A stretch of DNA of 64,000 nt, from the IMG/VR virus record IMGVR_UViG_3300028423_000356, positions 1-64,000 of that record, one strand, 5' to 3'. Positions 1-64,000 of this stretch are shown in pieces; within the stretch, counting starts at the first letter, position 1, and every line of letters starts with the position of its first letter. The DNA is from a virus. The notes beneath the pieces were generated by a model. It was not told the DNA's origin and ran no database searches. It was given only the letters and a program-made list of their open reading frames with translations. Made by a program: the position numbers and the translations under genes.

Positions 1-16
1 GCTGGATAATATAGAA

Positions 17-250
17 TTAATCACAGATAACTCCTCCTCAATCTGTGATTAAAATGTCACACAATAAACTCCTCCTCATATTGTGTGACACCATATGACA
101 AACAATTTTACTCTCCCTTTGAATTGTTTGTCATAAAATAGGTGAAGATAGAACTCCGTTTTTAATGCTCTCCCTTAACGTTGAGTTCTCTTCATCTCAC
201 AGTGACAGGCATCTTAATATCCTCCCTTGTTAAGATGTCTGTCACTTTTT
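17..250 (+). ncRNA. Putative sRNA: five tandem hairpins with anti-SD (CUCCUCCU/CUCCCU) loops, ending in a U-tract
   Basis: Stems at 17-28/41-52, 55-66/79-90, 94-108/121-135, 141-160/177-196 and 201-217/230-246. Loops contain AACTCCTCCTCA (x2), TACTCTCCCTTT, GCTCTCCCTT and TATCCTCCCTTG. G-U pairs favour the + strand. Confidence 0.7.
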
Positions 251-267
251 ATATAAAGGATTGCGAA

Positions 268-576
268 ATGAAATTTAAAAATATAAATGATGTCCAGATT
301 GAAAATATTAAAAACACTATTAATAGACTCAACCTTGAGGAATTACAATATCTGAAATCATATATAGACTCAACCTTAAAAGATTTTAAAAATAATAAAC
401 AAGACACCATTAATTTAGGTGACACATTAAAGTTTTATGATGAAAATGATAATCTCAAAGTAGGGAAACTCATTAATAGACTCAACCTTCTCTATGTAGT
501 AGAAGATATAATGGGTAGACAATATAAGGTGCACCCTAAAGATACTCAACTTGTTAGAAATGGAAAGAGATACTAA
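268..576 (+). CDS. Hypothetical protein
   Basis: ATG 268 follows AAGGA. The ORF-track start at 181 lies inside the hairpin array. Confidence 0.7.
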   Translation: MKFKNINDVQIENIKNTINRLNLEELQYLKSYIDSTLKDFKNNKQDTINLGDTLKFYDENDNLKVGKLINRLNLLYVVEDIMGRQYKVHPKDTQLVRNGKRY

Positions 577-1040
577 TGGCAAATGTATTATTTCAAATTA
601 AGAATGATGTGACAGAAAGGCATATAATACTCAACCTTATAGCATCTGAATTGAATTCTAATAAGTATGAAACAGGGTTTTATGCTCAACCTTCTAATAA
701 TATAGAAGAGTTCATTAGAATTAACTCAACCTATACGACACCAGATATAAAGATCAACCTTGGTGCAAAAAAGAAATCTAATTCTAATGACTCAACCTTA
801 AAGAAAACTTTAAAAGAATTAGATCAACCTCCTATGGTTGAGTTCTGGTATAAAATACCCTTTAAGTTATTCAAAAAAATTATAACACACGACTTCAAAA
901 CATTCAACCTTAAGATAGGTAGAGAATTATACTATGAAGTATATAATAAAGAAAAAGTAAGATATTTGTCACATAGGTTGCTTAATAATGAACTCAACCT
1001 GGGTCCAAATTTCATACCCAAGTTTAATGGAGTTCAACCT
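328..1040 (+). repeat. Dispersed direct repeat TCAACCT (12 copies), iteron-like
   Basis: Copies at about 329, 370, 482, 631, 686, 726, 754, 792, 824, 904, 994 and 1034, read in all three codon frames. Confidence 0.85.
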
Positions 1041-1139
1041 CAACGTGTATACAAAAGACAATCAGGAAAGAATTATTTTATAGAAACTGGAAGCAACTCT
1101 TACTTAAGAAAAGAACCACAAAAATTCTGTTTTAAGTAA
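576..1139 (+). CDS. Hypothetical protein, paralogue of 22582..23097
   Basis: Shared blocks N(V/I)LF, KYxxGxY, N(I/V)EE(F/Y)xR, VE(F/I)WYKIP and N(L/I)KIGR. Confidence 0.75.
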   Translation: MANVLFQIKNDVTERHIILNLIASELNSNKYETGFYAQPSNNIEEFIRINSTYTTPDIKINLGAKKKSNSNDSTLKKTLKELDQPPMVEFWYKIPFKLFKKIITHDFKTFNLKIGRELYYEVYNKEKVRYLSHRLLNNELNLGPNFIPKFNGVQPQRVYKRQSGKNYFIETGSNSYLRKEPQKFCFK

Positions 1140-1205
1140 TGTCCCTTGTCCTAGGACTAAGGACACCAATGGGGCAAAAACATTAGCACGGACTCCCTTA
1201 TATAT

Positions 1206-1234
1206 AATATATGCTATAAGAAGTCAATAGTCAA
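1206..1234 (-). promoter_or_regulatory. Leftward sigma70-type promoter
   Basis: Minus strand TTGACT (1234-1229)-N17-TATATT (1211-1206), the same consensus as the + strand promoters. Confidence 0.7.
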
Positions 1235-1389
1235 GTGTTTTTCACATTTTTTCTAAAAATTCCTTATGTCCAATAACGATTGATTATCGGACGTGTTACA
1301 TTTTTACAACACAATTATTTTTCACAAATTTATTTTTAACTGCCACATAACTTAATTGGTAGTTATTAATATTTATTTACTCTCACCTA

Positions 1390-1418
1390 TTGACTTTTTA
1401 ACAATTACATACTATATT
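1390..1418 (+). promoter_or_regulatory. Early sigma70-type promoter
   Basis: TTGACT-N17-TATATT. Confidence 0.8.
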
Positions 1419-1449
1419 ATATGTATAGACTATTAAAAGGAGATTTGTA

Positions 1450-2082
1450 ATGTATGAATACGAATCATACCATAACTACATCAGCAGAATGTATAGAGAA
1501 TATGAAGAAGCATCTTCAGTAGAAAATCAAGACTTAAAAATTAATAATGGAGAAACAAATATGAAATATGATAATGATAAAACACAATTTGCACTCATTC
1601 CACCAGAAGCATTAGAAGAAATTGGAAGAGTGTTAACATTCGGTTCTTCTAAGTATGGACCAAATGATTGGAGACACGATGGAGACTGCACAGAATGGTC
1701 AAGAACATATTCATCCATTCAAAGACATTTAAATGCTTTCTGGAGTGGTGAAGACTTAGACCCCGAAACAGGACTTAATCACTTATCACACGCCGCAACA
1801 CAAATCATTATTCTTATGATGCACCAGAAAGATGGTAACACTCATATGGATGATAGATATGTGCCCCTTGAAGTTCCAACAGAAATTACATGTGATAATT
1901 GTGATTGTGTCACACCTTGCTTTACAGAATATTCTCTTGATGATGATTATTCTTATAGTGTTTCAGATGCTGTGGTAAATACTCCAAATGTAACATTGAA
2001 TGAATCTAATCACCATAAACACAATGATATCAGCACCATAGTTGATAATCTTAGAGAATACCTTTATAACAGGGATAGATAA
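1450..2082 (+). CDS. dATP/dGTP diphosphohydrolase domain protein (DUF5664-like)
   Basis: KYDxxK..LIPPEAL..VLTFGxxKYGPNDWR..RHLxAFWxGEDxDPETGLxHLxHA. Confidence 0.85.
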   Translation: MYEYESYHNYISRMYREYEEASSVENQDLKINNGETNMKYDNDKTQFALIPPEALEEIGRVLTFGSSKYGPNDWRHDGDCTEWSRTYSSIQRHLNAFWSGEDLDPETGLNHLSHAATQIIILMMHQKDGNTHMDDRYVPLEVPTEITCDNCDCVTPCFTEYSLDDDYSYSVSDAVVNTPNVTLNESNHHKHNDISTIVDNLREYLYNRDR

Positions 2083-2089
2083 AAACATT

Positions 2090-2122
2090 AGAGTGGCATC
2101 TTAAAAATGTCACTCTTTTATT
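2090..2122 (+). terminator. Putative intrinsic terminator
   Basis: AGAGTGGCAT...ATGTCACTCT followed by TTTATT. Confidence 0.5.
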
Positions 2123-2139
2123 ATGTAAGGAGTGTTAAT

Positions 2140-2289
2140 ATGTATAATACAATTAAATTACCACAATACAAATGGAAATGTGAATTGACTAATAATACTT
2201 TCTGGTATGTGGAAGATGGAAAGCAACCTAATATGTTCCATAGATTTATGCAGAGAATTATATTAGGATTTAAGTGGACTGAAATTTAA
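2140..2289 (+). CDS. Small hypothetical protein
   Basis: AAGGAG RBS before ATG 2140. Confidence 0.6.
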   Translation: MYNTIKLPQYKWKCELTNNTFWYVEDGKQPNMFHRFMQRIILGFKWTEI

Positions 2290-2449
2290 ATATTATATCC
2301 CCCAGCATAGGGACACTAAAGAGTCTTTAAAGTTAATCTTTAAATTATCTTCAAAGCTTTATGTATACTAATAATTATAAGAGTAATGAGCGGATATGGT
2401 AGGGGTAAAATTAAAATAATAGGCGTGTGTCATTAATACAACATAACTC

Positions 2450-2550
2450 TAAGGTGCACTGGAAAGTATTAAAATGTTTACATAGTAAGATTAATAATGG
2501 ATAATAACCTTTAAGGTGCACCATAATAGCAACACCCCCCCTAAGGTGCA
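2450..2550 (+). repeat. TAAGGTGCA x3 in an intergenic region
   Basis: Copies at 2450, 2512 and 2542; a fourth at 525. Confidence 0.7.
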
Positions 2551-2663
2551 ATTAACGAGATGATCCACGGGTTTTCGTTAAATTTTAAAAAACTGAAAAA
2601 ATTCTAAAATTACATCTTAGCACTCATATTTTTTTAAAAAAAATTTATTTTTTATTTTACCCC

Positions 2664-2692
2664 TTGAAATACTCTTATTGGCATACTATATT
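2664..2692 (+). promoter_or_regulatory. Early promoter
   Basis: TTGAAA-N17-TATATT. Confidence 0.7.
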
Positions 2693-2724
2693 GTTAATAA
2701 CAAATATGTATTGGAGACTATATT

Positions 2725-3228
2725 ATGAAAGAAGTATTATACAGTAAAGGTAAAAATGATGAGTGTTATACTCCTGCTTATGGTGTGAAACCTATATTGA
2801 AATATATTCCTAAGGATGCTATTGTATGGTGTCCCTTTGATAAGAAGCATAGTGAATTTGTGAAACAGATTAGTAATACGAATAAAGTTATTAATAGTCA
2901 TATTGATTATGGTCAGGATTTTTTTGAGTATGAACCTGATGAGTGGGATATTATAATAAGTAATCCACCCTTTACTGAAAAGAGAAAATATTTTGAAAGA
3001 GCATTATCGTTTAATAAACCATTTGCTCTTATAATGAGTAATACATGGTTAAATGATTCTGCACCTAAGAAGTTATTTAAGGATAAAGATTTACAACTAT
3101 TAATGTTTGAAAAGAGGATGATATTTGAGACACCTAATAATGAAGTGAATAATAAAATAACATTTTCGAGTAGTTACTACTGTTGGAATTTTTTACCAAA
3201 ACAAATTATAATGGAAAGTTGGATATGA
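2725..3228 (+). CDS. Small amino (m6A/m4C) DNA methyltransferase
   Basis: NDECYTP, WCPFD and IISNPPF motifs. Confidence 0.8.
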   Translation: MKEVLYSKGKNDECYTPAYGVKPILKYIPKDAIVWCPFDKKHSEFVKQISNTNKVINSHIDYGQDFFEYEPDEWDIIISNPPFTEKRKYFERALSFNKPFALIMSNTWLNDSAPKKLFKDKDLQLLMFEKRMIFETPNNEVNNKITFSSSYYCWNFLPKQIIMESWI

Positions 3229-3479
3229 TTTATAAGATAAAGAAAAAGATTAAAAGTTTATTTGATGATACTTCAAGTGAGTGTTTTACACTTGAGAAGA
3301 TGAGAATGAAACTTATTGAAGATGGATATGATGTTGAACCTATTAGTATTAACGATATTGAATGTATGTGGTTGAGAGTGAAGATACCTAATGAAGAAAA
3401 TAAAAGTATTAGAGTAACATTTGAATCATATCATGATGATTATTATATGAGAATGTTAAAAGAGATATATGGAAAGTGA
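3225..3479 (+). CDS. Hypothetical protein
   Basis: ATGA overlap with the upstream gene. Confidence 0.6.
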   Translation: MIYKIKKKIKSLFDDTSSECFTLEKMRMKLIEDGYDVEPISINDIECMWLRVKIPNEENKSIRVTFESYHDDYYMRMLKEIYGK

Positions 3480-3805
3480 AAATGGAAATGTATAATGGAT
3501 TAGTGAGAAAAGCATGTGTTGTGTGTAAAAAGGATTGGATGTGGGATGCGGAAAAAGTTGCGGATGAACCTGTCTGTCCTAATTGTATAAAAATGGAAAC
3601 ACGTTATGCTATCAGTTCTTTCGAAGAGATTTGGGTGAAAGTGTGTTATAGGTTTTTTGAAAGAAATGGGTATTATGATTGGTATGAAGTAGATATGAGA
3701 GATGCGTTTAATGAAATGATGGAAGAAAGTAATGGAAATATAAATCCAATCTGGTTAAAAGAAAGAATTAAAAAATTATATGAGAGTGTTGGAATTTATA
3801 CTTGA
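3476..3805 (+). CDS. Hypothetical Zn-finger protein
   Basis: CVVC...CPNC. Confidence 0.6.
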   Translation: MKMEMYNGLVRKACVVCKKDWMWDAEKVADEPVCPNCIKMETRYAISSFEEIWVKVCYRFFERNGYYDWYEVDMRDAFNEMMEESNGNINPIWLKERIKKLYESVGIYT

Positions 3806-3830
3806 CAAAGTGGATTTGATATACTATATT
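3802..3830 (+). promoter_or_regulatory. Early promoter
   Basis: TTGACA-N17-TATATT. Confidence 0.8.
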
Positions 3831-3844
3831 ATTATAAAGGGAGA

Positions 3845-4126
3845 ATGAATATGAAAGATACATTAACAGTTAGATATTATGCTCGTCCTGATGGTCGTAT
3901 GAGTGAAATTGAAATGAGTAACATCTTTAAAGAAGATGTGGATTTTTTTGTAAAGAATAATATAGTCGTATCAATAGAAGAATTGATGACCGGGGATATT
4001 GTGGTATATGGTTGTCCAAGATATGATGATTCTGAAGAGAGTGAAATTATAGTTTTCTCTGATAATAGAAATTGTCAAGATACTATGAAAAATCTTAGAG
4101 AAAAATGTGAAAAGGAATTTTTATGA
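3845..4126 (+). CDS. Hypothetical protein
   Basis: ORF with RBS downstream of a promoter. Confidence 0.65.
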   Translation: MNMKDTLTVRYYARPDGRMSEIEMSNIFKEDVDFFVKNNIVVSIEELMTGDIVVYGCPRYDDSEESEIIVFSDNRNCQDTMKNLREKCEKEFL

Positions 4127-4347
4127 AAACAATAATTAAAAATACTCCTGTTGATGTGGATGAAGTGAATAGGTTTCGTAAAAGAGGAACTGAAGAAGAA
4201 ATTCCTTTAATGACTGCAAAGTATAATGCTCAAGTGAGTCGTCTTCTTGATGAATTATATGTTATTCGTAATGAGACGGATGATGTGGATGAAAAAGTGG
4301 ATATGTTGATTGAAATTATGATTCGTGGCATCGAATTTAAAGATTAA
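4123..4347 (+). CDS. Hypothetical protein
   Basis: ATGA overlap. Confidence 0.6.
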   Translation: MKTIIKNTPVDVDEVNRFRKRGTEEEIPLMTAKYNAQVSRLLDELYVIRNETDDVDEKVDMLIEIMIRGIEFKD

Positions 4348-4365
4348 TAGAATGGAGATTATATT

Positions 4366-4518
4366 ATGTATTTTGATGATGAAATTATAGAAGATTTTGC
4401 ACGCATTATTGCAGCAGAAAAAATGGGATTAATAAAAGATAAAAAAGGTAAAAATTTACCTTATGAACTATGGAGTCAGTGTATTCCAGATGCTCGTAAT
4501 TTTTTAGGAATGGATTAA
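4366..4518 (+). CDS. Small hypothetical protein (50 aa, not in ORF track)
   Basis: GGAG RBS; MYFDDEIIEDFARII... Confidence 0.6.
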   Translation: MYFDDEIIEDFARIIAAEKMGLIKDKKGKNLPYELWSQCIPDARNFLGMD

Positions 4519-4520
4519 TT

Positions 4521-4658
4521 ATGGTAGATATTTTGATATGGGCTTTATTGTTATACCTAATTATAAAGGGTATCGAAATCATCGTTGATAATATCATATA
4601 CTTTACTGTAATTGCAGTAATAACAATAATAATACTAGGTGAAAAGGGAATATTATGA
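4521..4658 (+). CDS. Small membrane protein (not in ORF track)
   Basis: MVDILIWALLLYLII... is hydrophobic and its stop overlaps the next ATG. Confidence 0.5.
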   Translation: MVDILIWALLLYLIIKGIEIIVDNIIYFTVIAVITIIILGEKGIL

Positions 4659-5050
4659 ATAAGTTATTAGAAAATATAGAAGCAAAGATGACAGAGAACA
4701 GATATGTTTTCCCAAGTCCTCTTGAAGAAATAAGTTATACTGAAACATATAGTAATCAAGGTCCTATTGATATTAGTTTAAATACACTAAGAGAAATGCG
4801 CATTGAAGTTCGTATTGGTGCTTATCAAATGATTGAAGAAAAGTATATCGGAACTACTACTGGTGAATTTATTATGCAAGAGTTGAAGGAAAAAATGGGG
4901 TATGCTATTGCTGAACACATTTATGGTGATATAAGAAGAAAGTTAATAGAATTGGAATATACCACTCGTCGTGAGGGTATAAGACACAATTCAGATACTT
5001 TAAAGATTATAGATGAATTACATAAGATGGTGACATATGGTAGATACTAA
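4655..5050 (+). CDS. Hypothetical protein
   Basis: ORF in a tightly packed operon. Confidence 0.65.
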   Translation: MNKLLENIEAKMTENRYVFPSPLEEISYTETYSNQGPIDISLNTLREMRIEVRIGAYQMIEEKYIGTTTGEFIMQELKEKMGYAIAEHIYGDIRRKLIELEYTTRREGIRHNSDTLKIIDELHKMVTYGRY

Positions 5051-5074
5051 TATTTACATGTGAAAGGAAATATT

Positions 5075-5257
5075 ATGGATATAGGTAAAGCGATTGATGG
5101 TTTATTCAAAGGATTTGTGTTTGCGTTAATATCAACACTCATTCTCGCACTTTATATTTTATGGGTAACATTTTTTGAATCAAATCCTTGGGATGTTTGT
5201 GGTAAAATGAAAACAGACAGTGCAAAAGTCCAATGTATGGAGACACACTATGATTAA
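5075..5257 (+). CDS. Small membrane protein
   Basis: One transmembrane segment; AGGA RBS. Confidence 0.55.
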   Translation: MDIGKAIDGLFKGFVFALISTLILALYILWVTFFESNPWDVCGKMKTDSAKVQCMETHYD

Positions 5258-5525
5258 TGAAATAAATGTAGACGATTTTACTTATGATGTGAAAATTGTA
5301 AGTGATAAAGATAATATTAAATTTTCTTATAAAGATAAAGATGATGAATGGTATACTTTAGAGGTAACTTACACACCTGAACTTGTTAGAGATTTAAAAT
5401 CAGTGCATGGAATAAATGTTGAAGAAGAACTTATTAGCATTTTGAAAGAAAATATGAAACTTGAAATAAGTAAAAAGTATGATGGTGAATATTGGAATAA
5501 AAACAAAGGAATTTGGAATGATTAA
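5250..5525 (+). CDS. Small protein with a gp23 major-capsid-like segment
   Basis: YTPELVRDLKSVHGINVEEELISIL..EI resembles the gp23 motif YxxELAQDLxAxHGxDAxxELxxIL..EI. Confidence 0.6.
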   Translation: MINEINVDDFTYDVKIVSDKDNIKFSYKDKDDEWYTLEVTYTPELVRDLKSVHGINVEEELISILKENMKLEISKKYDGEYWNKNKGIWND

Positions 5526-5928
5526 AAAATTTATTAATAGGTTAACCAAATGTGAATGTTTGGAAGAAATGAAAAAAACACCATATGGTGAAATTAAAAT
5601 GAATAATGGTATGCTTAGTTTTATTTTTAATATTATGTGGAGTTATGAACATAGTTTGAGACAAACAGGAAGAACAACAAGACTGTGTAATGAAGCAAAG
5701 AAAAATGGTGGTGTAGTTGTTTGTCACAATCAGGGTATGGTTAAATACATACAAGATATCTATAATATAAAAGCAGTTAACTTGGATACCTATTTGAATC
5801 CAGATTATCATAGAGGTAGAGTTAAACACATTAAATATTATTTTGATAGTCCTGCTGAACAAGAGTTAATAAAAAGAAAATTGTGTGAAGTGAAAGAGAT
5901 AATGGAAGGAAATGTATATGTTAGATAA
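5518..5928 (+). CDS. Hypothetical protein with a degenerate P-loop-like motif
   Basis: RQTGRTT followed by a hydrophobic strand (VVVC). Confidence 0.55.
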   Translation: MIKKFINRLTKCECLEEMKKTPYGEIKMNNGMLSFIFNIMWSYEHSLRQTGRTTRLCNEAKKNGGVVVCHNQGMVKYIQDIYNIKAVNLDTYLNPDYHRGRVKHIKYYFDSPAEQELIKRKLCEVKEIMEGNVYVR

Positions 5929-6112
5929 AGATATTTTTTTAGATTTATTAGATATTGAAGATAGTGTCCTTGTATTGGATAATGATATGTGTTTTATAAA
6001 TTATAACTTTGATGAAGATGGTGAATGTGAATCTAAATCATTTTATTACAGTCCAAAAGATATACTATTAATTTTAGGTGAAGAATACAAAATTAAAATG
6101 AAGGATGTATAA
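5912..6112 (+). CDS. Hypothetical protein
   Basis: ORF in an operon. Confidence 0.55.
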   Translation: MYMLDKDIFLDLLDIEDSVLVLDNDMCFINYNFDEDGECESKSFYYSPKDILLILGEEYKIKMKDV

Positions 6113-6279
6113 TGATGGGATTGAATATAATACTTGTTCCTGAAGGATATATAATAGAAAATGAAATAAATGGTGTTCTACACACTGTTTAAAAAGGTAA
6201 CATCGTTCAACCAAATCATAAAGATTTATATATGGTGAAAGAAGATTATGAAATCTTAAGGAAAGAATATGGAATTTAA
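6112..6279 (+). pseudogene. Small ORF with an in-frame TAA at 6190
   Basis: The frame stays open after the stop and ends overlapping the C5 methyltransferase start. Confidence 0.4.
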
Positions 6280-7255
6280 TTTTATAGATTTGTGTGCGGG
6301 AATAGGTGGGTTTCGTATTGGTATGGAATCTATTGGTGGTAAATGTATTTTATCTGCTGACATCGATAAAAAAGTATCTGAAATGTATCATGATGTTCAT
6401 AATATAAGTGAAGATGAAGAATACATTTCAGATTTATTTGACATACCTTTAGATGGTGATTATAATATAGATGTGATTTGTGCTGGGTTTCCCTGTCAAC
6501 CATTTTCTTCTGCTGGATTAAAAAGAGGATTTGAAGATCCTCGTGGAAATGTTTTCTTTGGTATTATGAACCTGGTTAAAGCATATGAACCAAAGGTAGT
6601 ATTTCTAGAGAATGTAAAACCATTAATTAATCATGATAATGGTAACACTATGAATACAATTGTGAGTAATCTTGAAAATGAAGGATATTATGTATCTTAT
6701 AAAATACTTAACAATAATAACTTTGGTTTACCCCAAAATAGAGAAAGAGTATTCATAGTTGCATCCAAAAATAAGAAGTTTTATTTTAATAAATTGGGTT
6801 ATAACAAAACTGAACCATTAAAATCAATTCTTTTAGATGAAGAAAGAAAATATATAGATGAAAATGATTATTCAATAAAACCAAAACACTTATGGGGAAA
6901 AAATGTTAAATCGGGATTAAGATATGTTGGTCATGTGAAATTAAATAGAAAAAATCTTAGAAAGGGTTTTACAGATCCCTTAAAAACTGGTGGACACAGT
7001 GAAAATTCGAGAATATATCATATTAATGGTAATATTCATACTGCAACTGCATCTACAAAAACTTATTATGTATATGATGAAAAGGGTGTTTTCTTATTAA
7101 CACCAGAAGATATGTTAGTTTGTCAAGGATTTAAAAGAAATTTTCTTGATGGTGTTGGTAGTTGGAATTCAAAAATGAAAGCAATTGGTAATTCAGTGTG
7201 TCCAGTTATTACTACTGAAATATCAAAGGAAATGAGAAACCAAAACATATTATAA
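6269..7255 (+). CDS. DNA (cytosine-5) methyltransferase
   Basis: DLCAGIGG, GFPCQPFS, ENV, QNRER and IGNSV motifs. Confidence 0.95.
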   Translation: MEFNFIDLCAGIGGFRIGMESIGGKCILSADIDKKVSEMYHDVHNISEDEEYISDLFDIPLDGDYNIDVICAGFPCQPFSSAGLKRGFEDPRGNVFFGIMNLVKAYEPKVVFLENVKPLINHDNGNTMNTIVSNLENEGYYVSYKILNNNNFGLPQNRERVFIVASKNKKFYFNKLGYNKTEPLKSILLDEERKYIDENDYSIKPKHLWGKNVKSGLRYVGHVKLNRKNLRKGFTDPLKTGGHSENSRIYHINGNIHTATASTKTYYVYDEKGVFLLTPEDMLVCQGFKRNFLDGVGSWNSKMKAIGNSVCPVITTEISKEMRNQNIL

Positions 7256-7272
7256 TTATTATGGAGATTGAT

Positions 7273-7644
7273 ATGGAACAAGTGAATATAGAGAAAGAAA
7301 TTGAAATTAAAGAAAGTAATGCTAAAAAATTAGCACAACAATACGCCCAAGAAAGAAAGAGACTTAAAGAAGAACTTTCAGAATTACAAACAGAAGTGGA
7401 AGATTTAACACCCACAACACCAACTGGAACAATAGATTGGTATGTTAAATGGGTAAGTATGTTTCTTGCTGTTGCAGGTGTTTTTCTTATCAGTTCTAAT
7501 ATGGTGTTCTATGGACAGTTGTCTTATGTTTTGAGTTCAATTGGATGGATATTTGTTGGTGCCACTTGGGGTGATAGAGCAATTATGGTGGGTTCGAGTA
7601 TAAGTGGAACCGCAGTTATGATGAATTTAGTTCAGAGTTTATAA
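7273..7644 (+). CDS. Membrane protein (coiled coil plus about 3 TM segments)
   Basis: Hydrophobic C-terminal half; GGAG before ATG 7273. Confidence 0.65.
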   Translation: MEQVNIEKEIEIKESNAKKLAQQYAQERKRLKEELSELQTEVEDLTPTTPTGTIDWYVKWVSMFLAVAGVFLISSNMVFYGQLSYVLSSIGWIFVGATWGDRAIMVGSSISGTAVMMNLVQSL

Positions 7645-7660
7645 AAAATAGGATACACTA

Positions 7661-7689
7661 TTGACTTTCACCAAGACTGATACTATATT
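7661..7689 (+). promoter_or_regulatory. Early promoter
   Basis: TTGACT-N17-TATATT. Confidence 0.8.
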
Positions 7690-7765
7690 ATAGAGTAAGG
7701 GTAGCGGCAACTACCTTGATTGGGGACTACCATTAGATTGTCTTTGCCGAGATAACAATAGAGTA

Positions 7766-7839
7766 GATTGCTTTGTCTAGTTGGATAGGACACCCAGCGG
7801 AATGGTTGGGAGACACAGGTTCGAGTCCTGTAGCAACGT
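7766..7839 (+). tRNA. tRNA-like element (pseudo-tRNA, anticodon undetermined)
   Basis: D arm GTCT/GGAC; T arm ACAGG-TTCGAGT-CCTGT; anticodon stem CCCAG/TTGGG with an 8-nt loop; only 5 of 7 acceptor pairs; no CCA. Confidence 0.55.
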
Positions 7840-7926
7840 TGGTATCCTATGAAACGTGTAGAATATTATGAATGTAGTTGTAGAGAAGAATGAAGATGAA
7901 ACAAATACTATTGAATGGAGAAGAAA

Positions 7927-8424
7927 ATGAGTAATATGTTGAAATGGGCGGAGCAAGAACTTCGTTATGCTGGATATGATATAAATGACCCTGAAAATGG
8001 ACCTAACCGTTGGTTAGCAGAAGGAACACTTGAACTTTTAAAGGTGTTTTCAGAACAAGGTCATAGTGGTAGTTCTGCACCCTATGCAGTAGGACTTTTC
8101 GAGAAACTTGCTTTATGGAAACCTGTTACACCACTCACAGGTGAAGATAGTGAGTGGATGGAAGTTGGTGAGGACACATGGCAGAATATTCGTAACAGTG
8201 CAGTATTCAGAGGTAAAGATGGAAAAGCATATTGGATAGAAGGTAGAATTTTCTGGGAATGGTCTTCATATCCTGATATTGATGACGGTAAACCTTTTAA
8301 GTGTTATTTTACAAGTCGTAACAGTAGAGTTAACATCGATTTCCCTTGGATGCAACCAGAGAAATCAGAATATGTATTCGTTCCAAACGAAGAATTCCCA
8401 AATGAGGTATTAGACAATGAGTAA
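7927..8424 (+). CDS. Conserved phage hypothetical protein
   Basis: FSEQGHSGSSA and PLTGEDSEW motifs. Confidence 0.7.
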   Translation: MSNMLKWAEQELRYAGYDINDPENGPNRWLAEGTLELLKVFSEQGHSGSSAPYAVGLFEKLALWKPVTPLTGEDSEWMEVGEDTWQNIRNSAVFRGKDGKAYWIEGRIFWEWSSYPDIDDGKPFKCYFTSRNSRVNIDFPWMQPEKSEYVFVPNEEFPNEVLDNE

Positions 8425-8638
8425 CCCAATTTGTTATGTGATGGTAGGTTTACCTGCGACGGGTAAATCTACTTTTATTAATTCAATAATAGATGATGAC
8501 ACTTGGATTTATAGTACTGATATGTATATTGAGTCAGTTGCAGAAGGAAGAATAAAACATGTATGTAATTCAAATGATGATACACCACCAAAGAATTGTG
8601 ATGTAGGCGAAAATACATTAGATAAATTTTTCTCTTGA
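8417..8638 (+). pseudogene. Truncated P-loop kinase (AAA_33/PNK-like) joined to an unrelated tail
   Basis: YVMVGLPATGKST..IYSTD present, but the ORF is only 73 aa. Confidence 0.55.
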
Positions 8639-8663
8639 CAAAATGTAATTAACACACTATATT
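8635..8663 (+). promoter_or_regulatory. Early promoter
   Basis: TTGACA-N17-TATATT. Confidence 0.8.
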
Positions 8664-8683
8664 ATTAACATGAGGGTATTTAA

Positions 8684-9633
8684 ATGAACATTAATCTTCG
8701 TAAAGCAAAAAGATTAAAGAATGATGAGTTTTACACAAGAATGGAAGACATAGAGAATGAATTGAGTCATTATAAAGAGTGTTTCAAAGGTGAGGTTGTT
8801 TATTGTAATTGTGATAATCCCACTTGGTCAAACTTTGCTAAATATTTTGTAGATAATTTTCAGGATATGGGATTGAAGAAAGTTATTTTAACCCACTATG
8901 ATGAGAGTGGTAGTTCAAAAACTATCTATGATGGTGAATCACTCGTTACCACACCGTTAAAAAGTAACGGTGATTTCAGAAGTGAAGAATGTATAGAATT
9001 ACTAAAAGAAGCAGATATTGTTGTAACCAATCCACCTTTTTCTCTTTTTAGAGAATATATATCACAGTTAATTGATTATGATAAGAAATTTATTATATTG
9101 GGAAATAATAATGCAATAACTTATAAGGAAGTATTTTGTCAAATAAAGTCTAATAATATATGGCTTGGCGTCCAAACAAACAAAACCATGGATTTTCAGA
9201 TTCCAGAGCATTATGAAACTTGGAGTCATATTGATGAAAATGGAAATAAAATTGCGAAAGTTCCCGCAATAAGTTGGTTTACAAATCTTCCCAACAAAAA
9301 GCGTAACGAAAAAATTACCCTTTTCAATAAATATTATGGAAATGAAGATAACTATCCCAAATACGATAATTATGATGCAATTGAAGTAAGTAAAACAAAA
9401 GACATACCAAACGACTATGATGGGTATATGGCAGTTCCTATTACCTTTATGTGTAAATATAATCCAAATCAGTTTATTATTTTGGGGATAATGGATAGAT
9501 CTAATTCTTCTGGATTAAAAACCAAAGTATATAATAAAGATGATGTACCCAAGATTTAAATGCTAGGGGTGTAATTAAAATAAAAAATGAATACAAAGCA
9601 AAATATGCACGTATAATTATAAAGAGGAAATAA
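8684..9633 (+). CDS. EcoRI-family adenine methyltransferase, frameshifted near the C-terminus
   Basis: KNDEFYT, YCNCD, GDFRSxEC and VTNPPFSLFREY motifs. The ORF stops at 9559; the tail DLNARG..YARIIIKRK lies in the -1 frame to 9633. Confidence 0.85.
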
Positions 9634-10053
9634 ATGAATACAAATTATATTATGTTATTATCATCAGAAAAATCATATGAAAGAACTTCTCGTGAAACTA
9701 TCTCAAAGAAAGCACTCATTGGTTATAAAGATTGTGATGATATTGTTATAGTTAAAAATAGATTACAAGATAAGACTGGAAAAGTATCTGTTAATTATTG
9801 GAATGATTTAGTTAAAGATACAATGAAAGTTTATGGTGAAACAATTGATAGTGTTGATTGTGATTTGGAAAAATATATGCTCTTAAATTCACTTGATAAA
9901 CACGATTTAATTTTAAAGATTTTAAAACTTAATAATGAAGTTAATAGATTAAAAAAACAAAACACAGATATGGGTTGGATATTAAATCCAGACCGTATGG
10001 GTGGTCAATTTAGTGAATGGGAAACCAGTCGTCGTGGTGATGAATGGTCTTAA
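9634..10053 (+). CDS. Hypothetical protein
   Basis: ORF; C-terminal NPDRMGGQF. Confidence 0.65.
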   Translation: MNTNYIMLLSSEKSYERTSRETISKKALIGYKDCDDIVIVKNRLQDKTGKVSVNYWNDLVKDTMKVYGETIDSVDCDLEKYMLLNSLDKHDLILKILKLNNEVNRLKKQNTDMGWILNPDRMGGQFSEWETSRRGDEWS

Positions 10054-10080
10054 TAACTGATAAAAAATGGAGAATATATT

Positions 10081-10350
10081 ATGAATTACTATGATTGTTT
10101 TGTGAAAAGTATTATAAATGAATTAGGAAGATTAGAAGATACATATCCTGATGATGTGTATAATGTTGTGACAGATAATATGCCACACGATACATTTGCT
10201 ATTATGACTTTATTAGACCATTCTAATGCCTTTGAAGGTAGAGTTATGGAAGAATATGTTGGTCTAAGTTTAAGTGAAATGATGTATAAAATACTATTTG
10301 AAATTACTATGACAGATGTTCTATTTAAGGTTAATGAGAAAAACCCATAA
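10081..10350 (+). CDS. Hypothetical protein
   Basis: GGAG RBS. Confidence 0.65.
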   Translation: MNYYDCFVKSIINELGRLEDTYPDDVYNVVTDNMPHDTFAIMTLLDHSNAFEGRVMEEYVGLSLSEMMYKILFEITMTDVLFKVNEKNP

Positions 10351-10385
10351 ATAGTTATAAAAACTATTGTAGGAGATATATTAAA

Positions 10386-11786
10386 ATGGGGTATTTTAAA
10401 AAATCAGACTTAGTTAAAGAAAAGTATATTATGAAAATAATATATGACATTGAAAATGGTAAATTGATTAAAGTTAAGATAAACAATAAAATTAAATCCG
10501 TAAAATTTGAAAATAATGATTTTATTAAAAACACACTTAAACCCATTCAGAACAATTCTTCAAAATACTATAAGAAACTATATTCTAATGATAAACATAA
10601 ATATGTATTTAAAACAACTGACGGTGATTTAATAAGATTTATTGATATCGAAAAAACACAATATTCACAAATTAATAAAAAAATAAATACAAATACATTG
10701 GGTTCTAAATTAACAAATGCTATTGAATTAGCAACAATAGAATCTTTATATAATGATATCAATAGTCCTGAAGATACTAAACAAAAATTATTTATTAATG
10801 GAACCATAAAATTTGATAATTGGGCACAAACATTCAAAAATACTAAAATTATTTTGAAAAAGATAATAAAAGATGATATTAAAAAATATAAAATTATACA
10901 TAGTGCCACAGATAATTCAGAATTTAGTAAAATAATTCGTAAATTTTTATCAAAAATGAATATTTCAAAACAGGACAATTGGAATACATCAGATATTTAT
11001 ATTATTAAAAAAACATCATATAAAAATATAAAAAAACAATTAAAGATAATAATTGATGATAATAATGTGAATAATATTGTTAATAATATGAATAATTATA
11101 TTTATAATTTATTCAAAAATGATGAATTATATCCAATTTCATTAAAACAGATAACAGATGATGGAAAATATGAATATAATAATATACCAAATAATAACCC
11201 AAATTACACAAATTATAATCTAGAAAAAATTAATATATCTTTATTTAATGATACGAATGAAATAGGGTTAATATTAATTAGAGATGATGATAATAACACA
11301 ATTCCATTACAGATAAGGGGGTATCCTCATGGATATAATATTTCACAATTAGAAATTGGTAGTTATCAAGGAGGAAGAGTTGGTAAAATACCAATAAAAA
11401 TTGTAGATGAAGTTTTTAAACATCACGAACATGATAGGATTTCAAGTATAAAATATTTTGGTAAACCCCCTAATTATTTTAGTGAATTTAATGAACAAAA
11501 AATTAAAGACGTTGTTAATTGGTATAACTTTACTATAAAAAATATTAATTATGTTAAAAACTTGGATGATGTGAATAATTTAACCGTTGATTTTTTGTCA
11601 GACTATATTAATGTCATAAAAAAAGATTTAAGGAGTGTTGAAAAAATGTGTCATAAAATTCAAGGATTGAATATTGTATATTTTTTATTAAAAAATGTCG
11701 ATAACATATCAAACATTATTAATACATTTATTAACGCTGCAAAGAAAATTGATACTTCTAATAGTTTTTTTATTAAAATATATTAA
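10386..11786 (+). CDS. Putative PD-(D/E)XK-like nuclease
   Basis: DNWNTSDIY...YPISLKQ resembles DxWNPxDIW...SLK proteins of T4-like phages; very AT-rich. Confidence 0.5.
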   Translation: MGYFKKSDLVKEKYIMKIIYDIENGKLIKVKINNKIKSVKFENNDFIKNTLKPIQNNSSKYYKKLYSNDKHKYVFKTTDGDLIRFIDIEKTQYSQINKKINTNTLGSKLTNAIELATIESLYNDINSPEDTKQKLFINGTIKFDNWAQTFKNTKIILKKIIKDDIKKYKIIHSATDNSEFSKIIRKFLSKMNISKQDNWNTSDIYIIKKTSYKNIKKQLKIIIDDNNVNNIVNNMNNYIYNLFKNDELYPISLKQITDDGKYEYNNIPNNNPNYTNYNLEKINISLFNDTNEIGLILIRDDDNNTIPLQIRGYPHGYNISQLEIGSYQGGRVGKIPIKIVDEVFKHHEHDRISSIKYFGKPPNYFSEFNEQKIKDVVNWYNFTIKNINYVKNLDDVNNLTVDFLSDYINVIKKDLRSVEKMCHKIQGLNIVYFLLKNVDNISNIINTFINAAKKIDTSNSFFIKIY

Positions 11787-11791
11787 AACAC

Positions 11792-11820
11792 TTGACAAAC
11801 TAATATCCATATACTATATT
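11792..11820 (+). promoter_or_regulatory. Early promoter
   Basis: TTGACA-N17-TATATT. Confidence 0.8.
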
Positions 11821-11849
11821 ATATAATAAGACAATAAAAGGTGAACTAA

Positions 11850-12692
11850 ATGATATTAATTGATTATAATGCTATTGCTATTAGTAATGTATTAACACAA
11901 AAAGTGGAATTAGATGAAAATCTTATTCGACACATGATATTAAATTCTATTAGAATATATCGTAAAAAATATAAAAATGAATTTGGTGAGATTGTTATAA
12001 CAAATGATGGTTCAAATAATTGGAGAAGAGAAGTTTTTCCCCAATATAAGTTCAAAAGAAAATCATCAAGAGATGACTCTAAAATAGACTGGGATGAACT
12101 ATTTCGTATCACAAACTTAGTATTTGATGAACTTGTTGAGTATTTTCCATATAAAGTTATAAAACACGATAGATGTGAGGCAGATGATGTTATTGCAACT
12201 TTGTGTGAATACACACAAGAGTTTGGAAATTGGGAGAAAACATTAATAGTTTCTTCTGATAAAGATTTTATACAACTACAAAAGTATGATAATGTATATC
12301 AGTATTCACCAATGAATAAAAGAATGATAAAAGAAAAAAACCCAAGATTACAATTAATGGAACTTATTTTGGGTGGTGACAGTTCTGATGGTGTTCCAAA
12401 TGTGTTATCAAATGATAATGTTTTTGTTGAAGGTATAAGACAGACACCTCTTTCGAAAAAGAAAAAGGAAACTCTTATACAAGATCAGGAATCACTTGGA
12501 GATGAAATATACAGGAATTTTCAAAGAAACAAATTACTTATTGATTTGTCATCTACTCCAGAAAAGTTCAAAAAAGAAATAATAAATAACTATAATTCAC
12601 AAGATAAAAGTGAAAATAAGAAAAAGGTTATGAATTTTTTAATAAATAAAAAATGTAGATTATTACTAGAAGAAACAGGAGATTTTTTATAA
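11850..12692 (+). CDS. rnh: T4-type RNase H (5'-3' exonuclease)
   Basis: MILID, WRxxxFPxYK, EADD, SSDKDF and GDSSDGVPN motifs. Confidence 0.95.
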   Translation: MILIDYNAIAISNVLTQKVELDENLIRHMILNSIRIYRKKYKNEFGEIVITNDGSNNWRREVFPQYKFKRKSSRDDSKIDWDELFRITNLVFDELVEYFPYKVIKHDRCEADDVIATLCEYTQEFGNWEKTLIVSSDKDFIQLQKYDNVYQYSPMNKRMIKEKNPRLQLMELILGGDSSDGVPNVLSNDNVFVEGIRQTPLSKKKKETLIQDQESLGDEIYRNFQRNKLLIDLSSTPEKFKKEIINNYNSQDKSENKKKVMNFLINKKCRLLLEETGDFL

Positions 12693-13123
12693 TGGCTATT
12701 AAACATACATTAAATATCTACGAAGTTTTAGAAAGAGTTGCAAACACTAAAACACGTGATGCGAAAGTTGAAGTTCTAAGAGAACATGAATCAGTTGCAT
12801 TGAAAGACATTTTACGATGTGCTTTTGATGATGTAGTTCAGTTCACTATTCCAAAAGGCACACCACCTTATACACCTGCTGATGAAAGTTCAGTTCCAGC
12901 AAACCTATTAACAAAAAATAAACAATTGACATATTTTGTTAAGGGTGGTCAGGGGGATAAACTACCACAACATAGAAGAGAGAAAATCTTTATTGATTTG
13001 TTGGAAACAATTCACCCTAAGGATGCTGAAATTCTTCTTCTTGTAAAAGATAAGAATCAACCAGCAAAATCAGTTACTAAAAAATTGGTTCAAAAAGCGT
13101 TTCCAAACTTAATCAGAAAATAA
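12692..13123 (+). CDS. Conserved T4-like phage protein downstream of rnh
   Basis: PxGxPPY..RRExIFIxLLExIHPxDA; usual position after rnh. Confidence 0.75.
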   Translation: MAIKHTLNIYEVLERVANTKTRDAKVEVLREHESVALKDILRCAFDDVVQFTIPKGTPPYTPADESSVPANLLTKNKQLTYFVKGGQGDKLPQHRREKIFIDLLETIHPKDAEILLLVKDKNQPAKSVTKKLVQKAFPNLIRK

Positions 13124-13134
13124 AGGATTTAATT

Positions 13135-13377
13135 ATGCCTAATTACACTTTATTTAACAATGATACTGGGGAAGAAGAAGTTCATTTCTTCCCCTCTTGG
13201 AAAACAAAAGATGAGTTTTTAGAAGAAAACACTAATTATAAACAAAAAATAACTGCACCCAGAATAATTTCTGAATCGGGTGAACCTATCGTTAGGAACA
13301 CATCAAGTGATTGGAAAGACCACCTTAAAAGAATGAAAAAGGGTTCAGGTAGATCAAATACAATTAACACGTTATAA
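13135..13377 (+). CDS. Conserved T4-like hypothetical protein
   Basis: MPxYT..TGE..WKDHL. Confidence 0.7.
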   Translation: MPNYTLFNNDTGEEEVHFFPSWKTKDEFLEENTNYKQKITAPRIISESGEPIVRNTSSDWKDHLKRMKKGSGRSNTINTL

Positions 13378-13385
13378 GGAATAAA

Positions 13386-13787
13386 ATGATGTTTACTATA
13401 TACGGAAAACTACATTGTCACGCTTGTGACGCCGCAAAAAAACTCTGTGAGGATAATAACATTCCGTTTGAATATATTCAATTGAATGATAGTCAAGGAT
13501 ACGTTGATGAATTCTTTACGAGACTACCTAATGCAACATCAGTTCCCCAAGTATTTGTGGGTGATAAACATATTGGTGGATTAGTTAAATTGAGATATGA
13601 AGTTGATACTATCTTACATTTGAGACAACAAAATCCTTCTGATAGCGATAGTGACCATATTATTAATGCTGTAAATGATTCTGATTTAACATACGAGAGA
13701 TATCAAATTGATCAGATGAGAAAAATGTTGTTTGGTCAAAATTATGATTTGGATGATAATGATAATAATGACAGTGATTATTTTTAA
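13386..13787 (+). CDS. Glutaredoxin with an acidic, DSD-rich C-terminal extension
   Basis: CHAC active site, SVPQVF and HIGG. Confidence 0.85.
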   Translation: MMFTIYGKLHCHACDAAKKLCEDNNIPFEYIQLNDSQGYVDEFFTRLPNATSVPQVFVGDKHIGGLVKLRYEVDTILHLRQQNPSDSDSDHIINAVNDSDLTYERYQIDQMRKMLFGQNYDLDDNDNNDSDYF

Positions 13788-13802
13788 TTGAGGTAATTTA
13801 AA

Positions 13803-14030
13803 ATGAGAAAATATTTTTTATCCATAGGTATAGCATTTTCTATACTTTTAAATGCTATACTAGGAGGTAGTCCATACCAAACATTTTGTGCAAGGAATTA
13901 TGATGCAAAAAGAATGAAAAGATTAAATATAGTTTGGTTACTAGATTTGTTTTTGGGTAAAGACCATTGTTTAATGGATTGGGTTACTTGGAGATTGAGA
14001 ATAGAAAGTATTTCTCGTTCAAATAGATGA
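13803..14030 (+). CDS. Hypothetical membrane-associated protein
   Basis: LLNAILGG..QTFCAR..DHC. Confidence 0.65.
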   Translation: MRKYFLSIGIAFSILLNAILGGSPYQTFCARNYDAKRMKRLNIVWLLDLFLGKDHCLMDWVTWRLRIESISRSNR

Positions 14031-14045
14031 TAATGGAGTTTTATT

Positions 14046-14255
14046 ATGAATGTGTTTACATTGTTAAACTTGAGAAGTAGATTTGAGAGTGTTGTTAAGG
14101 ATGGTAGATATCGTTATGATTTACCAAATTATGACGGCACAATAGAAACACTCGAATGGTTTGTTAAAAATGGACATAAATCAAATAGGTTTAGAAAACA
14201 TTTTGATGAATTACAGGATATAGCAGAAACTATTTTAAGAGAGTATAAAAAATAA
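14046..14255 (+). CDS. Hypothetical protein
   Basis: GGAG RBS. Confidence 0.65.
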   Translation: MNVFTLLNLRSRFESVVKDGRYRYDLPNYDGTIETLEWFVKNGHKSNRFRKHFDELQDIAETILREYKK

Positions 14256-14256
14256 A

Positions 14257-14934
14257 ATGAAATCTTTTTGTATAACATACGACAATATAAATTCTAAGAA
14301 TAATTATAAATCTTTGGTGAATTCATCAGAAGTTGTTTTAAATAAATTTTTAGTTGAATCCTTTCCCGCAACAACTTTAAATAATGCGAAAATGTATGTT
14401 AACAAATATGCTCTTGAGTGGGGATGGCCAGAAAATAAAGAAGTTGCTGATATGACGCTGGGTATTATTAAAAAACCCTATGAAAAAAGAACTATAAATG
14501 ATTTAGTTTGCGAATCTTTAACACACTACAGAATATGGGATTATTGTGTCGAAACACAAGAAAGTGTATTGGTATTAGATAATTCTATGAGATTCACGAA
14601 AACTTTTGATCTTGAAGAAAAGACAATAAAGAAATATGATGTTATTGGTATAAATAATCCAAAATATTGTATGGAAGATTGGAGATTGTATTTGAATGAA
14701 ATAATAAAAAATAAAAATGATATCCAAATGGTTCCTTCCATAAATCCAGTTTATATTCCAAGAACTATCGCTTCTCCTAAATCATATATCGTCACACCAA
14801 AAGGTGCTGAAAAACTCTTACAAAATGCAGATGATAATGGATTATGGCCTGTTAACGAATCATTATCCAAACAAGTTTTGGGTAATGTTATGGTTACAAA
14901 GAAATTTTACACTAAACTAGATACGAGAAATTGA
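14257..14934 (+). CDS. GT25-like glycosyltransferase, divergent
   Basis: SLTHYRIW..SYIVTPKGAEKLL; the EHD motif is replaced by DNS. Confidence 0.7.
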   Translation: MKSFCITYDNINSKNNYKSLVNSSEVVLNKFLVESFPATTLNNAKMYVNKYALEWGWPENKEVADMTLGIIKKPYEKRTINDLVCESLTHYRIWDYCVETQESVLVLDNSMRFTKTFDLEEKTIKKYDVIGINNPKYCMEDWRLYLNEIIKNKNDIQMVPSINPVYIPRTIASPKSYIVTPKGAEKLLQNADDNGLWPVNESLSKQVLGNVMVTKKFYTKLDTRN

Positions 14935-14935
14935 T

Positions 14936-15589
14936 ATGATAAATTATGTTATTACAATATTTGAATTAGAAGAATCAGTTAAAGTTGCTGAAAGATGTAT
15001 TCAATCAGGTAAGAAGTTCAATATTAATATTGATAAATTTGAAGCTTGTACACCTCAAGACAACCCAAGAGAATATTTAGAAAGTGAGGGGATTGATTAT
15101 AATAATATTATGACAAGAGTATCAAGAAGTGATAATGTATTATCTTGTTTTGTGTCACACTATCAATTATGGAAAAAATGTGTGAAATTAAATGAAGAAA
15201 TAACTATATTTGAACATGATGCTGTGATTAAGTCCAATATACCAAATGATTTGGATTATAAAGGTTGTATTAATTTGGGGCAACCATCTTGGGGTAGATT
15301 TAATATACCTAAGCGAATGGGAGTGAATAAATTATCATCAAAAGATTGTTTTCCTGGTGCTCATGCTTATAGAATAAAACCTGAATGTGCCAATGAGATG
15401 ATAGAGAAATCAAAAAAATATGCAAAACCAGTTGATACATTTTTAAATAATGAAAACTTCAATTTCCTTGAAGAATATTATCCTTGGCCTGTAATCGCAG
15501 ATGATTATTTCACTACAGTTCAAAAAAATAATGGAACACGTGGTAAAAATAATTATAGGAAGTTGGGTAATAAATATAGAATAATATAG
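14936..15589 (+). CDS. Glycosyltransferase family 25
   Basis: CFxSHYxLW..IFEHDA..GAHAY. Confidence 0.85.
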   Translation: MINYVITIFELEESVKVAERCIQSGKKFNINIDKFEACTPQDNPREYLESEGIDYNNIMTRVSRSDNVLSCFVSHYQLWKKCVKLNEEITIFEHDAVIKSNIPNDLDYKGCINLGQPSWGRFNIPKRMGVNKLSSKDCFPGAHAYRIKPECANEMIEKSKKYAKPVDTFLNNENFNFLEEYYPWPVIADDYFTTVQKNNGTRGKNNYRKLGNKYRII

Positions 15590-15598
15590 GTATATGAT

Positions 15599-16249
15599 AT
15601 GAAAAACTATGTGATAACAATTTTAAGTAATGAAAAATCTGTTAAAGTTGCTGAAAGATGTATTGAATCGGGTAATAAATTCGATATTGATATTAAAAAG
15701 TTTAAAGCAATAACACCCAAGGACAATCCACATGCAATGATGATGCAGGAATCCATTAATCCCTATGATTTTAATAATGACAAATATTCACGTATAGAGA
15801 ATATGCAATCTTGCTTTTTATCACACTATTTTTTATGGAAAAGGTCTGTTGAATTAAATGAAGAAATAACTATATTTGAACATGATGCTGTTATAGTTGA
15901 TAACATACCCAATATCGAATTTAAAGGGTGTGTGAATTTCGGTAGACCATCTTATGGTAAATTTGTCACACCTAAAAACGGAATTCAAAAATTGGTATCG
16001 AAACAATATTTTCCTGGTGCACACGCTTATCGTGTAAATCCTGAAGGTGCAAAAAAGTTAATTGAGAGGTCTAAAATAAAATCTGGTCCTGCGGATGTCT
16101 TTTTACATAATATGAACTTTAATTTCCTTGAAGAGTATTATCCTTGGCCAGTGATAGCAGATGATAGTTTCACAACTATACAAAAAGAGACAGGTTGTCT
16201 TGCTAAACACAATTATCAGAAAGATAAAAACAGTTTTCAAATATTATAG
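15599..16249 (+). CDS. Glycosyltransferase family 25 (paralogue of 14936)
   Basis: Same motifs; shares NFNFLEEYYPWPVIADD. Confidence 0.85.
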   Translation: MKNYVITILSNEKSVKVAERCIESGNKFDIDIKKFKAITPKDNPHAMMMQESINPYDFNNDKYSRIENMQSCFLSHYFLWKRSVELNEEITIFEHDAVIVDNIPNIEFKGCVNFGRPSYGKFVTPKNGIQKLVSKQYFPGAHAYRVNPEGAKKLIERSKIKSGPADVFLHNMNFNFLEEYYPWPVIADDSFTTIQKETGCLAKHNYQKDKNSFQIL

Positions 16250-16260
16250 GAGAATAGATT

Positions 16261-16959
16261 ATGAAAGTATCAGTAGTATGTGTATTCTGGGGTGATAAAT
16301 TTTCCTTAGATTACGTTTACAATCTTAAATCTATGGTGGAGAGGAATACCACTGTAGAACATGAATTTGTATGTTTTACCGACAGAGATGATATTCCTGG
16401 TGTTAAAACTAAAAAACTTGTAAATGGTTTAAAGGGGTGGTGGAACAAATTACAAATATTTGATAGAAGACATAATTTAAATGAAAGAGTTGTGTTTTTT
16501 GATTTAGACACTGTTATAGTTAACAACATTGATTGGTTAATGGAATGGAATGGTTTGTTTATGGGTATTGAAGACTTAGGTGCAACAAATCCACACCAAC
16601 CACATCTAAAAAATAGACTACAATCACCCATTTTAGCATTTGATTATAATAAAAATCATGATATATGGTCACATTTTATTAAAAACTTAGATAAAATATT
16701 GATAACATATAGAGGTGATGGTGAGTATCTTCATGGTGTTATACCACAGAGTCGTAGGGTTCTTTTACAGAATGTTTTTCCAGATAAAATAAAGTCTTAT
16801 AAGTATCATGTATATCCTAACAAACCAAATGAAAAAACATCCATTGTTTGTTTTCATGGTAGACCCAGTATTATACAAGCAATGAGTGAAACTGTTAGAA
16901 CTCCTATGAGAATATATGAACCACAAAAATGGATAAAGGATTATTGGAAAAATGAGTAA
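16261..16959 (+). CDS. GT-A fold glycosyltransferase
   Basis: VVCVFWGDK..YV..L, GWWNKL, FFDLD (DxD) and VCFHGRP. Confidence 0.85.
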   Translation: MKVSVVCVFWGDKFSLDYVYNLKSMVERNTTVEHEFVCFTDRDDIPGVKTKKLVNGLKGWWNKLQIFDRRHNLNERVVFFDLDTVIVNNIDWLMEWNGLFMGIEDLGATNPHQPHLKNRLQSPILAFDYNKNHDIWSHFIKNLDKILITYRGDGEYLHGVIPQSRRVLLQNVFPDKIKSYKYHVYPNKPNEKTSIVCFHGRPSIIQAMSETVRTPMRIYEPQKWIKDYWKNE

Positions 16960-17557
16960 GAAAGTAGCACATATAATTGGAAATGGAGACCAATCTGTAC
17001 TTTATAAAAACTCTCCAGGTATTAAGTTAACTTGTAATTTACCACCATTTGATATTAAAGATGTGTTTGCAACATTTATTGTAGATTTTAAAATGTGTCG
17101 CGCACTTGCAGAAGGTAGTGTAAATTTAGATAGTTACAATTGGATTATGGGATTTAGACCAAAAACATATTGTGAAAAGGTTAACCATCCTTTCTATGTG
17201 AAAAACGCACATAGAATAAGAGGTTTTTATCTAGATTTACCACAGTATGCTGGAAATTACACTAACTTTAACTGTGGTATGATGGCCACACATTTTGCGG
17301 CAAATAAACTAAAAATAGATGAAATACATTTATATGGATTCGATTCTCTTTTTGATAAACAGATGAGAAGTTATACTGATTTGGTCTTAAACTCTGATAG
17401 AAGTGTTAGTAACAACAAAAGATTATTTGATAATTGGGCACCAATATGGGAAAATATATTCAAAGAGTTTCCTACAACTAAATTTGTTTTACACCATATA
17501 CATAAAAATATTAAAATAGACTTACCTGAAAATGCAACTGTGAAAGTTCATAAATAA
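16952..17557 (+). CDS. Sialyltransferase/Maf (MptE-like) fold putative glycosyltransferase
   Basis: AHIIGNG..CN..G..A..IHLYGFD pattern. Confidence 0.6.
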   Translation: MSKKVAHIIGNGDQSVLYKNSPGIKLTCNLPPFDIKDVFATFIVDFKMCRALAEGSVNLDSYNWIMGFRPKTYCEKVNHPFYVKNAHRIRGFYLDLPQYAGNYTNFNCGMMATHFAANKLKIDEIHLYGFDSLFDKQMRSYTDLVLNSDRSVSNNKRLFDNWAPIWENIFKEFPTTKFVLHHIHKNIKIDLPENATVKVHK

Positions 17558-17583
17558 AATTAAAAAAAAGTTAATAATATTAC

Positions 17584-17610
17584 AAAGGGGGTTGAATACT
17601 CCCTTTTTTT
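17584..17610 (+). terminator. Intrinsic terminator closing the rnh-GT operon
   Basis: AAAGGGGG-TTGAATA-CTCCCTTTTTTT. Confidence 0.75.
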
Positions 17611-17643
17611 ATTCTATATATCATTTATTAGAAGGAATATAAA

Positions 17644-17847
17644 ATGATTATAAATGCAAATGACAGTGATAGTTTGAATAACCCTTGTGATGATATAAGT
17701 GATAAAATAGGAGAATGGTTGAATGTCAAAGAAAAGAAAAACAAGTCAGAAAACGATGAATTTAAATTGGATACAAATAGACCAAATGATATGGAACCAA
17801 ATACAATATTGGGATGGATCTTTGGGAAAAAAGATGGAAATCAATAA
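17644..17847 (+). CDS. Hypothetical protein
   Basis: AAGGA RBS. Confidence 0.55.
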   Translation: MIINANDSDSLNNPCDDISDKIGEWLNVKEKKNKSENDEFKLDTNRPNDMEPNTILGWIFGKKDGNQ

Positions 17848-18010
17848 TATTATAATGGATACCTTTGGGTGGGATGAAAGACAAACTAAGGTTGCAACTG
17901 AACCATTATTCAAAAGATATATGAAATTTAATAATATTGAAGTGAAAAAACCTATAAAGGAACAATGTGAACAAAGTAATGATGGGACATTAGATGTGTT
18001 TTTTCAATGA
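17834..18010 (+). CDS. Small hypothetical protein ending TLDVFFQ
   Basis: Start moved to remove the long overlap with the upstream ORF. Confidence 0.5.
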   Translation: MEINNIIMDTFGWDERQTKVATEPLFKRYMKFNNIEVKKPIKEQCEQSNDGTLDVFFQ

Positions 18011-18016
18011 TTACTA

Positions 18017-18045
18017 TTGACTTTTAAGTGAAATGATACTATATT
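18017..18045 (+). promoter_or_regulatory. Early promoter
   Basis: TTGACT-N17-TATATT. Confidence 0.8.
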
Positions 18046-18070
18046 ATATAATAGAACAGGAGAAATAGTA

Positions 18071-18634
18071 ATGAATATTTTTATATTAGATGAGAATCCA
18101 ATCAAAGCAGCACAGTTACAATGTGATAAACATATAGTTAAAATGATTGTAGAATCTGCTCAAATGTTATCAACTGCACATAGGATGTTAGATGGTAGAA
18201 TGGTAAAGAGACCTTCCAAATCAGGTAAAACTTGGGTGAAATACTATTTACATCCAAATGAACATATGGAAACAAATTTATATAAAGCAGTTCATTTCGG
18301 TCATCCTTGCACTGTGTGGACTATGGAATCTAATATGAACTATAAGTGGCATTATGAACACTTTAAAGCATTGTTACAAGAATATACTTATAGATATAAT
18401 AAGGTTCATAAATCTTCTGAATTACTACCCATTTTAAAGAAAATACCAGTAAACATACCAAAGACAAGTAATTTAACACCTTTTAAACTGGCAATGGGTT
18501 CAAATCCAGAATGTATGTTAGAAAACCCAGTTGAATCGTACAGGGCATTCTACCAAACAAAACAAAAAAGATTTAAAATGGTTTGGTCAAAAAGATCTGT
18601 TCCTAATTGGTTTAATCAGTTAGAGTTAGTATAA
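18071..18634 (+). CDS. Pyrimidine-dimer DNA glycosylase/DenV-superfamily protein
   Basis: MNIFILD..AA..CDKHIVKMIVESAQMLST..HPCTVW..EYTYRY. Confidence 0.8.
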   Translation: MNIFILDENPIKAAQLQCDKHIVKMIVESAQMLSTAHRMLDGRMVKRPSKSGKTWVKYYLHPNEHMETNLYKAVHFGHPCTVWTMESNMNYKWHYEHFKALLQEYTYRYNKVHKSSELLPILKKIPVNIPKTSNLTPFKLAMGSNPECMLENPVESYRAFYQTKQKRFKMVWSKRSVPNWFNQLELV

Positions 18635-18644
18635 GGAGAATATA

Positions 18645-18905
18645 ATGTTGTTAGCAATAGATATGTTAAAAGACTTTAATGATTCTTTGTCAAATGAAGA
18701 TAATTGGAATGAAAATGGTCCTATAATATGGGACAAAGTATATGAAGAATTAAAAGAAAAGTATAAAGATAAAAATGAAAAAGAAGTAAAAGAAGTATTC
18801 AACTCCTTTAAAGAAGTTACAGACAGTATATTGGGTATAGGTGTATTCAATGATATTACATATGAAGACTATGTTTGTTTTATAAAAGGTGAAGATACAA
18901 TATAA
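18645..18905 (+). CDS. Hypothetical protein
   Basis: AAGGAG RBS. Confidence 0.65.
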   Translation: MLLAIDMLKDFNDSLSNEDNWNENGPIIWDKVYEELKEKYKDKNEKEVKEVFNSFKEVTDSILGIGVFNDITYEDYVCFIKGEDTI

Positions 18906-18917
18906 TATTGGAGAATA

Positions 18918-19178
18918 ATGATGTTTAGAATATATTTCACACCTAGATTTTATGGATTAAGTTTGTTTTACTTGATAATTCAAAATCAATGGCACTTACC
19001 ATTTATAGAGGGTAAACCAAATATAAGTCGAATAGAAGACATGTTAACAATAGAAAGTTTAAGAAATAACATTTATCCAGTTTCAAAAGAAGATTATGAA
19101 TATGCAATAAACATGATAGAATGTTTAGGTGAAGATGGACTAGATGAAGATAGTGATGGTTTCAGATACTTTGAATAA
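18918..19178 (+). CDS. Hypothetical protein
   Basis: GGAG RBS. Confidence 0.6.
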   Translation: MMFRIYFTPRFYGLSLFYLIIQNQWHLPFIEGKPNISRIEDMLTIESLRNNIYPVSKEDYEYAINMIECLGEDGLDEDSDGFRYFE

Positions 19179-19193
19179 CATAGGAGTTTTACA

Positions 19194-19595
19194 ATGTTTA
19201 AAAGAAAATATCAATGGCCCTATAATGATAAATTGGGTACGGTTAGTGTAAATTATGAAGATGGGGTAATAGAAGAAATTGATTTAATAGTATCTTCTAA
19301 AAAACCTAAAAAAGCAATGTATAAACACACCCATTATAATAATGATGGCACTAAAATAATGGAATTCACAACTGACATAGAAAATAATTTGAGACCAGTT
19401 ATTAAAAACCCATCCGAAAAGGAACACCTTGCTGGTGTAACTTATGGGTATAATAACAATGTTGTATCAGAGACATTTATGTGTAATGTATGGAGTGGAT
19501 TACTTAAAAGAGAATGGATTGTTTCTAAAATAAATTATTATGATGAACAGGGTAATTTTATAGAATCAGAAAATAACATAAGCTCACTGTTTTAA
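19194..19595 (+). CDS. Hypothetical protein
   Basis: AGGAG RBS. Confidence 0.65.
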   Translation: MFKRKYQWPYNDKLGTVSVNYEDGVIEEIDLIVSSKKPKKAMYKHTHYNNDGTKIMEFTTDIENNLRPVIKNPSEKEHLAGVTYGYNNNVVSETFMCNVWSGLLKREWIVSKINYYDEQGNFIESENNISSLF

Positions 19596-19604
19596 AATAA
19601 GGTA

Positions 19605-19934
19605 TTGAAAATGTATAATAGAAAAATAGAAATTGAAATTGAAAGTTTTCTTCAACCAAATAATATTGTTAAATATGAATTATATGGTCTTGTGGGACAT
19701 TCATCTTTAAAATCAGTAGAAAAACACCCAGTTGAGTATGGAACTGTTAGAATGATAGGAGAAAATCCAATATATGTTTATCATATCAATAAAATAAGAT
19801 ATGGTTTTTTAAATTTAAAAGTCAGATATGAAATACACTGGAAATATTTAATGGCGGAATATTATTATAATAGAAGAGAAGAATATCCAGATTTTAATTA
19901 TGTCGATTATATCGACTCTATTAAATGGAAATAA
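19605..19934 (+). CDS. Hypothetical protein
   Basis: ORF in an operon. Confidence 0.6.
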   Translation: MKMYNRKIEIEIESFLQPNNIVKYELYGLVGHSSLKSVEKHPVEYGTVRMIGENPIYVYHINKIRYGFLNLKVRYEIHWKYLMAEYYYNRREEYPDFNYVDYIDSIKWK

Positions 19935-19937
19935 TAT

Positions 19938-19945
19938 TATAAATA
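19938..19945 (+). promoter_or_regulatory. T4-type late promoter
   Basis: Intergenic TATAAATA. Confidence 0.7.
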
Positions 19946-19964
19946 ATACTAAAAGGAATGTAAA

Positions 19965-20777
19965 ATGTCACTATTCATTTTAAATTTAGACCACCAAAAT
20001 GAAGAACAAGAAAAGTTAATCAATAACTATGGTATTAAATCATATACTGAAAAAACTCTTAAAACACATACACACAATTTCAAATCACGTATAGTCGATT
20101 CTGGTGTTTTATCAAAAACAGGTGTTAACTATGTAACATTGGATAAAGATTCTGTTCATAAAGGACTACATGAAAAATTAAAGGAACAGAAGATATTATC
20201 ATTTTTAAGAATTGATAACAAACACTTACCATCAGGTATCCCTGAAAAGATTAATTATGAAGATGAGATAAGGTTTGCTAAAAATAATGGTATTGTTGGT
20301 ATTAAAGTAACTTTTTACATAGATAACATTGATGCGATTGATATGATTACAAATATCGCCAATTTCTATGGTAATATGGCTCGAAGAGAGAAAATAATTC
20401 CAATTTTAGAATTTAACGTAAGAAAAGAGTTTGAAGACAAATCTTATAGAGAAGAAGAATTATTCAAAAATTTGTTTAATAAACTTTATTATGTATTGTT
20501 TGACTCAATTATAATTTTCTCATTACCAGAAAATAAAGGTGTTTATGATGACATTAACAGATATAAAAGAGTTAAATGTGTTTTTGGAAATGATTTCGAA
20601 CAAGAAAAATCATCATATGTTGAAAACATCAACGGTAACAAGATGGAAGTATCAGTAAAAAATACTGTATTAGAAAACTTAAAAGTGAATTTGACAGATG
20701 AACAATTTGCAAGAACACTTGAAAACAATATTCTTCATATAAAAAACAATAAAGAAGATGTTTATTTTGAAGATTAA
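19965..20777 (+). CDS. Class I fructose-bisphosphate aldolase-like protein, probably inactive
   Basis: Colinear with bacterial class I FBA (FIxxLD, HxxxxRIV, FLRID, GIK, IPILE) but the Schiff-base Lys segment reads IIFSLP. Confidence 0.65.
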   Translation: MSLFILNLDHQNEEQEKLINNYGIKSYTEKTLKTHTHNFKSRIVDSGVLSKTGVNYVTLDKDSVHKGLHEKLKEQKILSFLRIDNKHLPSGIPEKINYEDEIRFAKNNGIVGIKVTFYIDNIDAIDMITNIANFYGNMARREKIIPILEFNVRKEFEDKSYREEELFKNLFNKLYYVLFDSIIIFSLPENKGVYDDINRYKRVKCVFGNDFEQEKSSYVENINGNKMEVSVKNTVLENLKVNLTDEQFARTLENNILHIKNNKEDVYFED

Positions 20778-20819
20778 TTGATTTTATATCATTTATATTA
20801 TGAAAAAGGTGAAGATATT

Positions 20820-21233
20820 ATGAAAATATTAAGTTTTATAATTGTTTTTATGTTGTTCGCAAAACCAACATACTCAAACGATTTTAATTTGTCAATAAAT
20901 GTGAATGTGACCGATCACTTGTTTTTTAAAAAGGATTATAATGAAAAACACATATCATTAGAATATGAAAATGATAATTTAATGATGGGTATTTACAACA
21001 ATTCATTTAATGATTTGACTTATTATTTTGGTAAAAGATATATTATAAATGATACAAATAATATTGATTTTATAGGATTAATTGGATACAATGATGGTAT
21101 TTTACCAACTATTAAATACAATATGAAATACAAAAATAATACGTTTTTCATTTCACCTGCAGTTGAAAGAGTAGACGAAAAATATAAACTTGGTGTGTTA
21201 GTTGGTTTGGGTATAAATATATTTAAATATTAA
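20820..21233 (+). CDS. Exported beta-rich protein (possible small outer-membrane barrel)
   Basis: Signal peptide, alternating beta strands and an aromatic C-terminus. Confidence 0.55.
   Translation: MKILSFIIVFMLFAKPTYSNDFNLSINVNVTDHLFFKKDYNEKHISLEYENDNLMMGIYNNSFNDLTYYFGKRYIINDTNNIDFIGLIGYNDGILPTIKYNMKYKNNTFFISPAVERVDEKYKLGVLVGLGINIFKY
21212..21219 (+). promoter_or_regulatory. T4-type late promoter for the endolysin
   Basis: TATAAATA about 25 nt upstream of ATG 21245. Confidence 0.6.
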
Positions 21234-21244
21234 GGAGAAGAAAA

Positions 21245-21715
21245 ATGTCATTCGTATTTTCACAAAATTCATTAGATAATTTGGAAGGTGTGCATCCAGA
21301 TTTAGTAAAAGTAGCACATAGAGCACTTGAATTGACTAAAGTTGATTTTGGTGTAACTTGTGGTTTAAGAACAATTGAAGAACAAAGAGAGTTATATAAA
21401 ACTGGGGCTTCCAAAACAATGAAATCTAATCATTTAAAACAAGAGGATGGATATTCTCATGCGGTTGATGTATTAGCTTATATTGGTTCAAGACACTCTT
21501 GGGAATTAAACTTATATGATAACATTGCAGACGCATTCGCTCAATCGGCAAGAGAATATGGTGTTCCTATTCGTTGGGGTGCAGCATGGAATGTTCCTGA
21601 TATTACTAAATGGAATAGTAGTATGGAAGATGCTATGATGCATTACATTGATACTAGACGTTCACAGGGTAGAAGACCCTTTATTGATGGACCACACTTT
21701 GAATTGAGATATTGA
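21245..21715 (+). CDS. Endolysin, M15 family L-Ala-D-Glu peptidase
   Basis: GVHPDL, GLRTxEEQ, SxH...AVD, IRWG and DGPHFEL motifs. Confidence 0.9.
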   Translation: MSFVFSQNSLDNLEGVHPDLVKVAHRALELTKVDFGVTCGLRTIEEQRELYKTGASKTMKSNHLKQEDGYSHAVDVLAYIGSRHSWELNLYDNIADAFAQSAREYGVPIRWGAAWNVPDITKWNSSMEDAMMHYIDTRRSQGRRPFIDGPHFELRY

Positions 21716-21729
21716 TTAAAGGATATATT

Positions 21730-22143
21730 ATGAAAAAATTTATTAACTTTATTGAACAAAAAGAAATGAGTTGTCCCTTGGCAACACAGGATTTAGAATT
21801 AAACACAAAAAATAGAAACAAATCTATTAAATCTGACCATATACAATATGGTCCATTAAATGTAGATGAACCTGGTGACTTCTGGGAAGATATTGCTGAA
21901 TTTTGGGATACTACGGTATCTGCTGCAAAAAAATCTAAATGCTCTAACTGTGTTGCCTTTGACATATCTGAAAGAATGAAGGAATGTTTACCTGGTGAAA
22001 CTTCTGATGATGATGGAAAATTGGGATATTGTTGGATGCACCACTTTAAATGTCATTCAGAAAGATCTTGTAGAACATGGGCAAAAGGTGGTCCAATAAA
22101 AGATGATGAAGTATCATACAATTGGCAAAAGAAGAATAAGTGA
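21730..22143 (+). CDS. Cys/His-rich conserved phage protein
   Basis: CPxATQD, CxNCVAF and GYCWMHHFKC motifs. Confidence 0.7.
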   Translation: MKKFINFIEQKEMSCPLATQDLELNTKNRNKSIKSDHIQYGPLNVDEPGDFWEDIAEFWDTTVSAAKKSKCSNCVAFDISERMKECLPGETSDDDGKLGYCWMHHFKCHSERSCRTWAKGGPIKDDEVSYNWQKKNK

Positions 22144-22153
22144 GGATTATATT

Positions 22154-22318
22154 ATGAACTTAGATAAAATAGCAAAAGAATTAGTTAACACTGGTGTAAT
22201 GGAAACAGAAATAAAAAACACTGAAAAATTAGAAGATGGTATTAGAGTAACAACTTACACCATTAAATTTTCTAAGAATGATTATCAGTGGTATACTTCA
22301 TCAAAGGTGTACAAATGA
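22154..22318 (+). CDS. Small hypothetical protein
   Basis: GAGGA RBS. Confidence 0.55.
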   Translation: MNLDKIAKELVNTGVMETEIKNTEKLEDGIRVTTYTIKFSKNDYQWYTSSKVYK

Positions 22319-22581
22319 GTGGTGATATTTTCGATTTTGGTTTCACTGCTGTAACAGAAGATGAATTAGCATCTGTTGAAGTATCAAAAAAGATAGCAGA
22401 AGAAAGTCAAACAGAAGTTGAAATACTTCAAGATAAATTAGATAACCTATATAATTCAATAACACCACTGTTAGAGAATTTGAAGAAAAATCCAGATAAA
22501 GAATATATATTGTGGCCAAACAGGTTATCTAAAGTAAATGAATTCCAAGATCATATAAGGAATATTTACGAAGGTAATTAA
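22315..22581 (+). CDS. Conserved T4-like hypothetical protein
   Basis: FDFGFTAV..LKKNPxKxYIxWPNR. Confidence 0.7.
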   Translation: MSGDIFDFGFTAVTEDELASVEVSKKIAEESQTEVEILQDKLDNLYNSITPLLENLKKNPDKEYILWPNRLSKVNEFQDHIRNIYEGN

Positions 22582-23097
22582 ATGAAAAATATTTTATTTA
22601 ACCTTAAGAATAAAGACTTTGATACGAGGGTAATTGTTTTAGATTACCTTCGTAAACAACTATCTACTGGTAAATATTATTCTGGTAGATACGAAAACCC
22701 TAAAGAAAATGTTGAAGAGTATTTTAGGTTTGAGCAAGGTGTTGTGGAAATATGGTATAAAATACCACTTGATTTATTTGAAAACTTCACTAAACAAGTT
22801 TTTAAAGATAAAAACGGTTCTAATATTAATATAAAAATAGGAAGAACTATCTATCTACAAGAAGATGCACACACAGATAATCCAAAATATTACAAGTCAT
22901 TCATTGATAATTACTCTATAACATTGAATCCGAATTTATCAATCAATTATAACAGAGATAAAAAACAAGTTTGGAAAATGCTAAGAGCAGATTCATTGTT
23001 GGGATTTAACAGAATTAAAAACAATAGAATTGACAACAACATTGTGTTCGATTTTACATCTGTGGATAAATTCATAGATACGAATCAACATATTTAA
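22582..23097 (+). CDS. Hypothetical protein, paralogue of 576..1139
   Basis: Shared blocks VExWYKIP and KIGR. Confidence 0.7.
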   Translation: MKNILFNLKNKDFDTRVIVLDYLRKQLSTGKYYSGRYENPKENVEEYFRFEQGVVEIWYKIPLDLFENFTKQVFKDKNGSNINIKIGRTIYLQEDAHTDNPKYYKSFIDNYSITLNPNLSINYNRDKKQVWKMLRADSLLGFNRIKNNRIDNNIVFDFTSVDKFIDTNQHI

Positions 23098-23117
23098 TAC
23101 TTTTTTCAAAAAAACTA

Positions 23118-23146
23118 TTGACATTCAATTAAACCTATACTATATT
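23118..23146 (+). promoter_or_regulatory. Early promoter
   Basis: TTGACA-N17-TATATT. Confidence 0.8.
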
Positions 23147-23183
23147 AGTAGTATAGTAATAATTTATATTAAGGAGATACATT

Positions 23184-23438
23184 ATGACAAAAGAAGAAAT
23201 GGTAAATAAACTTTCAAATAAGTTCTGCACAGTAAAATTCACAAAAGTAAATGGTGACACAAGATTGATGAAGTGTACTTTAATGAGTGAATACCTACCC
23301 GAAACAAAAACAAACAACAAAAAAGAAAATGACAGTGTTGTTACTGTATATGATGTAGAAGTAAATGGATGGCGTTCTTTTAAAGTTGACAGTGTGGTAG
23401 ATTTTAAAACTTGTTGTGAATCAGAAAAGGAAATATAA
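23184..23438 (+). CDS. WYL_2/SH3-like beta-barrel protein
   Basis: FTKxxGxxRxMxCTL..VYDxExxGWRSF. Confidence 0.8.
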   Translation: MTKEEMVNKLSNKFCTVKFTKVNGDTRLMKCTLMSEYLPETKTNNKKENDSVVTVYDVEVNGWRSFKVDSVVDFKTCCESEKEI

Positions 23439-23644
23439 TGATTTTCGAAATATCAGAAAATATAATTATGTGGATACTTTTACTGTCCGCATCTTTCTGT
23501 TCATTTATGATTGGTTATAAATTTATGAAAATGAAATCAGATGAATATGTAGATGCTATGTTAGAGTGGTTAATTCTCAATAACTATGTAAAAGGTAAAA
23601 GAAATTCAAATGGTGAAATAGAATTGTTTAAATACGATGAATAA
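23438..23644 (+). CDS. Small membrane protein
   Basis: N-terminal transmembrane segment. Confidence 0.6.
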   Translation: MIFEISENIIMWILLLSASFCSFMIGYKFMKMKSDEYVDAMLEWLILNNYVKGKRNSNGEIELFKYDE

Positions 23645-23657
23645 GTGAGATAAAACA

Positions 23658-24215
23658 ATGGGAAATTATACAGATTTAGTAAACAGGTTAAGTAGAACAC
23701 CAGAGTCTGATGAATGTTATACACCAGAAGACCAAGTTTTACCTTTACTTCCATATCTCAATCAAAATAAAACATACTATGAGGCAACAAGTGGCATTTC
23801 AAGTCAAATTGTGAATGGTTTTAAGAAATATAATTATAAAATAGAACCAAGTAATGGTAAAGATTTTTTCGAATGTGAAACTTCAGATGTTTATGATGGT
23901 GTTATTACTAACCCACCATACAGTCTTAAGGATAAATTTATAGAACATTGTTATAATCTCAAAAAACCATTTGCCCTATTTCTACCTGTTGCCTCATTTC
24001 AGGGTGGAAAACGTGGAAAGATGTTTATGGAATATGGTATGTCAGCACTCTTATATAACAATCGTGTTGATTTTACTGGTAAAGGTTCACCACCATTTGG
24101 TAATGCTTGGTTTATGTGGGGTATATTACCACCAAACACTATTCATTGGGTTGATAATCCTAAAAGGGATGAAAAAATGACTTTAGAAAATGTTAAAAAA
24201 TATTTCAATAATTGA
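23658..24215 (+). CDS. Small amino DNA methyltransferase (same family as 2725)
   Basis: SDECYTP, DFF, ITNPPYS and KPFAL motifs. Confidence 0.8.
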   Translation: MGNYTDLVNRLSRTPESDECYTPEDQVLPLLPYLNQNKTYYEATSGISSQIVNGFKKYNYKIEPSNGKDFFECETSDVYDGVITNPPYSLKDKFIEHCYNLKKPFALFLPVASFQGGKRGKMFMEYGMSALLYNNRVDFTGKGSPPFGNAWFMWGILPPNTIHWVDNPKRDEKMTLENVKKYFNN

Positions 24216-24224
24216 TACAAACAC

Positions 24225-24253
24225 TTGACTTTTGGATAATGATAACATATATT
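24225..24253 (+). promoter_or_regulatory. Early promoter
   Basis: TTGACT-N17-TATATT, implying the CDS starts at 24275. Confidence 0.75.
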
Positions 24254-24274
24254 ATGATAAGAATGGGGTTTAAA

Positions 24275-24709
24275 ATGCCAAAAAAGAAAATGACAGAAAA
24301 ACAAAAGAAAGCAGCATCACAAAATCTAAAAAAAGCAAGAGCTGCTAAAAAACCATCAGAAAATAAATCAATACACGAGTCAGTTAGAAATTTACCTGAA
24401 TCGAACCCACTGTGTTATAAAAATGTAAAGGAATGGATAAAAACACAAAAGGATTTATTACAATCCATAAAGCATTATAAAAACTCTAAGAATAGTAAAG
24501 AAGTGGCAAGATATTATAAAGTTGAAACATATATCACAAATCTCAATAACTATCTTAGAACTGGTGTTTATAATGATTTGTTCTATGGTAATAATATGCA
24601 ACATAAAATAAAGTATTATTGTGAATACCCATCATATGATAAAGATGGTAATATAAAAAGATCATATGGAGTTTTTTATGATGATATCGGACTATATACA
24701 GGAGAATGA
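24275..24709 (+). CDS. Conserved T4-like protein upstream of gp33
   Basis: Basic N-terminus; VKEWIK..YLRTG..D. Confidence 0.7.
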   Translation: MPKKKMTEKQKKAASQNLKKARAAKKPSENKSIHESVRNLPESNPLCYKNVKEWIKTQKDLLQSIKHYKNSKNSKEVARYYKVETYITNLNNYLRTGVYNDLFYGNNMQHKIKYYCEYPSYDKDGNIKRSYGVFYDDIGLYTGE

Positions 24710-24710
24710 A

Positions 24711-24935
24711 ATGGAAATAGAAGAGTTTTTAACCAAATCTAAATTCAGTAAAATGATTGAAAAAACTGTAATGGATTTAAAAGTATCACATATGGAAGCA
24801 ATAGTTCATATATGTGAAGAGAACGATCTTGAAGTAGAAGATTGTGCAAAATATATTAACAGTAATGTTAAAGAAAAAATTGAAGCAGAAGCTACAAAAC
24901 TTAGATTACTTCCACAAAAAAGTACTCTATTTTAA
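24711..24935 (+). CDS. gp33: Late transcription coactivator gp33
   Basis: FSxxIE..SHMEAI..CEE..KEKIExEA..L. Confidence 0.85.
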   Translation: MEIEEFLTKSKFSKMIEKTVMDLKVSHMEAIVHICEENDLEVEDCAKYINSNVKEKIEAEATKLRLLPQKSTLF

Positions 24936-25048
24936 TTATTATTTAACTTTTATGTTATATATAATATACTATACAAAAATATATTATGATTAACATTGGA
25001 CAAAAAATATACACAAAAATACATATAAAATATACAGGAGAAATACAT

Positions 25049-25993
25049 ATGTCATTTGCAAACTTAAAAAATCGTAGACAAGACTTATCTAAATTAGTAG
25101 AAGCAGCACAAGAAACACAGAATAAATCAAGAGCAGGTGATCCACGTTTTTGGACACCAACAAGAGATAAAGCAGGTAATGGTTTTGCTGTTATCAGATT
25201 CTTACCTGGTTTAGATCCTGATTCTACACCTTGGGTTAAATACTGGGAACATATGTTCAAAGGTCCAACTGGACAGTGGTATAATGAAAAATCATTAACA
25301 ACATTTAAAGAACAGGATCCAGTATCTGAAATGAATTCTAAACTATGGAATGAAGATGGTTCTAATCAAGCAAAAGCAATCGCAAGAGAGAGAAAAAGGT
25401 TACTAAGACACGTTTCCAATATTCTTGTTATTTCAGACCCATCAAATCCTGAAAATGAAGGTAAGGTATTCCTATATCGTTATGGTAAAAAAGTAATGGA
25501 TAAAGTAATGGATAAAATGCAACCACAGTTTCCTGATGAACAACCATTAAATCCATTTGACTTATGGGAGGGTGCTGATTTCGTAATTAAAATCAGAACT
25601 GTTGACGGATACCCTAACTACGATGCATCTTCATTTAAAGAACAGTCTTCACTATTTAATGGTGATGATGAGATGTTGGAAAAACTATATAACCAACAGC
25701 ACGACATGAGTGAATGGTCAAATCGTGATAATTATAAGTCTTATGAAGATTTAAAGGATAGGTTGATGACTGTATTGGGTGAGAAAACACCAAAGGCAGA
25801 AAAGAGTTTTGCACAGTCAGTTCAAAATGAAGTATCTTTAGAGAAAGACGAAGCATTAGATATGAGTCATGTTATGGATGCACCAATTCCATCACAAAAT
25901 ACAGAATCTGAACCTGATATTCCTACTGCGGAATCATCTATGGAAGAAGAAGATGATATTATGGCAAAGTTTGCGGCACTTGCTAAAGACTAA
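25049..25993 (+). CDS. gp32: Single-stranded DNA-binding protein gp32
   Basis: DxRFW..DKAGNGxAVIRFLP, PFDLWEGADF and an acidic tail. Confidence 0.97.
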   Translation: MSFANLKNRRQDLSKLVEAAQETQNKSRAGDPRFWTPTRDKAGNGFAVIRFLPGLDPDSTPWVKYWEHMFKGPTGQWYNEKSLTTFKEQDPVSEMNSKLWNEDGSNQAKAIARERKRLLRHVSNILVISDPSNPENEGKVFLYRYGKKVMDKVMDKMQPQFPDEQPLNPFDLWEGADFVIKIRTVDGYPNYDASSFKEQSSLFNGDDEMLEKLYNQQHDMSEWSNRDNYKSYEDLKDRLMTVLGEKTPKAEKSFAQSVQNEVSLEKDEALDMSHVMDAPIPSQNTESEPDIPTAESSMEEEDDIMAKFAALAKD

Positions 25994-26017
25994 TAATATT
26001 TAAAATTGAAAAAAAAT

Positions 26018-26042
26018 AAAGGAGCCTTTTGGCTCCTTTTTT
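26018..26042. terminator. Bidirectional intrinsic terminator
   Basis: AAAGGAGCC-TTTT-GGCTCCTTTTTT between convergent genes. Confidence 0.9.
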
Positions 26043-28011
26043 ATTGTGTCATAGATTGTATTTGTGGGTCTACCGTGGACTGTTTAGTTGGTGTATTTAT
26101 TGTAGTATTATTAACATTTGTGTTATTAGAATTATTGGTACTACCATCACTCAAAACTATAGTCTGTTTATCTTCCAAATCTGATAACGATTTTTCTTGC
26201 ATAATTATTACTCTATCAAATGGTGGATTATTTTGTATCATATTTTGTTTTTTTGAATAGTCACTAAAAATATTGTTAGGAAAAAGATAGTTAAATGTAT
26301 TAGGTATAAATTCATATCCAGTTTTGTATAAATCATTTTCTTTCAGAAACTTTTTATTTTGTGATTTTAAATATTCATCAATATATTCAGTTCGGTTTTT
26401 GTTTGCAAGATTACCGAATAAAGAATCTATTTCTTTTTGTTTAATTTGTGATTCAGTTAATGGAACTTTTGGTATTTCTTTTTCTATTCCTTCTAGTACG
26501 ACCAAATCTTCTTTATCTATCATCATACGACCACCTTTCCCTAACTCATCTGAATACATTTCTATTTTGTCAGTATATACACCTATATCTTTTTTTGTAT
26601 CATTTATATTCCATTTTGGATTATTTTGTTTCTTTATAATTGTATATTGTTGTAGGAGTCTGGCACCCGTTTCTATTTTTTCATCTTTGTTTAAATCTGT
26701 TCTATCAAACAATCCTAAAAATGAACCTATTATATTTTTTTCAAGTTTTTTTAATTGGTTATCAGGTTTATCTTTTAATTTTTCAGTAAAATATTTATTT
26801 TGTTCATCTTTACTCATTTTTCTAAAGTTTTCAATTTCTTCTTCACTCTTCAACCCAACAGAACCAAGAACCACACTCTCACCAATTTTTGCTGCTTTAC
26901 CATATTGTCCTGTTTTTTCATAATTTTTCATAAGTTGATTTTTTATGGCATAAGAATTTGCATAATCACCCTCTTTATTTGATTCAGACAATTCAATTTC
27001 TAACTCAGTGATGTTTTTTTTCGCCTCTTTCTCAATTTTTTTAATTGTTTCTTCTATTTCTTTTTGATTTTGATTTCTCAAATATAAAGCAGATGCTGCT
27101 GCAATTGCAGCAGCAGCAGCAGCTGCTAAAGGACCAGCACCTATCGCACCTATCGCCATAGGTATTAAAGAAGTGACTAATTTTGTTGTTAATAGTCCAG
27201 CAAATCCTCCTATCGCCATTTGTATATCTGGATTAGATAAATCTATATTAACATCTTCTTCTCTAAATGGAATATAATCGGATGAAATGTTTAACATTTT
27301 ATCACCATTTTTATCCAATTTATTAACGTAATTCATTATTTCATCAGTAAAATAGGTTCCCAAAGATAGACCCAATGCGTTCCGAGTTTTTACTCCAAAT
27401 AATTTGGCGACTAAACCAACATTCATTGAACTTCTAACTTTTTTAGCAATTTCCCTTTGAGTGTTTTCATCACCATTAAATAAAGTTGTTTCCTCAAAAA
27501 CAAAATTTACAGTATCATCTATATAACTACCTAAAACAGAACCGATTAAACCATATTTTATTCCTCTCCCAGCAAATTTACCAACTGAACCCGCCAACTT
27601 CGGCACACTTAAAAATCCAATTGCACCAGTTAAAACACTCCCTAACAAACCAGATAATCTATCGCCAAAAAAACCAGAACCCAATCCAGAAGTAAATGAA
27701 GTTGGTTCTTTCACTTTTTTGGTAGTTTTTTTATTTTTTCCCTCTCTTTCTTTTTCTAAAATGTCACCACGAGTGGACTGAAATCTATTCTCTCTTGTTG
27801 TTTCAATTAACAATAAAGATTTGAAATGAGATTCTATTTTTTCAAGAATTTCATTAGTTTTAACTTGATTGATTAAAAGTTCTACATTACTTGGTTCATT
27901 AATATTGAGTTTTATATCACTAGATTTTATAGGATTAATTTTGGTGTTTTTATTCACTACACCATTAGATTTCATTTTTTCTGTTATATTTTTTAATCTA
28001 GACATTTTCAT
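26041..28011 (-). CDS. Tape measure/baseplate hub (gp29-like)
   Basis: Helical Gly/Ala-rich hydrophobic segments, an N/T-rich C-terminus, and position after gp26/gp51. Confidence 0.65.
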   Translation of the reverse strand: MKMSRLKNITEKMKSNGVVNKNTKINPIKSSDIKLNINEPSNVELLINQVKTNEILEKIESHFKSLLLIETTRENRFQSTRGDILEKEREGKNKKTTKKVKEPTSFTSGLGSGFFGDRLSGLLGSVLTGAIGFLSVPKLAGSVGKFAGRGIKYGLIGSVLGSYIDDTVNFVFEETTLFNGDENTQREIAKKVRSSMNVGLVAKLFGVKTRNALGLSLGTYFTDEIMNYVNKLDKNGDKMLNISSDYIPFREEDVNIDLSNPDIQMAIGGFAGLLTTKLVTSLIPMAIGAIGAGPLAAAAAAAIAAASALYLRNQNQKEIEETIKKIEKEAKKNITELEIELSESNKEGDYANSYAIKNQLMKNYEKTGQYGKAAKIGESVVLGSVGLKSEEEIENFRKMSKDEQNKYFTEKLKDKPDNQLKKLEKNIIGSFLGLFDRTDLNKDEKIETGARLLQQYTIIKKQNNPKWNINDTKKDIGVYTDKIEMYSDELGKGGRMMIDKEDLVVLEGIEKEIPKVPLTESQIKQKEIDSLFGNLANKNRTEYIDEYLKSQNKKFLKENDLYKTGYEFIPNTFNYLFPNNIFSDYSKKQNMIQNNPPFDRVIIMQEKSLSDLEDKQTIVLSDGSTNNSNNTNVNNTTINTPTKQSTVDPQIQSMTQ

Positions 28012-28175
28012 ACTCGATTTTTATTTTGCTCTTTAATTTTTTGAATTTCTTCTATCTCATTTATCAATAAAGTTAAATATACTTCCCTTTCCCATGGTAT
28101 CATATTTTCTAATTCAGTTAAAGAGTATTTATGATTCTGCATTAATTGATAATTAGTGTTAAAATAATTAGTCAT
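28008..28175 (-). CDS. gp51: gp51-like baseplate hub assembly protein (not in ORF track)
   Basis: (LSHDN)MTNYFNTNYQLMQNHKYSLTELENMIPWEREVY; its TGA overlaps the next ATG. Confidence 0.85.
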   Translation of the reverse strand: MTNYFNTNYQLMQNHKYSLTELENMIPWEREVYLTLLINEIEEIQKIKEQNKNRV

Positions 28176-28195
28176 ATTATCATGGGAAAGGTTTA

Positions 28196-28900
28196 TTAAA
28201 AAAAATCTTTGATTCCACTTAATGTTGTTTTATTGTTATTGGAACATTTTTTACAAATATATGAAACTTCACTTTTAATTGATGGTATTTGAGAAACAAA
28301 CTCCATAACCTTTTCAAATTGTTCTGTTGTTAATCCATCTAAAAATTCAACTATATCTTCTTGTTTTTCATCATCAAATTTAATTATTTCGTCTTTTGAT
28401 AACAATTCATACATACATGAAATTGACATGTTATATATTATGTTAGATAAATTGTCTTCTTCATTATCAAGTAAAAGCAAGTTTTCATAAGAAGGGTGTC
28501 TTAAAACAAGTGTATAATCATCATTCAATTTTACTTTTTTCGTATTATCGACTTTATCAACTTTTATAGTTTCTAAATCGACAGAAACTTCATTATTTTC
28601 TCCACATTCTTCACAATTTATGAGAATATTAGATACTTCACCAACAGACTTTGCTCTTATTTTAGTAAAAATATATTCAATGTCATAAGTTGGAAGATTA
28701 GATATATTTTCTTCGTCATAAACACACGCTTCAACTGTATCTAGTATCGCTCTTAAAACATTATCATTGTTACCTGCTTCTAATGCAGTTAAAAGTACTT
28801 TTTGTTCTTTCACCAAAAAGGGTCTAAAAGTTATCTTTTTATTATTTGATGGAACAATTAATGAGTATTTCATTTGTTCATTTATTTTAGGTAATGCCAT
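28196..28900 (-). CDS. gp26: Baseplate hub assembly protein gp26
   Basis: MALPK..FRPFLVKEQK..IRAKSVGE..CxxC..CxxC..GIxDFF. Confidence 0.9.
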   Translation of the reverse strand: MALPKINEQMKYSLIVPSNNKKITFRPFLVKEQKVLLTALEAGNNDNVLRAILDTVEACVYDEENISNLPTYDIEYIFTKIRAKSVGEVSNILINCEECGENNEVSVDLETIKVDKVDNTKKVKLNDDYTLVLRHPSYENLLLLDNEEDNLSNIIYNMSISCMYELLSKDEIIKFDDEKQEDIVEFLDGLTTEQFEKVMEFVSQIPSIKSEVSYICKKCSNNNKTTLSGIKDFF

Positions 28901-28931
28901 ATTATAATTCCTTTCATAACATTGTTAACAT

Positions 28932-28939
28932 TATTTATA
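28932..28939 (-). promoter_or_regulatory. T4-type late promoter
   Basis: TATAAATA on the minus strand upstream of gp26. Confidence 0.65.
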
Positions 28940-29522
28940 GACTATTTTGATTTATTTTAGTGGTTTTATTTTTGTATAAAGTGTCGTCTTTTTCTTCCCA
29001 ATCTCTGTATGAAAACTGAACCTGTATTCTAACTAGTTCGTCTGGATTGTTATTTAAATCAATTTGTGAAACATTTGTGGGGTAAGCATCTTTCAAAACA
29101 CAAGAGTATATTATTTCATTTCCACCATCTTTATTTCCACCATCTTTTTTAAATCCGTCATTTAATTGATTTATGGTTATATCTCTAACATAATTTTTGT
29201 AATATCCAACTTCGTATGTGTCCAAATTTACAACTGAGGATTGCCAATAATCAAAATATTTTTTTATCAAATAATCATTAGTGACTAAAAATGTCATTGT
29301 TACATCATCAGTAATTCTACCATAACCTGTTTTAATTGGTTTAGGTCCAATCATTCTGTCTTTAGTTGCTATTTGTAAAAAAGGTAACGTGGCACTCTCA
29401 CATAATAAATTCAAATCATTTGTATCAACAGTGTCACTGCTAGGTAGAATAACTTGGTATTTATTAGTTCTAGCAACACCACCTCTCCCACTTATATATT
29501 TTGAGAATTCTGATATTTTCAT
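28935..29522 (-). CDS. Tail-tube-fold baseplate protein (gp54-like)
   Basis: ARxNKY..CESATLP..FDYWQ..YP..V.FSYR.W. Confidence 0.75.
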   Translation of the reverse strand: MKISEFSKYISGRGGVARTNKYQVILPSSDTVDTNDLNLLCESATLPFLQIATKDRMIGPKPIKTGYGRITDDVTMTFLVTNDYLIKKYFDYWQSSVVNLDTYEVGYYKNYVRDITINQLNDGFKKDGGNKDGGNEIIYSCVLKDAYPTNVSQIDLNNNPDELVRIQVQFSYRDWEEKDDTLYKNKTTKINQNSL

Positions 29523-30103
29523 AACATCCCTCTTGATTTTCTGTAAACTTCTGTTTTTGAAGATTTTTGGAAATTGGCGGTAGGTAAAAATGTTGCAATT
29601 TCCCATTCTTTTGGTTTAACTACAGCAAATTGACTTCTTACATGTTTATTAAGATAGTGTTTAAAACATGGTTTGAAGTAATTATTTCCTGACACTTTTT
29701 GTAACAATTCATAAGACAATTGAAACCTTGTTCTTGTGTTGAATTTATCATTGTTGGTATATTCTAATAATTCATTTAGAAATTTTGCTCTTAAAAGTGG
29801 TGGTAGATAATGTAAATTGAGACCATAAAAACCCTTTGGTGCTTTATCTACCATTATTGCTAATGGGAAAGTGTCATAATATGGCAATGTGTTTTTAAAC
29901 TTTGGGTCATAAGAAAACATTACCATAGAACCCGGTCCTATAGTTTTCTGCAGTTTTATCTGCTCATCTCTCATTATTCTATTCTCTGAAATTCTTCCCA
30001 TTTGTTGTGCTTTTTTTCTGAACCAAGAAATTGATTCTTTTGTTCTTGGTGTAACACCAGAACGGAAAGCTTCCAGTTCTAATTCTTTAAATAAATTACT
30101 CAT
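29519..30103 (-). CDS. gp2: DNA end protector gp2
   Basis: YDPKxKxTLPYYDxFPL, GLNLHYLPP and KHYL motifs. Confidence 0.93.
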   Translation of the reverse strand: MSNLFKELELEAFRSGVTPRTKESISWFRKKAQQMGRISENRIMRDEQIKLQKTIGPGSMVMFSYDPKFKNTLPYYDTFPLAIMVDKAPKGFYGLNLHYLPPLLRAKFLNELLEYTNNDKFNTRTRFQLSYELLQKVSGNNYFKPCFKHYLNKHVRSQFAVVKPKEWEIATFLPTANFQKSSKTEVYRKSRGML

Positions 30104-30121
30104 ATTTATATTTATACCTTA

Positions 30122-30622
30122 TTATTTCTTTTTCTTTATTTTTAATGGTGGCATTTTTTTCAATGGTTTAATTTTCTTTTTTGATTGAGATTTTAAAAGT
30201 CCCATTTGTTTCAATGTATTCTCAGTCCATATTTGAAATTCCCATCCACGGTCTTTAGCATATTCCTCTGCCGCTTTCCATTTATTTTGATTTTTCACAA
30301 AAACAACAGCTTCTTCAAAATATCTTTTTGTTTTTCTTTTTTGTTTAGGTGGTTGTGTATCCTTTTCAGGTTTTATTTCAACTAAAACAACATTACCCCC
30401 TTTATAAGTAATTTTAAAATCCATGTAATATCTATGATATTTTTTATCTACTTCATAAAGGTAAGGTATAATAACTTCTTCAGAACTGTATTCAATAACA
30501 TCAGGATTAGTATCACACCATTTCATAACTTGAAGTTCCCAAGAACTTCTATAAACTATGTTGTTAACATCACCTTTATACTTTTTAGGGTTTTTTGGTT
30601 TAAAATAACCTTGATAATACAT
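30122..30622 (-). CDS. gp4: Head completion nuclease gp4
   Basis: PKNPxKYxGD..YRSSWE..HRYYxDF..EIKP..NxxKW. Confidence 0.93.
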   Translation of the reverse strand: MYYQGYFKPKNPKKYKGDVNNIVYRSSWELQVMKWCDTNPDVIEYSSEEVIIPYLYEVDKKYHRYYMDFKITYKGGNVVLVEIKPEKDTQPPKQKRKTKRYFEEAVVFVKNQNKWKAAEEYAKDRGWEFQIWTENTLKQMGLLKSQSKKKIKPLKKMPPLKIKKKK

Positions 30623-30632
30623 GTTAATTCCT

Positions 30633-30671
30633 TATAAATAATATAAACATTTACATTTTTAAATATTTATA
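30633..30671. promoter_or_regulatory. Divergent pair of late promoters
   Basis: TATAAATA (+, 30633) and TATTTATA (-, 30664-30671). Confidence 0.75.
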
Positions 30672-30681
30672 GAGGTAAATT

Positions 30682-31692
30682 ATGGTAAAACAACCTGAAG
30701 ATCGTGGATTTGGTAAAAACGGTGATGAATTATTGGAATTTCCTAAAAATAAGGAATATTCAAAATATAAAGCCTACATAAAATTCGATATCCAAAAAGG
30801 TCCAGCACCCTTATCTGCAGAAAATTTATTAAGAATACTTGATAAATATATACCAAATCAAAACAGTCCAACAGCGGGTCCAGATGATGGATTTAGAGGG
30901 GGAAATGTTAAACAAAAAAGACCTAATCCACAAGCTAATATGGGTCCTAGTATAAAATTGTACATGCCAAGTGGTGTTCAAATATCTGACGGTATAACTA
31001 CTGGCAATGTGAACTTAGGTGTAATTTCAGGTGCTGGAATTAATGCTGTTGCTAGTGGACAGAATGTTGGCGAATCTATGATGAATGAAGCGGGAAACTT
31101 AATTGGTTCAGCTTGGAATGCAATAAATAATCCATCTCAAACGGTAACAAATCCTGCAGCAACTGTTATGGCATTAAGATCCGCCAATAAAGCAGGTTTA
31201 AACCAATTAGAAAAGGTAGGATCCTTTGCGACAGGTGTTGCAATTAATCCAAACACAAGGGTTCATTTTCAAGATGTGAAATTAAGAACATTTAATTTTT
31301 CTTTTAAGATTATTCCAACATCTAAAGAAGAATCAGATGAAATAGAAAAAATAATTAAAAAGTTTAGAACTGAATTATATCCAACTAAAATTGGTTTTGG
31401 TGGTGAGGGTGCAAACAGTAAAGTTGAAGAAACTGTGGCAGAAAGTATAAAAAACTATTCTACAGGATTTGTGTATCCCAATGTTTTTCAGATTGGGTTC
31501 TTTTATGAGAATGAAGAAACACCAATAGCAACTAAACTCAAACAATGCTACTTAACAGACTTTTCAGCAAACTATAACCCAGGTTCAATGTCATTTCATA
31601 AAGAAGGTAAATTCACTGAGATAGATATATCAATGTCGTTTCAAGAGATTGAAACTGTTGATAAAAACGATGTTAAAGAAGGTAGAGCATAA
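30682..31692 (+). CDS. gp48: Baseplate tail tube cap gp48
   Basis: LYMP, NP..F..LRTFxFxF..P, YP.VF and FQE motifs. Confidence 0.85.
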   Translation: MVKQPEDRGFGKNGDELLEFPKNKEYSKYKAYIKFDIQKGPAPLSAENLLRILDKYIPNQNSPTAGPDDGFRGGNVKQKRPNPQANMGPSIKLYMPSGVQISDGITTGNVNLGVISGAGINAVASGQNVGESMMNEAGNLIGSAWNAINNPSQTVTNPAATVMALRSANKAGLNQLEKVGSFATGVAINPNTRVHFQDVKLRTFNFSFKIIPTSKEESDEIEKIIKKFRTELYPTKIGFGGEGANSKVEETVAESIKNYSTGFVYPNVFQIGFFYENEETPIATKLKQCYLTDFSANYNPGSMSFHKEGKFTEIDISMSFQEIETVDKNDVKEGRA

Positions 31693-32522
31693 TGTCAAGT
31701 TTTTTTATTGATTTTCCAACAACAAATTATACATTTGGTAACGAATCAAATAATGTAGTTTTTGATAATTTGACTGTTTATGTTGATTTGATAGATCAAA
31801 TAAAGGATAATATTCAATATTATCAAACATACACTATAAAAGATGAAGATAGACCTGACACCCTATCACAAGATTTTTATGACACAACTGACTATCATTG
31901 GTCTTTCTTTTTATCCAATGGCAGTTTAAGAGAATCGGGATGGCCATTATCATCTAATGAGATATATAGTTTTATAAAAGAAAGATATCCAAATAGAGTT
32001 GTAATAACTGATGATAATATATCTAAATTTAATATTGGTGATAGAGTTATAGATACTGAAACTAGAGTTTATGGTGAAGTAATACTTAAAAACTATGAAT
32101 TGGGTCAAATAGTAATAAAAACCCAATTAGACGAAAATGGTATTCAAAAACAATTATACGGTGGTAGGAGAATATCATCAAGAGTTTTAGTTAAACAAAA
32201 ACCACAAAGAGATTCTGATGGAAGTGTAAATTGGGTAGATACTGATGTATTTATATCTTATAAAAGTGATTTAGAACAATACAATGCACCTCATCATTAT
32301 GAAAATAAAAATGGTGAAATATTAAATATTGAAATATTATACAATATAGAAAATAGATACTTCTATTTTAATTATGACCAAACTCAGGGTGCAGAAGTTT
32401 ATGAAGTGACAAATATGGATTATTTCGTAAGTAAAAATGAAGAATTAAAAAGAATAAAAGTGATAAAAAGAGAAGTTATAGAATCTGTTGTGCAGGAATA
32501 TAAAAATCTTTTACAAGGATAA
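31692..32522 (+). CDS. gp53: Baseplate wedge gp53
   Basis: FFxxFP..RPDTLS..Y..HW..HHYE..NE.xKRIKVI. Confidence 0.88.
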   Translation: MSSFFIDFPTTNYTFGNESNNVVFDNLTVYVDLIDQIKDNIQYYQTYTIKDEDRPDTLSQDFYDTTDYHWSFFLSNGSLRESGWPLSSNEIYSFIKERYPNRVVITDDNISKFNIGDRVIDTETRVYGEVILKNYELGQIVIKTQLDENGIQKQLYGGRRISSRVLVKQKPQRDSDGSVNWVDTDVFISYKSDLEQYNAPHHYENKNGEILNIEILYNIENRYFYFNYDQTQGAEVYEVTNMDYFVSKNEELKRIKVIKREVIESVVQEYKNLLQG

Positions 32523-32527
32523 ATTGA

Positions 32528-34000
32528 ATGTCTGTTAATAGTCAAATCAGTGAATACTTTATTGAAACTGCCACGTTGTATGCCGATAGGTATTTAAACA
32601 ACCCATCTCTTCCATCTGAAGGGAGTTTTGAAAGAAAAAACAAAACTTTAGAATTGAAAAATTCTATTGTTGAATTCAACGTTTATGAGAACATAGAGTT
32701 ACCATATTTAACAAGTAAAATGGTAGTAACTGATTTTATTAATTTTAAGGATTATTTTAAAATTAAAGGAACAGAAAAATTAAAAATAACTCTTTTTTCA
32801 CCCTATGCCGCAAAAGGTTCTGAAAAAATAACTTTAGATTTTATAATAACAGGAATAGAAGGTAATGATGTAACTAATAATGTTAACACATATGTTTTTA
32901 ATTTAGTTGAAGAGTATGCATACTATGCATCATTAATTAAAAAAAGTAAAACATATAAAGGTAAACCACATAAAATAATTGAAAACATTATAGAAAATGA
33001 AATTCTTGATAAAATTAAAGATGATAATAAAAAATTCACAATAGATAAATCTAAACTAAATGAAACAAAGTTGGGTGATAGTATAAAATACATATCACCA
33101 AATATAAATTTATTGGATATAATAGAAAGAATTAAAGAAAGAAGTTTGACCAATGATGGTGCACCTGTTTTTGTTAGTAAATCAATGACAGATAATAAAA
33201 TACATTTTTCTGATTTAAAAACCTTACTAGAACAAGAACCGTTAACTGGTTCAGATTCAAAAGTTGGATTTTTTTACTCACAAACATCTTCAAGTTATTT
33301 GACTAATACTGGTTCAGTTAATAAAGATGATATTAGAGTATTACACGTAAAATCTTTCACTGAAAATGATGATTTGATAAACACTTTTAAACTAGCAAAA
33401 GAAGGTGTAATTTCATCTAATACACAAATATTCGATACAACAACTGGTGGCAATTTTAAATTTAAACACAATGTTAAAAAGGATGTAAGTAATATATTAG
33501 GTAAAGATGAGTATTTGATTAACCCTCATAACATTTTTGATGACAATTTATCCATTTTTGAAAACGAAGATGAAAAAATCGATGATATACAAACAAGAAA
33601 TTTTTCATATATTGTATCAAGTAAAGCATTTGATGATGGAAATTTATCCTACTATGAAGAAAGAAATAACGAAGAAAGATATGCACTTAATACAAAAAAG
33701 CAATCTATAAAATCTTTAATGTTTAATAGTAGATATACTATTACTGTCCCAGGTGCTTTGTTTTTTTCTAAAAAGTTAAATAATTCAGTTGGTTCTTTGA
33801 TAAACTTAAAATTCTTTGACAATAAATACGATGAAAAAGATGGCAATTTGGAGAATAAAGAGAGGTCAGGAGTTTATTTGATATATCGTTTAAGACATAG
33901 TTTCACACTTGAAAATCAATATATTGTAGATTTAGATATTGTGAAATTAAATGATAATTACCCCAATCTTAATGCTTCATCTGGTGGAGGTGGTAAGTAA
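32528..34000 (+). CDS. Baseplate hub protein (gp27-like position)
   Basis: YENIExPYL..SGxYLIxxxRHxF; lies between gp53 and gp5. Confidence 0.6.
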   Translation: MSVNSQISEYFIETATLYADRYLNNPSLPSEGSFERKNKTLELKNSIVEFNVYENIELPYLTSKMVVTDFINFKDYFKIKGTEKLKITLFSPYAAKGSEKITLDFIITGIEGNDVTNNVNTYVFNLVEEYAYYASLIKKSKTYKGKPHKIIENIIENEILDKIKDDNKKFTIDKSKLNETKLGDSIKYISPNINLLDIIERIKERSLTNDGAPVFVSKSMTDNKIHFSDLKTLLEQEPLTGSDSKVGFFYSQTSSSYLTNTGSVNKDDIRVLHVKSFTENDDLINTFKLAKEGVISSNTQIFDTTTGGNFKFKHNVKKDVSNILGKDEYLINPHNIFDDNLSIFENEDEKIDDIQTRNFSYIVSSKAFDDGNLSYYEERNNEERYALNTKKQSIKSLMFNSRYTITVPGALFFSKKLNNSVGSLINLKFFDNKYDEKDGNLENKERSGVYLIYRLRHSFTLENQYIVDLDIVKLNDNYPNLNASSGGGGK

Positions 34001-35064
34001 TGAAAATATTACAATCTGAATATTATGGTGACACTACAAGATGGTTTATAGGTAAAGCAAAAACAACTACTCTTGATCCACTTGGGTTAGGTAGAATAAG
34101 GGTTCGTGTATTTGGTCTACATACCGAAAACACAAACGATATCGAAGACAAAGACTTACCTTGGGCACCCGTTGCTATGGCAACTAATATACCTAGTGGT
34201 AATGGTATATACCAAACTTTTGGTATAAATGATAATGATACGGTATTTGGAATATTTTTAGACGGAAAACATTCACAAAACCCATTGGTTTTAGGAGTTA
34301 TTCCACACGCTGGTGAGATACAAAATCAATTTACAAATGTGCCAATTGATCCTACTATACCATTCACCACAAATATCAATCCAAATGGGAATTTAAAACA
34401 AACTGAGACTATTAACAACTCCAATATTGAATTAGATAACATACCAGGTAAAATTATAGATGAAGAATTGGACATCTCTACCTTTACGGAAAATGGTGTT
34501 ATACAAGAAACAGAGCTAAGTACAGAAGATGGTGATAATTTTACAAAAATAGCATTTGATTTTTTTAATCAAGAACTATCAAATTATGGTTCTAGAAATC
34601 CTGCTGAACAAGCAGCTGGTTTAGTTGGGAATTTTATTGCTGAATCATCTATGAATCCAACAGCAAAATCACCTGCACCTGAAAACTCTCGTGGTATTGC
34701 TCAGTGGAATGCATCAGCCAATAGATTGGGAAAATTGATAGATTTTGCTTCTGTAAAGGGTGTTGATCCTTACACTTTAGATGTTCAATTACAATACACA
34801 ATGTTTGAATTAAAAAATGATGACATAGTAATCGCATCTAGAGTTGGTGTAATAACTATAGATTCTCTAATTGAGAAAGACACAGTTGAAAATGCTACTA
34901 GACATATACTTGATATATATGAAAATCCAAAGGTGGCATTGGATTACTATGCATTTAATGAAAATAGTGTTCCGAGTGATATAAGAAAAAAATATGAAGC
35001 TGAATTAGATAAAAGAATTGGGTATGCATTAGATGTTTATAATGCATTTACTAAAGGTGAATAA
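34000..35064 (+). CDS. gp5 N-terminal OB domain plus phage tail lysozyme domain
   Basis: DPLxLGRIRVRVFGLH..LPWA; AAGLVGNxxAES..GIAQW. Confidence 0.85.
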   Translation: MKILQSEYYGDTTRWFIGKAKTTTLDPLGLGRIRVRVFGLHTENTNDIEDKDLPWAPVAMATNIPSGNGIYQTFGINDNDTVFGIFLDGKHSQNPLVLGVIPHAGEIQNQFTNVPIDPTIPFTTNINPNGNLKQTETINNSNIELDNIPGKIIDEELDISTFTENGVIQETELSTEDGDNFTKIAFDFFNQELSNYGSRNPAEQAAGLVGNFIAESSMNPTAKSPAPENSRGIAQWNASANRLGKLIDFASVKGVDPYTLDVQLQYTMFELKNDDIVIASRVGVITIDSLIEKDTVENATRHILDIYENPKVALDYYAFNENSVPSDIRKKYEAELDKRIGYALDVYNAFTKGE

Positions 35065-36210
35065 ATGTTAGATATTAGAAAATTAAATACCAATTTAAAT
35101 AGAGTTATAAATGGTTCCAATTTTAAAGATGTTCAATCAAGAACAAATGATAACAGTAAAGTATTAAAAGCTTTAACTGAAAACAAGAAAGTTAAAACTG
35201 GTTCATCAGAAAATGGTATTAAATTTATAACTACTGAAACTGGGAAACAAGGTCTTAGTATATTAAACAAAGATGTTCCTAATATTTCTGACCAATTAGT
35301 TAAAAAACTGGAAGGTGATAAAACAGAATTATCAAAAATAGTCTCTGATATCGATGATGGATTTTTAGATTTGAGTATTAATTCACCAACTATCGAGTCA
35401 CTAAAAATCAGTTTAAATAACATAGCAAACGTGTCGAATAGTGATTTAGAAAATATATGTTATCCACTGTTGGATGATAGTATTAATGATAAAATCACTG
35501 AAGCAGTTAAACTTGATTATAGTCAATTATCAAAAAGGATTAAAGATACAATTAAATCTTGTAGTGTAACCAAGGATAAAGTAGATATATCTTCTAATTC
35601 AATAAAAAAACAAATAAATGATACATCATTAATTTTTGATAACAAATTTAATTTAAATAAGTGGAATGGTTCTAATACTAGTGATGATATTTTCACTGAA
35701 GTGACAAGTATGGAAGAACTTATGATAGATTTAAATAGATGTGAAAGAGAGATAACACAACTTATATTTGTTGCTTATGAGTGTGATGTAGGTCGTTCTT
35801 ATAGTTCCAGTGATATCCATGAAATAGAAAATAGATTTGAACGTGATGGAATTAGTGCTAATTATATAATAAGAACAGATGGTGTGGTTCAAAGGGGTAG
35901 ACCAGTCGATGTTTCACCTAATTTTGACGACAATCATAATAAAAATTCTATTTTAGTTGGGGTGGTTTTAATTGGCAATAATATTAATGTAACTCAAGGT
36001 AAAACAGTAAAAACTTTCTTAGAATCTTATTATAACAGTTGGCCTGGTGGATCAGTTTATGGTGCTAATTACATAGACCCCGAATATAACCCACCCGGTT
36101 TCAATCCTATTGAATATGTTGAATTATATGGAAAAACAAATTATTCGAGTGCAGAAAAAACACTAAATACTATTGAAATGATATCCAATGCAAAAAATAG
36201 GAATATATGA
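35065..36210 (+). CDS. Baseplate protein with a degenerate amidase_2/PGRP-like domain
   Basis: REIT..YIIRxDGxVQRGRP..HN..SI; the Zn-binding His positions appear substituted. Confidence 0.6.
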   Translation: MLDIRKLNTNLNRVINGSNFKDVQSRTNDNSKVLKALTENKKVKTGSSENGIKFITTETGKQGLSILNKDVPNISDQLVKKLEGDKTELSKIVSDIDDGFLDLSINSPTIESLKISLNNIANVSNSDLENICYPLLDDSINDKITEAVKLDYSQLSKRIKDTIKSCSVTKDKVDISSNSIKKQINDTSLIFDNKFNLNKWNGSNTSDDIFTEVTSMEELMIDLNRCEREITQLIFVAYECDVGRSYSSSDIHEIENRFERDGISANYIIRTDGVVQRGRPVDVSPNFDDNHNKNSILVGVVLIGNNINVTQGKTVKTFLESYYNSWPGGSVYGANYIDPEYNPPGFNPIEYVELYGKTNYSSAEKTLNTIEMISNAKNRNI

Positions 36211-37649
36211 TGAGTACTTTGAAAGAAATAGTAAAAAGAAGTAGTAGAAGAAATTTAAATGGTGGGGAGAGTGTTGACGACACGATAGGTAAGTCATCAA
36301 ATGGATATTATGACTATAATAATGTGAATCCAAGTAAAAAGGTTCAAGCGAGATCAACTGCAACACCACCAGTAGATGCTAATTTAAAGTATTTTGGAAT
36401 GGAAGTTCCTAAAAATATTAAAAGTGGTAATAAATCGGTAAAGGGTCAGAATTATAGATATGTGACTCCAAGTGGTCACATTATAGAATATAATGACACA
36501 CCAGAACAAGAAAGAATATTAGTAAAACACAATTCGGGTACTGGAATAAATATGGGACCTGACGGTTCTGTGATTGTTTCATCCAAAGAAAGAGTTGATG
36601 TAATATCAGAAAATCACACTTTAACTGTTGGTAATGACGGTGTTTTAAATTATGATGGCAATTTAACTTTAAAGGTTGCTGGTGATTTTAATGTAGAAGT
36701 GGGTGGTGAATATAACGTAAAATCTTCTAAATCTAATATTATCACTAATGGTGATTTTAAACATACAACTTATGGTAATTTTACAAATATAATTGATGGT
36801 GATAAAACTGAATCTATTGATGGTATCAACACTCAGACTACAATAAATGAAAGTTATATACAGTCTAAAGGAAACTACACATTATCGTCTGAAGGTAGTT
36901 TCACATTTGGAAGTAAAAATAACATCCATTTTACTTCTCAATCAGAAATTGATATTTCTTCACCAAAAATTAACATAGGAGCATTAAAACTTAATGTTAT
37001 TGGTGATGAAGGGACTATTGGTGGTGAAAACATAATAATGTATAATTATAATTCTTATACAGGACACACAATATATGCTGAAGATAATGTGAAAGCACCA
37101 CATGGTTACTTTAATAGATTGAGTGGTGTATCTGCGCATTATGTAACATTCCATGGTGATTTAAATGGTGTAGCATCTGGTGCCATATCATCTAATGTTG
37201 CTGCTGCTCCAGGTGGTGGTGGAAATAGTGGTACATTTAATGGAAATGGTGAAGAAGTTCCCCTAGACCCCAAAAAGACATCAGAACCAAATCAAGGTTT
37301 GTTAAATTCTTACCTCGATAAAGGATCGAAAGGTGTTTTAAAAGTTCAAATTGATCCTGATGATATATATAAACAAAGTATAGATTTCACAGAAAAAAAT
37401 GGTAATGTTTCAAATAGAATTTTAAATGAAAATGAAGTAAGACAACAATTAAGAGATCCATCCAATAGGGAAAATGAAAAGTTCTTAGGACAAATATTTA
37501 CAAATGAAATAATCTCTACTGATTTTGCAAAAGAAATACCACAAAAAGTTAGTTATGTTAACTCATCTAAGAATCCTGTGATAAAAGGTCAAATACCTTT
37601 AGGTAACATTGAACCTTATAAAGTTTCAAAGAAAATTAAAGGTGAGTAG
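36207..37649 (+). CDS. gp5 C-terminal beta-helix spike protein
   Basis: TPSGHIIEYNDTP..ERI..H.SG followed by VxG(D/N) repeats. Confidence 0.85.
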   Translation: MMSTLKEIVKRSSRRNLNGGESVDDTIGKSSNGYYDYNNVNPSKKVQARSTATPPVDANLKYFGMEVPKNIKSGNKSVKGQNYRYVTPSGHIIEYNDTPEQERILVKHNSGTGINMGPDGSVIVSSKERVDVISENHTLTVGNDGVLNYDGNLTLKVAGDFNVEVGGEYNVKSSKSNIITNGDFKHTTYGNFTNIIDGDKTESIDGINTQTTINESYIQSKGNYTLSSEGSFTFGSKNNIHFTSQSEIDISSPKINIGALKLNVIGDEGTIGGENIIMYNYNSYTGHTIYAEDNVKAPHGYFNRLSGVSAHYVTFHGDLNGVASGAISSNVAAAPGGGGNSGTFNGNGEEVPLDPKKTSEPNQGLLNSYLDKGSKGVLKVQIDPDDIYKQSIDFTEKNGNVSNRILNENEVRQQLRDPSNRENEKFLGQIFTNEIISTDFAKEIPQKVSYVNSSKNPVIKGQIPLGNIEPYKVSKKIKGE

Positions 37650-37651
37650 AA

Positions 37652-38236
37652 ATGAGTAAAAAATATTTACCAGATTTAAATTATATACCTGATAATCTAA
37701 CCGAAATAACACCAAAAACACTTTTAAACAAAGGTGTTTCTCTGGGTGTGTTTTTACCAAACACAGATATAAATCACATTACGAGTTTAGAAGAGAGAAA
37801 ACAAATATGTCGTAACTTGTTACCACAAGCACACATTTTAAAATACATGAGAAATCATGGTTTGAATTTTTCTAACTATAGAATAAATGTTGTCGAAGGT
37901 TTATACAAAAAGTATGAATCACAACAAATAACTAACAACAGTATACTTGATTTACAAACAAAAGGTAGAGTGGTAGTATATGAACTTAAATATGATGGAA
38001 AACCAAACATAGATAAGACTGTAGAATTGGCAAATAATATATCAATTTTTCAAAAACATTATGATAAAGTGATATTAGATTATGATAACTATTCTAAGAG
38101 TGGTGAATTAAATGTTCAAATAATAATAACAATGCCACAAATACCGTCTGATTATAATGTTAGATTTAAAAGAGAATATGAAACACTATACAATAACGTT
38201 TCTTATGGAGATGATTTAATTAAATTAAAAATGTAA
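37652..38236 (+). CDS. Hypothetical baseplate-region protein
   Basis: Position between gp5 and gp25. Confidence 0.6.
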   Translation: MSKKYLPDLNYIPDNLTEITPKTLLNKGVSLGVFLPNTDINHITSLEERKQICRNLLPQAHILKYMRNHGLNFSNYRINVVEGLYKKYESQQITNNSILDLQTKGRVVVYELKYDGKPNIDKTVELANNISIFQKHYDKVILDYDNYSKSGELNVQIIITMPQIPSDYNVRFKREYETLYNNVSYGDDLIKLKM

Positions 38237-38245
38237 TAAAATCAT

Positions 38246-38253
38246 TATAAATA
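38246..38253 (+). promoter_or_regulatory. T4-type late promoter
   Basis: TATAAATA. Confidence 0.75.
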
Positions 38254-38281
38254 ATATAAAACATGTTAACGGAAAATAAAA

Positions 38282-38728
38282 ATGGCTATAAGAAAAGTTA
38301 TATCAATAGAAGATGGCAATTCATCAACAAGTATAATAAAAGCAAATAAAGATAGATCATATATAGACATTGATTTATCTTTTAATAAAAAACCATCTGG
38401 TGATATTTACAAAAAAAGTGATATACAATCCGTTAGACAAGCAGTTAAAAATTTGTTACTAACTAACTATTACGAAAAACCATTTGATTTATTTTTTGGT
38501 GCAAATGTTTCTGGTATGTTATTTGAACTCGCAGATAATAACACAAGTAGAGATATTAGAAAAAATATTCAAGATGCTATTGAGTTTTATGAACCACGTG
38601 TTACCATAAGGGATATTGAAGTTAATATAGTGGGAGAAAGAAATTCAATAAATGTAACAGTTACATTTGCTATTAGAAACACATTAGAAGAAACATCAGT
38701 TTCTGCAAACTTATCGAGGTTAAGATAA
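38282..38728 (+). CDS. gp25: Baseplate wedge gp25
   Basis: DIDLSF..VKNLLLT..EKPF..FG..YEPRV. Confidence 0.92.
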   Translation: MAIRKVISIEDGNSSTSIIKANKDRSYIDIDLSFNKKPSGDIYKKSDIQSVRQAVKNLLLTNYYEKPFDLFFGANVSGMLFELADNNTSRDIRKNIQDAIEFYEPRVTIRDIEVNIVGERNSINVTVTFAIRNTLEETSVSANLSRLR

Positions 38729-40563
38729 TGTCTACTACAATTAAATCTACATCATTAGATTTTGAAAATATTAAAGAAAATCTTAAAACCTTTTTAAAAC
38801 AAAAGGAAGAATTTAAAGATTATGATTTTGAGGCATCAGGATTAAACAACATTCTTGATGTTTTAGCTTGGAACACTCACTATAATGCATTAACTACAAA
38901 TTTTGCACTTAATGAATCCTTTTTAAATACTGCACAACTGAGAAGTTCTATTATATCACTTGCTGAAAGTGTTGGTTATATCCCAAAATCAAAGTCCTCT
39001 TCTATGGCAGTTCTTAATCTTTCTATCGATTTAAGACAATCAAACAATAAACCTTCAAGGATATCTATACCACGTTACACGGCGTTCCAATCAAATGTTG
39101 ATGGAAATAGTTTTACATTTTATACAAAAGATAATTTAATTGGTTTGAATGATGGTAACGACATTTATAACTTAACATTGGGTGATGGAAATAGAGATAT
39201 TCCTGTATTTGAAGGAACTATAAAAAGAAAATCCTTTATTGCTGATGAAGAATCAAGAAATGCGATATACATAATATCTGACACTGATATTGATATAGAA
39301 AGTGTTGTTGTTAAGGTTTACGATTCTGTTACAACTGATTTATTTACAACATACAAAGACATTAAAGATGTTTCAACAATAGATGAAAACACTGCTTTCT
39401 ATATCCTTAAAGAATCCCCTAATGGTTATTATGAACTGACTTTTAGTGGTGGTAGCACTTTAGGAAAATATCCTTTACCAGGATATAAGATAGAAGTTGA
39501 ATATTTCTCCACTAAAGGTTCAGAAGCTAACAGAGCAACAACATTTACACCATTATTAGATTACGTAAATCCATTAGAACCTGAAAGAGCATATGAAATC
39601 AAAACTATAACTAAATCAGAATCATCTGGTGGTTCTGACATTGAAAATATTGAATCAATAAGAAAAAATGCACCTTTTCAATATGCAGCACAAAATAGAA
39701 TGGTTACATCTGTGGACTATTCATCTTTAATTTTGAGAAAATTTGGAAATTACATTGAGGATATTCAGTCATATGGTGGTGAAGATGCATTAGAAAAAGA
39801 ATTTGGAACAGTGTTCATTTCAATTGTATTTAAAGATGATGAAATCATCAATGAATCTTTTAAAGAATCTATAAAATCACAAATTGTAGATTTGGTAGGT
39901 GATTTGGCAGTCGTTTCGTTTAATGTTAAGTTTGTCGATCCAATTGAAACATATATTCAAACGAATGTATACTATCAATTTAATCCTAAATTCACAACAT
40001 TATCAACAAGTGGTGTTAACAATGAAATTGACGAAGTTGTTAAAAATTATTTTGAAACTAATTTAGGTAAATTCAACTCATCATTTAGAAGATCACAACT
40101 ATTAACTGAAGTCGATGAAGTTAATGAAGCAGTTTTATCTTCAAGAGCAGAAGTTCTAATGAGTCAAAAAACTGATTTAGATTTTGATAGGTCTAAAAAT
40201 TATTCGTTTAGATTCCCAGTAAGAATTGCTAACCCTGATGATAAAAATTATATAATAAAATCATCCACTTTTGGTTATGGTAATAGTAGGGTTTATATTA
40301 GAAATAGATTGAACACTAACATTTTAGAACTATATAGAATTGATGATAAAAAAGTTATAGTTGATAATATAGGTTCATATGATTCTTTAAAGGGTAATGT
40401 AAATATAATAGCACTCAATCCTTCTACTTTTGGTGGATTAACAAATAGTTTTAAAATATCTGCTGTTCCATTTAACCAATCTGCTATATCACCCACAAGA
40501 GAGGATATATTATTGTATGACAAAGAATCGTTTGCAAAAGCAGTTATAGTAACTAGTGAATAA
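38728..40563 (+). CDS. gp6: Baseplate wedge gp6
   Basis: LDFxxIK..FxDYDFE..LAxNTHY..NExFL..QNRMVT.DY. Confidence 0.95.
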   Translation: MSTTIKSTSLDFENIKENLKTFLKQKEEFKDYDFEASGLNNILDVLAWNTHYNALTTNFALNESFLNTAQLRSSIISLAESVGYIPKSKSSSMAVLNLSIDLRQSNNKPSRISIPRYTAFQSNVDGNSFTFYTKDNLIGLNDGNDIYNLTLGDGNRDIPVFEGTIKRKSFIADEESRNAIYIISDTDIDIESVVVKVYDSVTTDLFTTYKDIKDVSTIDENTAFYILKESPNGYYELTFSGGSTLGKYPLPGYKIEVEYFSTKGSEANRATTFTPLLDYVNPLEPERAYEIKTITKSESSGGSDIENIESIRKNAPFQYAAQNRMVTSVDYSSLILRKFGNYIEDIQSYGGEDALEKEFGTVFISIVFKDDEIINESFKESIKSQIVDLVGDLAVVSFNVKFVDPIETYIQTNVYYQFNPKFTTLSTSGVNNEIDEVVKNYFETNLGKFNSSFRRSQLLTEVDEVNEAVLSSRAEVLMSQKTDLDFDRSKNYSFRFPVRIANPDDKNYIIKSSTFGYGNSRVYIRNRLNTNILELYRIDDKKVIVDNIGSYDSLKGNVNIIALNPSTFGGLTNSFKISAVPFNQSAISPTREDILLYDKESFAKAVIVTSE

Positions 40564-40580
40564 AAATAGGGTTATTAAAA

Positions 40581-41594
40581 ATGACTACTGAAGACTATAC
40601 ATTGAAAGACACTGGAAGAAGAAACTTTACGGTATCAAATTACCATAGAGTTAAAGAAGTGTTGCCACAACACATAGTTCAAAATTATCCACTGTTAGTA
40701 GGTCTTTTAGAATCCTATTTTGAATTTGAAGACTTAGAAAAATTCACTTTTACTGATTCTGACGGAACTCACACAATACCTGCTTCACCAACAAGATTAA
40801 TTCATGAAGTTTTAAAAGTGAGAGATATCAATGAAACTGATGAAACGTTATTAAACAATATTGAAGATGAATTGCTTTTAGGAACACAGTATTTTAGAGG
40901 TTTTATAGATAAAAGAACATCTGCAAAGTTTTCCAATAATTTGTATCGTGCAAAAGGAACTTTATATTCCATACAACAATTTTTTAAAATGTTTTTCGAT
41001 GAAGTTCCTGAAGTTAGATACACAAAACAAGATGTTTTTATCGTGGGCGAATCTAAAATAGGATGGGAAAGTCAAAAGTTTTTAACTAATGATAAACTAT
41101 ATCAAACATTAGCCATATTAATAAAAACAAGTATACCTATTAATGTGTGGAATGAAGTTTACAAACTATTTGTTCACCCTGCTGGTGTATACCTTGGTGC
41201 TAGAGTTCTTATAGAAGGGGTGGGAGATTTTGACTTAAACTTTATGCCTGATTATAAAGAAGATGAACAGTTGACCTTAATGAAAAGTCAAGGTAATATT
41301 AACACAGATGCAATCCCAGATTTGACATATCTAATTAAAGATGATAACCCAGAACTTAAAGTTAGAACTACCATACCTGGTGATATCAACACACTTGGCG
41401 ATATAACACTTGACCAACTTGATAAAACTTACAACAATTTAAAAGAATTTATTCAGGCATCATCACCAACTCTTGATAATGACTTCACAGATAGTGATTT
41501 AAAAGCAATGACCTTAGACCAAGATTGGATTACCTTGGATACTATGGATGAGGTTTCTTATCCAGTATTCTATGATTCTGACGAAAATGGTTAA
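40581..41594 (+). CDS. Baseplate wedge gp7-like (short)
   Basis: LP..YP..LY.AKGT..FF..FVHPAG. Confidence 0.75.
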   Translation: MTTEDYTLKDTGRRNFTVSNYHRVKEVLPQHIVQNYPLLVGLLESYFEFEDLEKFTFTDSDGTHTIPASPTRLIHEVLKVRDINETDETLLNNIEDELLLGTQYFRGFIDKRTSAKFSNNLYRAKGTLYSIQQFFKMFFDEVPEVRYTKQDVFIVGESKIGWESQKFLTNDKLYQTLAILIKTSIPINVWNEVYKLFVHPAGVYLGARVLIEGVGDFDLNFMPDYKEDEQLTLMKSQGNINTDAIPDLTYLIKDDNPELKVRTTIPGDINTLGDITLDQLDKTYNNLKEFIQASSPTLDNDFTDSDLKAMTLDQDWITLDTMDEVSYPVFYDSDENG

Positions 41595-41601
41595 AAATTT
41601 A

Positions 41602-41609
41602 TATAAATA
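41602..41609 (+). promoter_or_regulatory. T4-type late promoter
   Basis: TATAAATA. Confidence 0.75.
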
Positions 41610-41636
41610 ATATAAAAAGACAATTGGAAAATAATT

Positions 41637-42665
41637 ATGGCAAGAGAAATAATTAATATAGGACTACAACCAAATGATGGTAAAGGTGACACTCTAAGGC
41701 AACTTGGTATAAAGGTAAACAATAACTTTACTCAGTTGTTTGACGCTGTTTTTCATGATTCAGATTCAGCAGGAATGTCTGACTCTGATATTCAGTATAT
41801 TTCTAAACAGATAAATTTTGTTGGTATATCCTTTGATAATATTTTAAATTTTGAAGAAGGTAGTGAAGAAGTAACAAATACATTACCCTCCACAACAGGT
41901 GTTATATTAAACAATAATTCTGTTTCATTTATAAAAAATAAAACATTCAATAATTTGATGTTATCTGATTCAGAAAATGGTAATAAGTATATCTTAACAC
42001 CATCAATTATTGATAGTGACACTATCATAAATTTACCACCAGTATTAGATAGTGATACATTTCTTTTTGCTGAAACGTATCAAGATGTTTTTAATAAAAC
42101 TTATTATGCACCAAGAATCGCTGATTATCTTGCTGACAGTAATGGTGCACCAATAATTTCTATAAATAGAGTTCTTTCAGCAGCTAACAATGTATCAATA
42201 AGTAATGCACAAAAGGGTAACAGTCCAACAATCTCTGTTATAGGAAATCCAGATTACCAACCTTTAGATAGTGATATAGATTTAACAATAGAGACTAAAG
42301 GTTTAGGTGTGTTAAAAATAAACAATCCATTAGTTAAAGAAAATGATATTGTCGATTTTACATCTGGTGTATCATCAGATTCTGATTTATCACTTGATAA
42401 AGAAATAACACATTTCACAGGTGATAGTGATGGTCAAATTATTTTACCAACTCCAATTAAAGAAAACTTTGTGAAAAAACTTATAAATATTTCCAATAAC
42501 AATGTAGAAGTTATTCCAGAAGTATTTACGAACGGTTCTTCTATAGTAATGAAACCAAATTCTGTTGTAAAACTACACTACACTTCACTTGTTGGATGGA
42601 TGTTAGAAGAAAATATTATTTACGATTCAACAGAAACAAATGCCCTTTGGTATGTAAAACAATAA
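41637..42665 (+). CDS. gp9/gp10-like baseplate-fibre connector
   Basis: INIGxxPNDGxGDTLR..KxNxNF N-terminal motif. Confidence 0.75.
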   Translation: MAREIINIGLQPNDGKGDTLRQLGIKVNNNFTQLFDAVFHDSDSAGMSDSDIQYISKQINFVGISFDNILNFEEGSEEVTNTLPSTTGVILNNNSVSFIKNKTFNNLMLSDSENGNKYILTPSIIDSDTIINLPPVLDSDTFLFAETYQDVFNKTYYAPRIADYLADSNGAPIISINRVLSAANNVSISNAQKGNSPTISVIGNPDYQPLDSDIDLTIETKGLGVLKINNPLVKENDIVDFTSGVSSDSDLSLDKEITHFTGDSDGQIILPTPIKENFVKKLINISNNNVEVIPEVFTNGSSIVMKPNSVVKLHYTSLVGWMLEENIIYDSTETNALWYVKQ

Positions 42666-42678
42666 ATGAGAGAATAAA

Positions 42679-44094
42679 ATGGCAGCTATTATAACAGACG
42701 ATTTTAAAAAGAGAGTTTTAACTGATATTTATTCTGATTTTTTAGATTCAGAAAATAAATTCTATCTTGGTATAGGTAAACCAATAGTTTGGAACGATTC
42801 AGATATCCCTGTAACACCTCTAAACACTGAAAGAGAAATCAGAAACGCTAAATTAAACACAATATCAGTAAAGTTAATAAAAGACGCATCACGTGTAGCA
42901 AAAAGATATAATTGGTCAAGAGGCACTATATATAACACATATAATGATGATGTGAGAGAAGAAGACAATAATAACTATTATGTTATAACTGATGAAAATG
43001 AAGTTTTTGTGTGTATTGCTAATGGTAAAGATAATTTAGGTAACCCACAACCTTCAAGAATTAAACCAACATATGCAGACAGAGATACACCATTTTTATT
43101 AGAAGATGGATATATTTGGAAATTCTTATTCACAGTTGGAACACTAGAATCTTTAAAGTTTATGGGTGCAAACTATTTTCCAATTAGAGTTATTGATACA
43201 GAAACAGGAACAGACTCTGATAAATCAAGTGGATATGAATTAAAACAATATTACATACAACAAATAGCAACTCCTGGTGAGATATTAGGATATGAAGTTA
43301 TTGAAGGTGGTACAGAATACGATAATACTGTAGAACTTCAAATTGTGGGTGATGGTTTAGTAGAAGCAAAAGCAACAGCAAATGTTAACAATGGGACAAT
43401 AACTCATGTAGATGTAGCATTTGAAGATGAAAATAATGTTGATAGTGACAATTTAAACCTAGCATTTGGACAAGGTTATTCGTATGCAAGTGTTAATGTG
43501 ATACCAAATAATATTCGTTCCGAATCAGCAATTGATGCTGAAATTAGACCTATATTTGGTCCAAAAGATGGTTTGGGTGCAAATTCTTATGATGACTTAC
43601 GCTCTAATGCAATTATGTTTTACACAAATGCAGATGGTGATGTAAATGGAGATTGGATTGTTGGTAATGACTTTAGACAAGTCACACTCATGAATATTCC
43701 ATATATAAATGACCAAGAGGGTATAACATTAAAATCATTTGAAGTTGAATATGATAATGAATTTAATCCATTTACTGTGGATAATAAAATATTTTCTGAA
43801 ACTTCAGGGGCAGAAGCTTATGTTGTTAAAACAGAAGAAACCGTTGAAGAGACAACAAATAAAATAATAAATACAATATGGTATTTACAAAATGAAACTA
43901 CTGGTTTTAACAATTTCCAAGTTGAAGATGAAGTAAGTGAATTAAAAGGAACTGGTAATGGTACAATAACCAAATTAAATGATACACCAGATATTAATGT
44001 TATGGATGCTGAAGTTTTATATATAGACAATAGATACCCAGTAATGAGAACAATCAATCAAGAAGAAGATTTTAAAATAATTATAAAAATATAA
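42679..44094 (+). CDS. gp8: Baseplate wedge gp8
   Basis: MAAIIT..DGYIWKFL..NDFRQ..LYIDNR..Q.ED.KIII. Confidence 0.9.
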   Translation: MAAIITDDFKKRVLTDIYSDFLDSENKFYLGIGKPIVWNDSDIPVTPLNTEREIRNAKLNTISVKLIKDASRVAKRYNWSRGTIYNTYNDDVREEDNNNYYVITDENEVFVCIANGKDNLGNPQPSRIKPTYADRDTPFLLEDGYIWKFLFTVGTLESLKFMGANYFPIRVIDTETGTDSDKSSGYELKQYYIQQIATPGEILGYEVIEGGTEYDNTVELQIVGDGLVEAKATANVNNGTITHVDVAFEDENNVDSDNLNLAFGQGYSYASVNVIPNNIRSESAIDAEIRPIFGPKDGLGANSYDDLRSNAIMFYTNADGDVNGDWIVGNDFRQVTLMNIPYINDQEGITLKSFEVEYDNEFNPFTVDNKIFSETSGAEAYVVKTEETVEETTNKIINTIWYLQNETTGFNNFQVEDEVSELKGTGNGTITKLNDTPDINVMDAEVLYIDNRYPVMRTINQEEDFKIIIKI

Positions 44095-44106
44095 TGGAAG
44101 AGAATT

Positions 44107-47100
44107 ATGGCTGAAAAATTTACATCAAATACATTCAATGAAGTATATAAAGATGATTTCAATGCAGATGATAACTATCATAGAATATTATTCAATTCTG
44201 GTAGACCACTACAAGCAAGAGAACTAACACAATTACAAACTATAATTCAAGAGGAATTGTATAGATTTGGTAGTCACATTTTTAGAGAAGGTGCATCTGT
44301 AAATGCTGGTAATGTCACCTGTACAAATGTTGAATATATTAGATTAAACACAGAATTTTATCCTCTTCCTGAAAACATTTCGGATATAATAGGAGACACT
44401 TTTATCTCTGATACAACTCAATTCGAGTTCGTTGTAAATGATGTTTTAGAAGAAGTGTATGATAGTGATGGTGTAACATTATCAGAACCAGCAACACTCA
44501 TAATCTCATATACTGGTAGTAATTTAGACTCAGATGTGACAGTGAGAGATAGTGACGGTGAATACATAACTCCAAAAAGAATTATTTCAGAGGAAGTGTT
44601 GAATCAAGAAAGTGGTGATGTAACTTTAAAGGTTGAAACTCTTATTGAAAACGCTCAGTATCCAGTTGCAGGACAAGGAACTAAGTTGGCAGTTGAGACA
44701 GGGGACTTTTTTGCTGCTAAACACTTTGTTGAATCTAATGAACAATCTATTTATCTATCAAAGTATGTATCATTAGTTAACACAACTGTAGGATTTAAAG
44801 TTATTCAAGATATTGTAACAGTTGATGATACTGTTGACTTATACGATAATCAAGGTGATACACCAAATTTAACATCACCTGGAGCTGACCGATATAGAAT
44901 ACGTCTTGTATTAGAAGAAGAAAAAAATGTAAATTCAGAAGATAATTTTATTCCAATTGCCACTGTTGAAAACAGTATAGTTGTTTCTCAAATAAATCAA
45001 GGTGTAAATGAAATATACAATAAACTTGGTGATAATATTGCAAGAAGAACTTATGAAGAATCTGGAGATTATATTGCTGACAGATTTACTCTTAGATTTG
45101 AAGAAGGTGATAGTGATAACGCAGTTAATTTTGTAGTATCTCCTGGAATTGCGTATATAAATGGATATCGTGCAGAAATTAATAGAGATGAAGTTATATC
45201 TGTAAATAAACCAAGAAAAACACAGTTATTCACAGAAGAAACAGTTCCAGTTGAATATGGAAACTATTTATTGATGGAAACTAATGGTTCCAAAGGTCTA
45301 CCAGACATATCAACTTTTGAAGAATTAACACTAAAAAAGGGTAGAGACTTCTTAGATAGTGATATGGGGACAGTTCGTGTTCGTTCTATTGAAAAAGATG
45401 GAGATGATTTAAGATTTTATTTATTTGATTTTAACATTTTACCTGGTCAAAGAGAATCAGAAATATCTTCAATTGGTTCATCAACTAATAATTATTTTAA
45501 TGTAAATAAAGATTTCAATAATACAAGAACAATTCGTAAAGATGTATCTGGAAATGATTTATTATTCAATTTCCCTAATGCATATGTTGCCAATATATTA
45601 GAACAACCAACATCATTTGTCGCACAAAGACAATTTAATGAAACAACAAATAGCAGTGGTGAAGTTACAATTGGAACAAGTGGTTCATCTGACAAGTTCA
45701 CAGATTCAACTCTTTGGATTGCTTCCAAAGAAAATGGAGAATTGGTAAACATAACTAATAACCCAACTTTAAATCAAAGTACCACTACTTTGGTTCTTGA
45801 AGATGATCTTGGACTAGTTACTAACCAAAATGTGACAATATTAACATATGTATTTAAAGAAGATGCACAACCAAGAGCAAAAAGTAAAAATGAAATAACT
45901 GAAACTTTGACCCCTGATTTAAATGGAAACATCACACTGTCAAATGCAGATATTATTAACGTGATAGATATTTTAGATTCAGATGAAAACGGTTCTGATT
46001 TATCAGGAAGATATTCAGTTGATAACGGTCAAAGAGATAATTATTATGGATTAGGTAAATTAAATCTTATACCGGGTTCTACACCACCATCTAATAATGT
46101 TTATATAAAATATGAATATTATAGTCATGGTAATGGAGACTTTTTCTGTATAAACTCATATCCTGAGAAGGATAATGTTGAAACATATGGTGATATCCCA
46201 GTTTATACAAGTGAAACAGGTGATGAAATACCTCTAAGAGATGTGGTAGATTTTAGACCAACACAATCTTCTGATGGTTCGTTTTCAAATATAAATATCA
46301 ACGAATTACCAAGAAACACAGATTTATTCCAAACTGATGTTAACTACTATATGCCAAAAAATGCAAAGGTGGTTATAAATGAAAGTGGTGTAGTTGATGT
46401 AATTGAGGGTAAGGATGCTATGGATCCTAAAATGCCCACAACACCACCAACAGCTTTAGATTTGTATCTTGTTGAAATGGCACCATTTATGATTACACCC
46501 AAAGATTTAGGTGTAACAGCTGTAGAAGCAAAAAGATATACAATGAAAGATATTGGTGATTTAGAAGAAAGACTTGCCAATTTAGAAGAAACAACTGCTC
46601 TATCTATGTTAGAATTGTCAACTTCATCATTTCAGGTCTTAGATAATGATGGTAACATAAGAACTAAATCAGGTTTCTATGTAGATAATTTTGTGGATCA
46701 ATCAAGAGCAAAGGTTGATGATGTAGAATATCGTGCTTCAATAGACCCCTCACGCCAAATTATGAGACCATCATTTAGGGCAAGTGCAATCAAACTTGTT
46801 CCATTTGAACAGTCAAATAACAATGTAAATGCAGAAATATCTGGTGACTTTATTCATCTTAAAATAAAAGATCGTGAAGTTGTTTACCAAGAACAACCTT
46901 TTGCAACAGGAACTGAAAATGTTAACCCATTCTCAGTTGTGAGTAAACGTGGTGTTGTTACATTATCACCATCAAAAGATACTTGGATGGAAACAAGGTA
47001 TTTGACTGATAAAATCACATATGGAGATGACAAATTTAACGTAGATCAAAATCAACTTTGGGATAACTGGAGTTGGAATTGGACTGGTAATGAAAAAGTT

Positions 47101-49515
47101 GGAACAGTCTTAGGAACTCAAGATTTAAATTCAAGGGTTGAATGGGGTAGAACTACACGTGGTAGATTGTTAAACACCACAACCAGAAGGGGTGGAAATA
47201 CAAGAACTACTACTAGAACATTTGAAACGATTCAATCTGGTAGAAGAATAACAGATACTGCAGCGGCTGTGGTAACTGGTTTCTCCACAATAAGAGAAGT
47301 TGTAGGTGATAAATTAATTTCAAGAACCTTAATACCTAAAATGCGTTCACAAAAAATATTCTTTAGGGGTGGAGGATTAAGACCTAACACAAGATTATTC
47401 CCATTCTTTGGTGGAGAAGACATTTCAGAGTGGTGTATTGGTTATGGATCTGAATCTGAATATAATTCTAATAGATTACAATCAAGAGATTCAGATTATT
47501 CCTCAGGTTTTGAAAGTGTAGAACAACATCCAGATGTCCCAACACCTTTATACACTAATGATAGGGGTGAAGTTTATGGTTCTTTCTTCTTACCATCAAC
47601 AGAAGTTGAATCATATCAAACAGGAACTAAAGAATTTAGACTTCTTGATATTTCATCTTATGAAAATAGAGATGATTCTATAACTTGGGCATCAACAAAC
47701 TATAGTTCAATAGGATACTTAAATACAAGACAAAGAACAATTTTATCAACACGTATTGTAAACATTGATACAAGAAGATCAACAAGAGTCGATACTATAT
47801 CAAGAAGAGACACTACAACTAATGTTACCACAAGACAAGTTGGTGGTGGTGGCGACGGTGGTGGCGGAGGTGGTCCTGATGATCCCTTGGCACAAACATT
47901 TACGGTCGATGAAGAATATGGTGTATACCTTACTGGTGTTAAATTGTATTTCGATACAGTTGCAACATCAAATGAAGTTCCTGTATTTGTTCAGATAAGA
48001 CCAACCGTAAACGGTTATCCTTCTGCTGATAGTGTTATTCCTGGAACAACAGTAATTAAAGGACCAAATGATATTAACTTACCTGGTCCAAATCAAGGTC
48101 CAGTAGAAACTTATTTTGAATTTGAAGCACCAGCTTATTTAAGTGGTAATGGTACTGAATATGCAATATGTGTGTTAAGTAATTCAAATGAGTATAATGT
48201 TCATGTTGGTGAAGCAGGTGAGTTTTTAATAGACTCAAATGGCAATATATCAACCGAAAGAAGATTAAGAAGACAACCAACCCTTGGTTCATTGTTCAAG
48301 TCACAAAATTCAAGAACTTGGGAACCTGACCAAACAAAGGACTTAATGTATACCTTGACAAGAGCACAATTTGAAACAAGTGGTTCTTATGTTGTTAAAG
48401 GAACATCAACTCCAACAATTATGTATAATACAAATGAACTATATACTGAACTAGGACAATCAACAATTTATGTTGTAGATCCTTCACATGGTTTTAATGT
48501 TCATGACAAAATCAATGTTTCAATTCCGAATATATCACAAAACATATCATTTAATGATATTAATGGTATTACAACTTCTCAAATGGAAGGTTTGAGAACT
48601 GTGGAATATGTTGATGCGAATGGTTATAAGTTTTTAACAAGTGGTGTAGCAAATGCATCAGCATTTGGACCTTCAAATGGTGTTGTTAGTCTCGAAACAC
48701 AAAACAAATATAATGTTGGTATGTTAAAAGCAATCACACTTGATTTAGAAGGAACTGTTTTAACATCTGAAGCAAGATTTACAAAGGTTGGTATAAATGA
48801 AGGTTCAAATGAACCAAACTACATTAAATATAATGAGTTTACGCCTATAAGCACCAATAAAAACATTTACTTCGATGAAGAAATGTGTAACATAACAAAA
48901 ACTAATGAGCAATATTTAACAGATGAAAATGGGTTTATAAGTGACGGGACAAATTCAATTGATGTGAAGTTTAATTTTGAATCTATATCAGATTTTGTTT
49001 CACCATTAGTTGACTTAGAAGGGTTGAACTTCGCAACTATCCATAATGTAATTGATAATCACACTGATGGTGATGATTTGGGTGACATAATGTTCCAACG
49101 TTCTGAAACTTATCCTAATATAGGAACTGGTGTTGCCAAACATGTTACAAAAGTGACATCATTAGCACAAACAGCAACAGGATTGAAGATATTACTATCT
49201 GCTCATAAACCATCTGAAGCATCGTTTGATGTGTATTATAGAACTAATAGTAACAAATCAATTGATAATGGAAATATCTTAAGTCAAGATTGGATACTCG
49301 TTGAACCTGAAGTTATACCACCAAGTGATGAAAACCCAAATGTTTATCGTGAGTATAGATATCTTCCAACTGAACTTGATGTTGGTGACGAAAACTATGA
49401 AGTTGGTTATATGAAGGATTTCGACCAATACCAAATTAAAATCGTTATGAAATCATCAAATACAAGTAAAGTTCCTATGTTTAAAGATTTGAGAACAATA
49501 GCACTATATGACTAA
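44107..49515 (+). CDS. VrlC/DUF4815-like large virion structural protein
   Basis: YxDDF..YHRILF..LQARELTQLQT, PGADRY and DPLAQTF motifs. Confidence 0.88.
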   Translation: MAEKFTSNTFNEVYKDDFNADDNYHRILFNSGRPLQARELTQLQTIIQEELYRFGSHIFREGASVNAGNVTCTNVEYIRLNTEFYPLPENISDIIGDTFISDTTQFEFVVNDVLEEVYDSDGVTLSEPATLIISYTGSNLDSDVTVRDSDGEYITPKRIISEEVLNQESGDVTLKVETLIENAQYPVAGQGTKLAVETGDFFAAKHFVESNEQSIYLSKYVSLVNTTVGFKVIQDIVTVDDTVDLYDNQGDTPNLTSPGADRYRIRLVLEEEKNVNSEDNFIPIATVENSIVVSQINQGVNEIYNKLGDNIARRTYEESGDYIADRFTLRFEEGDSDNAVNFVVSPGIAYINGYRAEINRDEVISVNKPRKTQLFTEETVPVEYGNYLLMETNGSKGLPDISTFEELTLKKGRDFLDSDMGTVRVRSIEKDGDDLRFYLFDFNILPGQRESEISSIGSSTNNYFNVNKDFNNTRTIRKDVSGNDLLFNFPNAYVANILEQPTSFVAQRQFNETTNSSGEVTIGTSGSSDKFTDSTLWIASKENGELVNITNNPTLNQSTTTLVLEDDLGLVTNQNVTILTYVFKEDAQPRAKSKNEITETLTPDLNGNITLSNADIINVIDILDSDENGSDLSGRYSVDNGQRDNYYGLGKLNLIPGSTPPSNNVYIKYEYYSHGNGDFFCINSYPEKDNVETYGDIPVYTSETGDEIPLRDVVDFRPTQSSDGSFSNININELPRNTDLFQTDVNYYMPKNAKVVINESGVVDVIEGKDAMDPKMPTTPPTALDLYLVEMAPFMITPKDLGVTAVEAKRYTMKDIGDLEERLANLEETTALSMLELSTSSFQVLDNDGNIRTKSGFYVDNFVDQSRAKVDDVEYRASIDPSRQIMRPSFRASAIKLVPFEQSNNNVNAEISGDFIHLKIKDREVVYQEQPFATGTENVNPFSVVSKRGVVTLSPSKDTWMETRYLTDKITYGDDKFNVDQNQLWDNWSWNWTGNEKVGTVLGTQDLNSRVEWGRTTRGRLLNTTTRRGGNTRTTTRTFETIQSGRRITDTAAAVVTGFSTIREVVGDKLISRTLIPKMRSQKIFFRGGGLRPNTRLFPFFGGEDISEWCIGYGSESEYNSNRLQSRDSDYSSGFESVEQHPDVPTPLYTNDRGEVYGSFFLPSTEVESYQTGTKEFRLLDISSYENRDDSITWASTNYSSIGYLNTRQRTILSTRIVNIDTRRSTRVDTISRRDTTTNVTTRQVGGGGDGGGGGGPDDPLAQTFTVDEEYGVYLTGVKLYFDTVATSNEVPVFVQIRPTVNGYPSADSVIPGTTVIKGPNDINLPGPNQGPVETYFEFEAPAYLSGNGTEYAICVLSNSNEYNVHVGEAGEFLIDSNGNISTERRLRRQPTLGSLFKSQNSRTWEPDQTKDLMYTLTRAQFETSGSYVVKGTSTPTIMYNTNELYTELGQSTIYVVDPSHGFNVHDKINVSIPNISQNISFNDINGITTSQMEGLRTVEYVDANGYKFLTSGVANASAFGPSNGVVSLETQNKYNVGMLKAITLDLEGTVLTSEARFTKVGINEGSNEPNYIKYNEFTPISTNKNIYFDEEMCNITKTNEQYLTDENGFISDGTNSIDVKFNFESISDFVSPLVDLEGLNFATIHNVIDNHTDGDDLGDIMFQRSETYPNIGTGVAKHVTKVTSLAQTATGLKILLSAHKPSEASFDVYYRTNSNKSIDNGNILSQDWILVEPEVIPPSDENPNVYREYRYLPTELDVGDENYEVGYMKDFDQYQIKIVMKSSNTSKVPMFKDLRTIALYD

Positions 49516-49526
49516 AGAGTGAAATT

Positions 49527-49745
49527 ATGAATTATAAAAAAGTTGAAAATAAAGATAATATGGTACGCGACCCAGAGTCGGGTGCCATACTTTATATAAA
49601 TAATAGTGAAAACACACGTGAAATCAAAAGACGTAAAAGAATTGAACGAAAAGAACAAGAACAATTAAAAAATGATTTTAACGATTTAAAAAATGAAGTT
49701 GGTGAAATAAAGGAATTGTTACTACAACTAATAGAAAAGAGATGA
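49527..49745 (+). CDS. Small conserved coiled-coil protein
   Basis: KVE..VRD.SGAI; usual position after VrlC-like genes. Confidence 0.7.
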   Translation: MNYKKVENKDNMVRDPESGAILYINNSENTREIKRRKRIERKEQEQLKNDFNDLKNEVGEIKELLLQLIEKR

Positions 49746-49749
49746 ATCA

Positions 49750-51693
49750 ATGACAAATGAATTTGATGGATACAGAGAAAAACAATATTCTATATTAGCT
49801 GACACTATTAATGAGTTTAGAATAAAACTAAATAAAGTTGCTCATTCTGTTGGAAGTTTGAGTGATTTAAATCCTGAATTTGTTAACGATTCAGATGTTG
49901 TGGATGCATTAAATAACCTTTTTTCTCAAGATTCAGATTTACAAAAACAAATAGATGATTTAAAATTAGCTGATTCTGATTTACTACAACTAATCAACAA
50001 TATTGATGCAGGTGGTGGAACAGGTGCTGATAGTGATTGGGTTTTACAACAAGATTCAGATATATACGCCACTATTTCAAACTTGAAGTTAAAAGATTTA
50101 TTTGATGTTGATGATTATACAGGAAATGTTACGGTCGGAGATATAATTAGATGGGATGGTAATTCTTGGTATACGACAGAATTAAATGATTCAGATACAC
50201 TTGATGATGTTAACCAAAGAGGTAATGTAACAACAAGAGAAATAATATTACCAAAAATTAAAATTAATAAATCGGGTGTTAACAGTGGTATAGAATTAAA
50301 TGATAGTGATAATCCAAATAATGGAAAACTTAATGTATTTTTAGATTCTGATGATAGTAATGTTATCATTAATACAGATGGTATAGATGAAATTAAAACA
50401 AAAGGTGAAGGTGATTCAGATTTAAATAGGTTATTAACTAATAGTCCAATAGGATTAGATGGTGGTTATTACACTAAAGGTTCTCAAATAAATTCAGGAG
50501 TAACTAAAACACCAGGATTAGTTATAGGTAATAACGCAAATATAACTCTTGATAGATATCAAAAAATAGAATATACACCATCTTTCCTAACTCAATGGTC
50601 TAATGATTTTGGGGGGACTTTTTATACTGGACATCCTGGAACTTATTTAAAACAAGATGGACTTGTAATTGTAACTGGTCATGTTGTAAATGGTTCCTTT
50701 AATATCACATTTGATACCACTGGGTTTGACGGCACTGCTGCACTTGGATCTGGAACAATTTATATTGATTGTATAGATTCAAATTTCAAACCTATATCAC
50801 AAGATGGATTAATTACACATATAGATCCAACATCAAGATTTATAGTTGGTAATGAACAATTATATCTAACAGCAGTTGAAGAAGGTGAAGATAGCCCCGG
50901 TTTTAACACACCACCTAAATATTGTTTAAAATTAATTCGTAGTGATGGTTCATCTGTTAGTTTTGGAGACCCAGAAATAGTAAATGGTGTAGGTGATTTA
51001 TCATTTTCATATAGTTACATAAGTGATACAATCAATTTACAAGATCCAGTTTTCAGATTATCTTCGAATGCTGGTGAGGATAGAACCGTTTATGAGGGTA
51101 GACAAGTTATTCTTGATGGTAGTGAATCTAAAACAATTACAGAATTTGACACATATCTTTGGGAACAATTATCTGGAGAACTTGTCACTTTAAGTGACAT
51201 TAATGCTGTTCAACCAACTTTCACTGCACCATTATTAGACTCTTCTGGTGAAGATAAAATATTAGATTTTAGATTAACTTTAAGTTATAATAACGGAGAA
51301 ATCGTTGATAGTGATAGAGTTAAAATAATAGTATCTTCTGCACAACTTGGAACTATTATAATGTGGTCTGATACAATTGACACTATACCAGATGGTTGGG
51401 TTATTTGTGATGGTAATAACGGGACTCCTGATTTAAGAGATAGATTTATTGTTGGTGCAGGTAGTAATTATTCCGTTGGTGATATTGGTGGTGCTAATGA
51501 AGTTACATTAAGTGTCAATCAAATTCCACCACATACCCATGAAGTTCCTGATGGGACAACAGGTGGGGGTTCTGGAGCACAAAATGGTCCTTTAACTGGT
51601 GACACACTTTCATCACAATCAACTGGTGGTGGACAACCACATGAAAATAGACCACCATATTATGCATTAGCATATATAATGAGAGTTGGTTAA
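49750..51693 (+). CDS. Tail fibre/adhesin with a PKD-like domain and a C-terminal tail-collar domain
   Basis: NAGEDR..LDGS; IPDGWVICDGNNGTPDLRDRF..HENRPPYYAL. Confidence 0.8.
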   Translation: MTNEFDGYREKQYSILADTINEFRIKLNKVAHSVGSLSDLNPEFVNDSDVVDALNNLFSQDSDLQKQIDDLKLADSDLLQLINNIDAGGGTGADSDWVLQQDSDIYATISNLKLKDLFDVDDYTGNVTVGDIIRWDGNSWYTTELNDSDTLDDVNQRGNVTTREIILPKIKINKSGVNSGIELNDSDNPNNGKLNVFLDSDDSNVIINTDGIDEIKTKGEGDSDLNRLLTNSPIGLDGGYYTKGSQINSGVTKTPGLVIGNNANITLDRYQKIEYTPSFLTQWSNDFGGTFYTGHPGTYLKQDGLVIVTGHVVNGSFNITFDTTGFDGTAALGSGTIYIDCIDSNFKPISQDGLITHIDPTSRFIVGNEQLYLTAVEEGEDSPGFNTPPKYCLKLIRSDGSSVSFGDPEIVNGVGDLSFSYSYISDTINLQDPVFRLSSNAGEDRTVYEGRQVILDGSESKTITEFDTYLWEQLSGELVTLSDINAVQPTFTAPLLDSSGEDKILDFRLTLSYNNGEIVDSDRVKIIVSSAQLGTIIMWSDTIDTIPDGWVICDGNNGTPDLRDRFIVGAGSNYSVGDIGGANEVTLSVNQIPPHTHEVPDGTTGGGSGAQNGPLTGDTLSSQSTGGGQPHENRPPYYALAYIMRVG

Positions 51694-52470
51694 TTTATAT
51701 AAATATATAAAAGGTATAGGAAATAATTATGGCGGAAACAACAACTTCAAATGTCCCTTTAGGTGGTATTATAATATGGTCTGGATCATTTGAAACTATC
51801 CCAGATGGTTGGGGAGTTTGTGATGGTGCTAATGGAACACCTGATTTAAGGGATAGATTTGTTCAAAGTAATGGTAATATATACAATGTTGGAGACATTG
51901 GTGGCGCCAATGAAGTAACACTAAATATAAATCAAATTCCACCACATTCTCACGATGTCCCTAAAGGTAATACTGGTGGTGGAATAGGTGTACAAAATGG
52001 ACCTTTAACTGGCGGAACACTTACAACACAATCAACTGGTGGTGGACAACCACATGAAAATAGACCACCATATTATGCATTATATTATATAATGAAACTA
52101 TTTGATTCCGAAATTGATATAGTTATAATACCTTCAAATGGAATAATTCTTTGGCCCAACACAATTGGATCAATCCCTAGTGGTTGGGTATTTTGTGATG
52201 GTAATAACGGAACACCCGATTTAAGAGACAGGTTTGTTGTTGGTGCAGGTAATAATTATTTTGTAGGTAACACGGGTGGTGTAAGTGAAGTAACACTAAA
52301 CATAAATCAAATTCCACCACATTCTCACGATGTCCCTAAAGGAACAGTAGATGGTGGTGAAGGGGTACAAAATGGACCTTTAACTGCTGGTGTTGTAACA
52401 TCACAATCAACTGGTGGTGGACAACCACATGAAAATAGACCACCATATTACTGTTTAGTTCATATGATGA
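51346..52470 (+). repeat. Three tandem tail-collar-encoding repeats spanning two genes
   Basis: Identical 49-nt block at 51614, 52027 and 52402. Confidence 0.85.
51698..51705 (+). promoter_or_regulatory. T4-type late promoter
   Basis: TATAAATA. Confidence 0.7.
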
Positions 52471-54638
52471 GGGTGAATGTTACACCCACAGCAGATGCTG
52501 GAACAAATCAATCAGTTGATGAAAATACCACAGTTACATTAGATGGTTCTGGTTCAACTGATCCAAACACTTCTGAAGGTGACGTATTATCATATTCTTG
52601 GACACAAACTGGTGGGACAAGTGTAACACTATCAGATCCAACTTCTGTATCACCCACATTTACAGCACCAAATTTATCTGAAGGTTCTGTAAGTGAAACA
52701 TTAACATTTAGTTTAACAGTTACAGATTTGGAAAATGAATCATCAACAGACACAACACAAGTTGTTGTAAATGAAGTGACTGACGTTGGTCCAACTGCAC
52801 TATACAATATTTCAATTACTGATCCAGATAGTAATACAACAACTTTCAACAATCAAGATAATTCAACCTTTAACGATAGTGATGGTGTATTTGCCGAAAC
52901 ATCTACAAATTCAGGTTCAACTATTATTCTTAATGGTTCCCCATCTTCAGATGCTGATGGTGATTTAATTTCATATGAATGGACACAAATAAGTGGAACA
53001 TCAACATTAATCAGTGGAACATTAACAACAGAAGAAATCACATTTGATATACCAACTGGTTCTGAAGGTGAAAATATTGATATACAATTAACAGTATCTT
53101 CAACAAATGAACAATCTCAAGAAACTAAATCTGATACATCAACTGCAACATTCATTGTAGGTGATTATACAACTTTTAATGGTAGTAGTTCACCAACTGG
53201 TGAGAATCAAGCGCCTATTGCAAATGCAGGTGTGGATCAATCTATCACATATACACCTAATACAAGTTTTACAATTGATTTAAATGGAACGTCTTCAACT
53301 GACTCTGATTTAGGAACATTATCATATCAATGGGATGAAATAACAGGAATATTAACAAGTAATGGTATAAGTATTTCAGATGCAAATACATCAACACCAT
53401 TTGTGTTCTTTGACGGTGGTTTACCAGCGGAAGAATCACCTATAAATTTGGAATTTAGATTAATTGTAACAGATAATGGTGGATTAACAGATTCGGATAG
53501 AAGTTTAGTATCATTAACTGCTGACAATACCCAAAACCAACCACCAATTGCAAATGCAGGTGTGGACGAAACTGTAACTGAAGGAAGCACTGTCACATTA
53601 GATGGTTCAGGTTCCAGTGATTCAGATATTTCAACACTATCTTATCAATGGACACAAATAAATGGTATATCAGTAACTTTAAATAATTCAAATACATCTG
53701 TTGCTTCATTCACTGCACCTCAAGTAACTCAAAATGAAACATTAACATTCAGATTAACTGTTACAGATAGTGGTGGATTATCTTCAACTGATGATGTTGT
53801 AATAACAGTTCAAGAACAAGCGGAAGTGTTGGTTACTAACCAAATAGAATTGACTTCAAAATATAATAGTACGGGTAACCCCAGAATAGTTAATTCTGAC
53901 ACTGTGGGTATTTTATCTAGAGACACATCCATACTAAGAGATTTTTCATCTGTATCTAATGGTTCAATAGAATCAAGACTTTGGGAAATAACAAGTGATG
54001 GTGGAACTGGTGCTTCATTTTTAAATGGTGATGATACATCAGAAATTGTTTACATTTCAATACCAGATGTTACAGGAAGTGGTACACCTATTGATATTAA
54101 ATTAACATTAACTGATGACCAAGGTGGACAACATGTAGGAACAACAACTTTAGTAGCAACAGATTTCCAAGCGTATGCAACTGTTAACACACAAGGTACA
54201 CCAGATCCGAATGAAAATGAACCAGTTAATCTTCTGGCAACAACAACAATATTCTCAGCAGCAGGTTCATTATACTCATTATCAGCTAATTTACCTAATA
54301 TTGAGGTGACTAATGTTGATTGGACACAAACTCAAGGGACTACTGTTACATTAACTAAAATAACACCATCAAATCAAGATACAGTTGACCCATTCTATGA
54401 TCCCCAAGAACCTATATACCCATCTGGTTACGATGAAACTCAAACTTTAAGTAGTGCTTATCCACCAACTTCTGGAGAAGGTGGTGCAGTAACACTCACA
54501 ACACCAAACATACCAGGAACGGAAACACAACAGGAGATTATAGATTTTAATGTGTCAATGACAACTCCTTATGGCGAATTAACTGCAACAACATCAGATA
54601 TAACTGTTATAAATCCTGATTATATACCCCCAGAATAA
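51729..54638 (+). CDS. Fibre/adhesin with two tail-collar domains and multiple PKD/Ig-like repeats
   Basis: PxANAGxD..LDGSxSxD..Y.WTQ repeats. Confidence 0.85.
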   Translation: MAETTTSNVPLGGIIIWSGSFETIPDGWGVCDGANGTPDLRDRFVQSNGNIYNVGDIGGANEVTLNINQIPPHSHDVPKGNTGGGIGVQNGPLTGGTLTTQSTGGGQPHENRPPYYALYYIMKLFDSEIDIVIIPSNGIILWPNTIGSIPSGWVFCDGNNGTPDLRDRFVVGAGNNYFVGNTGGVSEVTLNINQIPPHSHDVPKGTVDGGEGVQNGPLTAGVVTSQSTGGGQPHENRPPYYCLVHMMRVNVTPTADAGTNQSVDENTTVTLDGSGSTDPNTSEGDVLSYSWTQTGGTSVTLSDPTSVSPTFTAPNLSEGSVSETLTFSLTVTDLENESSTDTTQVVVNEVTDVGPTALYNISITDPDSNTTTFNNQDNSTFNDSDGVFAETSTNSGSTIILNGSPSSDADGDLISYEWTQISGTSTLISGTLTTEEITFDIPTGSEGENIDIQLTVSSTNEQSQETKSDTSTATFIVGDYTTFNGSSSPTGENQAPIANAGVDQSITYTPNTSFTIDLNGTSSTDSDLGTLSYQWDEITGILTSNGISISDANTSTPFVFFDGGLPAEESPINLEFRLIVTDNGGLTDSDRSLVSLTADNTQNQPPIANAGVDETVTEGSTVTLDGSGSSDSDISTLSYQWTQINGISVTLNNSNTSVASFTAPQVTQNETLTFRLTVTDSGGLSSTDDVVITVQEQAEVLVTNQIELTSKYNSTGNPRIVNSDTVGILSRDTSILRDFSSVSNGSIESRLWEITSDGGTGASFLNGDDTSEIVYISIPDVTGSGTPIDIKLTLTDDQGGQHVGTTTLVATDFQAYATVNTQGTPDPNENEPVNLLATTTIFSAAGSLYSLSANLPNIEVTNVDWTQTQGTTVTLTKITPSNQDTVDPFYDPQEPIYPSGYDETQTLSSAYPPTSGEGGAVTLTTPNIPGTETQQEIIDFNVSMTTPYGELTATTSDITVINPDYIPPE

Positions 54639-54646
54639 TATAAATA
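54639..54646 (+). promoter_or_regulatory. T4-type late promoter
   Basis: TATAAATA. Confidence 0.7.
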
Positions 54647-54658
54647 AAGAGAAAAACA

Positions 54659-55012
54659 ATGGCTAAATACGACGAATTTGAAATAGATCAAGGAGCAGAC
54701 TTCGCAATGGAAATTCATCTTGAAGAACAAGATGGAACCGTTAAAGATTTATCAAATTATTTCGTGGAGGCAAAAGTTAAAAGAACATACAATTCTGATA
54801 GTGATAATACATTTAATTTTAATGCTATAATTGCTGAACCTGAAACAGATGGTATTATTACATTGGAGTTAAACAATCAACAAACAGATACTATGAAAAA
54901 AGGTAGATATGTTTTTGATGTAGAAATATCATTCATAGACAGTGATAACAACACAATTATAGAACGTGTGTTAGAAGGTGTGATGAATGTAAAACCATCA
55001 GCAACGAGGTAG
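54659..55012 (+). CDS. Virion structural protein (Ig-like adaptor)
   Basis: IDQGADF..GRYVFDVE..RVLEG. Confidence 0.7.
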   Translation: MAKYDEFEIDQGADFAMEIHLEEQDGTVKDLSNYFVEAKVKRTYNSDSDNTFNFNAIIAEPETDGIITLELNNQQTDTMKKGRYVFDVEISFIDSDNNTIIERVLEGVMNVKPSATR

Positions 55013-55016
55013 AAAA

Positions 55017-55241
55017 ATGAGTTCAAGAAGAATATCTAAACCAGTTGTTAGAAAAGTTGTTGTTGGTACACCAGTTAGAAGAGTGAAATCAGTTCAGGGT
55101 GTTGAAAATCTTAACGAATTAAAAGATGTAAATTCAAACACTCTTACAGATAATGCTGTTCTAATATGGGATGAAGAAACAGAAAAATGGATACCCAAAA
55201 CTGAACTAAATGGCCAAATAATCAGTGGTGGGGAATATTAA
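55017..55241 (+). CDS. Small virion-associated protein
   Basis: LxELxDV..VL.WD...KW..GGxY. Confidence 0.65.
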   Translation: MSSRRISKPVVRKVVVGTPVRRVKSVQGVENLNELKDVNSNTLTDNAVLIWDEETEKWIPKTELNGQIISGGEY

Positions 55242-55271
55242 TATATTAATAAAAATTTATAGGAGAATATT

Positions 55272-56819
55272 ATGGCTTCAACAATTCTAATTAAGCGTTC
55301 CCAGTCAGCAGTTGCACCAAGTGTACTGAATTATGGTGAAATGGCTTACTCATTTGGATTAGAAAGACTTTATGTCGGTGATTCAGATGGAACAATAAAA
55401 ATTATTGGTGGTAAATCATTTACAGACTTACTAGACCACACACCAGGAACCCTTACAGCAAGTTCTGCATTGTTAGTAGACGCACAAGGTAAAATAGATA
55501 CATTACTTGTAGATGACTTAACACTGGATAGTAACGAAATTTCTACTCCAAATGGTGTAGATCTTGTTCTTAATTCAGGTAACAATGTTGATGTTAAAAA
55601 CACCAAAATTGTAAATCTAATTGACCCAACTAACAATCAAGATGCAGCAACCAAAGCATATGTAGATAATAGTGTAGGTGGATTATCAGCATCTTTAACA
55701 ATTACAGATGGAACTAATTCAGATACAGTTTCATTAGCAGATTCAGATTTATCACTTGTTGGTGGTACAGGATTAACTTCAAATGTTTCAGATAATACTG
55801 TAACATTCAATCTTGAAGACACTTCAGTTACAGCAGGAACTTACGGTAACTCAACAACAGTAGAAATTCCAATTATCACTGTTGATGCACAAGGTCGTAT
55901 CACATCCGCTTCAACTTATAATATTCCACCACTAACAATTAATGTTAATGATGGAACCGATTCAGATACCATTGATTTAATCGATTCTGATTTATCATTT
56001 GTTGGTGGAACTGGTATAGATGTTACATTAAACTCTGGAACAAACACTTTTAACATTTCAGGTAATGATGCAACAACTACTACAAAAGGTATTGCATCAT
56101 TTAACTCTTCAGATTTCTCTGTTGTTGCAGGTGCAGTATCAATTGCAGATGGTGGCGTATCAAATACACAACTACAAAACTCATCATTCACATTAGGAAC
56201 AGATGTAGTTAATCTTGGTGATACAATCACTGATATTAATGGTCTAACAAGTTTAGATGTTGATAATCTAACTCTTGATGGCGCAACAATAACTTCATCA
56301 ACAGGAACAGTAACAGTAGGTGATAATTTAATTGTTAATGGTGATTTACAAGTTAATGGAACACAAACTGTTGTGAATTCAACTGTAGTAGAAGTTGAAG
56401 ATATCAATATCGAGATTGCAAGTAACGTTTCTGCAGATTCAGATTCATTAGCAGATGGTGCTGGAATTACAGTTGGTGATAATGTTGCAAATGTGACTTG
56501 GAATTATGGTTCAGGTAATTCATTCTGGGATATTTCCAACCCACTAATGGTAACATTAAATGGTGCAACTAATCAAGATGCAATAAATGTTAGAGATTCT
56601 GCTGGTGACACATCACCAACTTCATTCTTTGAAATTATATTAACAGAAGGTTTCTTAGCAGGTGAAGGTATTGATTTATCTTATTCAGCAAACCAGTTAA
56701 CAGTTTCAGCTGAAGTAGCATCAACAACAAATCTTGGTGTTGCGTCTTTCGATTCTGATGATTTCAATGTTAATAGTGGTGTAGTTACACTCAACACAAT
56801 TGATGGTGGAACTTACTAA
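55272..56819 (+). CDS. Tail fibre-like protein
   Basis: ILIKRS..L.YGE.A, DAATKAYVD, TVDAxGR and IDGGTY motifs. Confidence 0.8.
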   Translation: MASTILIKRSQSAVAPSVLNYGEMAYSFGLERLYVGDSDGTIKIIGGKSFTDLLDHTPGTLTASSALLVDAQGKIDTLLVDDLTLDSNEISTPNGVDLVLNSGNNVDVKNTKIVNLIDPTNNQDAATKAYVDNSVGGLSASLTITDGTNSDTVSLADSDLSLVGGTGLTSNVSDNTVTFNLEDTSVTAGTYGNSTTVEIPIITVDAQGRITSASTYNIPPLTINVNDGTDSDTIDLIDSDLSFVGGTGIDVTLNSGTNTFNISGNDATTTTKGIASFNSSDFSVVAGAVSIADGGVSNTQLQNSSFTLGTDVVNLGDTITDINGLTSLDVDNLTLDGATITSSTGTVTVGDNLIVNGDLQVNGTQTVVNSTVVEVEDINIEIASNVSADSDSLADGAGITVGDNVANVTWNYGSGNSFWDISNPLMVTLNGATNQDAINVRDSAGDTSPTSFFEIILTEGFLAGEGIDLSYSANQLTVSAEVASTTNLGVASFDSDDFNVNSGVVTLNTIDGGTY

Positions 56820-56826
56820 TTTCGGT

Positions 56827-56834
56827 TATAAATA
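56827..56834 (+). promoter_or_regulatory. T4-type late promoter
   Basis: TATAAATA. Confidence 0.7.
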
Positions 56835-56846
56835 GTAATATAACTT

Positions 56847-56871
56847 AAGGGGAGTTTTTACTCCCCTTTTT
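56847..56871 (+). terminator. Intrinsic terminator-like hairpin
   Basis: AAGGGGAG-TTTTTA-CTCCCCTTTTT. Confidence 0.75.
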
Positions 56872-56900
56872 AGAATTAACCTTTTTTAAGGAGTTAGATA

Positions 56901-57515
56901 ATGTCAAATATAATATTAAAAAAATCTTCAGTTACAGGTAAAATACCAGGTATTGATGATTTGAACTATGGTGAATTAGCAATAAACTATCAAGATGGTA
57001 AAATATTTTATAAAACCGCTTCAAATGAAATAAAATCTTTTTTAGATTCAGATAACATTGAACAATTAGTTAATTACGCCAATGTTAATTTTGGTATAAA
57101 TTTAGGAAGTGATTCAAATCAACCTTTAGACTACTATGATGAAAATACTTTTACACCTGAAATTGTAAATAATAGCATATCTTACAACGTCCAAAATGGT
57201 GAATACACAAGAATAGGTAATATGGTTCACGTTGATATTACAATTGATGTATCATCATTAGATAAAACTGATACTTCAACATTTAAAATTAACGCTTTAC
57301 CATTTTTACCAAAATCAGATATAAACCCTTTAATGTATACAGTGAATGCTGGTAGGAGTAATTTATTAAATGGTCCACTAGAGTTAGAATTTGAATCTGA
57401 TAATAGTAGTTATTTACTAGGAACATCACAAAGTGGGGTTTTTGTGAGTTATGATGAATCGACTTTCAATTCTTCTGGTCAAATTTTTCTATCCCTTTCA
57501 TATAGAACTTCGTGA
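56901..57515 (+). CDS. Short fibre-like protein
   Basis: LKKSSV.GK.P..L.YGELAIN..DG; G.YTRIGNMV. Confidence 0.75.
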   Translation: MSNIILKKSSVTGKIPGIDDLNYGELAINYQDGKIFYKTASNEIKSFLDSDNIEQLVNYANVNFGINLGSDSNQPLDYYDENTFTPEIVNNSISYNVQNGEYTRIGNMVHVDITIDVSSLDKTDTSTFKINALPFLPKSDINPLMYTVNAGRSNLLNGPLELEFESDNSSYLLGTSQSGVFVSYDESTFNSSGQIFLSLSYRTS

Positions 57516-57527
57516 TTAATTTTTAAT

Positions 57528-57535
57528 TATAAATA
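57528..57535 (+). promoter_or_regulatory. T4-type late promoter
   Basis: TATAAATA. Confidence 0.75.
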
Positions 57536-57563
57536 ATTTAAAACAACTTAATAGGAATAAAAT

Positions 57564-58322
57564 ATGGCACAACCAACATCAAGAGATACATTGATAGAAT
57601 ATTGTTTAAGAAGACTTGGTGCTCCAGTATTGGAAATTAATGTCGATCCCGATCAAATTGATGATAAAGTTGATGATGCTCTACAAACATATAGACGTTT
57701 CCATTCTGAAGGAACATATAGAACTTATATATCTACTGAATTAACAGATAGTGATGTTGATAATAGATATATTGAACTACCTTCAGATGTGATGTATGTA
57801 ACAAGAGTGTTCCCAATGTCCGTAACGGGTGGTTCACAATCAAGAAACTTTTTTGATGTTAAATATCAAATTATGTTGAATGATATAACATCAATGCATT
57901 CTTATATAGGTGACTTGGCGTATTATGAACAAGTTATGCAATATCTTTCATTGATAGATATGAAACTATCTGGTTCTATTCAAGCTGATTATTCAAGAGT
58001 TCAGAATAGATTGTATATTTATGGTGAATTCGCTAATAAAGATATGGAAGCAGGAGATTATGTAGTTGTTGAGGTGTTTAGGGCACAAGATCCACAAGAA
58101 GCAACTAAGATATGGTCTGATTCTTTTATAAAGGATTATACAACCGCACTTATAAAACAACAGTGGGGTATGAATATGATGAAATTTGAAGGTATGCAAC
58201 TTCCAGGTGGTGTACAATTCAGTGGTCGTCAATATTATGAAGATGCAACTGAAGAACTACAAATGTTAAGACAAAGAATGCGTGATGAATATGAGTTACC
58301 ACCTGATTTCTTGGTTGGATAA
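57564..58322 (+). CDS. gp13: Neck protein gp13
   Basis: YCLRRLGAPVLEINV..QWG..KF.GMQLPGG. Confidence 0.95.
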   Translation: MAQPTSRDTLIEYCLRRLGAPVLEINVDPDQIDDKVDDALQTYRRFHSEGTYRTYISTELTDSDVDNRYIELPSDVMYVTRVFPMSVTGGSQSRNFFDVKYQIMLNDITSMHSYIGDLAYYEQVMQYLSLIDMKLSGSIQADYSRVQNRLYIYGEFANKDMEAGDYVVVEVFRAQDPQEATKIWSDSFIKDYTTALIKQQWGMNMMKFEGMQLPGGVQFSGRQYYEDATEELQMLRQRMRDEYELPPDFLVG

Positions 58323-58333
58323 AGGAATAGATT

Positions 58334-59194
58334 ATGGCAAGAAATTTTTATTTTTCACAAGGTGTAAAATCTGAACAAAATCTTTATGAAGATTTAATTA
58401 TAGAATCTCTTAAGATTTATGGTCAGGATGTATATTATTTACCACGTGAAATTGTTGATGAAGATAAACTTTTGGGTGAAGACGATCCATCAAGATTTGA
58501 AGAATCTTATAAAATTGAAATGTATATCGAAAACACAGAAGGTTTTGAAGGTGAAGGTGATTTGTTTACTAAGTTTGGTATAGAGATAAGAGATCAAGCA
58601 TCATTTATAGTTTCACGTAAAAGATGGAGAAATACTGTTGGTGATAACAGTAATACCATAGAGATAGATAGACCAAGAGAGGGTGATTTAATATATTTAG
58701 AATTATCACAATCATTATTTGAAATAAAACATGTTGAAAATGAAACACCATTCTACCAGTTAAAAAACCTACCAACATTCAGAATGCAATGTGAACTATT
58801 TGAGTATACAAATGAAGACTTTGATACAAATATTGAAGAAATAGATGATATAGATAATAGATATGCATATGAATATGTATTGGAAATGGAAACTAATGAT
58901 TATGAATTCCAAGTAGGCGAAGATATTAATCAGTTTTTACCATCTGGTATAACAATGTCTGGTGAAGTATCTCACTGGAATCCAGAAACAAGAATATTAA
59001 GAGTTATACACGTTGGTGCTGATGATGGTGATTATCACGAATTGGTATCACAAGTTCCTATTAATGGTATTAATGTATTGAATGTATCAGAAGATTTACA
59101 ACAAACCGATACAGAACAAAACCAAATAATATCTGATGATGCAATAAATATTTTAGATTTCAGTGAAACAAATCCGTTTGGAGAACCAGAATAA
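58334..59194 (+). CDS. gp14: Neck protein gp14
   Basis: EQxLYEDL..YLPR..RPREGDLIY..DFSETNPFG. Confidence 0.95.
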   Translation: MARNFYFSQGVKSEQNLYEDLIIESLKIYGQDVYYLPREIVDEDKLLGEDDPSRFEESYKIEMYIENTEGFEGEGDLFTKFGIEIRDQASFIVSRKRWRNTVGDNSNTIEIDRPREGDLIYLELSQSLFEIKHVENETPFYQLKNLPTFRMQCELFEYTNEDFDTNIEEIDDIDNRYAYEYVLEMETNDYEFQVGEDINQFLPSGITMSGEVSHWNPETRILRVIHVGADDGDYHELVSQVPINGINVLNVSEDLQQTDTEQNQIISDDAINILDFSETNPFGEPE

Positions 59195-59949
59195 TGTTAG
59201 GCACTTATTTTTATCATAAAAGAATACGAAAATCAGTTGCAGTGTTTGGTTCACTGTTCAACAATATATACGTGTTGCGTTCAGGAGCAAATGGTGAAGT
59301 ATTCAACCAACAAAAAGTTCCTTTATCTTATGCTCCTCGTGAAAAATTCTTAGATAGAATTAGAGAAAATGAAGATTTACAATCAGACACTAAAGTTGCA
59401 GTAAAATTGCCCAGAATGTCCTTTGAAATGTTGGCAATTGATTATGACCCTCAAAGACAACTACCAAAAACAAATAAATTTAAAAGATTAAATGAAGAAT
59501 ATGGTCCAGCAAATATATACACACCAGTTCCATATAATATAACATTTCAATTAAATATATTAGCAAAACAACAAGAAGATGCTTTACAAATTGTGGAACA
59601 AATAATACCATTTTTTAATCCACAGTATTCTGTTTCTATTAAACCCATTGATGAATATCCAGAATTAATTGAGGATACACCAATTATATTGAATGGTGTT
59701 ACATTTTTAGATGATTATGAGGGAAGTTTAGAAGATAGAAGAACTATTTTATACACTTTAGATTTTACTATGAAAATTAATTTCTATGGTAGTATTGATA
59801 CTAATGAAACATTGATTACTAAGTCAATAGTTGATATACAAGATACAAGAGATGGTAGTGGTTCAAGGATAACAGTAGTTCCAGACCCTGCAGATGCTTC
59901 ACCTGACAGTGACTACGGATTTAATGTTACAATCGATCCTATTGAATAA
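59194..59949 (+). CDS. gp15: Tail sheath stabiliser/terminator gp15
   Basis: YFYH..FGSLFN..VPLSY..LPRMSFE..EQI.PFF.P. Confidence 0.95.
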   Translation: MLGTYFYHKRIRKSVAVFGSLFNNIYVLRSGANGEVFNQQKVPLSYAPREKFLDRIRENEDLQSDTKVAVKLPRMSFEMLAIDYDPQRQLPKTNKFKRLNEEYGPANIYTPVPYNITFQLNILAKQQEDALQIVEQIIPFFNPQYSVSIKPIDEYPELIEDTPIILNGVTFLDDYEGSLEDRRTILYTLDFTMKINFYGSIDTNETLITKSIVDIQDTRDGSGSRITVVPDPADASPDSDYGFNVTIDPIE

Positions 59950-59964
59950 ATAAAGGAGAATGAT

Positions 59965-60144
59965 ATGATTGATAAAGAATTAAGAGAAGAAAGACTAAGA
60001 GTATGTGAAACTTGTGAATTTTATAATGATAAAAGAACTATAGCAGGATTAAGAGATGTTAGATGTGATGCTTGTGGATGTAATCTAAAATTAAAAGCAT
60101 ACATAAAAATGTCTAAATGTCCAAAAGATAAATGGAAAAGATAA
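59965..60144 (+). CDS. Small Cys-rich protein (not in ORF track)
   Basis: AAGGAG RBS; CxxC..CxxCGC..K..CPxxKW. Confidence 0.75.
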   Translation: MIDKELREERLRVCETCEFYNDKRTIAGLRDVRCDACGCNLKLKAYIKMSKCPKDKWKR

Positions 60145-60555
60145 ATGACTAAAGATTCTGATAATACTCAAGTTACATTAATTGAAGAGGATAAAACTGC
60201 TCAAGAAGATATTGAGTTTGTTAGAAATTCATATTACAATCTCATAAACTATGGAAATGAAGCACTTGAAGAAATGATAGAAGTTGCCAAATCAACAGAA
60301 CATCCTCGTGCTTATGAAGTGTTATCAAATATGTTGAAACATGTTTCAGAACTTAATGGAAATCTACTAGATTTACATAAAAAGAAAAAAGAAATAAATA
60401 AAGAAGAACAAGAAAAAATATTAGAAAATAATAAAACAACCAATAATTTATTCGTAGGTTCAACAACCGAACTACAAAAAATGTTATCAAAGGTGAATGA
60501 TGATAACAATAATTCTCAAGAAGATATTATTGATGTAACACCAGAAGAAGATTAA
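60145..60555 (+). CDS. gp16: Terminase small subunit gp16
   Basis: D.E..R..A..HPRAYEV..NNLFVGSTTELQKML. Confidence 0.92.
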   Translation: MTKDSDNTQVTLIEEDKTAQEDIEFVRNSYYNLINYGNEALEEMIEVAKSTEHPRAYEVLSNMLKHVSELNGNLLDLHKKKKEINKEEQEKILENNKTTNNLFVGSTTELQKMLSKVNDDNNNSQEDIIDVTPEED

Positions 60556-60556
60556 T

Positions 60557-62179
60557 ATGAATGAAAGAAGTGATTCATACTTAGGTAATCCAAATGTTAA
60601 ACGTGATGGTGTGTCAACACCATTTACCCAAGAACAAATCTTGGAATACAAAAAATGTATGGATGACCCAGTATATTTTGCAAAAAAATATTGTAAAGTT
60701 GTTTCTCTTGATGAAGGTCTCATAGATTTTGATCTATATCCTTATCAAGAAAAAATGTTTAATCAATTTAATGAAAATAGATTTAATATTGTATTAGCTT
60801 GTCGTCAGTCAGGTAAATCAATTTCTTCAGTTGCATATCTCTTGTGGTTTGGTATTTTTCATTCTGAAAAAACAATCGTAATTCTTGCCAACAAAGGTGC
60901 AACTGCAAAGGAAATGTTAGCAAGAATTACCATAATGCTTGAAAATTTACCTTTTTTCATTCAACCTGGATGTAAAGCATTAAACAAACACACAATAGAA
61001 TTTTCCAATAATTCAAGGATAGTTGCTGCAGCAACATCAGCATCATCAATTCGTGGTATGTCCGCTTCATTACTTTATTTGGACGAATTTGCTTTCGTTG
61101 AAAATGCATCTGAATTCTATACATCCACTTATCCAGTTATCACGTCAGGTAAAAGCACAAAGGTTATTATAACATCAACGGCAAATGGTGTAGGCAACAT
61201 GTTCCATAAATTATGGGAAGGTGCTGTTCAGGGTGTTAATGAATACATACCATTTAGAGTAGATTGGTGGGATGTTCCTGGGAGAGATGAAAAATGGAAA
61301 GAACAAACTATTAATAATACATCTGAAATACAATTCGACCAAGAATTTGGAAATACATTCTTTGGAACAGGTGATACCCTTATTGAGTCATCCGCTCTTT
61401 TAGAACAAAAAAGGATGCATTATAAACACCTATTGGAAAATAATTGTTTAAGAATATATGAAGAACCAGAAATAGGACATGAATATATAATGACAGTTGA
61501 TGTATCAAAGGGTGTTGGGGGTGACTATTCAACATTTAATATAATAGATGTTACATCAAGACCATTTAGACAAGTTGCAGTATATAGAAATAATAAAATA
61601 TCACCTGTGTTATTCCCAAATATAATTGTTAAGTATGCTGAAAAATATAATAAATGTTATGTTGTAGTTGAAAACAATGATCAGGGTGCTGTTGTATGTA
61701 ATGGTATATATTTTGATTTAGAATACGAAAATTTCTATATGGAATCATCAACAAAATCAACAGGTTTGGGTGTAACTATGAATAAAAAAGTGAAAAGACT
61801 TGGTTGTTCAGCGATTAAAGATATTGTTGAAAATCGCAAAATAAATATTGTTGACGATGAAACCATCATAGAAATGTCAACCTTTGTCTCGAAAGGACAT
61901 TCATTTGAGGCATCTCAAGGTAATCACGATGATTTAATGATGAATCTTGTATTGTTTGGGTATTTTACTAACACACAGTTTTTTGGTGATTTAATAGGTG
62001 TTAATATGAAATCGGTATTATTTGATAAAGAAGTTAATGAAATAGATGAAAACATAGTTCCCTTTGGTTTTATTGATGATGGATTAGATGATGCACTAAC
62101 AGCTGAAGAACATTTGGAAAGAACATATGATTGGTCATTAAATACGGTTTATGAGACTGAAGAATGGGGTAATTTTTAA
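60557..62179 (+). CDS. gp17: Terminase large subunit gp17
   Basis: YLGNPNVK, RQSGKS, LYLDEFAF, STANG and HDDL motifs. Confidence 0.97.
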   Translation: MNERSDSYLGNPNVKRDGVSTPFTQEQILEYKKCMDDPVYFAKKYCKVVSLDEGLIDFDLYPYQEKMFNQFNENRFNIVLACRQSGKSISSVAYLLWFGIFHSEKTIVILANKGATAKEMLARITIMLENLPFFIQPGCKALNKHTIEFSNNSRIVAAATSASSIRGMSASLLYLDEFAFVENASEFYTSTYPVITSGKSTKVIITSTANGVGNMFHKLWEGAVQGVNEYIPFRVDWWDVPGRDEKWKEQTINNTSEIQFDQEFGNTFFGTGDTLIESSALLEQKRMHYKHLLENNCLRIYEEPEIGHEYIMTVDVSKGVGGDYSTFNIIDVTSRPFRQVAVYRNNKISPVLFPNIIVKYAEKYNKCYVVVENNDQGAVVCNGIYFDLEYENFYMESSTKSTGLGVTMNKKVKRLGCSAIKDIVENRKINIVDDETIIEMSTFVSKGHSFEASQGNHDDLMMNLVLFGYFTNTQFFGDLIGVNMKSVLFDKEVNEIDENIVPFGFIDDGLDDALTAEEHLERTYDWSLNTVYETEEWGNF

Positions 62180-62196
62180 TTGTATTTTCTTAAAAA

Positions 62197-62210
62197 TATA
62201 AATATAAATA
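62197..62210 (+). promoter_or_regulatory. Tandem T4-type late promoters
   Basis: TATAAATATAAATA. Confidence 0.75.
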
Positions 62211-62277
62211 TGAAAAACGAAATTGAATTCCTTATAATGATAAAACTTATAATTAAAACTCTAGAGAGGTAAAAACA

Positions 62278-63957
62278 ATGGCTTTATTTAACCCTTCCGC
62301 TTCTCCTGCAGTTGTTGTTCGTGAAGTAGACTTAACAGGTGGTGTACCTAATGTCCAATCTTCAACAGGTGTATTCGTAGGTAACTTTAACTGGGGTCCA
62401 GTATTACAAAGAACATTAATAGGTTCTGAATCTGGTCTAGCAGAAACTTTCACAACACCAAATAAAACAAATGCAAGAGACTTTATTTCAGCTGCGAAAT
62501 TTTTGACTTATTCGCAAGCTCTATATGTAACAAGAATCATAGATGAAAATGCTTCTAATGCTTATACTGATATCAATGAACTAATTGATTCGGACAACAT
62601 TTCATCAGCATTTGATTCAGCAGATTATAAAAAAATAACAATAAGAAACGAAGAAGAATTTGAAATACTTAAAATGTCCTTAGATGTGATTTCAGCAAAT
62701 TGGATTGCTAGATTTCCGGGTGCTTTAGGTAATTCATTAAAAGTATCATACCATTCTGGTGGAACTGGATTTGAAAATTGGGAATATTCTGATTTTTTCG
62801 ATGCTGCACCAAATAATGACGAAGTTCATGTTGTGGTAGTAGATGAAAATGGTTTATTCACTGGTAGTGAAAACACAGTTCTTGAAACTTATCAATTTGT
62901 TTCAAAAGACCCAATTGCTAAAAACCCAAATGGTACTACAAATTATATTAATGATGTGATAAATAACAAATCACAATATGTGTATTTCACAGGTTCAGCA
63001 GATTCATTTTCAGGATCTGAATCAAAATCATTTGATATGGGTAACGATTCATCATCTATAGGTGTTGATGAATACCAAATAGGATTTGATTTATATAATG
63101 ATATAGAAACAGTAACTATCGATTTTTTAATTTCACCAAGTATGGTTAACAGAACTGACCATGTTACTATGGTTAATTATTTGGTAAGTATTGCAGAAGG
63201 TGAACGTAAAGATTGTGTTGTAATAACATCACCAGCAGTTTCAGATATGGATGAATTCAATCCTGACAATATAAACACTAATATTATCGAAACATCAAAG
63301 GGATACACACGTTCATCATATTTAGTTGCTGAAAACAACTTTTTAAAGGTATATGATAAATATAACGATCAATATATCGATATTCCTGCTGCTTCTTCAA
63401 CTGCTGGTATTATGGCAGCAACTGACTTAAATGCAGCACCTTGGTTTTCCCCAGCAGGAACAAGACGTGGAAACTACTTGGGTGTAACAACTCTTAAATA
63501 CAATCCAACAAAAAAACATAGAGATGAACTTTATAAAGTTGGTGTAAACCCAATTGCTAATATTCCGGGTCAAGGTATTCTTCTATATGGAGATAAAACT
63601 TTCCTCGCAAGACCTTCAGCATTTGATAGAATTAATGTTCGTCGTCTATTTTTAGTTCTTGAAAGAGCAATTTCAAGAGCAGCAAAAAATGTAATTTTTG
63701 AACTTAACGATGAGTTCACTCGTGCCGAATTTGTTAACATTGTGGAACCTGTTCTACGTGAAGTACAAGGTCGTCGTGGACTAACAGACTATAAAGTTGT
63801 TTGTGATGAAACAAATAACACTCCAGCTGTTGTAGATCGCAATGAGTTCGTAGCAAACATCTTCATCAAACCAACACGTTCAATCAACTTTGTAACACTA
63901 AACTTTGTTGCAGTTAGATCTGGTGTGTCATTTGAAGAAGTTGTTGGAACAGTATAA
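62278..63957 (+). CDS. gp18: Tail sheath protein gp18
   Basis: SP.V.VREVDLT, WFSPAG.RRG, FDRINVRRLF and IKP.RSINF motifs. Confidence 0.97.
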   Translation: MALFNPSASPAVVVREVDLTGGVPNVQSSTGVFVGNFNWGPVLQRTLIGSESGLAETFTTPNKTNARDFISAAKFLTYSQALYVTRIIDENASNAYTDINELIDSDNISSAFDSADYKKITIRNEEEFEILKMSLDVISANWIARFPGALGNSLKVSYHSGGTGFENWEYSDFFDAAPNNDEVHVVVVDENGLFTGSENTVLETYQFVSKDPIAKNPNGTTNYINDVINNKSQYVYFTGSADSFSGSESKSFDMGNDSSSIGVDEYQIGFDLYNDIETVTIDFLISPSMVNRTDHVTMVNYLVSIAEGERKDCVVITSPAVSDMDEFNPDNINTNIIETSKGYTRSSYLVAENNFLKVYDKYNDQYIDIPAASSTAGIMAATDLNAAPWFSPAGTRRGNYLGVTTLKYNPTKKHRDELYKVGVNPIANIPGQGILLYGDKTFLARPSAFDRINVRRLFLVLERAISRAAKNVIFELNDEFTRAEFVNIVEPVLREVQGRRGLTDYKVVCDETNNTPAVVDRNEFVANIFIKPTRSINFVTLNFVAVRSGVSFEEVVGTV

Positions 63958-63972
63958 TAAGGAGATATAACA

Positions 63973-64000
63973 ATGGCTTTTAGAATTAATGAATTTAAAG
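63973..64000 (+). CDS. gp19: Tail tube protein gp19, 5' end (truncated by the window)
   Basis: AAGGAG RBS, MAFRINEFK, directly after gp18. Confidence 0.6.

Follow-up and report, generated by a model that had tools for sequence, protein, structure and literature searches.

Positions 17-250 of the plus strand carry an array of five adjacent hairpins with C/U-rich loops, and our tentative reading of this array is a multivalent anti-Shine-Dalgarno (anti-SD) small regulatory RNA that would block translation starts. The array is located at the left end of the window, by which we mean the whole stretch of 64,000 nucleotides that was analysed, taken from a 135.5-kb record. The replicon is a T4-like phage of aquatic origin. 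When positions 1-300 were folded with RNAfold, five adjacent hairpins occupied positions 17-246 of the plus strand. The minimum free energy of this fold on the plus strand is -102.1 kcal/mol versus -47.1 +/- 4.4 kcal/mol for shuffled sequences (n=200; z -12.5, none of the 200 being as good); on the minus strand it is -88.8 kcal/mol (z -6.0). The five-hairpin array of the original prediction is thus borne out, and so are its C/U-rich loops; CUCC or UCCC is present in all five of them in a genome with a G+C content of 30%. The hairpins (H1-H5) and the features next to them are the following:

5..10, plus strand: possible -10-like hexamer GATAAT, 6-7 nt 5' of H1, read from the sequence and putative.
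17..52, plus strand: H1, perfect stem of 12 bp with a 12-nt loop, AACUCCUCCUCA; unpaired probability of the loop 1.00.
55..90, plus strand: H2, perfect stem of 12 bp with the same loop as H1, AACUCCUCCUCA.
94..135, plus strand: H3, stem of 15 bp with one U-G closing pair; loop UACUCUCCCUUU.
140..197, plus strand: H4, 19 pairs in three blocks (interrupted first by an interior loop and next by a bulge, each of 2 nt); 16-nt loop UUUAAUGCUCUCCCUU.
201..250, plus strand: H5, stem of 19 bp (201-246) with internal G-U, 8-nt loop UCCUCCCU, then a U-run.
268..576, plus strand: ORF1, 102 aa, adjoining the array; SD AAAGGA at 256-261; conserved, of no known family.
576..1139, plus strand: ORF2, 187 aa, its start overlapping the ORF1 stop; conserved, of no known family.
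329..1040, plus strand: twelve co-oriented TCAACCT repeats (CUCAACCUU) inside ORF1 and ORF2.

The stems measure 12-19 bp rather than the 12-17 bp given originally. The four 12-nt loops described at that time are found if H5 is drawn open, with a 17-bp stem and the 12-nt loop UAUCCUCCCUUG; otherwise there are three. Mean unpaired probabilities are 0.97-1.00 for the loops of H1-H4 and 0.67 for that of H5, which is partly closed. H1 and H2 display CUCCUCCUC, CUCUCCC is found in two loops and CCUCCC in one. H5 is the only hairpin that qualifies as an intrinsic terminator (19 pairs, 6 G-C, tail TTTTATATAA), and it is also on the list produced by the terminator scan. The U-run predicted after the last hairpin corresponds to T246-T250, the first T being still paired. 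The contig begins 16 nt 5' of H1, and the 5' end of the array is off the contig. The GATAAT hexamer is absent from the promoter-scan output because its -35 position is off the contig. There is no ORF of at least 50 aa before position 181, so the array stretch is non-coding. A small peptide across H2-H3 was dismissed (14 codons, without a ribosome site), as were CRP-like or other dimer-binding sites across the hairpin junctions, the spacing and symmetry of which do not fit.

An RNA of the plus strand is favoured by the G-U pairs, the energies of H3-H5 and the U-run. As predicted, hairpins 3-5 contain G-U pairs on this strand (one in H3, one in H4 and two in H5); on the minus strand there is a single one, at the end of H2. 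Plus-strand energies are better by 2.2 kcal/mol for H3, 3.8 kcal/mol for H4 (-18.2 vs -14.4 kcal/mol) and 8.7 kcal/mol for H5 (-28.2 vs -19.5 kcal/mol). For H1 and H2, the minus strand has a slight advantage (-13.1 and -16.8 kcal/mol vs -12.7 and -14.4 kcal/mol on the plus strand). The array is co-oriented with 161 of the 178 crudely called genes. A minus-strand GGA sponge had been named as the alternative to the original prediction, and it is weakened by the same G-U pairs, H3-H5 energies and U-run.

The stems had been described as unrelated. This holds when the units are anchored at their loops: arm identity is then 2-5/12, compared with a loop identity of 5-12/12. It does not hold once an offset of 1-2 nt is allowed, with 9 of 12 bases per arm being the same in H2 and H3 and 9 of 15 in H3 and H5. 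Standard pairs occupy each of the 48 stem cells, and changes on both sides are found at 12 of 12 positions. The differences between H2 and H3 and between H3 and H5 are matched in the opposite arm, and an internal G-U of H5 takes the place of an A-U in H3. Given these identities at an offset and the intact pairing, the units look like diverged tandem duplicates in which pairing has been retained. A MAFFT alignment of the hairpins is not in structural register, and a covariance model derived from H1 and H2 leans towards the stems of these two, giving only weak matches to H3 and H5, on both strands. Within the whole 135.5-kb record, CTCCTCC is found only at 31 and 69. Perfect stems of 10 bp or more number 13, three of which are H1-H3. 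Among 171 plus-strand hairpins of at least 10 bp (G-U allowed), five have a CTCC, TCCC or CCTC loop, and four of these five are H1, H2, H3 and H5. No second array-like element was found elsewhere in the record.

The array sits in a lineage-specific accessory island. Synteny places the halves of this island at the two contig ends and indicates that the contig does not stop at an end of the genome. The upstream operon, across the contig break, contains hsdM, hsdS, orf82 and a truncated ORF. Since the contig ends are neighbours on the map, the array follows these restriction-modification genes on it. The island also encodes a WYL_2 Sm-like protein, and a gene for a SegE-type homing endonuclease is found at its border. 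An alphaproteobacterial host is possible, as the phage carries an alpha-type two-piece tmRNA; one study shows, however, that this tmRNA type does not fix the host class (PMC9004378). A BLAST search with the tmRNA matched 178 of 401 alphaproteobacterial genomes, but only along a conserved stretch of mostly 30-50 nt, and no host was assigned.

Candidate targets are found among the ribosome-binding sites of the phage. With crude gene calls, which take the first ATG of long ORFs (at least one start, that at 3845, is probably 6 nt early), an SD core is present in 104 of 178 start regions, with the consensus AAAGGAGA. The GGGAG type of site, unusual in this phage, marks the right-hand part of the island: GGGAG/GGAGG sites are found in 8 of the 12 genes at 128-135.5 kb versus 3 of 166 elsewhere (Fisher p 3.6e-9). 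G-rich sites and C-rich loops could both reflect a foreign origin of the island. Five start regions contain at least 8 contiguous nt complementary to a loop, with the caveat that any C/U-rich loop matches SD sites and that matches of 8-9 nt are short; all five belong to genes of the island (35 of the 178 genes), including the type I methylase. The H3 loop is complementary over 9 nt to AAAGGGAGA ribosome sites, and the record holds three perfect complements:

3836..3844, plus strand: AAAGGGAGA ribosome site of an early island gene, 9-nt complement of the H3 loop.
Record ~128448 (minus strand) and ~131776 (hsdM-like gene), outside the window: the other two 9-nt complements of the H3 loop.

Duplexes between loops and start regions have mean predicted energies of -5.6 to -6.3 kcal/mol versus -3.4 to -4.8 kcal/mol for intragenic control windows. 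GGAGGAG, the partner of H1 and H2, has no occurrence in the record. Target prediction, which had been proposed as a check, thus yields island genes, as predicted duplexes, for loop matches of at least 8 nt and leaves H1 and H2 without a partner in the phage.

The analysis demonstrates how the stretch folds, that its loops are exposed, that one strand is favoured, that its end resembles a terminator and how well the loops match start regions; transcription, pairing in vivo and repression are inferred, along the following lines. Positions 17-250, read on the plus strand, would give a structured non-coding RNA of ~235 nt or more that ends at the H5 terminator and is either a free-standing sRNA or a leader or trailer piece of an early transcript of the island. 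Its five stems would present single-stranded C/U-rich loops imitating the anti-SD end of 16S rRNA, and these, by pairing with G-rich ribosome-binding sites, would keep the 30S subunit off several sites at once. The best candidate targets would be the GGGAG-type sites of the island, namely those of the small minus-strand genes at record 128.2-130.6 kb, the type I methylase and the gene at window position 3845. The phage offers no long partner for H1 and H2; with their CUCCUCCUC motif, these two would have to act on GGAGG sites of the host. The distance from H5 to the ORF1 start is 22 nt, and the promoter scan found no promoter in between. With such a strong terminator immediately 5' of ORF1, no promoter is visible for ORF1 and ORF2, and a leader or attenuator fits as well as a free sRNA.

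Bacterial chromosomes are known to encode anti-SD RNAs with several hairpins, examples being cuckoo/NfeR1 and LhrC. To our knowledge, none has been established in a lytic T4-like phage and no five-headed case is known. One literature search, covering titles and the beginnings of abstracts, returned no multi-hairpin anti-SD RNA of a phage. In the Rfam scan of positions 1-1500, the sole significant E-value was obtained with ar14 (RF02344; 43.0 bits, E 3.1e-6), and no other family was found at E < 1. This falls short of the gathering cut-off (58.8 bits), and there is no gathering-level Rfam match in the window. The ar14 model, which has one match (38.2 bits) in the whole record, aligns end to end with H1-H3. 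In two studies, the cuckoo RNAs of Alphaproteobacteria (NfeR1, CcsR1-4) are described as having two or three hairpins, each with an identical unpaired CCUCCUCCC; their anti-SD motifs act redundantly on ribosome-binding sites, and a UTR of a small protein gene, 5' or 3', can be the source of such an RNA (PMC10746234, PMC8034643). Like them, the array consists of tandem hairpins with differing stems and an anti-SD motif in every loop. Unlike them, it has five hairpins with A+U-rich stems, is phage-borne, and its loops carry CUCCUCCUC, CUCUCCC and CCUCCC instead of the ultraconserved CCUCCUCCC. The CIN1 context, in which the RNA adjoins a DUF1127 small protein gene on an alphaproteobacterial replicon, is also missing: no DUF1127 neighbour is present, and a Pfam search with ORF1 and ORF2 (E up to 1) returned nothing except a chance K-box match. 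The cuckoo-like claim of the original prediction therefore survives for the architecture (tandem hairpins, variable stems, anti-SD-like loops) and fails for membership, given the score of 43 versus 58.8 bits, the absence of the exact CCUCCUCCC motif from the loops and the lack of a DUF1127 neighbour. The ar14 match is an architectural likeness rather than family membership.

A second comparison is with LhrC1-5 of Listeria, which are reported to have three redundant CUCCC...UUUU sites that block SD sequences, one of them in the terminator loop; UCCC-motif sRNAs of low-G+C bacteria also include RNAIII, RsaE and SprD (PMC4132741). The H3-H5 loops have the same motif, CUCCC followed by U's, and the terminator loop (H5) is included, a likeness of motif and not of descent. 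By contrast, there is no sequence or Rfam relationship to LhrC, the sites number five versus three, the carrier is a phage rather than a chromosome, and the motif of H1 and H2 differs.

In sequence searches, the array appears to be a singleton, with no homologue in IMG/VR, JGI metagenomes, GTDB genomes, GenBank phages and six related phage genomes. The loop-pair pattern had 59 matches in 58 IMG/VR stretches, three of them with a stem of at least 6 bp at one loop, and no hairpin array. The H1/H2 hairpin pattern had no match in IMG/VR and two in JGI metagenomes, neither of which is an array; judged by eye, the motif is flanked in both by nothing but the 4-bp CACA/TGTG that the pattern prescribes. 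The identical-loop pair was found in 11 stretches of GTDB genomes, all of them tandem direct repeats or coding-like and none with hairpins. For the H3/H4 loop pair, IMG/VR contains at least 117 loci with at least 162 matches; among the matches listed, ten have both stems of at least 5 bp (the longest 8) and none is array-like. The ar14 model matched none of five large related phages and did not match Phage C48C1, and a hairpin scan of the five large related phages gave no adjacent hairpins with C/U loops. The neighbouring genes did not lead to relatives either: the ORF at 1450-2082 was found at two further loci, both without the array, ORF1 had no match in IMG/VR or GenBank phages, and ORF2 had none in IMG/VR, JGI metagenomes or GenBank phages. 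Related phages have, upstream of tRNA-Arg(tct), a single long-stem hairpin with a conserved pyrimidine loop, AUCUCUCUCCUCUCUC, on the transcribed strand. It is present in three stem versions on 9 IMG/VR contigs, including those of the relatives G002 and G003, and one stem version overlaps a possible small membrane-peptide frame. This hairpin differs from the array in being single and in its loop sequence, and its syntenic slot in the present phage is at ~17.5-22.3 kb. Homology between the two was dismissed because they occupy different genome slots.

Among the other explanations, a protein sponge or landing pad is unlikely. The pyrimidine loops, perhaps with the twelve CUCAACCU(U) repeats, would bind a C/U-reading protein, such as ORF1, the WYL_2 Sm-like protein of the island or a host binder of pyrimidine tracts or of the 16S tail. 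Host candidates for binding of pyrimidine tracts or the 16S 3' tail are Rho, S1 and Era. The TCAACCT repeats and the loops of H1-H4 have the skeleton CTCNNCCT in common, and one factor possibly reads both. This skeleton is found 19 times on the plus strand: in the four loops of H1-H4, in eight repeats (328-993), twice at the right contig end and only five times elsewhere. In a weight matrix built from 16 repeat copies, H1, H2 and H4 rank 83rd, 108th and 114th of 270,978 positions. However, H3 and H5 come much lower, in 560th and 3018th place, and the likeness is partly compositional, both motifs being free of G. [quoted passage not shown] The ORF1 start at 268 agrees with the N-terminus of a 74%-identical homologue on a 924-bp contig; a homologue of ORF2 in protein collections has 44% identity, and proteins identical to ORF1 and ORF2 are encoded on two other contigs. 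Residues 34-102 of an Atlas model of ORF1 (pLDDT 0.71) can be superimposed on the PSHCP cluster (TM 0.57/0.74), whose entry is listed under the title of a Tudor domain with RNA-binding function. As a lead, this model suggests that the C-terminal half of ORF1 may be SH3/Tudor-like. On the other side, no Pfam or PHROGs family was found for ORF1 or ORF2, AlphaFold models of the two (pLDDT 46 and 45.5) are too poor for a fold search, and for ORF2 the Atlas was of no help (scores 0.82, model pLDDT 0.37).

It is rather unlikely that the array is a passive structure in which the loops have no job. It would then act as a compound terminator, protect a 3' end, insulate by closing the upstream operon or serve ORF1 and ORF2 as an attenuating leader. 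Such a role would agree with the terminator-like H5, with the position of the array after the restriction-modification genes at the neighbouring contig end, and with the ORF1 start so close behind H5 without a promoter between them. However, the U-run is found at H5 only, and CUCC or UCCC in every loop of a 30% G+C genome, with stems that drift freely, runs counter to what an element needed only for its structure would show.

We regard an element acting at the DNA level as very improbable. In this case, hairpins formed on plus-strand ssDNA would serve replication, recombination or a mobile element and, together with the TCAACCT repeats as iteron-like sites, might constitute an origin. The twelve co-oriented repeats inside the genes beside the array, the SegE-type endonuclease gene at the island border and the position at an assembly break are compatible with this. 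Nevertheless, dimeric binders keep their half-sites and vary the spacer, the array does the reverse, and G-U (G-T) pairs, like a U-run, are meaningful in an RNA. A fixed end would not be expected of a T4-like genome, given its circular permutation, and synteny shows that the end of the contig does not mark one of the genome. The least probable explanation is a minus-strand RNA, started at a promoter-like site (TTGACT-N17-TATATT, 1234-1206; 10/12 matches), running antisense through ORF2 and ORF1 and offering GGAG/GGA loops (GAGGAGGAG, GGGAGAG, GGGAGGA), which exist on this strand only, either as a sponge of the CsrA type or to decoy a nuclease that cuts SD sequences: H1 and H2 are slightly better folded there, but H3-H5 fold worse, losing 2.2 to 8.7 kcal/mol, four G-U pairs become A-C mismatches, no T-run follows H1, a terminator-like site (841-824) intervenes, 25 promoter-like sites compare with 18.5 +/- 4.5 expected by chance, and no CsrB/RsmZ-type family matches in Rfam at E up to 10.

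The multivalent anti-SD RNA can be taken one step further, to a proposal that we consider quite improbable. The array might be the RNA controller of a self-contained island, a five-headed sRNA possibly working together with the small, putatively SH3/Tudor-like ORF1 protein, and would gate translation of island genes through their unusual GGGAG sites, including the methylase and specificity subunits of the phage-borne type I restriction-modification system. The RNA would then set when, or whether, this system is made. For the anti-SD RNA itself, the small and concrete set of targets, consisting of the GGGAG island genes and the type I methylase, makes the idea experimentally approachable. If it is true, the phage would be carrying its own translational brake.

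Five hairpins (H1-H5) occupy window positions 17-246, with spacers of 2-4 nt between them. Five adjacent hairpins had been predicted here, and folding agrees: the first 300 nt of the + strand have a minimum free energy of -102.1 kcal/mol versus -47.1 +/- 4.4 kcal/mol in 200 dinucleotide shuffles (z -12.5). The array structure is real and unusual. The predicted stem lengths of 12-17 bp fit H1-H3 (12, 12 and 15), but H4 and H5 reach 19 pairs. The units, all read on the + strand, are:

H1, 17-52, +: perfect 12-bp stem with 12-nt loop AACUCCUCCUCA
H2, 55-90, +: perfect 12-bp stem with 12-nt loop AACUCCUCCUCA, identical to that of H1
H3, 94-135, +: 15 pairs with loop UACUCUCCCUUU
H4, 140-197, +: 19 pairs in three blocks (2-nt interior loop, 2-nt bulge), with a 16-nt loop whose 3' part is GCUCUCCCUU
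H5, 201-246, +: 19 pairs with loop UCCUCCCU, followed by a U-run

The loops are predicted to be open, with unpaired probabilities of 0.97-1.00 in H1-H4 and 0.67 in H5, and window 1-180 is free of ORFs of 50 aa or longer. The array is unique within the 135.5-kb record. CTCCTCC occurs there in H1 and H2 only, and among 171 + strand hairpins of 10 pairs or more, just five have CTCC, TCCC or CCTC in the loop, four of them being H1, H2, H3 and H5.

When H1, H2, H3 and H5 are aligned on their loops, all 12 stem positions vary on both sides between units, and yet standard pairs are found in 48/48 stem cells. Identity between units is 2-5/12 in the arms and 5-12/12 in the loops. The description of the stems as unrelated is only partly right: with a small offset, each arm of H2 matches that of H3 at 9/12 bases, while the match between H3 and H5 is 9/15. 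The partner arm mirrors these differences, an A-U pair of H3 being G-U in H5. As judged from this comparison between the units of one array, the simplest history would be tandem duplication followed by drift, with pairing and pyrimidine loops kept; hairpin-templated correction of palindromes may be a neutral cause of this pattern. The array structure is almost certainly under selection.

The array belongs to a T4-like myovirus, with matches to the protein families of baseplate, sheath and large terminase. The IMG/VR record is linear, has 29.9% G+C and is estimated to be 79% complete, the window being its first 64 kb. Its terminase has 68.6% identity to that of Phage C48C1 (Kyanoviridae), and many uncultured aquatic contigs reach about 70%. 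There are 14 tRNA genes in five groups (record 91710-97701) and a two-piece tmRNA (record 110377-110793; Rfam alpha_tmRNA, 115.6 bits; ARAGORN tag ANTNAAPEMAFAA); permuted tmRNAs are also present in the related genomes G001-G003. According to passages of one study, tmRNAs of the alpha type are known in marine myophages of SAR11 and OM43, and the OM43 case shows that a host cannot be deduced from its phage's type of tmRNA (PMC9004378).

In three related genomes (G002-G004), the homologue of record gene 127603-128010, a SegE-type GIY-YIG endonuclease, directly abuts homologues of window genes 11850-13123. Therefore, record 128011-135502 and window 1-11849, with a gap between them, make up a single lineage-specific island in which both ends of the contig adjoin, and 79% may underestimate how complete the record is. 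At the right contig end the island holds the following features, after which come the array, ORF1, ORF2 and several methyltransferases:

within record 128233-135067: seven small minus-strand genes, one encoding a WYL_2 Sm-like protein (130350-130586)
record 131776-135067: type I restriction-modification N6 methylase and specificity subunit (137 and 79.5 bits)
very end of the record: truncated ORF

Searches for relatives of the array returned no comparable array among the matches listed in IMG/VR for four loop and hairpin patterns, none in JGI metagenomes with one of these patterns, and none in GTDB (one genome per species) with a fifth, identical-loop pattern. The ar14 model (Rfam RF02344) matched none of six related genomes, and in five of these genomes a scan for hairpins detected none with C/U loops side by side. 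Since the entire island is missing in the relatives, nothing about the function of the array follows from its absence there. Both ORF1 and ORF2 are genuine but rare genes, with one homologue at 74% identity, which confirms the ORF1 start at 268, and a handful at 31-44%; further routes from ORF1 and ORF2 to homologue DNA gave no matches.

A separate long hairpin, with three stem versions around a pyrimidine loop of 17-21 nt (AUCUCUCUCCUCUCUC), is conserved in nine related IMG/VR contigs (G002 80435-80485, L207; G003 123713-123758, L220; L196, L200, L206, L210, L218, L230 and L234). In 9/9 contigs, tRNA-Arg(tct) follows the hairpin on the same strand after 0-150 nt, which makes the hairpin a candidate for a structured RNA set free together with the precursor of this tRNA. 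One stem version overlaps a possible frame for a small hydrophobic peptide.

The phage uses Shine-Dalgarno sites (consensus AAAGGAGA), with a core in 104 of the 178 start regions. Mean duplex energies of the loops with start regions are -5.6 to -6.3 kcal/mol versus -3.4 to -4.8 kcal/mol in intragenic windows, an excess expected of any anti-Shine-Dalgarno (anti-SD)-like loop. More specific are the GGGAG/GGAGG sites, of which the H3-H5 loops (CUCUCCCUU, CCUCCCUU) are the exact complement: by the crude gene calls on which these statistics rest, they are rare overall (11/178 genes) and occur in 8/12 genes at record 128-135.5 kb versus 3/166 elsewhere (Fisher p 3.6e-9). The cluster with these sites (record 128233-135067) takes in the seven small minus-strand genes and the type I methylase and specificity subunit. 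Five start regions have at least 8 contiguous bases complementary to a loop, all of them in island genes:

9-nt complement AAAGGGAGA: methylase gene, 128233 (minus strand), window 3845
8-nt complement: 130063 (minus strand), 128615 (minus strand)

No long phage partner was found for H1/H2, GGAGGAG being absent from the record. For the gene called at window 3845, the second ATG (3851) is probably the true start: from the end of the GGGAG core it is 1 nt to the first ATG and 7 nt to the second.

The array resembles cuckoo/alpha-r14 RNAs of Alphaproteobacteria in design, with variable-stem hairpins and redundant anti-SD loops, which in those RNAs are described as occluding ribosome sites in passages of PMC10746234 and PMC8034643. 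The H3-H5 loop sequence is also similar to the CUCCC...UUUU sites of the Listeria sRNA LhrC, one of which is likewise located in the terminator loop (PMC4132741). The predicted cuckoo/CcsR/NfeR1 likeness holds for the tandem design and the anti-SD loops, but the array is not a member of the family: its ar14 scores of 43.0 and 38.2 bits fall short of the 58.8-bit cut-off, the CCUCCUCCC motif of ar14 is absent from it, and no DUF1127 neighbour lies beside it. We tentatively regard a putative anti-SD small RNA as the best available reading of the array.

Another reading, rather unlikely, is that the array acts as a protein sponge. TCAACCT repeats occur twelve times in ORF1 and ORF2 (window 328-1040) and four times near the right end of the contig, between genes, in a tandem of GGTTCAACCTCAACCTT x2 (record 135365-135401), and they have the skeleton (A/G)CTCNNCCT(T) in common with loops H1-H4. 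Of its 19 + strand copies in the record, 14 sit at the two contig ends, 12 of them within 1.2 kb of the left end and 2 at the right end. A repeat weight matrix ranks H1, H2 and H4 114th or better among 270,978 positions, H3 560th and H5 3018th. These likenesses are suggestive of one protein reading both repeats and loops, but as neither motif contains G they do not prove it. ORF1 would be a candidate reader: the Atlas model of this protein can be aligned with the PSHCP cluster, and the paper on the PSHCP structure reportedly has a Tudor domain with RNA-binding function in its title; other ORF1 and ORF2 models were too poor for use. Compared with its homologues, ORF2 has 15 extra aa, an insertion that carries two of the repeats. 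On the minus strand, a near-copy of the repeat in inverted orientation is part of a terminator-like hairpin (841-824), and a promoter-like site, TTGACT-N17-TATATT (1206-1234; 10/12 matches), faces the repeats and the array.

The U-run anticipated after the last hairpin is present, H5 and its T-run being among the terminator-like sites of a + strand scan. This terminator lies 22 nt 5' of ORF1 with no promoter detected between the two, so that expression of ORF1 and ORF2 depends on read-through and the array could be a leader that doubles as a stable released RNA. A GATAAT hexamer lies 6-7 nt 5' of H1; the corresponding -35 position falls off the contig. A passive terminator or leader is unlikely, a DNA element is very unlikely, and a minus-strand RNA is the least probable reading. 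The minus strand folds to -88.8 kcal/mol (z -6.0) and stabilizes H1 and H2 by 0.4 and 2.4 kcal/mol; the + strand gains 2.2, 3.8 and 8.7 kcal/mol in H3, H4 and H5, where the expected G-U pairs are found (1 + 1 + 2, versus one, terminal, on the minus strand). By sequence inspection, no T-run follows H1 on the minus strand, and 161/178 crudely called genes are on the + strand. With the complementary start sites, the anti-SD reading gains a concrete, testable target set within the same island.

Follow-up and report, generated by a model that had tools for sequence, protein, structure and literature searches.

A serine-specific D-S-D motif in outer baseplate and fibre proteins of a marine T4-like phage, and a putative glycosyltransferase module that may serve it

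Genes at the locus

The window, meaning the whole 64,000-nt stretch of DNA analysed here (positions 1 to 64,000 of IMG/VR record IMGVR_UViG_3300028423_000356), comes from a marine T4-like phage. The genes on which the analysis bears are given below with their strand.

13386..13787, +, glutaredoxin with acidic tail, not a virion protein; 4 DSD (DSDSD, DSD, DSD)
14257..14934, +, GT25-like protein, 225 aa; PF01755 21.7 bits, under the Pfam cut-off of 24
14936..15589, +, GT25 glycosyltransferase, 217 aa; PF01755 67 bits
15599..16249, +, GT25 glycosyltransferase, 216 aa; PF01755 59.3 bits; homologue in relative G001 50% identical
16261..16959, +, GT8-like / PmgQ-like glycosyltransferase by fold match, 232 aa
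16952..17557, +, predicted sialyltransferase-fold protein, 201 aa; start overlaps the end of 16261-16959
30682..40563, +, inner baseplate contrast set (gp48-, gp53-, gp5/27-, gp25- and gp6-like); 1 DSD in 3436 aa
40581..41594, +, gp7-like outer baseplate protein, 337 aa; 3 DSD (residues 59, 304, 332); Poisson p 6e-4
41637..42665, +, gp9/gp10-like baseplate-fibre connector, 342 aa, phrog_677; 7 DSD; p 6e-9
42679..44094, +, gp8 baseplate wedge protein, 471 aa, phrog_438 (PF09215 is listed for most homologues, not for this gp8 itself); 3 DSD (40-42, 179-181, 255-257)
44107..49515, +, VrlC-like large virion protein, 1802 aa, phrog_358; 7 DSD; p 3e-5
49750..51693, +, tail fibre, 647 aa; 10 DSD, 9 within the first 225 residues; p 3e-9
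51729..54638, +, tail fibre, 969 aa; 4 DSD; p 3e-3
54659..55012, +, phrog_1084 / fibre-assembly-like protein, 117 aa; 2 DSD; p 2e-3
55272..56819, +, structural protein, phrog_15769, 515 aa; 6 DSD; p 5e-5
56901..63957, +, fibre-N-terminus-like ORF, gp13, gp14, gp15, gp16, gp17 and gp18; 0-1 DSD each, 5 in total

DSD is over-represented at the protein level

The motif was counted ORF by ORF in a greedy non-overlapping ORF set. Between 40581 and 63957 there are exactly 47 DSD tripeptides, where a preliminary description had about 47 with identical per-ORF numbers: 3, 7, 3, 7, 10, 4, 2 and 6 in the ORFs starting at 40581, 41637, 42679, 44107, 49750, 51729, 54659 and 55272, and one each in ORFs 56901, 57564, 59194, 60145 and 62278. 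The significant block is narrower than the range first drawn. Eight ORFs in 40581-56819 reach significance on their own (Poisson p from 3e-3 down to 3e-9), whereas none in 56901-63957 does, and gp13, gp15, gp16 and gp18, earlier counted as members, have single sites that do not reach significance; gp15 homologues in relatives carry 2-3 DSD. Beyond the window, the coiled-coil ORF 69209-70834, with 541 aa, contains 10 DSD versus 0.57 expected. The first 30 kb hold 5 DSD and not about 6, four of them, as described, in the glutaredoxin tail (ORF 13386-13787) and one in 18918-19178. One further DSD, beyond 30 kb, lies in ORF 31692-32522.

When each protein was shuffled within itself 300 times, the 43 DSD of ORFs 40581-57515 (5550 aa) compared with a mean of 3.30 (sd 1.79, maximum 8), in line with the earlier statement that composition alone would give only a few, and a first-order Markov model gave 9.7. 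By the same shuffles, ORFs below 30 kb have 5 versus 2.5 expected and inner baseplate ORFs 30682-40563 have 1 versus 1.3. No tripeptide is more strongly over-represented than DSD (z 21.1; the runner-up is VTL, z 8.1), while in the window DTD and DDD are absent against expectations of 4.0 and 3.6. No DSD excess was found in the capsid, sheath and tube proteins, the largest exposed surfaces.

An origin of the excess in chance, composition, a DNA-level repeat or a methylation-site effect deserves practically no credence. In favour of such an origin are the low GC content of the genome (29%), the abundance of D and S, the many DNA methyltransferase genes and the GANTC site within GAT-TCN. However, no shuffle exceeded 8, and of the matches to GAY-(TCN|AGY)-GAY 43 are in the coding frame, none is in either of the other two frames and one is on the reverse strand. 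The Ser codons inside DSD mirror background usage (TCA 23, AGT 18, TCT 15, TCG 2, TCC 1), with AGT, which makes no GANTC, at 18 of 59 and not below background. The pattern also recurs in relatives of 32-45% GC. These results refute a chance, composition or DNA-repeat origin and bear out the earlier view that selection acts on the protein motif; the data support a Ser-specific enrichment at the level of the protein.

The motif in relatives

To see the pattern beyond this phage, 80 IMG/VR loci around gp8 homologues were taken as relatives. They contain 689 DSD versus 121.8 expected. The boundary between protein types is sharp and falls between gp6 and the gp7-like protein. Among outer proteins of these loci, observed and expected counts are 129 and 15.3 for gp7-like, 54 and 6.2 for gp10-like, 176 and 19.7 for gp8, and 233 and 36.1 for VrlC, whereas inner proteins have none (gp6 homologues 0 versus 11.8 in 55 proteins, gp25 0 versus 2.2). 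The same protein boundary is present in the 144-kb relative G001.

By tripeptide, the relatives show DSD at 748 versus 124 expected, DSA at 508 versus 137 and DSS at 300 versus 156; all other DS-x are at or below expectation, and no DxD whose central residue is G, A, N, T, D or E shows enrichment. Judged from these sequences, the motif class in relatives reads as D-S-[D/A/S], of which this phage uses almost only D-S-D. The third residue differs by lineage (in G022, DSA 94 versus 8.7 and DSD 12 versus 7.5), and identical columns in an alignment of 120 gp8 homologues switch among DSD, DSS and DSA. The columns of the three gp8 sites carry DSD in 54, 70 and 22 of the 120. Since Ala cannot chelate metal, D-S-[D/A/S] fits enzyme recognition better than metal binding; the repeated Ca2+/Mg2+ binding first offered as an alternative is weakened by this interchange and by the lack of enrichment of other DxD. 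Our literature search found no paper on a D-S-[D/A/S] tag of phage tail proteins.

Location of the sites in structure

In an AF2 model of this phage's gp8 (pLDDT 87.7), all three DSD sites are in coil, and 265 of the 325 DSD of the 120 homologues map to coil or insertions, the coil content of the model being 53%. The loop placement that had been suggested for a check on AlphaFold models is thus seen in gp8. The gp8 sites are 4-9 residues before the next helix, and hence are not helix caps. In fibres, the motif repeats at the starts of short repeat units, such as xDSAYIQARQ in G022 and DSDLQAQ in ORF 69209, and two of the four DSD of fibre 51729..54638 are inside PKD-like 'S-x-DSD-x-x-L-S-Y-Q-W' repeats. 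It should be mentioned that the recurrence at repeat starts could also reflect a structural role.

The glycosyltransferase module

The glycosyltransferase cluster noticed earlier at 14257-17557 is real, with GT25 Pfam matches, a GT8-like fold and a sialyltransferase fold. The product of 16261..16959 has no Pfam match. Its ESM Atlas structure aligns with a TM of 0.85 to a viral 'GT8 family' cluster and of 0.84 to viral proteins that carry the same domain fused to an MptE-like domain; tblastn identities are 58% to C48C1, 29% to Mosig and 25% to P1 PmgQ. The product of 16952..17557 has no Pfam or PDB sequence match. From its AF2 model (pLDDT 73.5), it is predicted to have the CstII/Cst-I/ST8Sia fold: the best Foldseek match is CstII (1RO7, E 6.7e-5), and VIA-align gives Z 11.1 over 188 aligned residues (rmsd 4.2), with unrelated entries near Z 5. 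GT25 and GT42-type sialyltransferases usually extend glycans (LOS, collagen-Hyl), rather than start chains on protein Ser. No nonulosonic-acid synthesis or CMP-sugar genes and no Glycos_transf_1/GT4-type enzyme were found in a Pfam search of the genome.

The gene order GT25 - (16261) - 16952 is conserved in relatives. At least 522 contigs encode a relative; in the 80 loci kept, which were selected for a 16952 homologue, a 16952-like ORF is shown in 75, a 15599-like one in 59 and a 14257-like one in 57. A search of 50,697 phage records found a homologue of 16952 in C48C1 alone. Early-gene regions flanking the module are not enriched in DSD (49 versus 87.9 expected). No late-promoter box TATAAATA lies directly 5' of 14257; such a box stands 15-50 nt ahead of many structural genes.

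Joint distribution of module and motif

The module was found in this phage, G001, G002 and G004, and a 16952 homologue in G021, G022 and G024; all seven genomes are motif-rich. GT25 was not found in S-PM2, HTVC008M, T4 and C48C1. Six T4-like phages without the module have no DSD excess, with observed/expected counts of 2/5.2 in S-PM2, 4/5.3 in HTVC008M, 2/3.4 in T4, 2/3.5 in Mosig, 2/3.6 in vB_OspM_OC and 6/4.9 in S-SKS1. Mosig has a distant 16261 homologue (29%), yet no excess, and C48C1, with 16261 and 16952 but no GT25, has a partial one (12 versus 4.8). The co-occurrence anticipated in the preliminary description is therefore present, in that motif-rich genomes with enough sequence have the module and the six phages without it lack the excess. 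However, the comparison essentially sets one clade against outgroups, so that every gene peculiar to this clade would show as good a correlation; shared ancestry confounds the co-occurrence, which does not count as independent evidence. The motif-rich contig G003 (57 kb, 31% complete) has no GT25, 16952 homologue or other glycosyltransferase in the 44 kb upstream of gp8, and about 27 kb upstream of gp8 in G007 is likewise without the module. The module of G003 may lie elsewhere, as in G021, where it is 82 kb from gp8.

A putative tag for serine O-glycosylation

Because the motif stands far above chance and the same phages keep private sugar-transferase genes, we read it as a tag, and on the outer baseplate and fibres of this clade it is probably one for sugar attachment. 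An enzyme would recognize D-S-[D/A/S] as a short sequon placed in surface loops of the gp7-like, gp9/10-like, gp8, VrlC-like and fibre proteins and of the coiled-coil fibre beyond the window. The central Ser would be the modified residue, and the most likely modification would be O-glycosylation in the cytoplasm by the conserved module that the phage itself encodes, i.e., three GT25 proteins, the GT8-like transferase 16261-16959 and the sialyltransferase-fold protein 16952-17557, with a chain possibly capped by a nonulosonic (sialic-acid-like) sugar. We give a putative Ser O-glycosylation sequon served by this module a probability of about one half. We infer from the motif and the gene content both that the Ser is modified and that the module modifies it; which enzyme starts the chain and which sugar is added are likewise proposals. 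If the proposal is true, the host-recognition apparatus gains a glycan coat. Of the DSD-tag reading as first put forward, the Ser-specific protein-level excess, the glycosyltransferase cluster and their co-occurrence stand; the Bacteroidota sequon and the membership of gp13, gp15, gp16 and gp18 do not.

The motif could instead be a structural loop element without modification, a strand-to-loop or repeat-start turn (Asx/ST turn) that possibly binds sea-water cations and that the outer folds of this clade happen to use, in which case the module would act on host LPS/LOS or on a collagen-like protein (genome 66315-67559). We regard this as possible but rather unlikely. Sites at strand-to-loop transitions, with W enriched 7.8x and F 3.0x at position -2 and G 2.2x directly after the motif, agree with such a turn, as do the position conservation of several gp8 sites (one column is D-S in 101 of 120) and the regular recurrence at repeat-unit starts in fibres; the collagen-like ORF is present in the genome, and GT25 relatives act on LOS or collagen. 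However, a turn or cap preference would let in T, N, G and P as well, whereas Ser is required here: DTD occurs 74 times versus 141 expected, DT-x shows no enrichment, and the counts of DGD, DAD and DND match expectation. The relatives use DSA as often as DSD, which makes a DxD chelate unlikely. The homologous proteins of the six other T4-like phages lack the excess, so their folds do not need the motif, and the gp8 sites occupy loops of unrelated kinds as well as insertions.

The specificity arguments for a sequon also apply to a tag read by a factor other than the glycosyltransferase module, whether for phosphorylation, sulfation or acylation of the Ser or for a phage assembly factor or chaperone of outer-tail proteins. 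Possible modifiers in the genome are an ORF of a sulfotransferase family (97722-98399) and an O-methyltransferase; immediately 3' of the fibre genes, relatives encode a variety of modifying enzymes, among them an Asp/Asn hydroxylase, a GT8, a radical SAM protein and a protein with a weak kinase-like match. Such a factor nevertheless seems unlikely to us: a Pfam search found no protein kinase in the genome, PF03567 is a carbohydrate sulfotransferase family, and the other enzymes are not conserved across the compared motif-rich genomes, whereas the glycosyltransferase module is.

Comparison with known systems

To our knowledge, no short sequon of the D-S-[D/A/S] kind is known for mycobacteriophage virions, which, according to Freeman et al. 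in 2023, are reportedly glycosylated by phage-encoded glycosyltransferases. As in the mycobacteriophages, the enzymes proposed here are phage-encoded and the targets would be the phage's own virion proteins. The targets there are reportedly capsid and tail tube, whereas here capsid, sheath and tube are without excess, and the glycosyltransferase genes there adjoin structural genes, whereas here the module is about 25 kb from its proposed targets. Phage-encoded glycosyltransferases are thought or have been shown to decorate own virion proteins (PMC11256854, available part).

General O-glycosylation in Bacteroidota takes place in the periplasm, on proteins that have been exported; virion proteins, in contrast, are cytoplasmic. 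Its sequon, to which the preliminary description had linked DSD, is D-(S/T)-(A/I/L/V/M/T) in the accessible portion of PMC8550257, and DSD falls outside it. Both are three-residue sequons of Asp followed by a hydroxyl residue, and the relatives' common DSA fits. In contrast, DSD and DSS do not, Thr is unused, and DSV, DSL, DSI and DST are depleted in relatives. In the window, the counts of DSA, DSI, DSL, DSV, DST and every DT-x equal or come close to expectation, and the Bacteroidota sequon was rejected.

Maf enzymes transfer nonulosonic acids onto surface Ser/Thr of flagellin (PMC11339370; 10.1101/2020.06.03.131540; both in part), a filament protein glycosylated in the cytoplasm. ORF 16952 is predicted to share the fold of Maf and CstII (GT42), with Z 11.1 to CstII (PDB 1RO7) and 10.5 to MptE-like HPPK, and has no sequence-level match to PF01973 or any PDB chain. 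Unlike Maf, it is far smaller, with 201 aa, and no flagellin-type substrate is involved.

The staphylococcal enzymes SdgB and SdgA, cytoplasmic and acting in sequence, add GlcNAc to Ser of DSD motifs in Ser-Asp repeat adhesins, and the glycan protects the adhesins from proteolysis (PMC3794999, available part). The staphylococcal acceptor is a long tandem SD-repeat, and the system is bacterial, whereas the phage tripeptides are isolated in folded proteins with unrelated flanks, and phage relatives would accept DSA and DSS as well. The phage candidates are GT25, GT8-like and sialyltransferase-fold proteins, with no Glycos_transf_1/GT4-type enzyme found by Pfam. The two systems would be alike in the Ser of Asp-Ser-Asp as acceptor and in surface proteins as targets.

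Genome organization

The record is a 135,502-bp single-contig virus with a GC content of 29%, the window being its first 64 kb, and PHROG and Pfam matches identify it as a T4-like myophage. Among cultured phages, C48C1 (Kyanoviridae; 39% identity in gp6 and 30% in gp8) is the closest, and no nucleotide-level match was found among 50,697 phage records. The Pfam scan covered 106 ORFs (41 in the early window and 65 beyond 64 kb), the 30 late ORFs of the window being assigned with PHROGs only. ORFs are named by their start coordinates.

Virion genes and other annotated features (window coordinates unless marked)
30682-40563 (+), inner baseplate genes, gp48-, gp53-, gp5/27-, gp25- and gp6-like (PHROG/Pfam)
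40581-49515 (+), outer baseplate genes, gp7-like, gp9/10-like, gp8 and VrlC-like (PHROG/Pfam)
49750-56819 (+), fibres (PHROG/Pfam)
57564-63957 (+), gp13 to gp18 (PHROG/Pfam)
1450-2082, dATP/dGTP diphosphohydrolase-domain protein
6269-7255, C5-cytosine methyltransferase
7915-8424, homologue of Tad3, a Thoeris inhibitor
8684-9559, EcoRI-type adenine methyltransferase
genome 131776-135067, type I R-M M/S pair, with further methyltransferases elsewhere in the genome

It is noted that two PKD/Big_9-domain proteins outside the window (genome 70952-72565 and 72586-73821) both terminate in a Cys motif, (N/K)-Y-C-P-S-N-C-x-(L/F)-F-(T/Q).

DSD excess in the outer baseplate and fibre proteins

The preliminary description had counted about 47 Asp-Ser-Asp (DSD) tripeptides in the virion proteins and few in the early region. 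An ORF-by-ORF count reproduces exactly 47 from 40581 onward, with five below 30 kb and one more in 31692-32522. When each protein was shuffled 300 times, ORFs 40581-57515 were found to hold 43 DSD against 3.30 ± 1.79 (maximum 8); the first-order Markov expectation for the same ORFs is 9.7. DSD is the top over-represented tripeptide with a z of 21.1, the runner-up reaching 8.1. The shuffles and this ranking reject composition or chance as the source, and we regard an artefact as extremely improbable. Asp follows DS in 43 of 63 cases in these ORFs. Both DTD (0 observed/4.0 expected) and DDD (0/3.6) are missing from the window, and the other DS-x counts are DSA 2/1.6, DSI 1/3.0, DSL 1/3.1, DSV 1/3.0, DST 2/4.2 and DSE 3/2.2.

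In the coding frame the DSD codon pattern is found 43 times; neither of the other two frames has any, and the reverse strand has one. The Ser codons within DSD follow background usage. Selection therefore acts on the peptide, as had been claimed; the frame specificity, together with the use of AGT codons, also rejects a DNA repeat or a GANTC methylation-site effect. The range first proposed, 40581 to 63957, stands in part: eight ORFs in 40581-56819 are individually significant, but the single sites in 56901, gp13, gp15, gp16 and gp18 are not. The capsid and tube proteins have no DSD, and the sheath has one. The sites are isolated with unrelated flanks. Outside the window, ORF 69209-70834, encoding a 541-aa Ala-rich coiled coil, contains 10 DSD, with A-[AG]-DSD-L-Q-A as the recurrent surrounding sequence.

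It should be mentioned that DSDSD is found only in a glutaredoxin (13386-13787) encoded two ORFs upstream of the glycosyltransferase genes, whose C-terminal acidic tail has four DSD (DSDSD...DSD...DSD). The 144-kb relative G001 has the homologous domain within a larger protein of 662 aa.

As controls we used proteins of at least 250 aa encoded in structural regions (41-50 kb each) of T4-like phages.

Tripeptides in control phages (observed/expected)
S-PM2: DSD 2/5.2; DSA 4/4.3
HTVC008M: DSD 4/5.3; DSA 8/5.6
T4 (74-124 kb only, long tail fibres outside): DSD 2/3.4
Mosig: DSD 2/3.5
vB_OspM_OC: DSD 2/3.6
S-SKS1: DSD 6/4.9
C48C1: DSD 12/4.8; DSA 8/4.9; DSE 9/4.0

A DSD excess is absent in S-PM2, HTVC008M, T4, Mosig, vB_OspM_OC and S-SKS1, so the folds of these homologous proteins do not need the motif. 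C48C1 is intermediate, with its excess in the gp10-like protein and one fibre.

Motif class and protein boundary in the clade

Of 546 gp8 homologues found, the 120 listed (37-50% identical, on contigs from marine metagenomes, the longest 171 kb) contain 325 DSD against 30.8 expected. DS[DAS] occurs at least twice in 118 of these 120, with a median of 6. The remaining two, P0002 (50% identical) and P0007, have none, and no loci encoding them were found in viral contigs. About nine columns of the gp8 alignment hold the sites; each is filled in 10-70 of the 120 sequences, and DSD, DSS and DSA alternate within them. A search of viral contigs with the single gp8 protein gave no match; the alignment-based IMG/VR scan succeeded and found at least 592 related contigs, from which 80 loci were kept. 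In these loci DSD is found 689 times versus 121.8 expected, and DTD 73 versus 134. The excess is carried by the outer baseplate homologues (gp7-like 129/15.3, gp10-like 54/6.2, gp8 176/19.7, VrlC-like 233/36.1), and the inner baseplate homologues give 0/11.8 for gp6 (55 proteins), 0/2.2 for gp25 and 12/14.4 for the remaining families (32528 to 37652) pooled. The same DSD layout extends genome-wide in G001, which has 42% GC. The DSD excess is a property of the clade, with a sharp protein boundary.

Pooled over the clade structural regions, DSD (748/124), DSA (508/137) and DSS (300/156) are enriched, and all other DS-x are at or below expectation (DSE 27/84). Only Asp is enriched as x in x-S-D. 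The motif class is D-S-[D/A/S]. The third residue differs among relatives: it is almost only Asp in ORFs 40581-72000 of this phage (DSD 59/6.1, DSA 3/3.6, DSS 4/6.1), mixed in G001 (41 DSD, 45 DSA, 21 DSS), and mostly Ala in the relative G022 (DSA 94/8.7), where a single fibre (at least 2623 aa, with repeats of the xDSAYIQARQ type) accounts for 72 of the DSA. This fibre, ORF 32130-40001 of the joined contig pieces L196+L197, also has 15 DSS; its repeats include LDSAAVTGIIDSAYIQARQ, and the commonest motif spacing is nine residues. Flanking the clade sites, Trp (7.8-fold) and Phe (3.0-fold) are enriched at position -2 and Gly (2.2-fold) at the first residue after the motif.

Repeated Ca2+/Mg2+ binding, offered in the preliminary description as the alternative to a tag, is disfavoured by these counts, in that DSA and DSS replace DSD and other DxD are not enriched: with Gly, Ala, Asn, Thr, Asp or Glu in the middle, no enrichment is seen (DGD 132/111, DAD 103/110, DND 74/97, DED 57/67, DDD 52/99). 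It is chiefly this interchange of D, A and S at the third residue, with Ser strictly kept, that speaks against a DxD cation site or a plain turn or cap motif. As a separate observation, about 51 of 732 clade sites read DSD-x-x-H-x-H, a 6.5-fold enrichment of His at the third and fifth residues following the motif. None of the sites of this phage has it, and the probable source is a single conserved site with an HxH metal motif in a protein of a relative.

In an AF2 model of gp8 (34-sequence alignment, pLDDT 87.7), 53% of which is coil, all three DSD sites of this phage are in coil. Of the 325 DSD of the 120 listed homologues placed on this model, 187 fall in coil, 78 in insertions, 58 in one strand-edge column and 2 in helix. 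A helix N-cap role was rejected, as the gp8 sites are 4-9 residues before the next helix or in hairpin loops and Thr is unused.

Glycosyltransferase module

The proposed glycosyltransferase (GT) cluster at 14257-17557 is confirmed by Pfam matches to GT25 and by GT8-like and sialyltransferase folds.

Genes of the module
14257-14934 (+), GT25-like (PF01755), 21.7 bits, below the cut-off of 24
14936-15589 (+), GT25 (PF01755), 67 bits, cut-off 24
15599-16249 (+), GT25 (PF01755), 59.3 bits, cut-off 24
16261-16959 (+), GT8-like
16952-17557 (+), predicted sialyltransferase fold

ORF 16261 has no Pfam match; its structure resembles viral GT8-family models (TM 0.85) as well as fusions of this domain with an MptE-like one, and its sequence relatives include C48C1 (58%), Mosig (29%) and P1 PmgQ (25%). 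The start of ORF 16952 overlaps its end. For ORF 16952, no match to Pfam PF01973/PF06002 or to a PDB sequence was found at E up to 10. The AF2 model of its 201 residues has a pLDDT of only 73.5. Foldseek places CstII, Pasteurella sialyltransferase and Cst-I at the top (best E of 6.7e-5; 13 matches with E ≤0.001), and an ESM Atlas search agrees on this sialyltransferase lead. VIA-align gives a Z of 11.1 with CstII (1RO7; 188 of 201 residues aligned, rmsd 4.2), 10.9 with Cst-I (2P56), 10.5 with MptE-like HPPK (8SD5) and 8.2-8.4 with mammalian sialyltransferases, unrelated rows being at about 5. The protein is thus predicted from its model to have a CstII/GT42-type sialyltransferase or MptE-like fold over most of its length. 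An N-terminal GNGD/GNGP motif is present in the family alignment, which we take to resemble the CstII motif.

Relatives of 16952 were found in at least 522 IMG/VR contigs. Among the 80 loci kept, all in T4-like early-gene context, 59 have a 15599-like GT25, 57 have a 14257-like gene, and in 10 a 16261-like gene immediately precedes 16952; these regions are not themselves DSD-enriched (49 versus 87.9). In prokaryote assemblies the homologues occur at nine loci, all on short MAG contigs, the longer of which carry T4-like genes (gp32, gp33, denV) and the short ones only the homologue; no cellular gene context was seen around any of the nine. Their MAG bins are Bacteroidota in four cases (Flavobacteriales, Sphingobacteriales, Planktosalinus, Bacteroidetes), the others being Melainabacteria (two contigs from a single MAG), Microbacteriaceae, Limisphaerales and Porticoccaceae; as a pointer to the host group this is weak. 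Homologues of 16261 are found downstream of fibre genes in 4 of 80 loci, and relatives vary in the modifying enzyme encoded just after the fibre genes, examples being an Asp/Asn beta-hydroxylase (L038:20397-21062), a GT8 (L034:10800-11447, (-) strand) and a radical SAM protein (L019:13475-14152).

The late-promoter box TATAAATA occurs 44 times versus about 36 expected and precedes many structural genes at a distance of 15-50 nt. None is directly upstream of 14257; one is inside 14257, 287 nt before 14936.

A DNA-hypermodification role for the cluster is less likely, since the 106 ORFs scanned gave no Pfam match of thymidylate-synthase-like, dCMP-hydroxymethylase or TET/JBP type (cf. PMC13326640, in part), but the two C5-cytosine methyltransferases in the genome would allow it.

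Other possible acceptors and tailoring genes lie outside the window. Directly after the portal gene, genome 66315-67559 (L002:2315-3559) encodes a 414-aa collagen-like protein whose G-x-y runs are Lys- and Asp-rich (GERGPKGRDGKD...). Since collagen galactosyltransferases belong to the GT25 family, this protein is a possible alternative GT25 acceptor. A Sulfotransfer_2 (PF03567) ORF (genome 97722-98399, L003:13722-14399) and O-methyltransferase, PMM-like fragment and cupin ORFs in L003 (92167-92727 and 103102-103859) could be glycan-tailoring genes.

Joint distribution of motif and module

The relatives G001, G002 and G004 have both GT25 and the 16952 family; they are the records of the gp8 set that reach that region, and the remaining 17 of the 20 searched are 12-31% complete. 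Four of the five large records found via 16952 have the gp8 type, and the three of these that were analysed (G021, G022 and G024) are all motif-rich. The expected co-occurrence is seen, with 7/7 module-bearing genomes examined motif-rich and 6/6 module-less genomes not, which is close to one phylogenetic contrast. Among the 50,697 records, C48C1 is the only cultured phage with a 16952 homologue; it has 16261 and 16952 without GT25, alongside its intermediate motif excess. GT25 is absent from S-PM2, HTVC008M, T4 and C48C1, and weak GT25-like matches are found in cyanophages S-PRM1, S-CAM9 and S-8S53. The module is 82 kb from gp8 in G021. In the motif-rich G003 (31% complete), whose early region is rearranged, no GT was found in 44 kb upstream of gp8, and in G007 the module was not seen in about 27 kb upstream of gp8. 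G003 is thus a possible counterexample, although a module may lie elsewhere in it, as in G021.

Interpretation

The combined evidence is best explained by a tag on Ser that is read by an enzyme, because Ser is strict, D, A and S are tolerated after it, the sites are in loops with unrelated flanks, and the set of proteins is fixed, and also because the motif is absent from the homologous proteins of other phages and is accompanied by a private, syntenic GT module. We put the probability that D-S-[D/A/S] is a Ser O-glycosylation sequon at about 0.5. The modification would most likely take place in the cytoplasm before assembly, with the GT8-like enzyme (16261) as a plausible chain initiator, the GT25 enzymes as plausible extenders, and the 16952 protein, judging from its modelled fold, as a possible capping enzyme or Maf-like direct Ser transferase. 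The complete proposal is that an abundant, uncultured clade of marine T4-like phages repeats a three-residue sequon dozens to more than a hundred times, in host-recognition proteins only, and that the phage-private module reads it so that baseplate rim and fibres are glycan-coated, perhaps with a sialic-acid-like cap; it is tentative and less likely than not. A purely structural motif would match the loop positions, but it has to accommodate the D/A/S interchange and the motif-free folds of the control phages; we consider it rather unlikely. The chance that the tag is read by something other than the GT module is slightly smaller again.

If the sequon is real, it would be the first case of a phage glycosylating proteins at a sequon, extending virion glycosylation beyond actinobacteriophages in a rule-based form readable from sequence, so that glycosylated sites could be predicted from metagenomes, in one of the ocean's commonest phage groups (at least 592 gp8-type and 522 16952-type contigs). 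It would explain the strict synteny of the sialyltransferase-fold gene with the GT25 genes. It would also give these phages a new factor in adsorption, stability, or evasion of hosts and grazers at sea, and would bear on how hosts are recognised and on how stable and sticky the particles are in sea water. Even without a sugar, the motif is unexplained and strongly selected; it is restricted to the outer tail, and the homologous proteins of other T4-like phages lack it.

Comparison with known systems

No paper was found that describes DSD or DS-x tags of phage virions, and none reporting that marine T4-like phages carry sialyltransferase-like genes; the only literature match joining the DSD motif, glycosylation and phage was the staphylococcal SdgA/SdgB paper. 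There, the Ser of DSD is the O-GlcNAc acceptor for SdgB/SdgA (PMC3794999, in part). The present system is similar in having Asp on both sides of the candidate acceptor, with 47 DSD in the late ORFs of the window and Ser required. It differs in having isolated sites rather than a long tandem SD repeat, and in its enzymes: the module is GT25, GT8-like and sialyltransferase-fold, and no GT4-type (GT-B) Pfam family related to SdgB/TarM was found among the 106 ORFs scanned (41 early window, 65 beyond 64 kb).

The Bacteroidota O-glycosylation sequon, D-(S/T)-(A/I/L/V/M/T) (PMC8550257, in part), had been invoked for the motif. This tie fails for DSD, as DSA, DSI, DSL, DSV, DST and DTD are not enriched in the window; the clade is enriched in DSA but not in DSV, DSL, DSI, DST or DTA. 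Virion proteins assemble in the cytoplasm, and periplasmic transfer to exported proteins of the Bacteroidota type is therefore implausible here. Maf offers another precedent, in which sialyltransferase-fold enzymes glycosylate surface Ser/Thr of a filament protein (PMC11339370; 10.1101/2020.06.03.131540; both in part). In mycobacteriophage-type virion glycosylation, phage-encoded GTs act on capsid or tail-tube proteins. In the present phage, GTs are encoded, and the candidate tag is found 0 times in the capsid, 0 times in the tube and once in the sheath.
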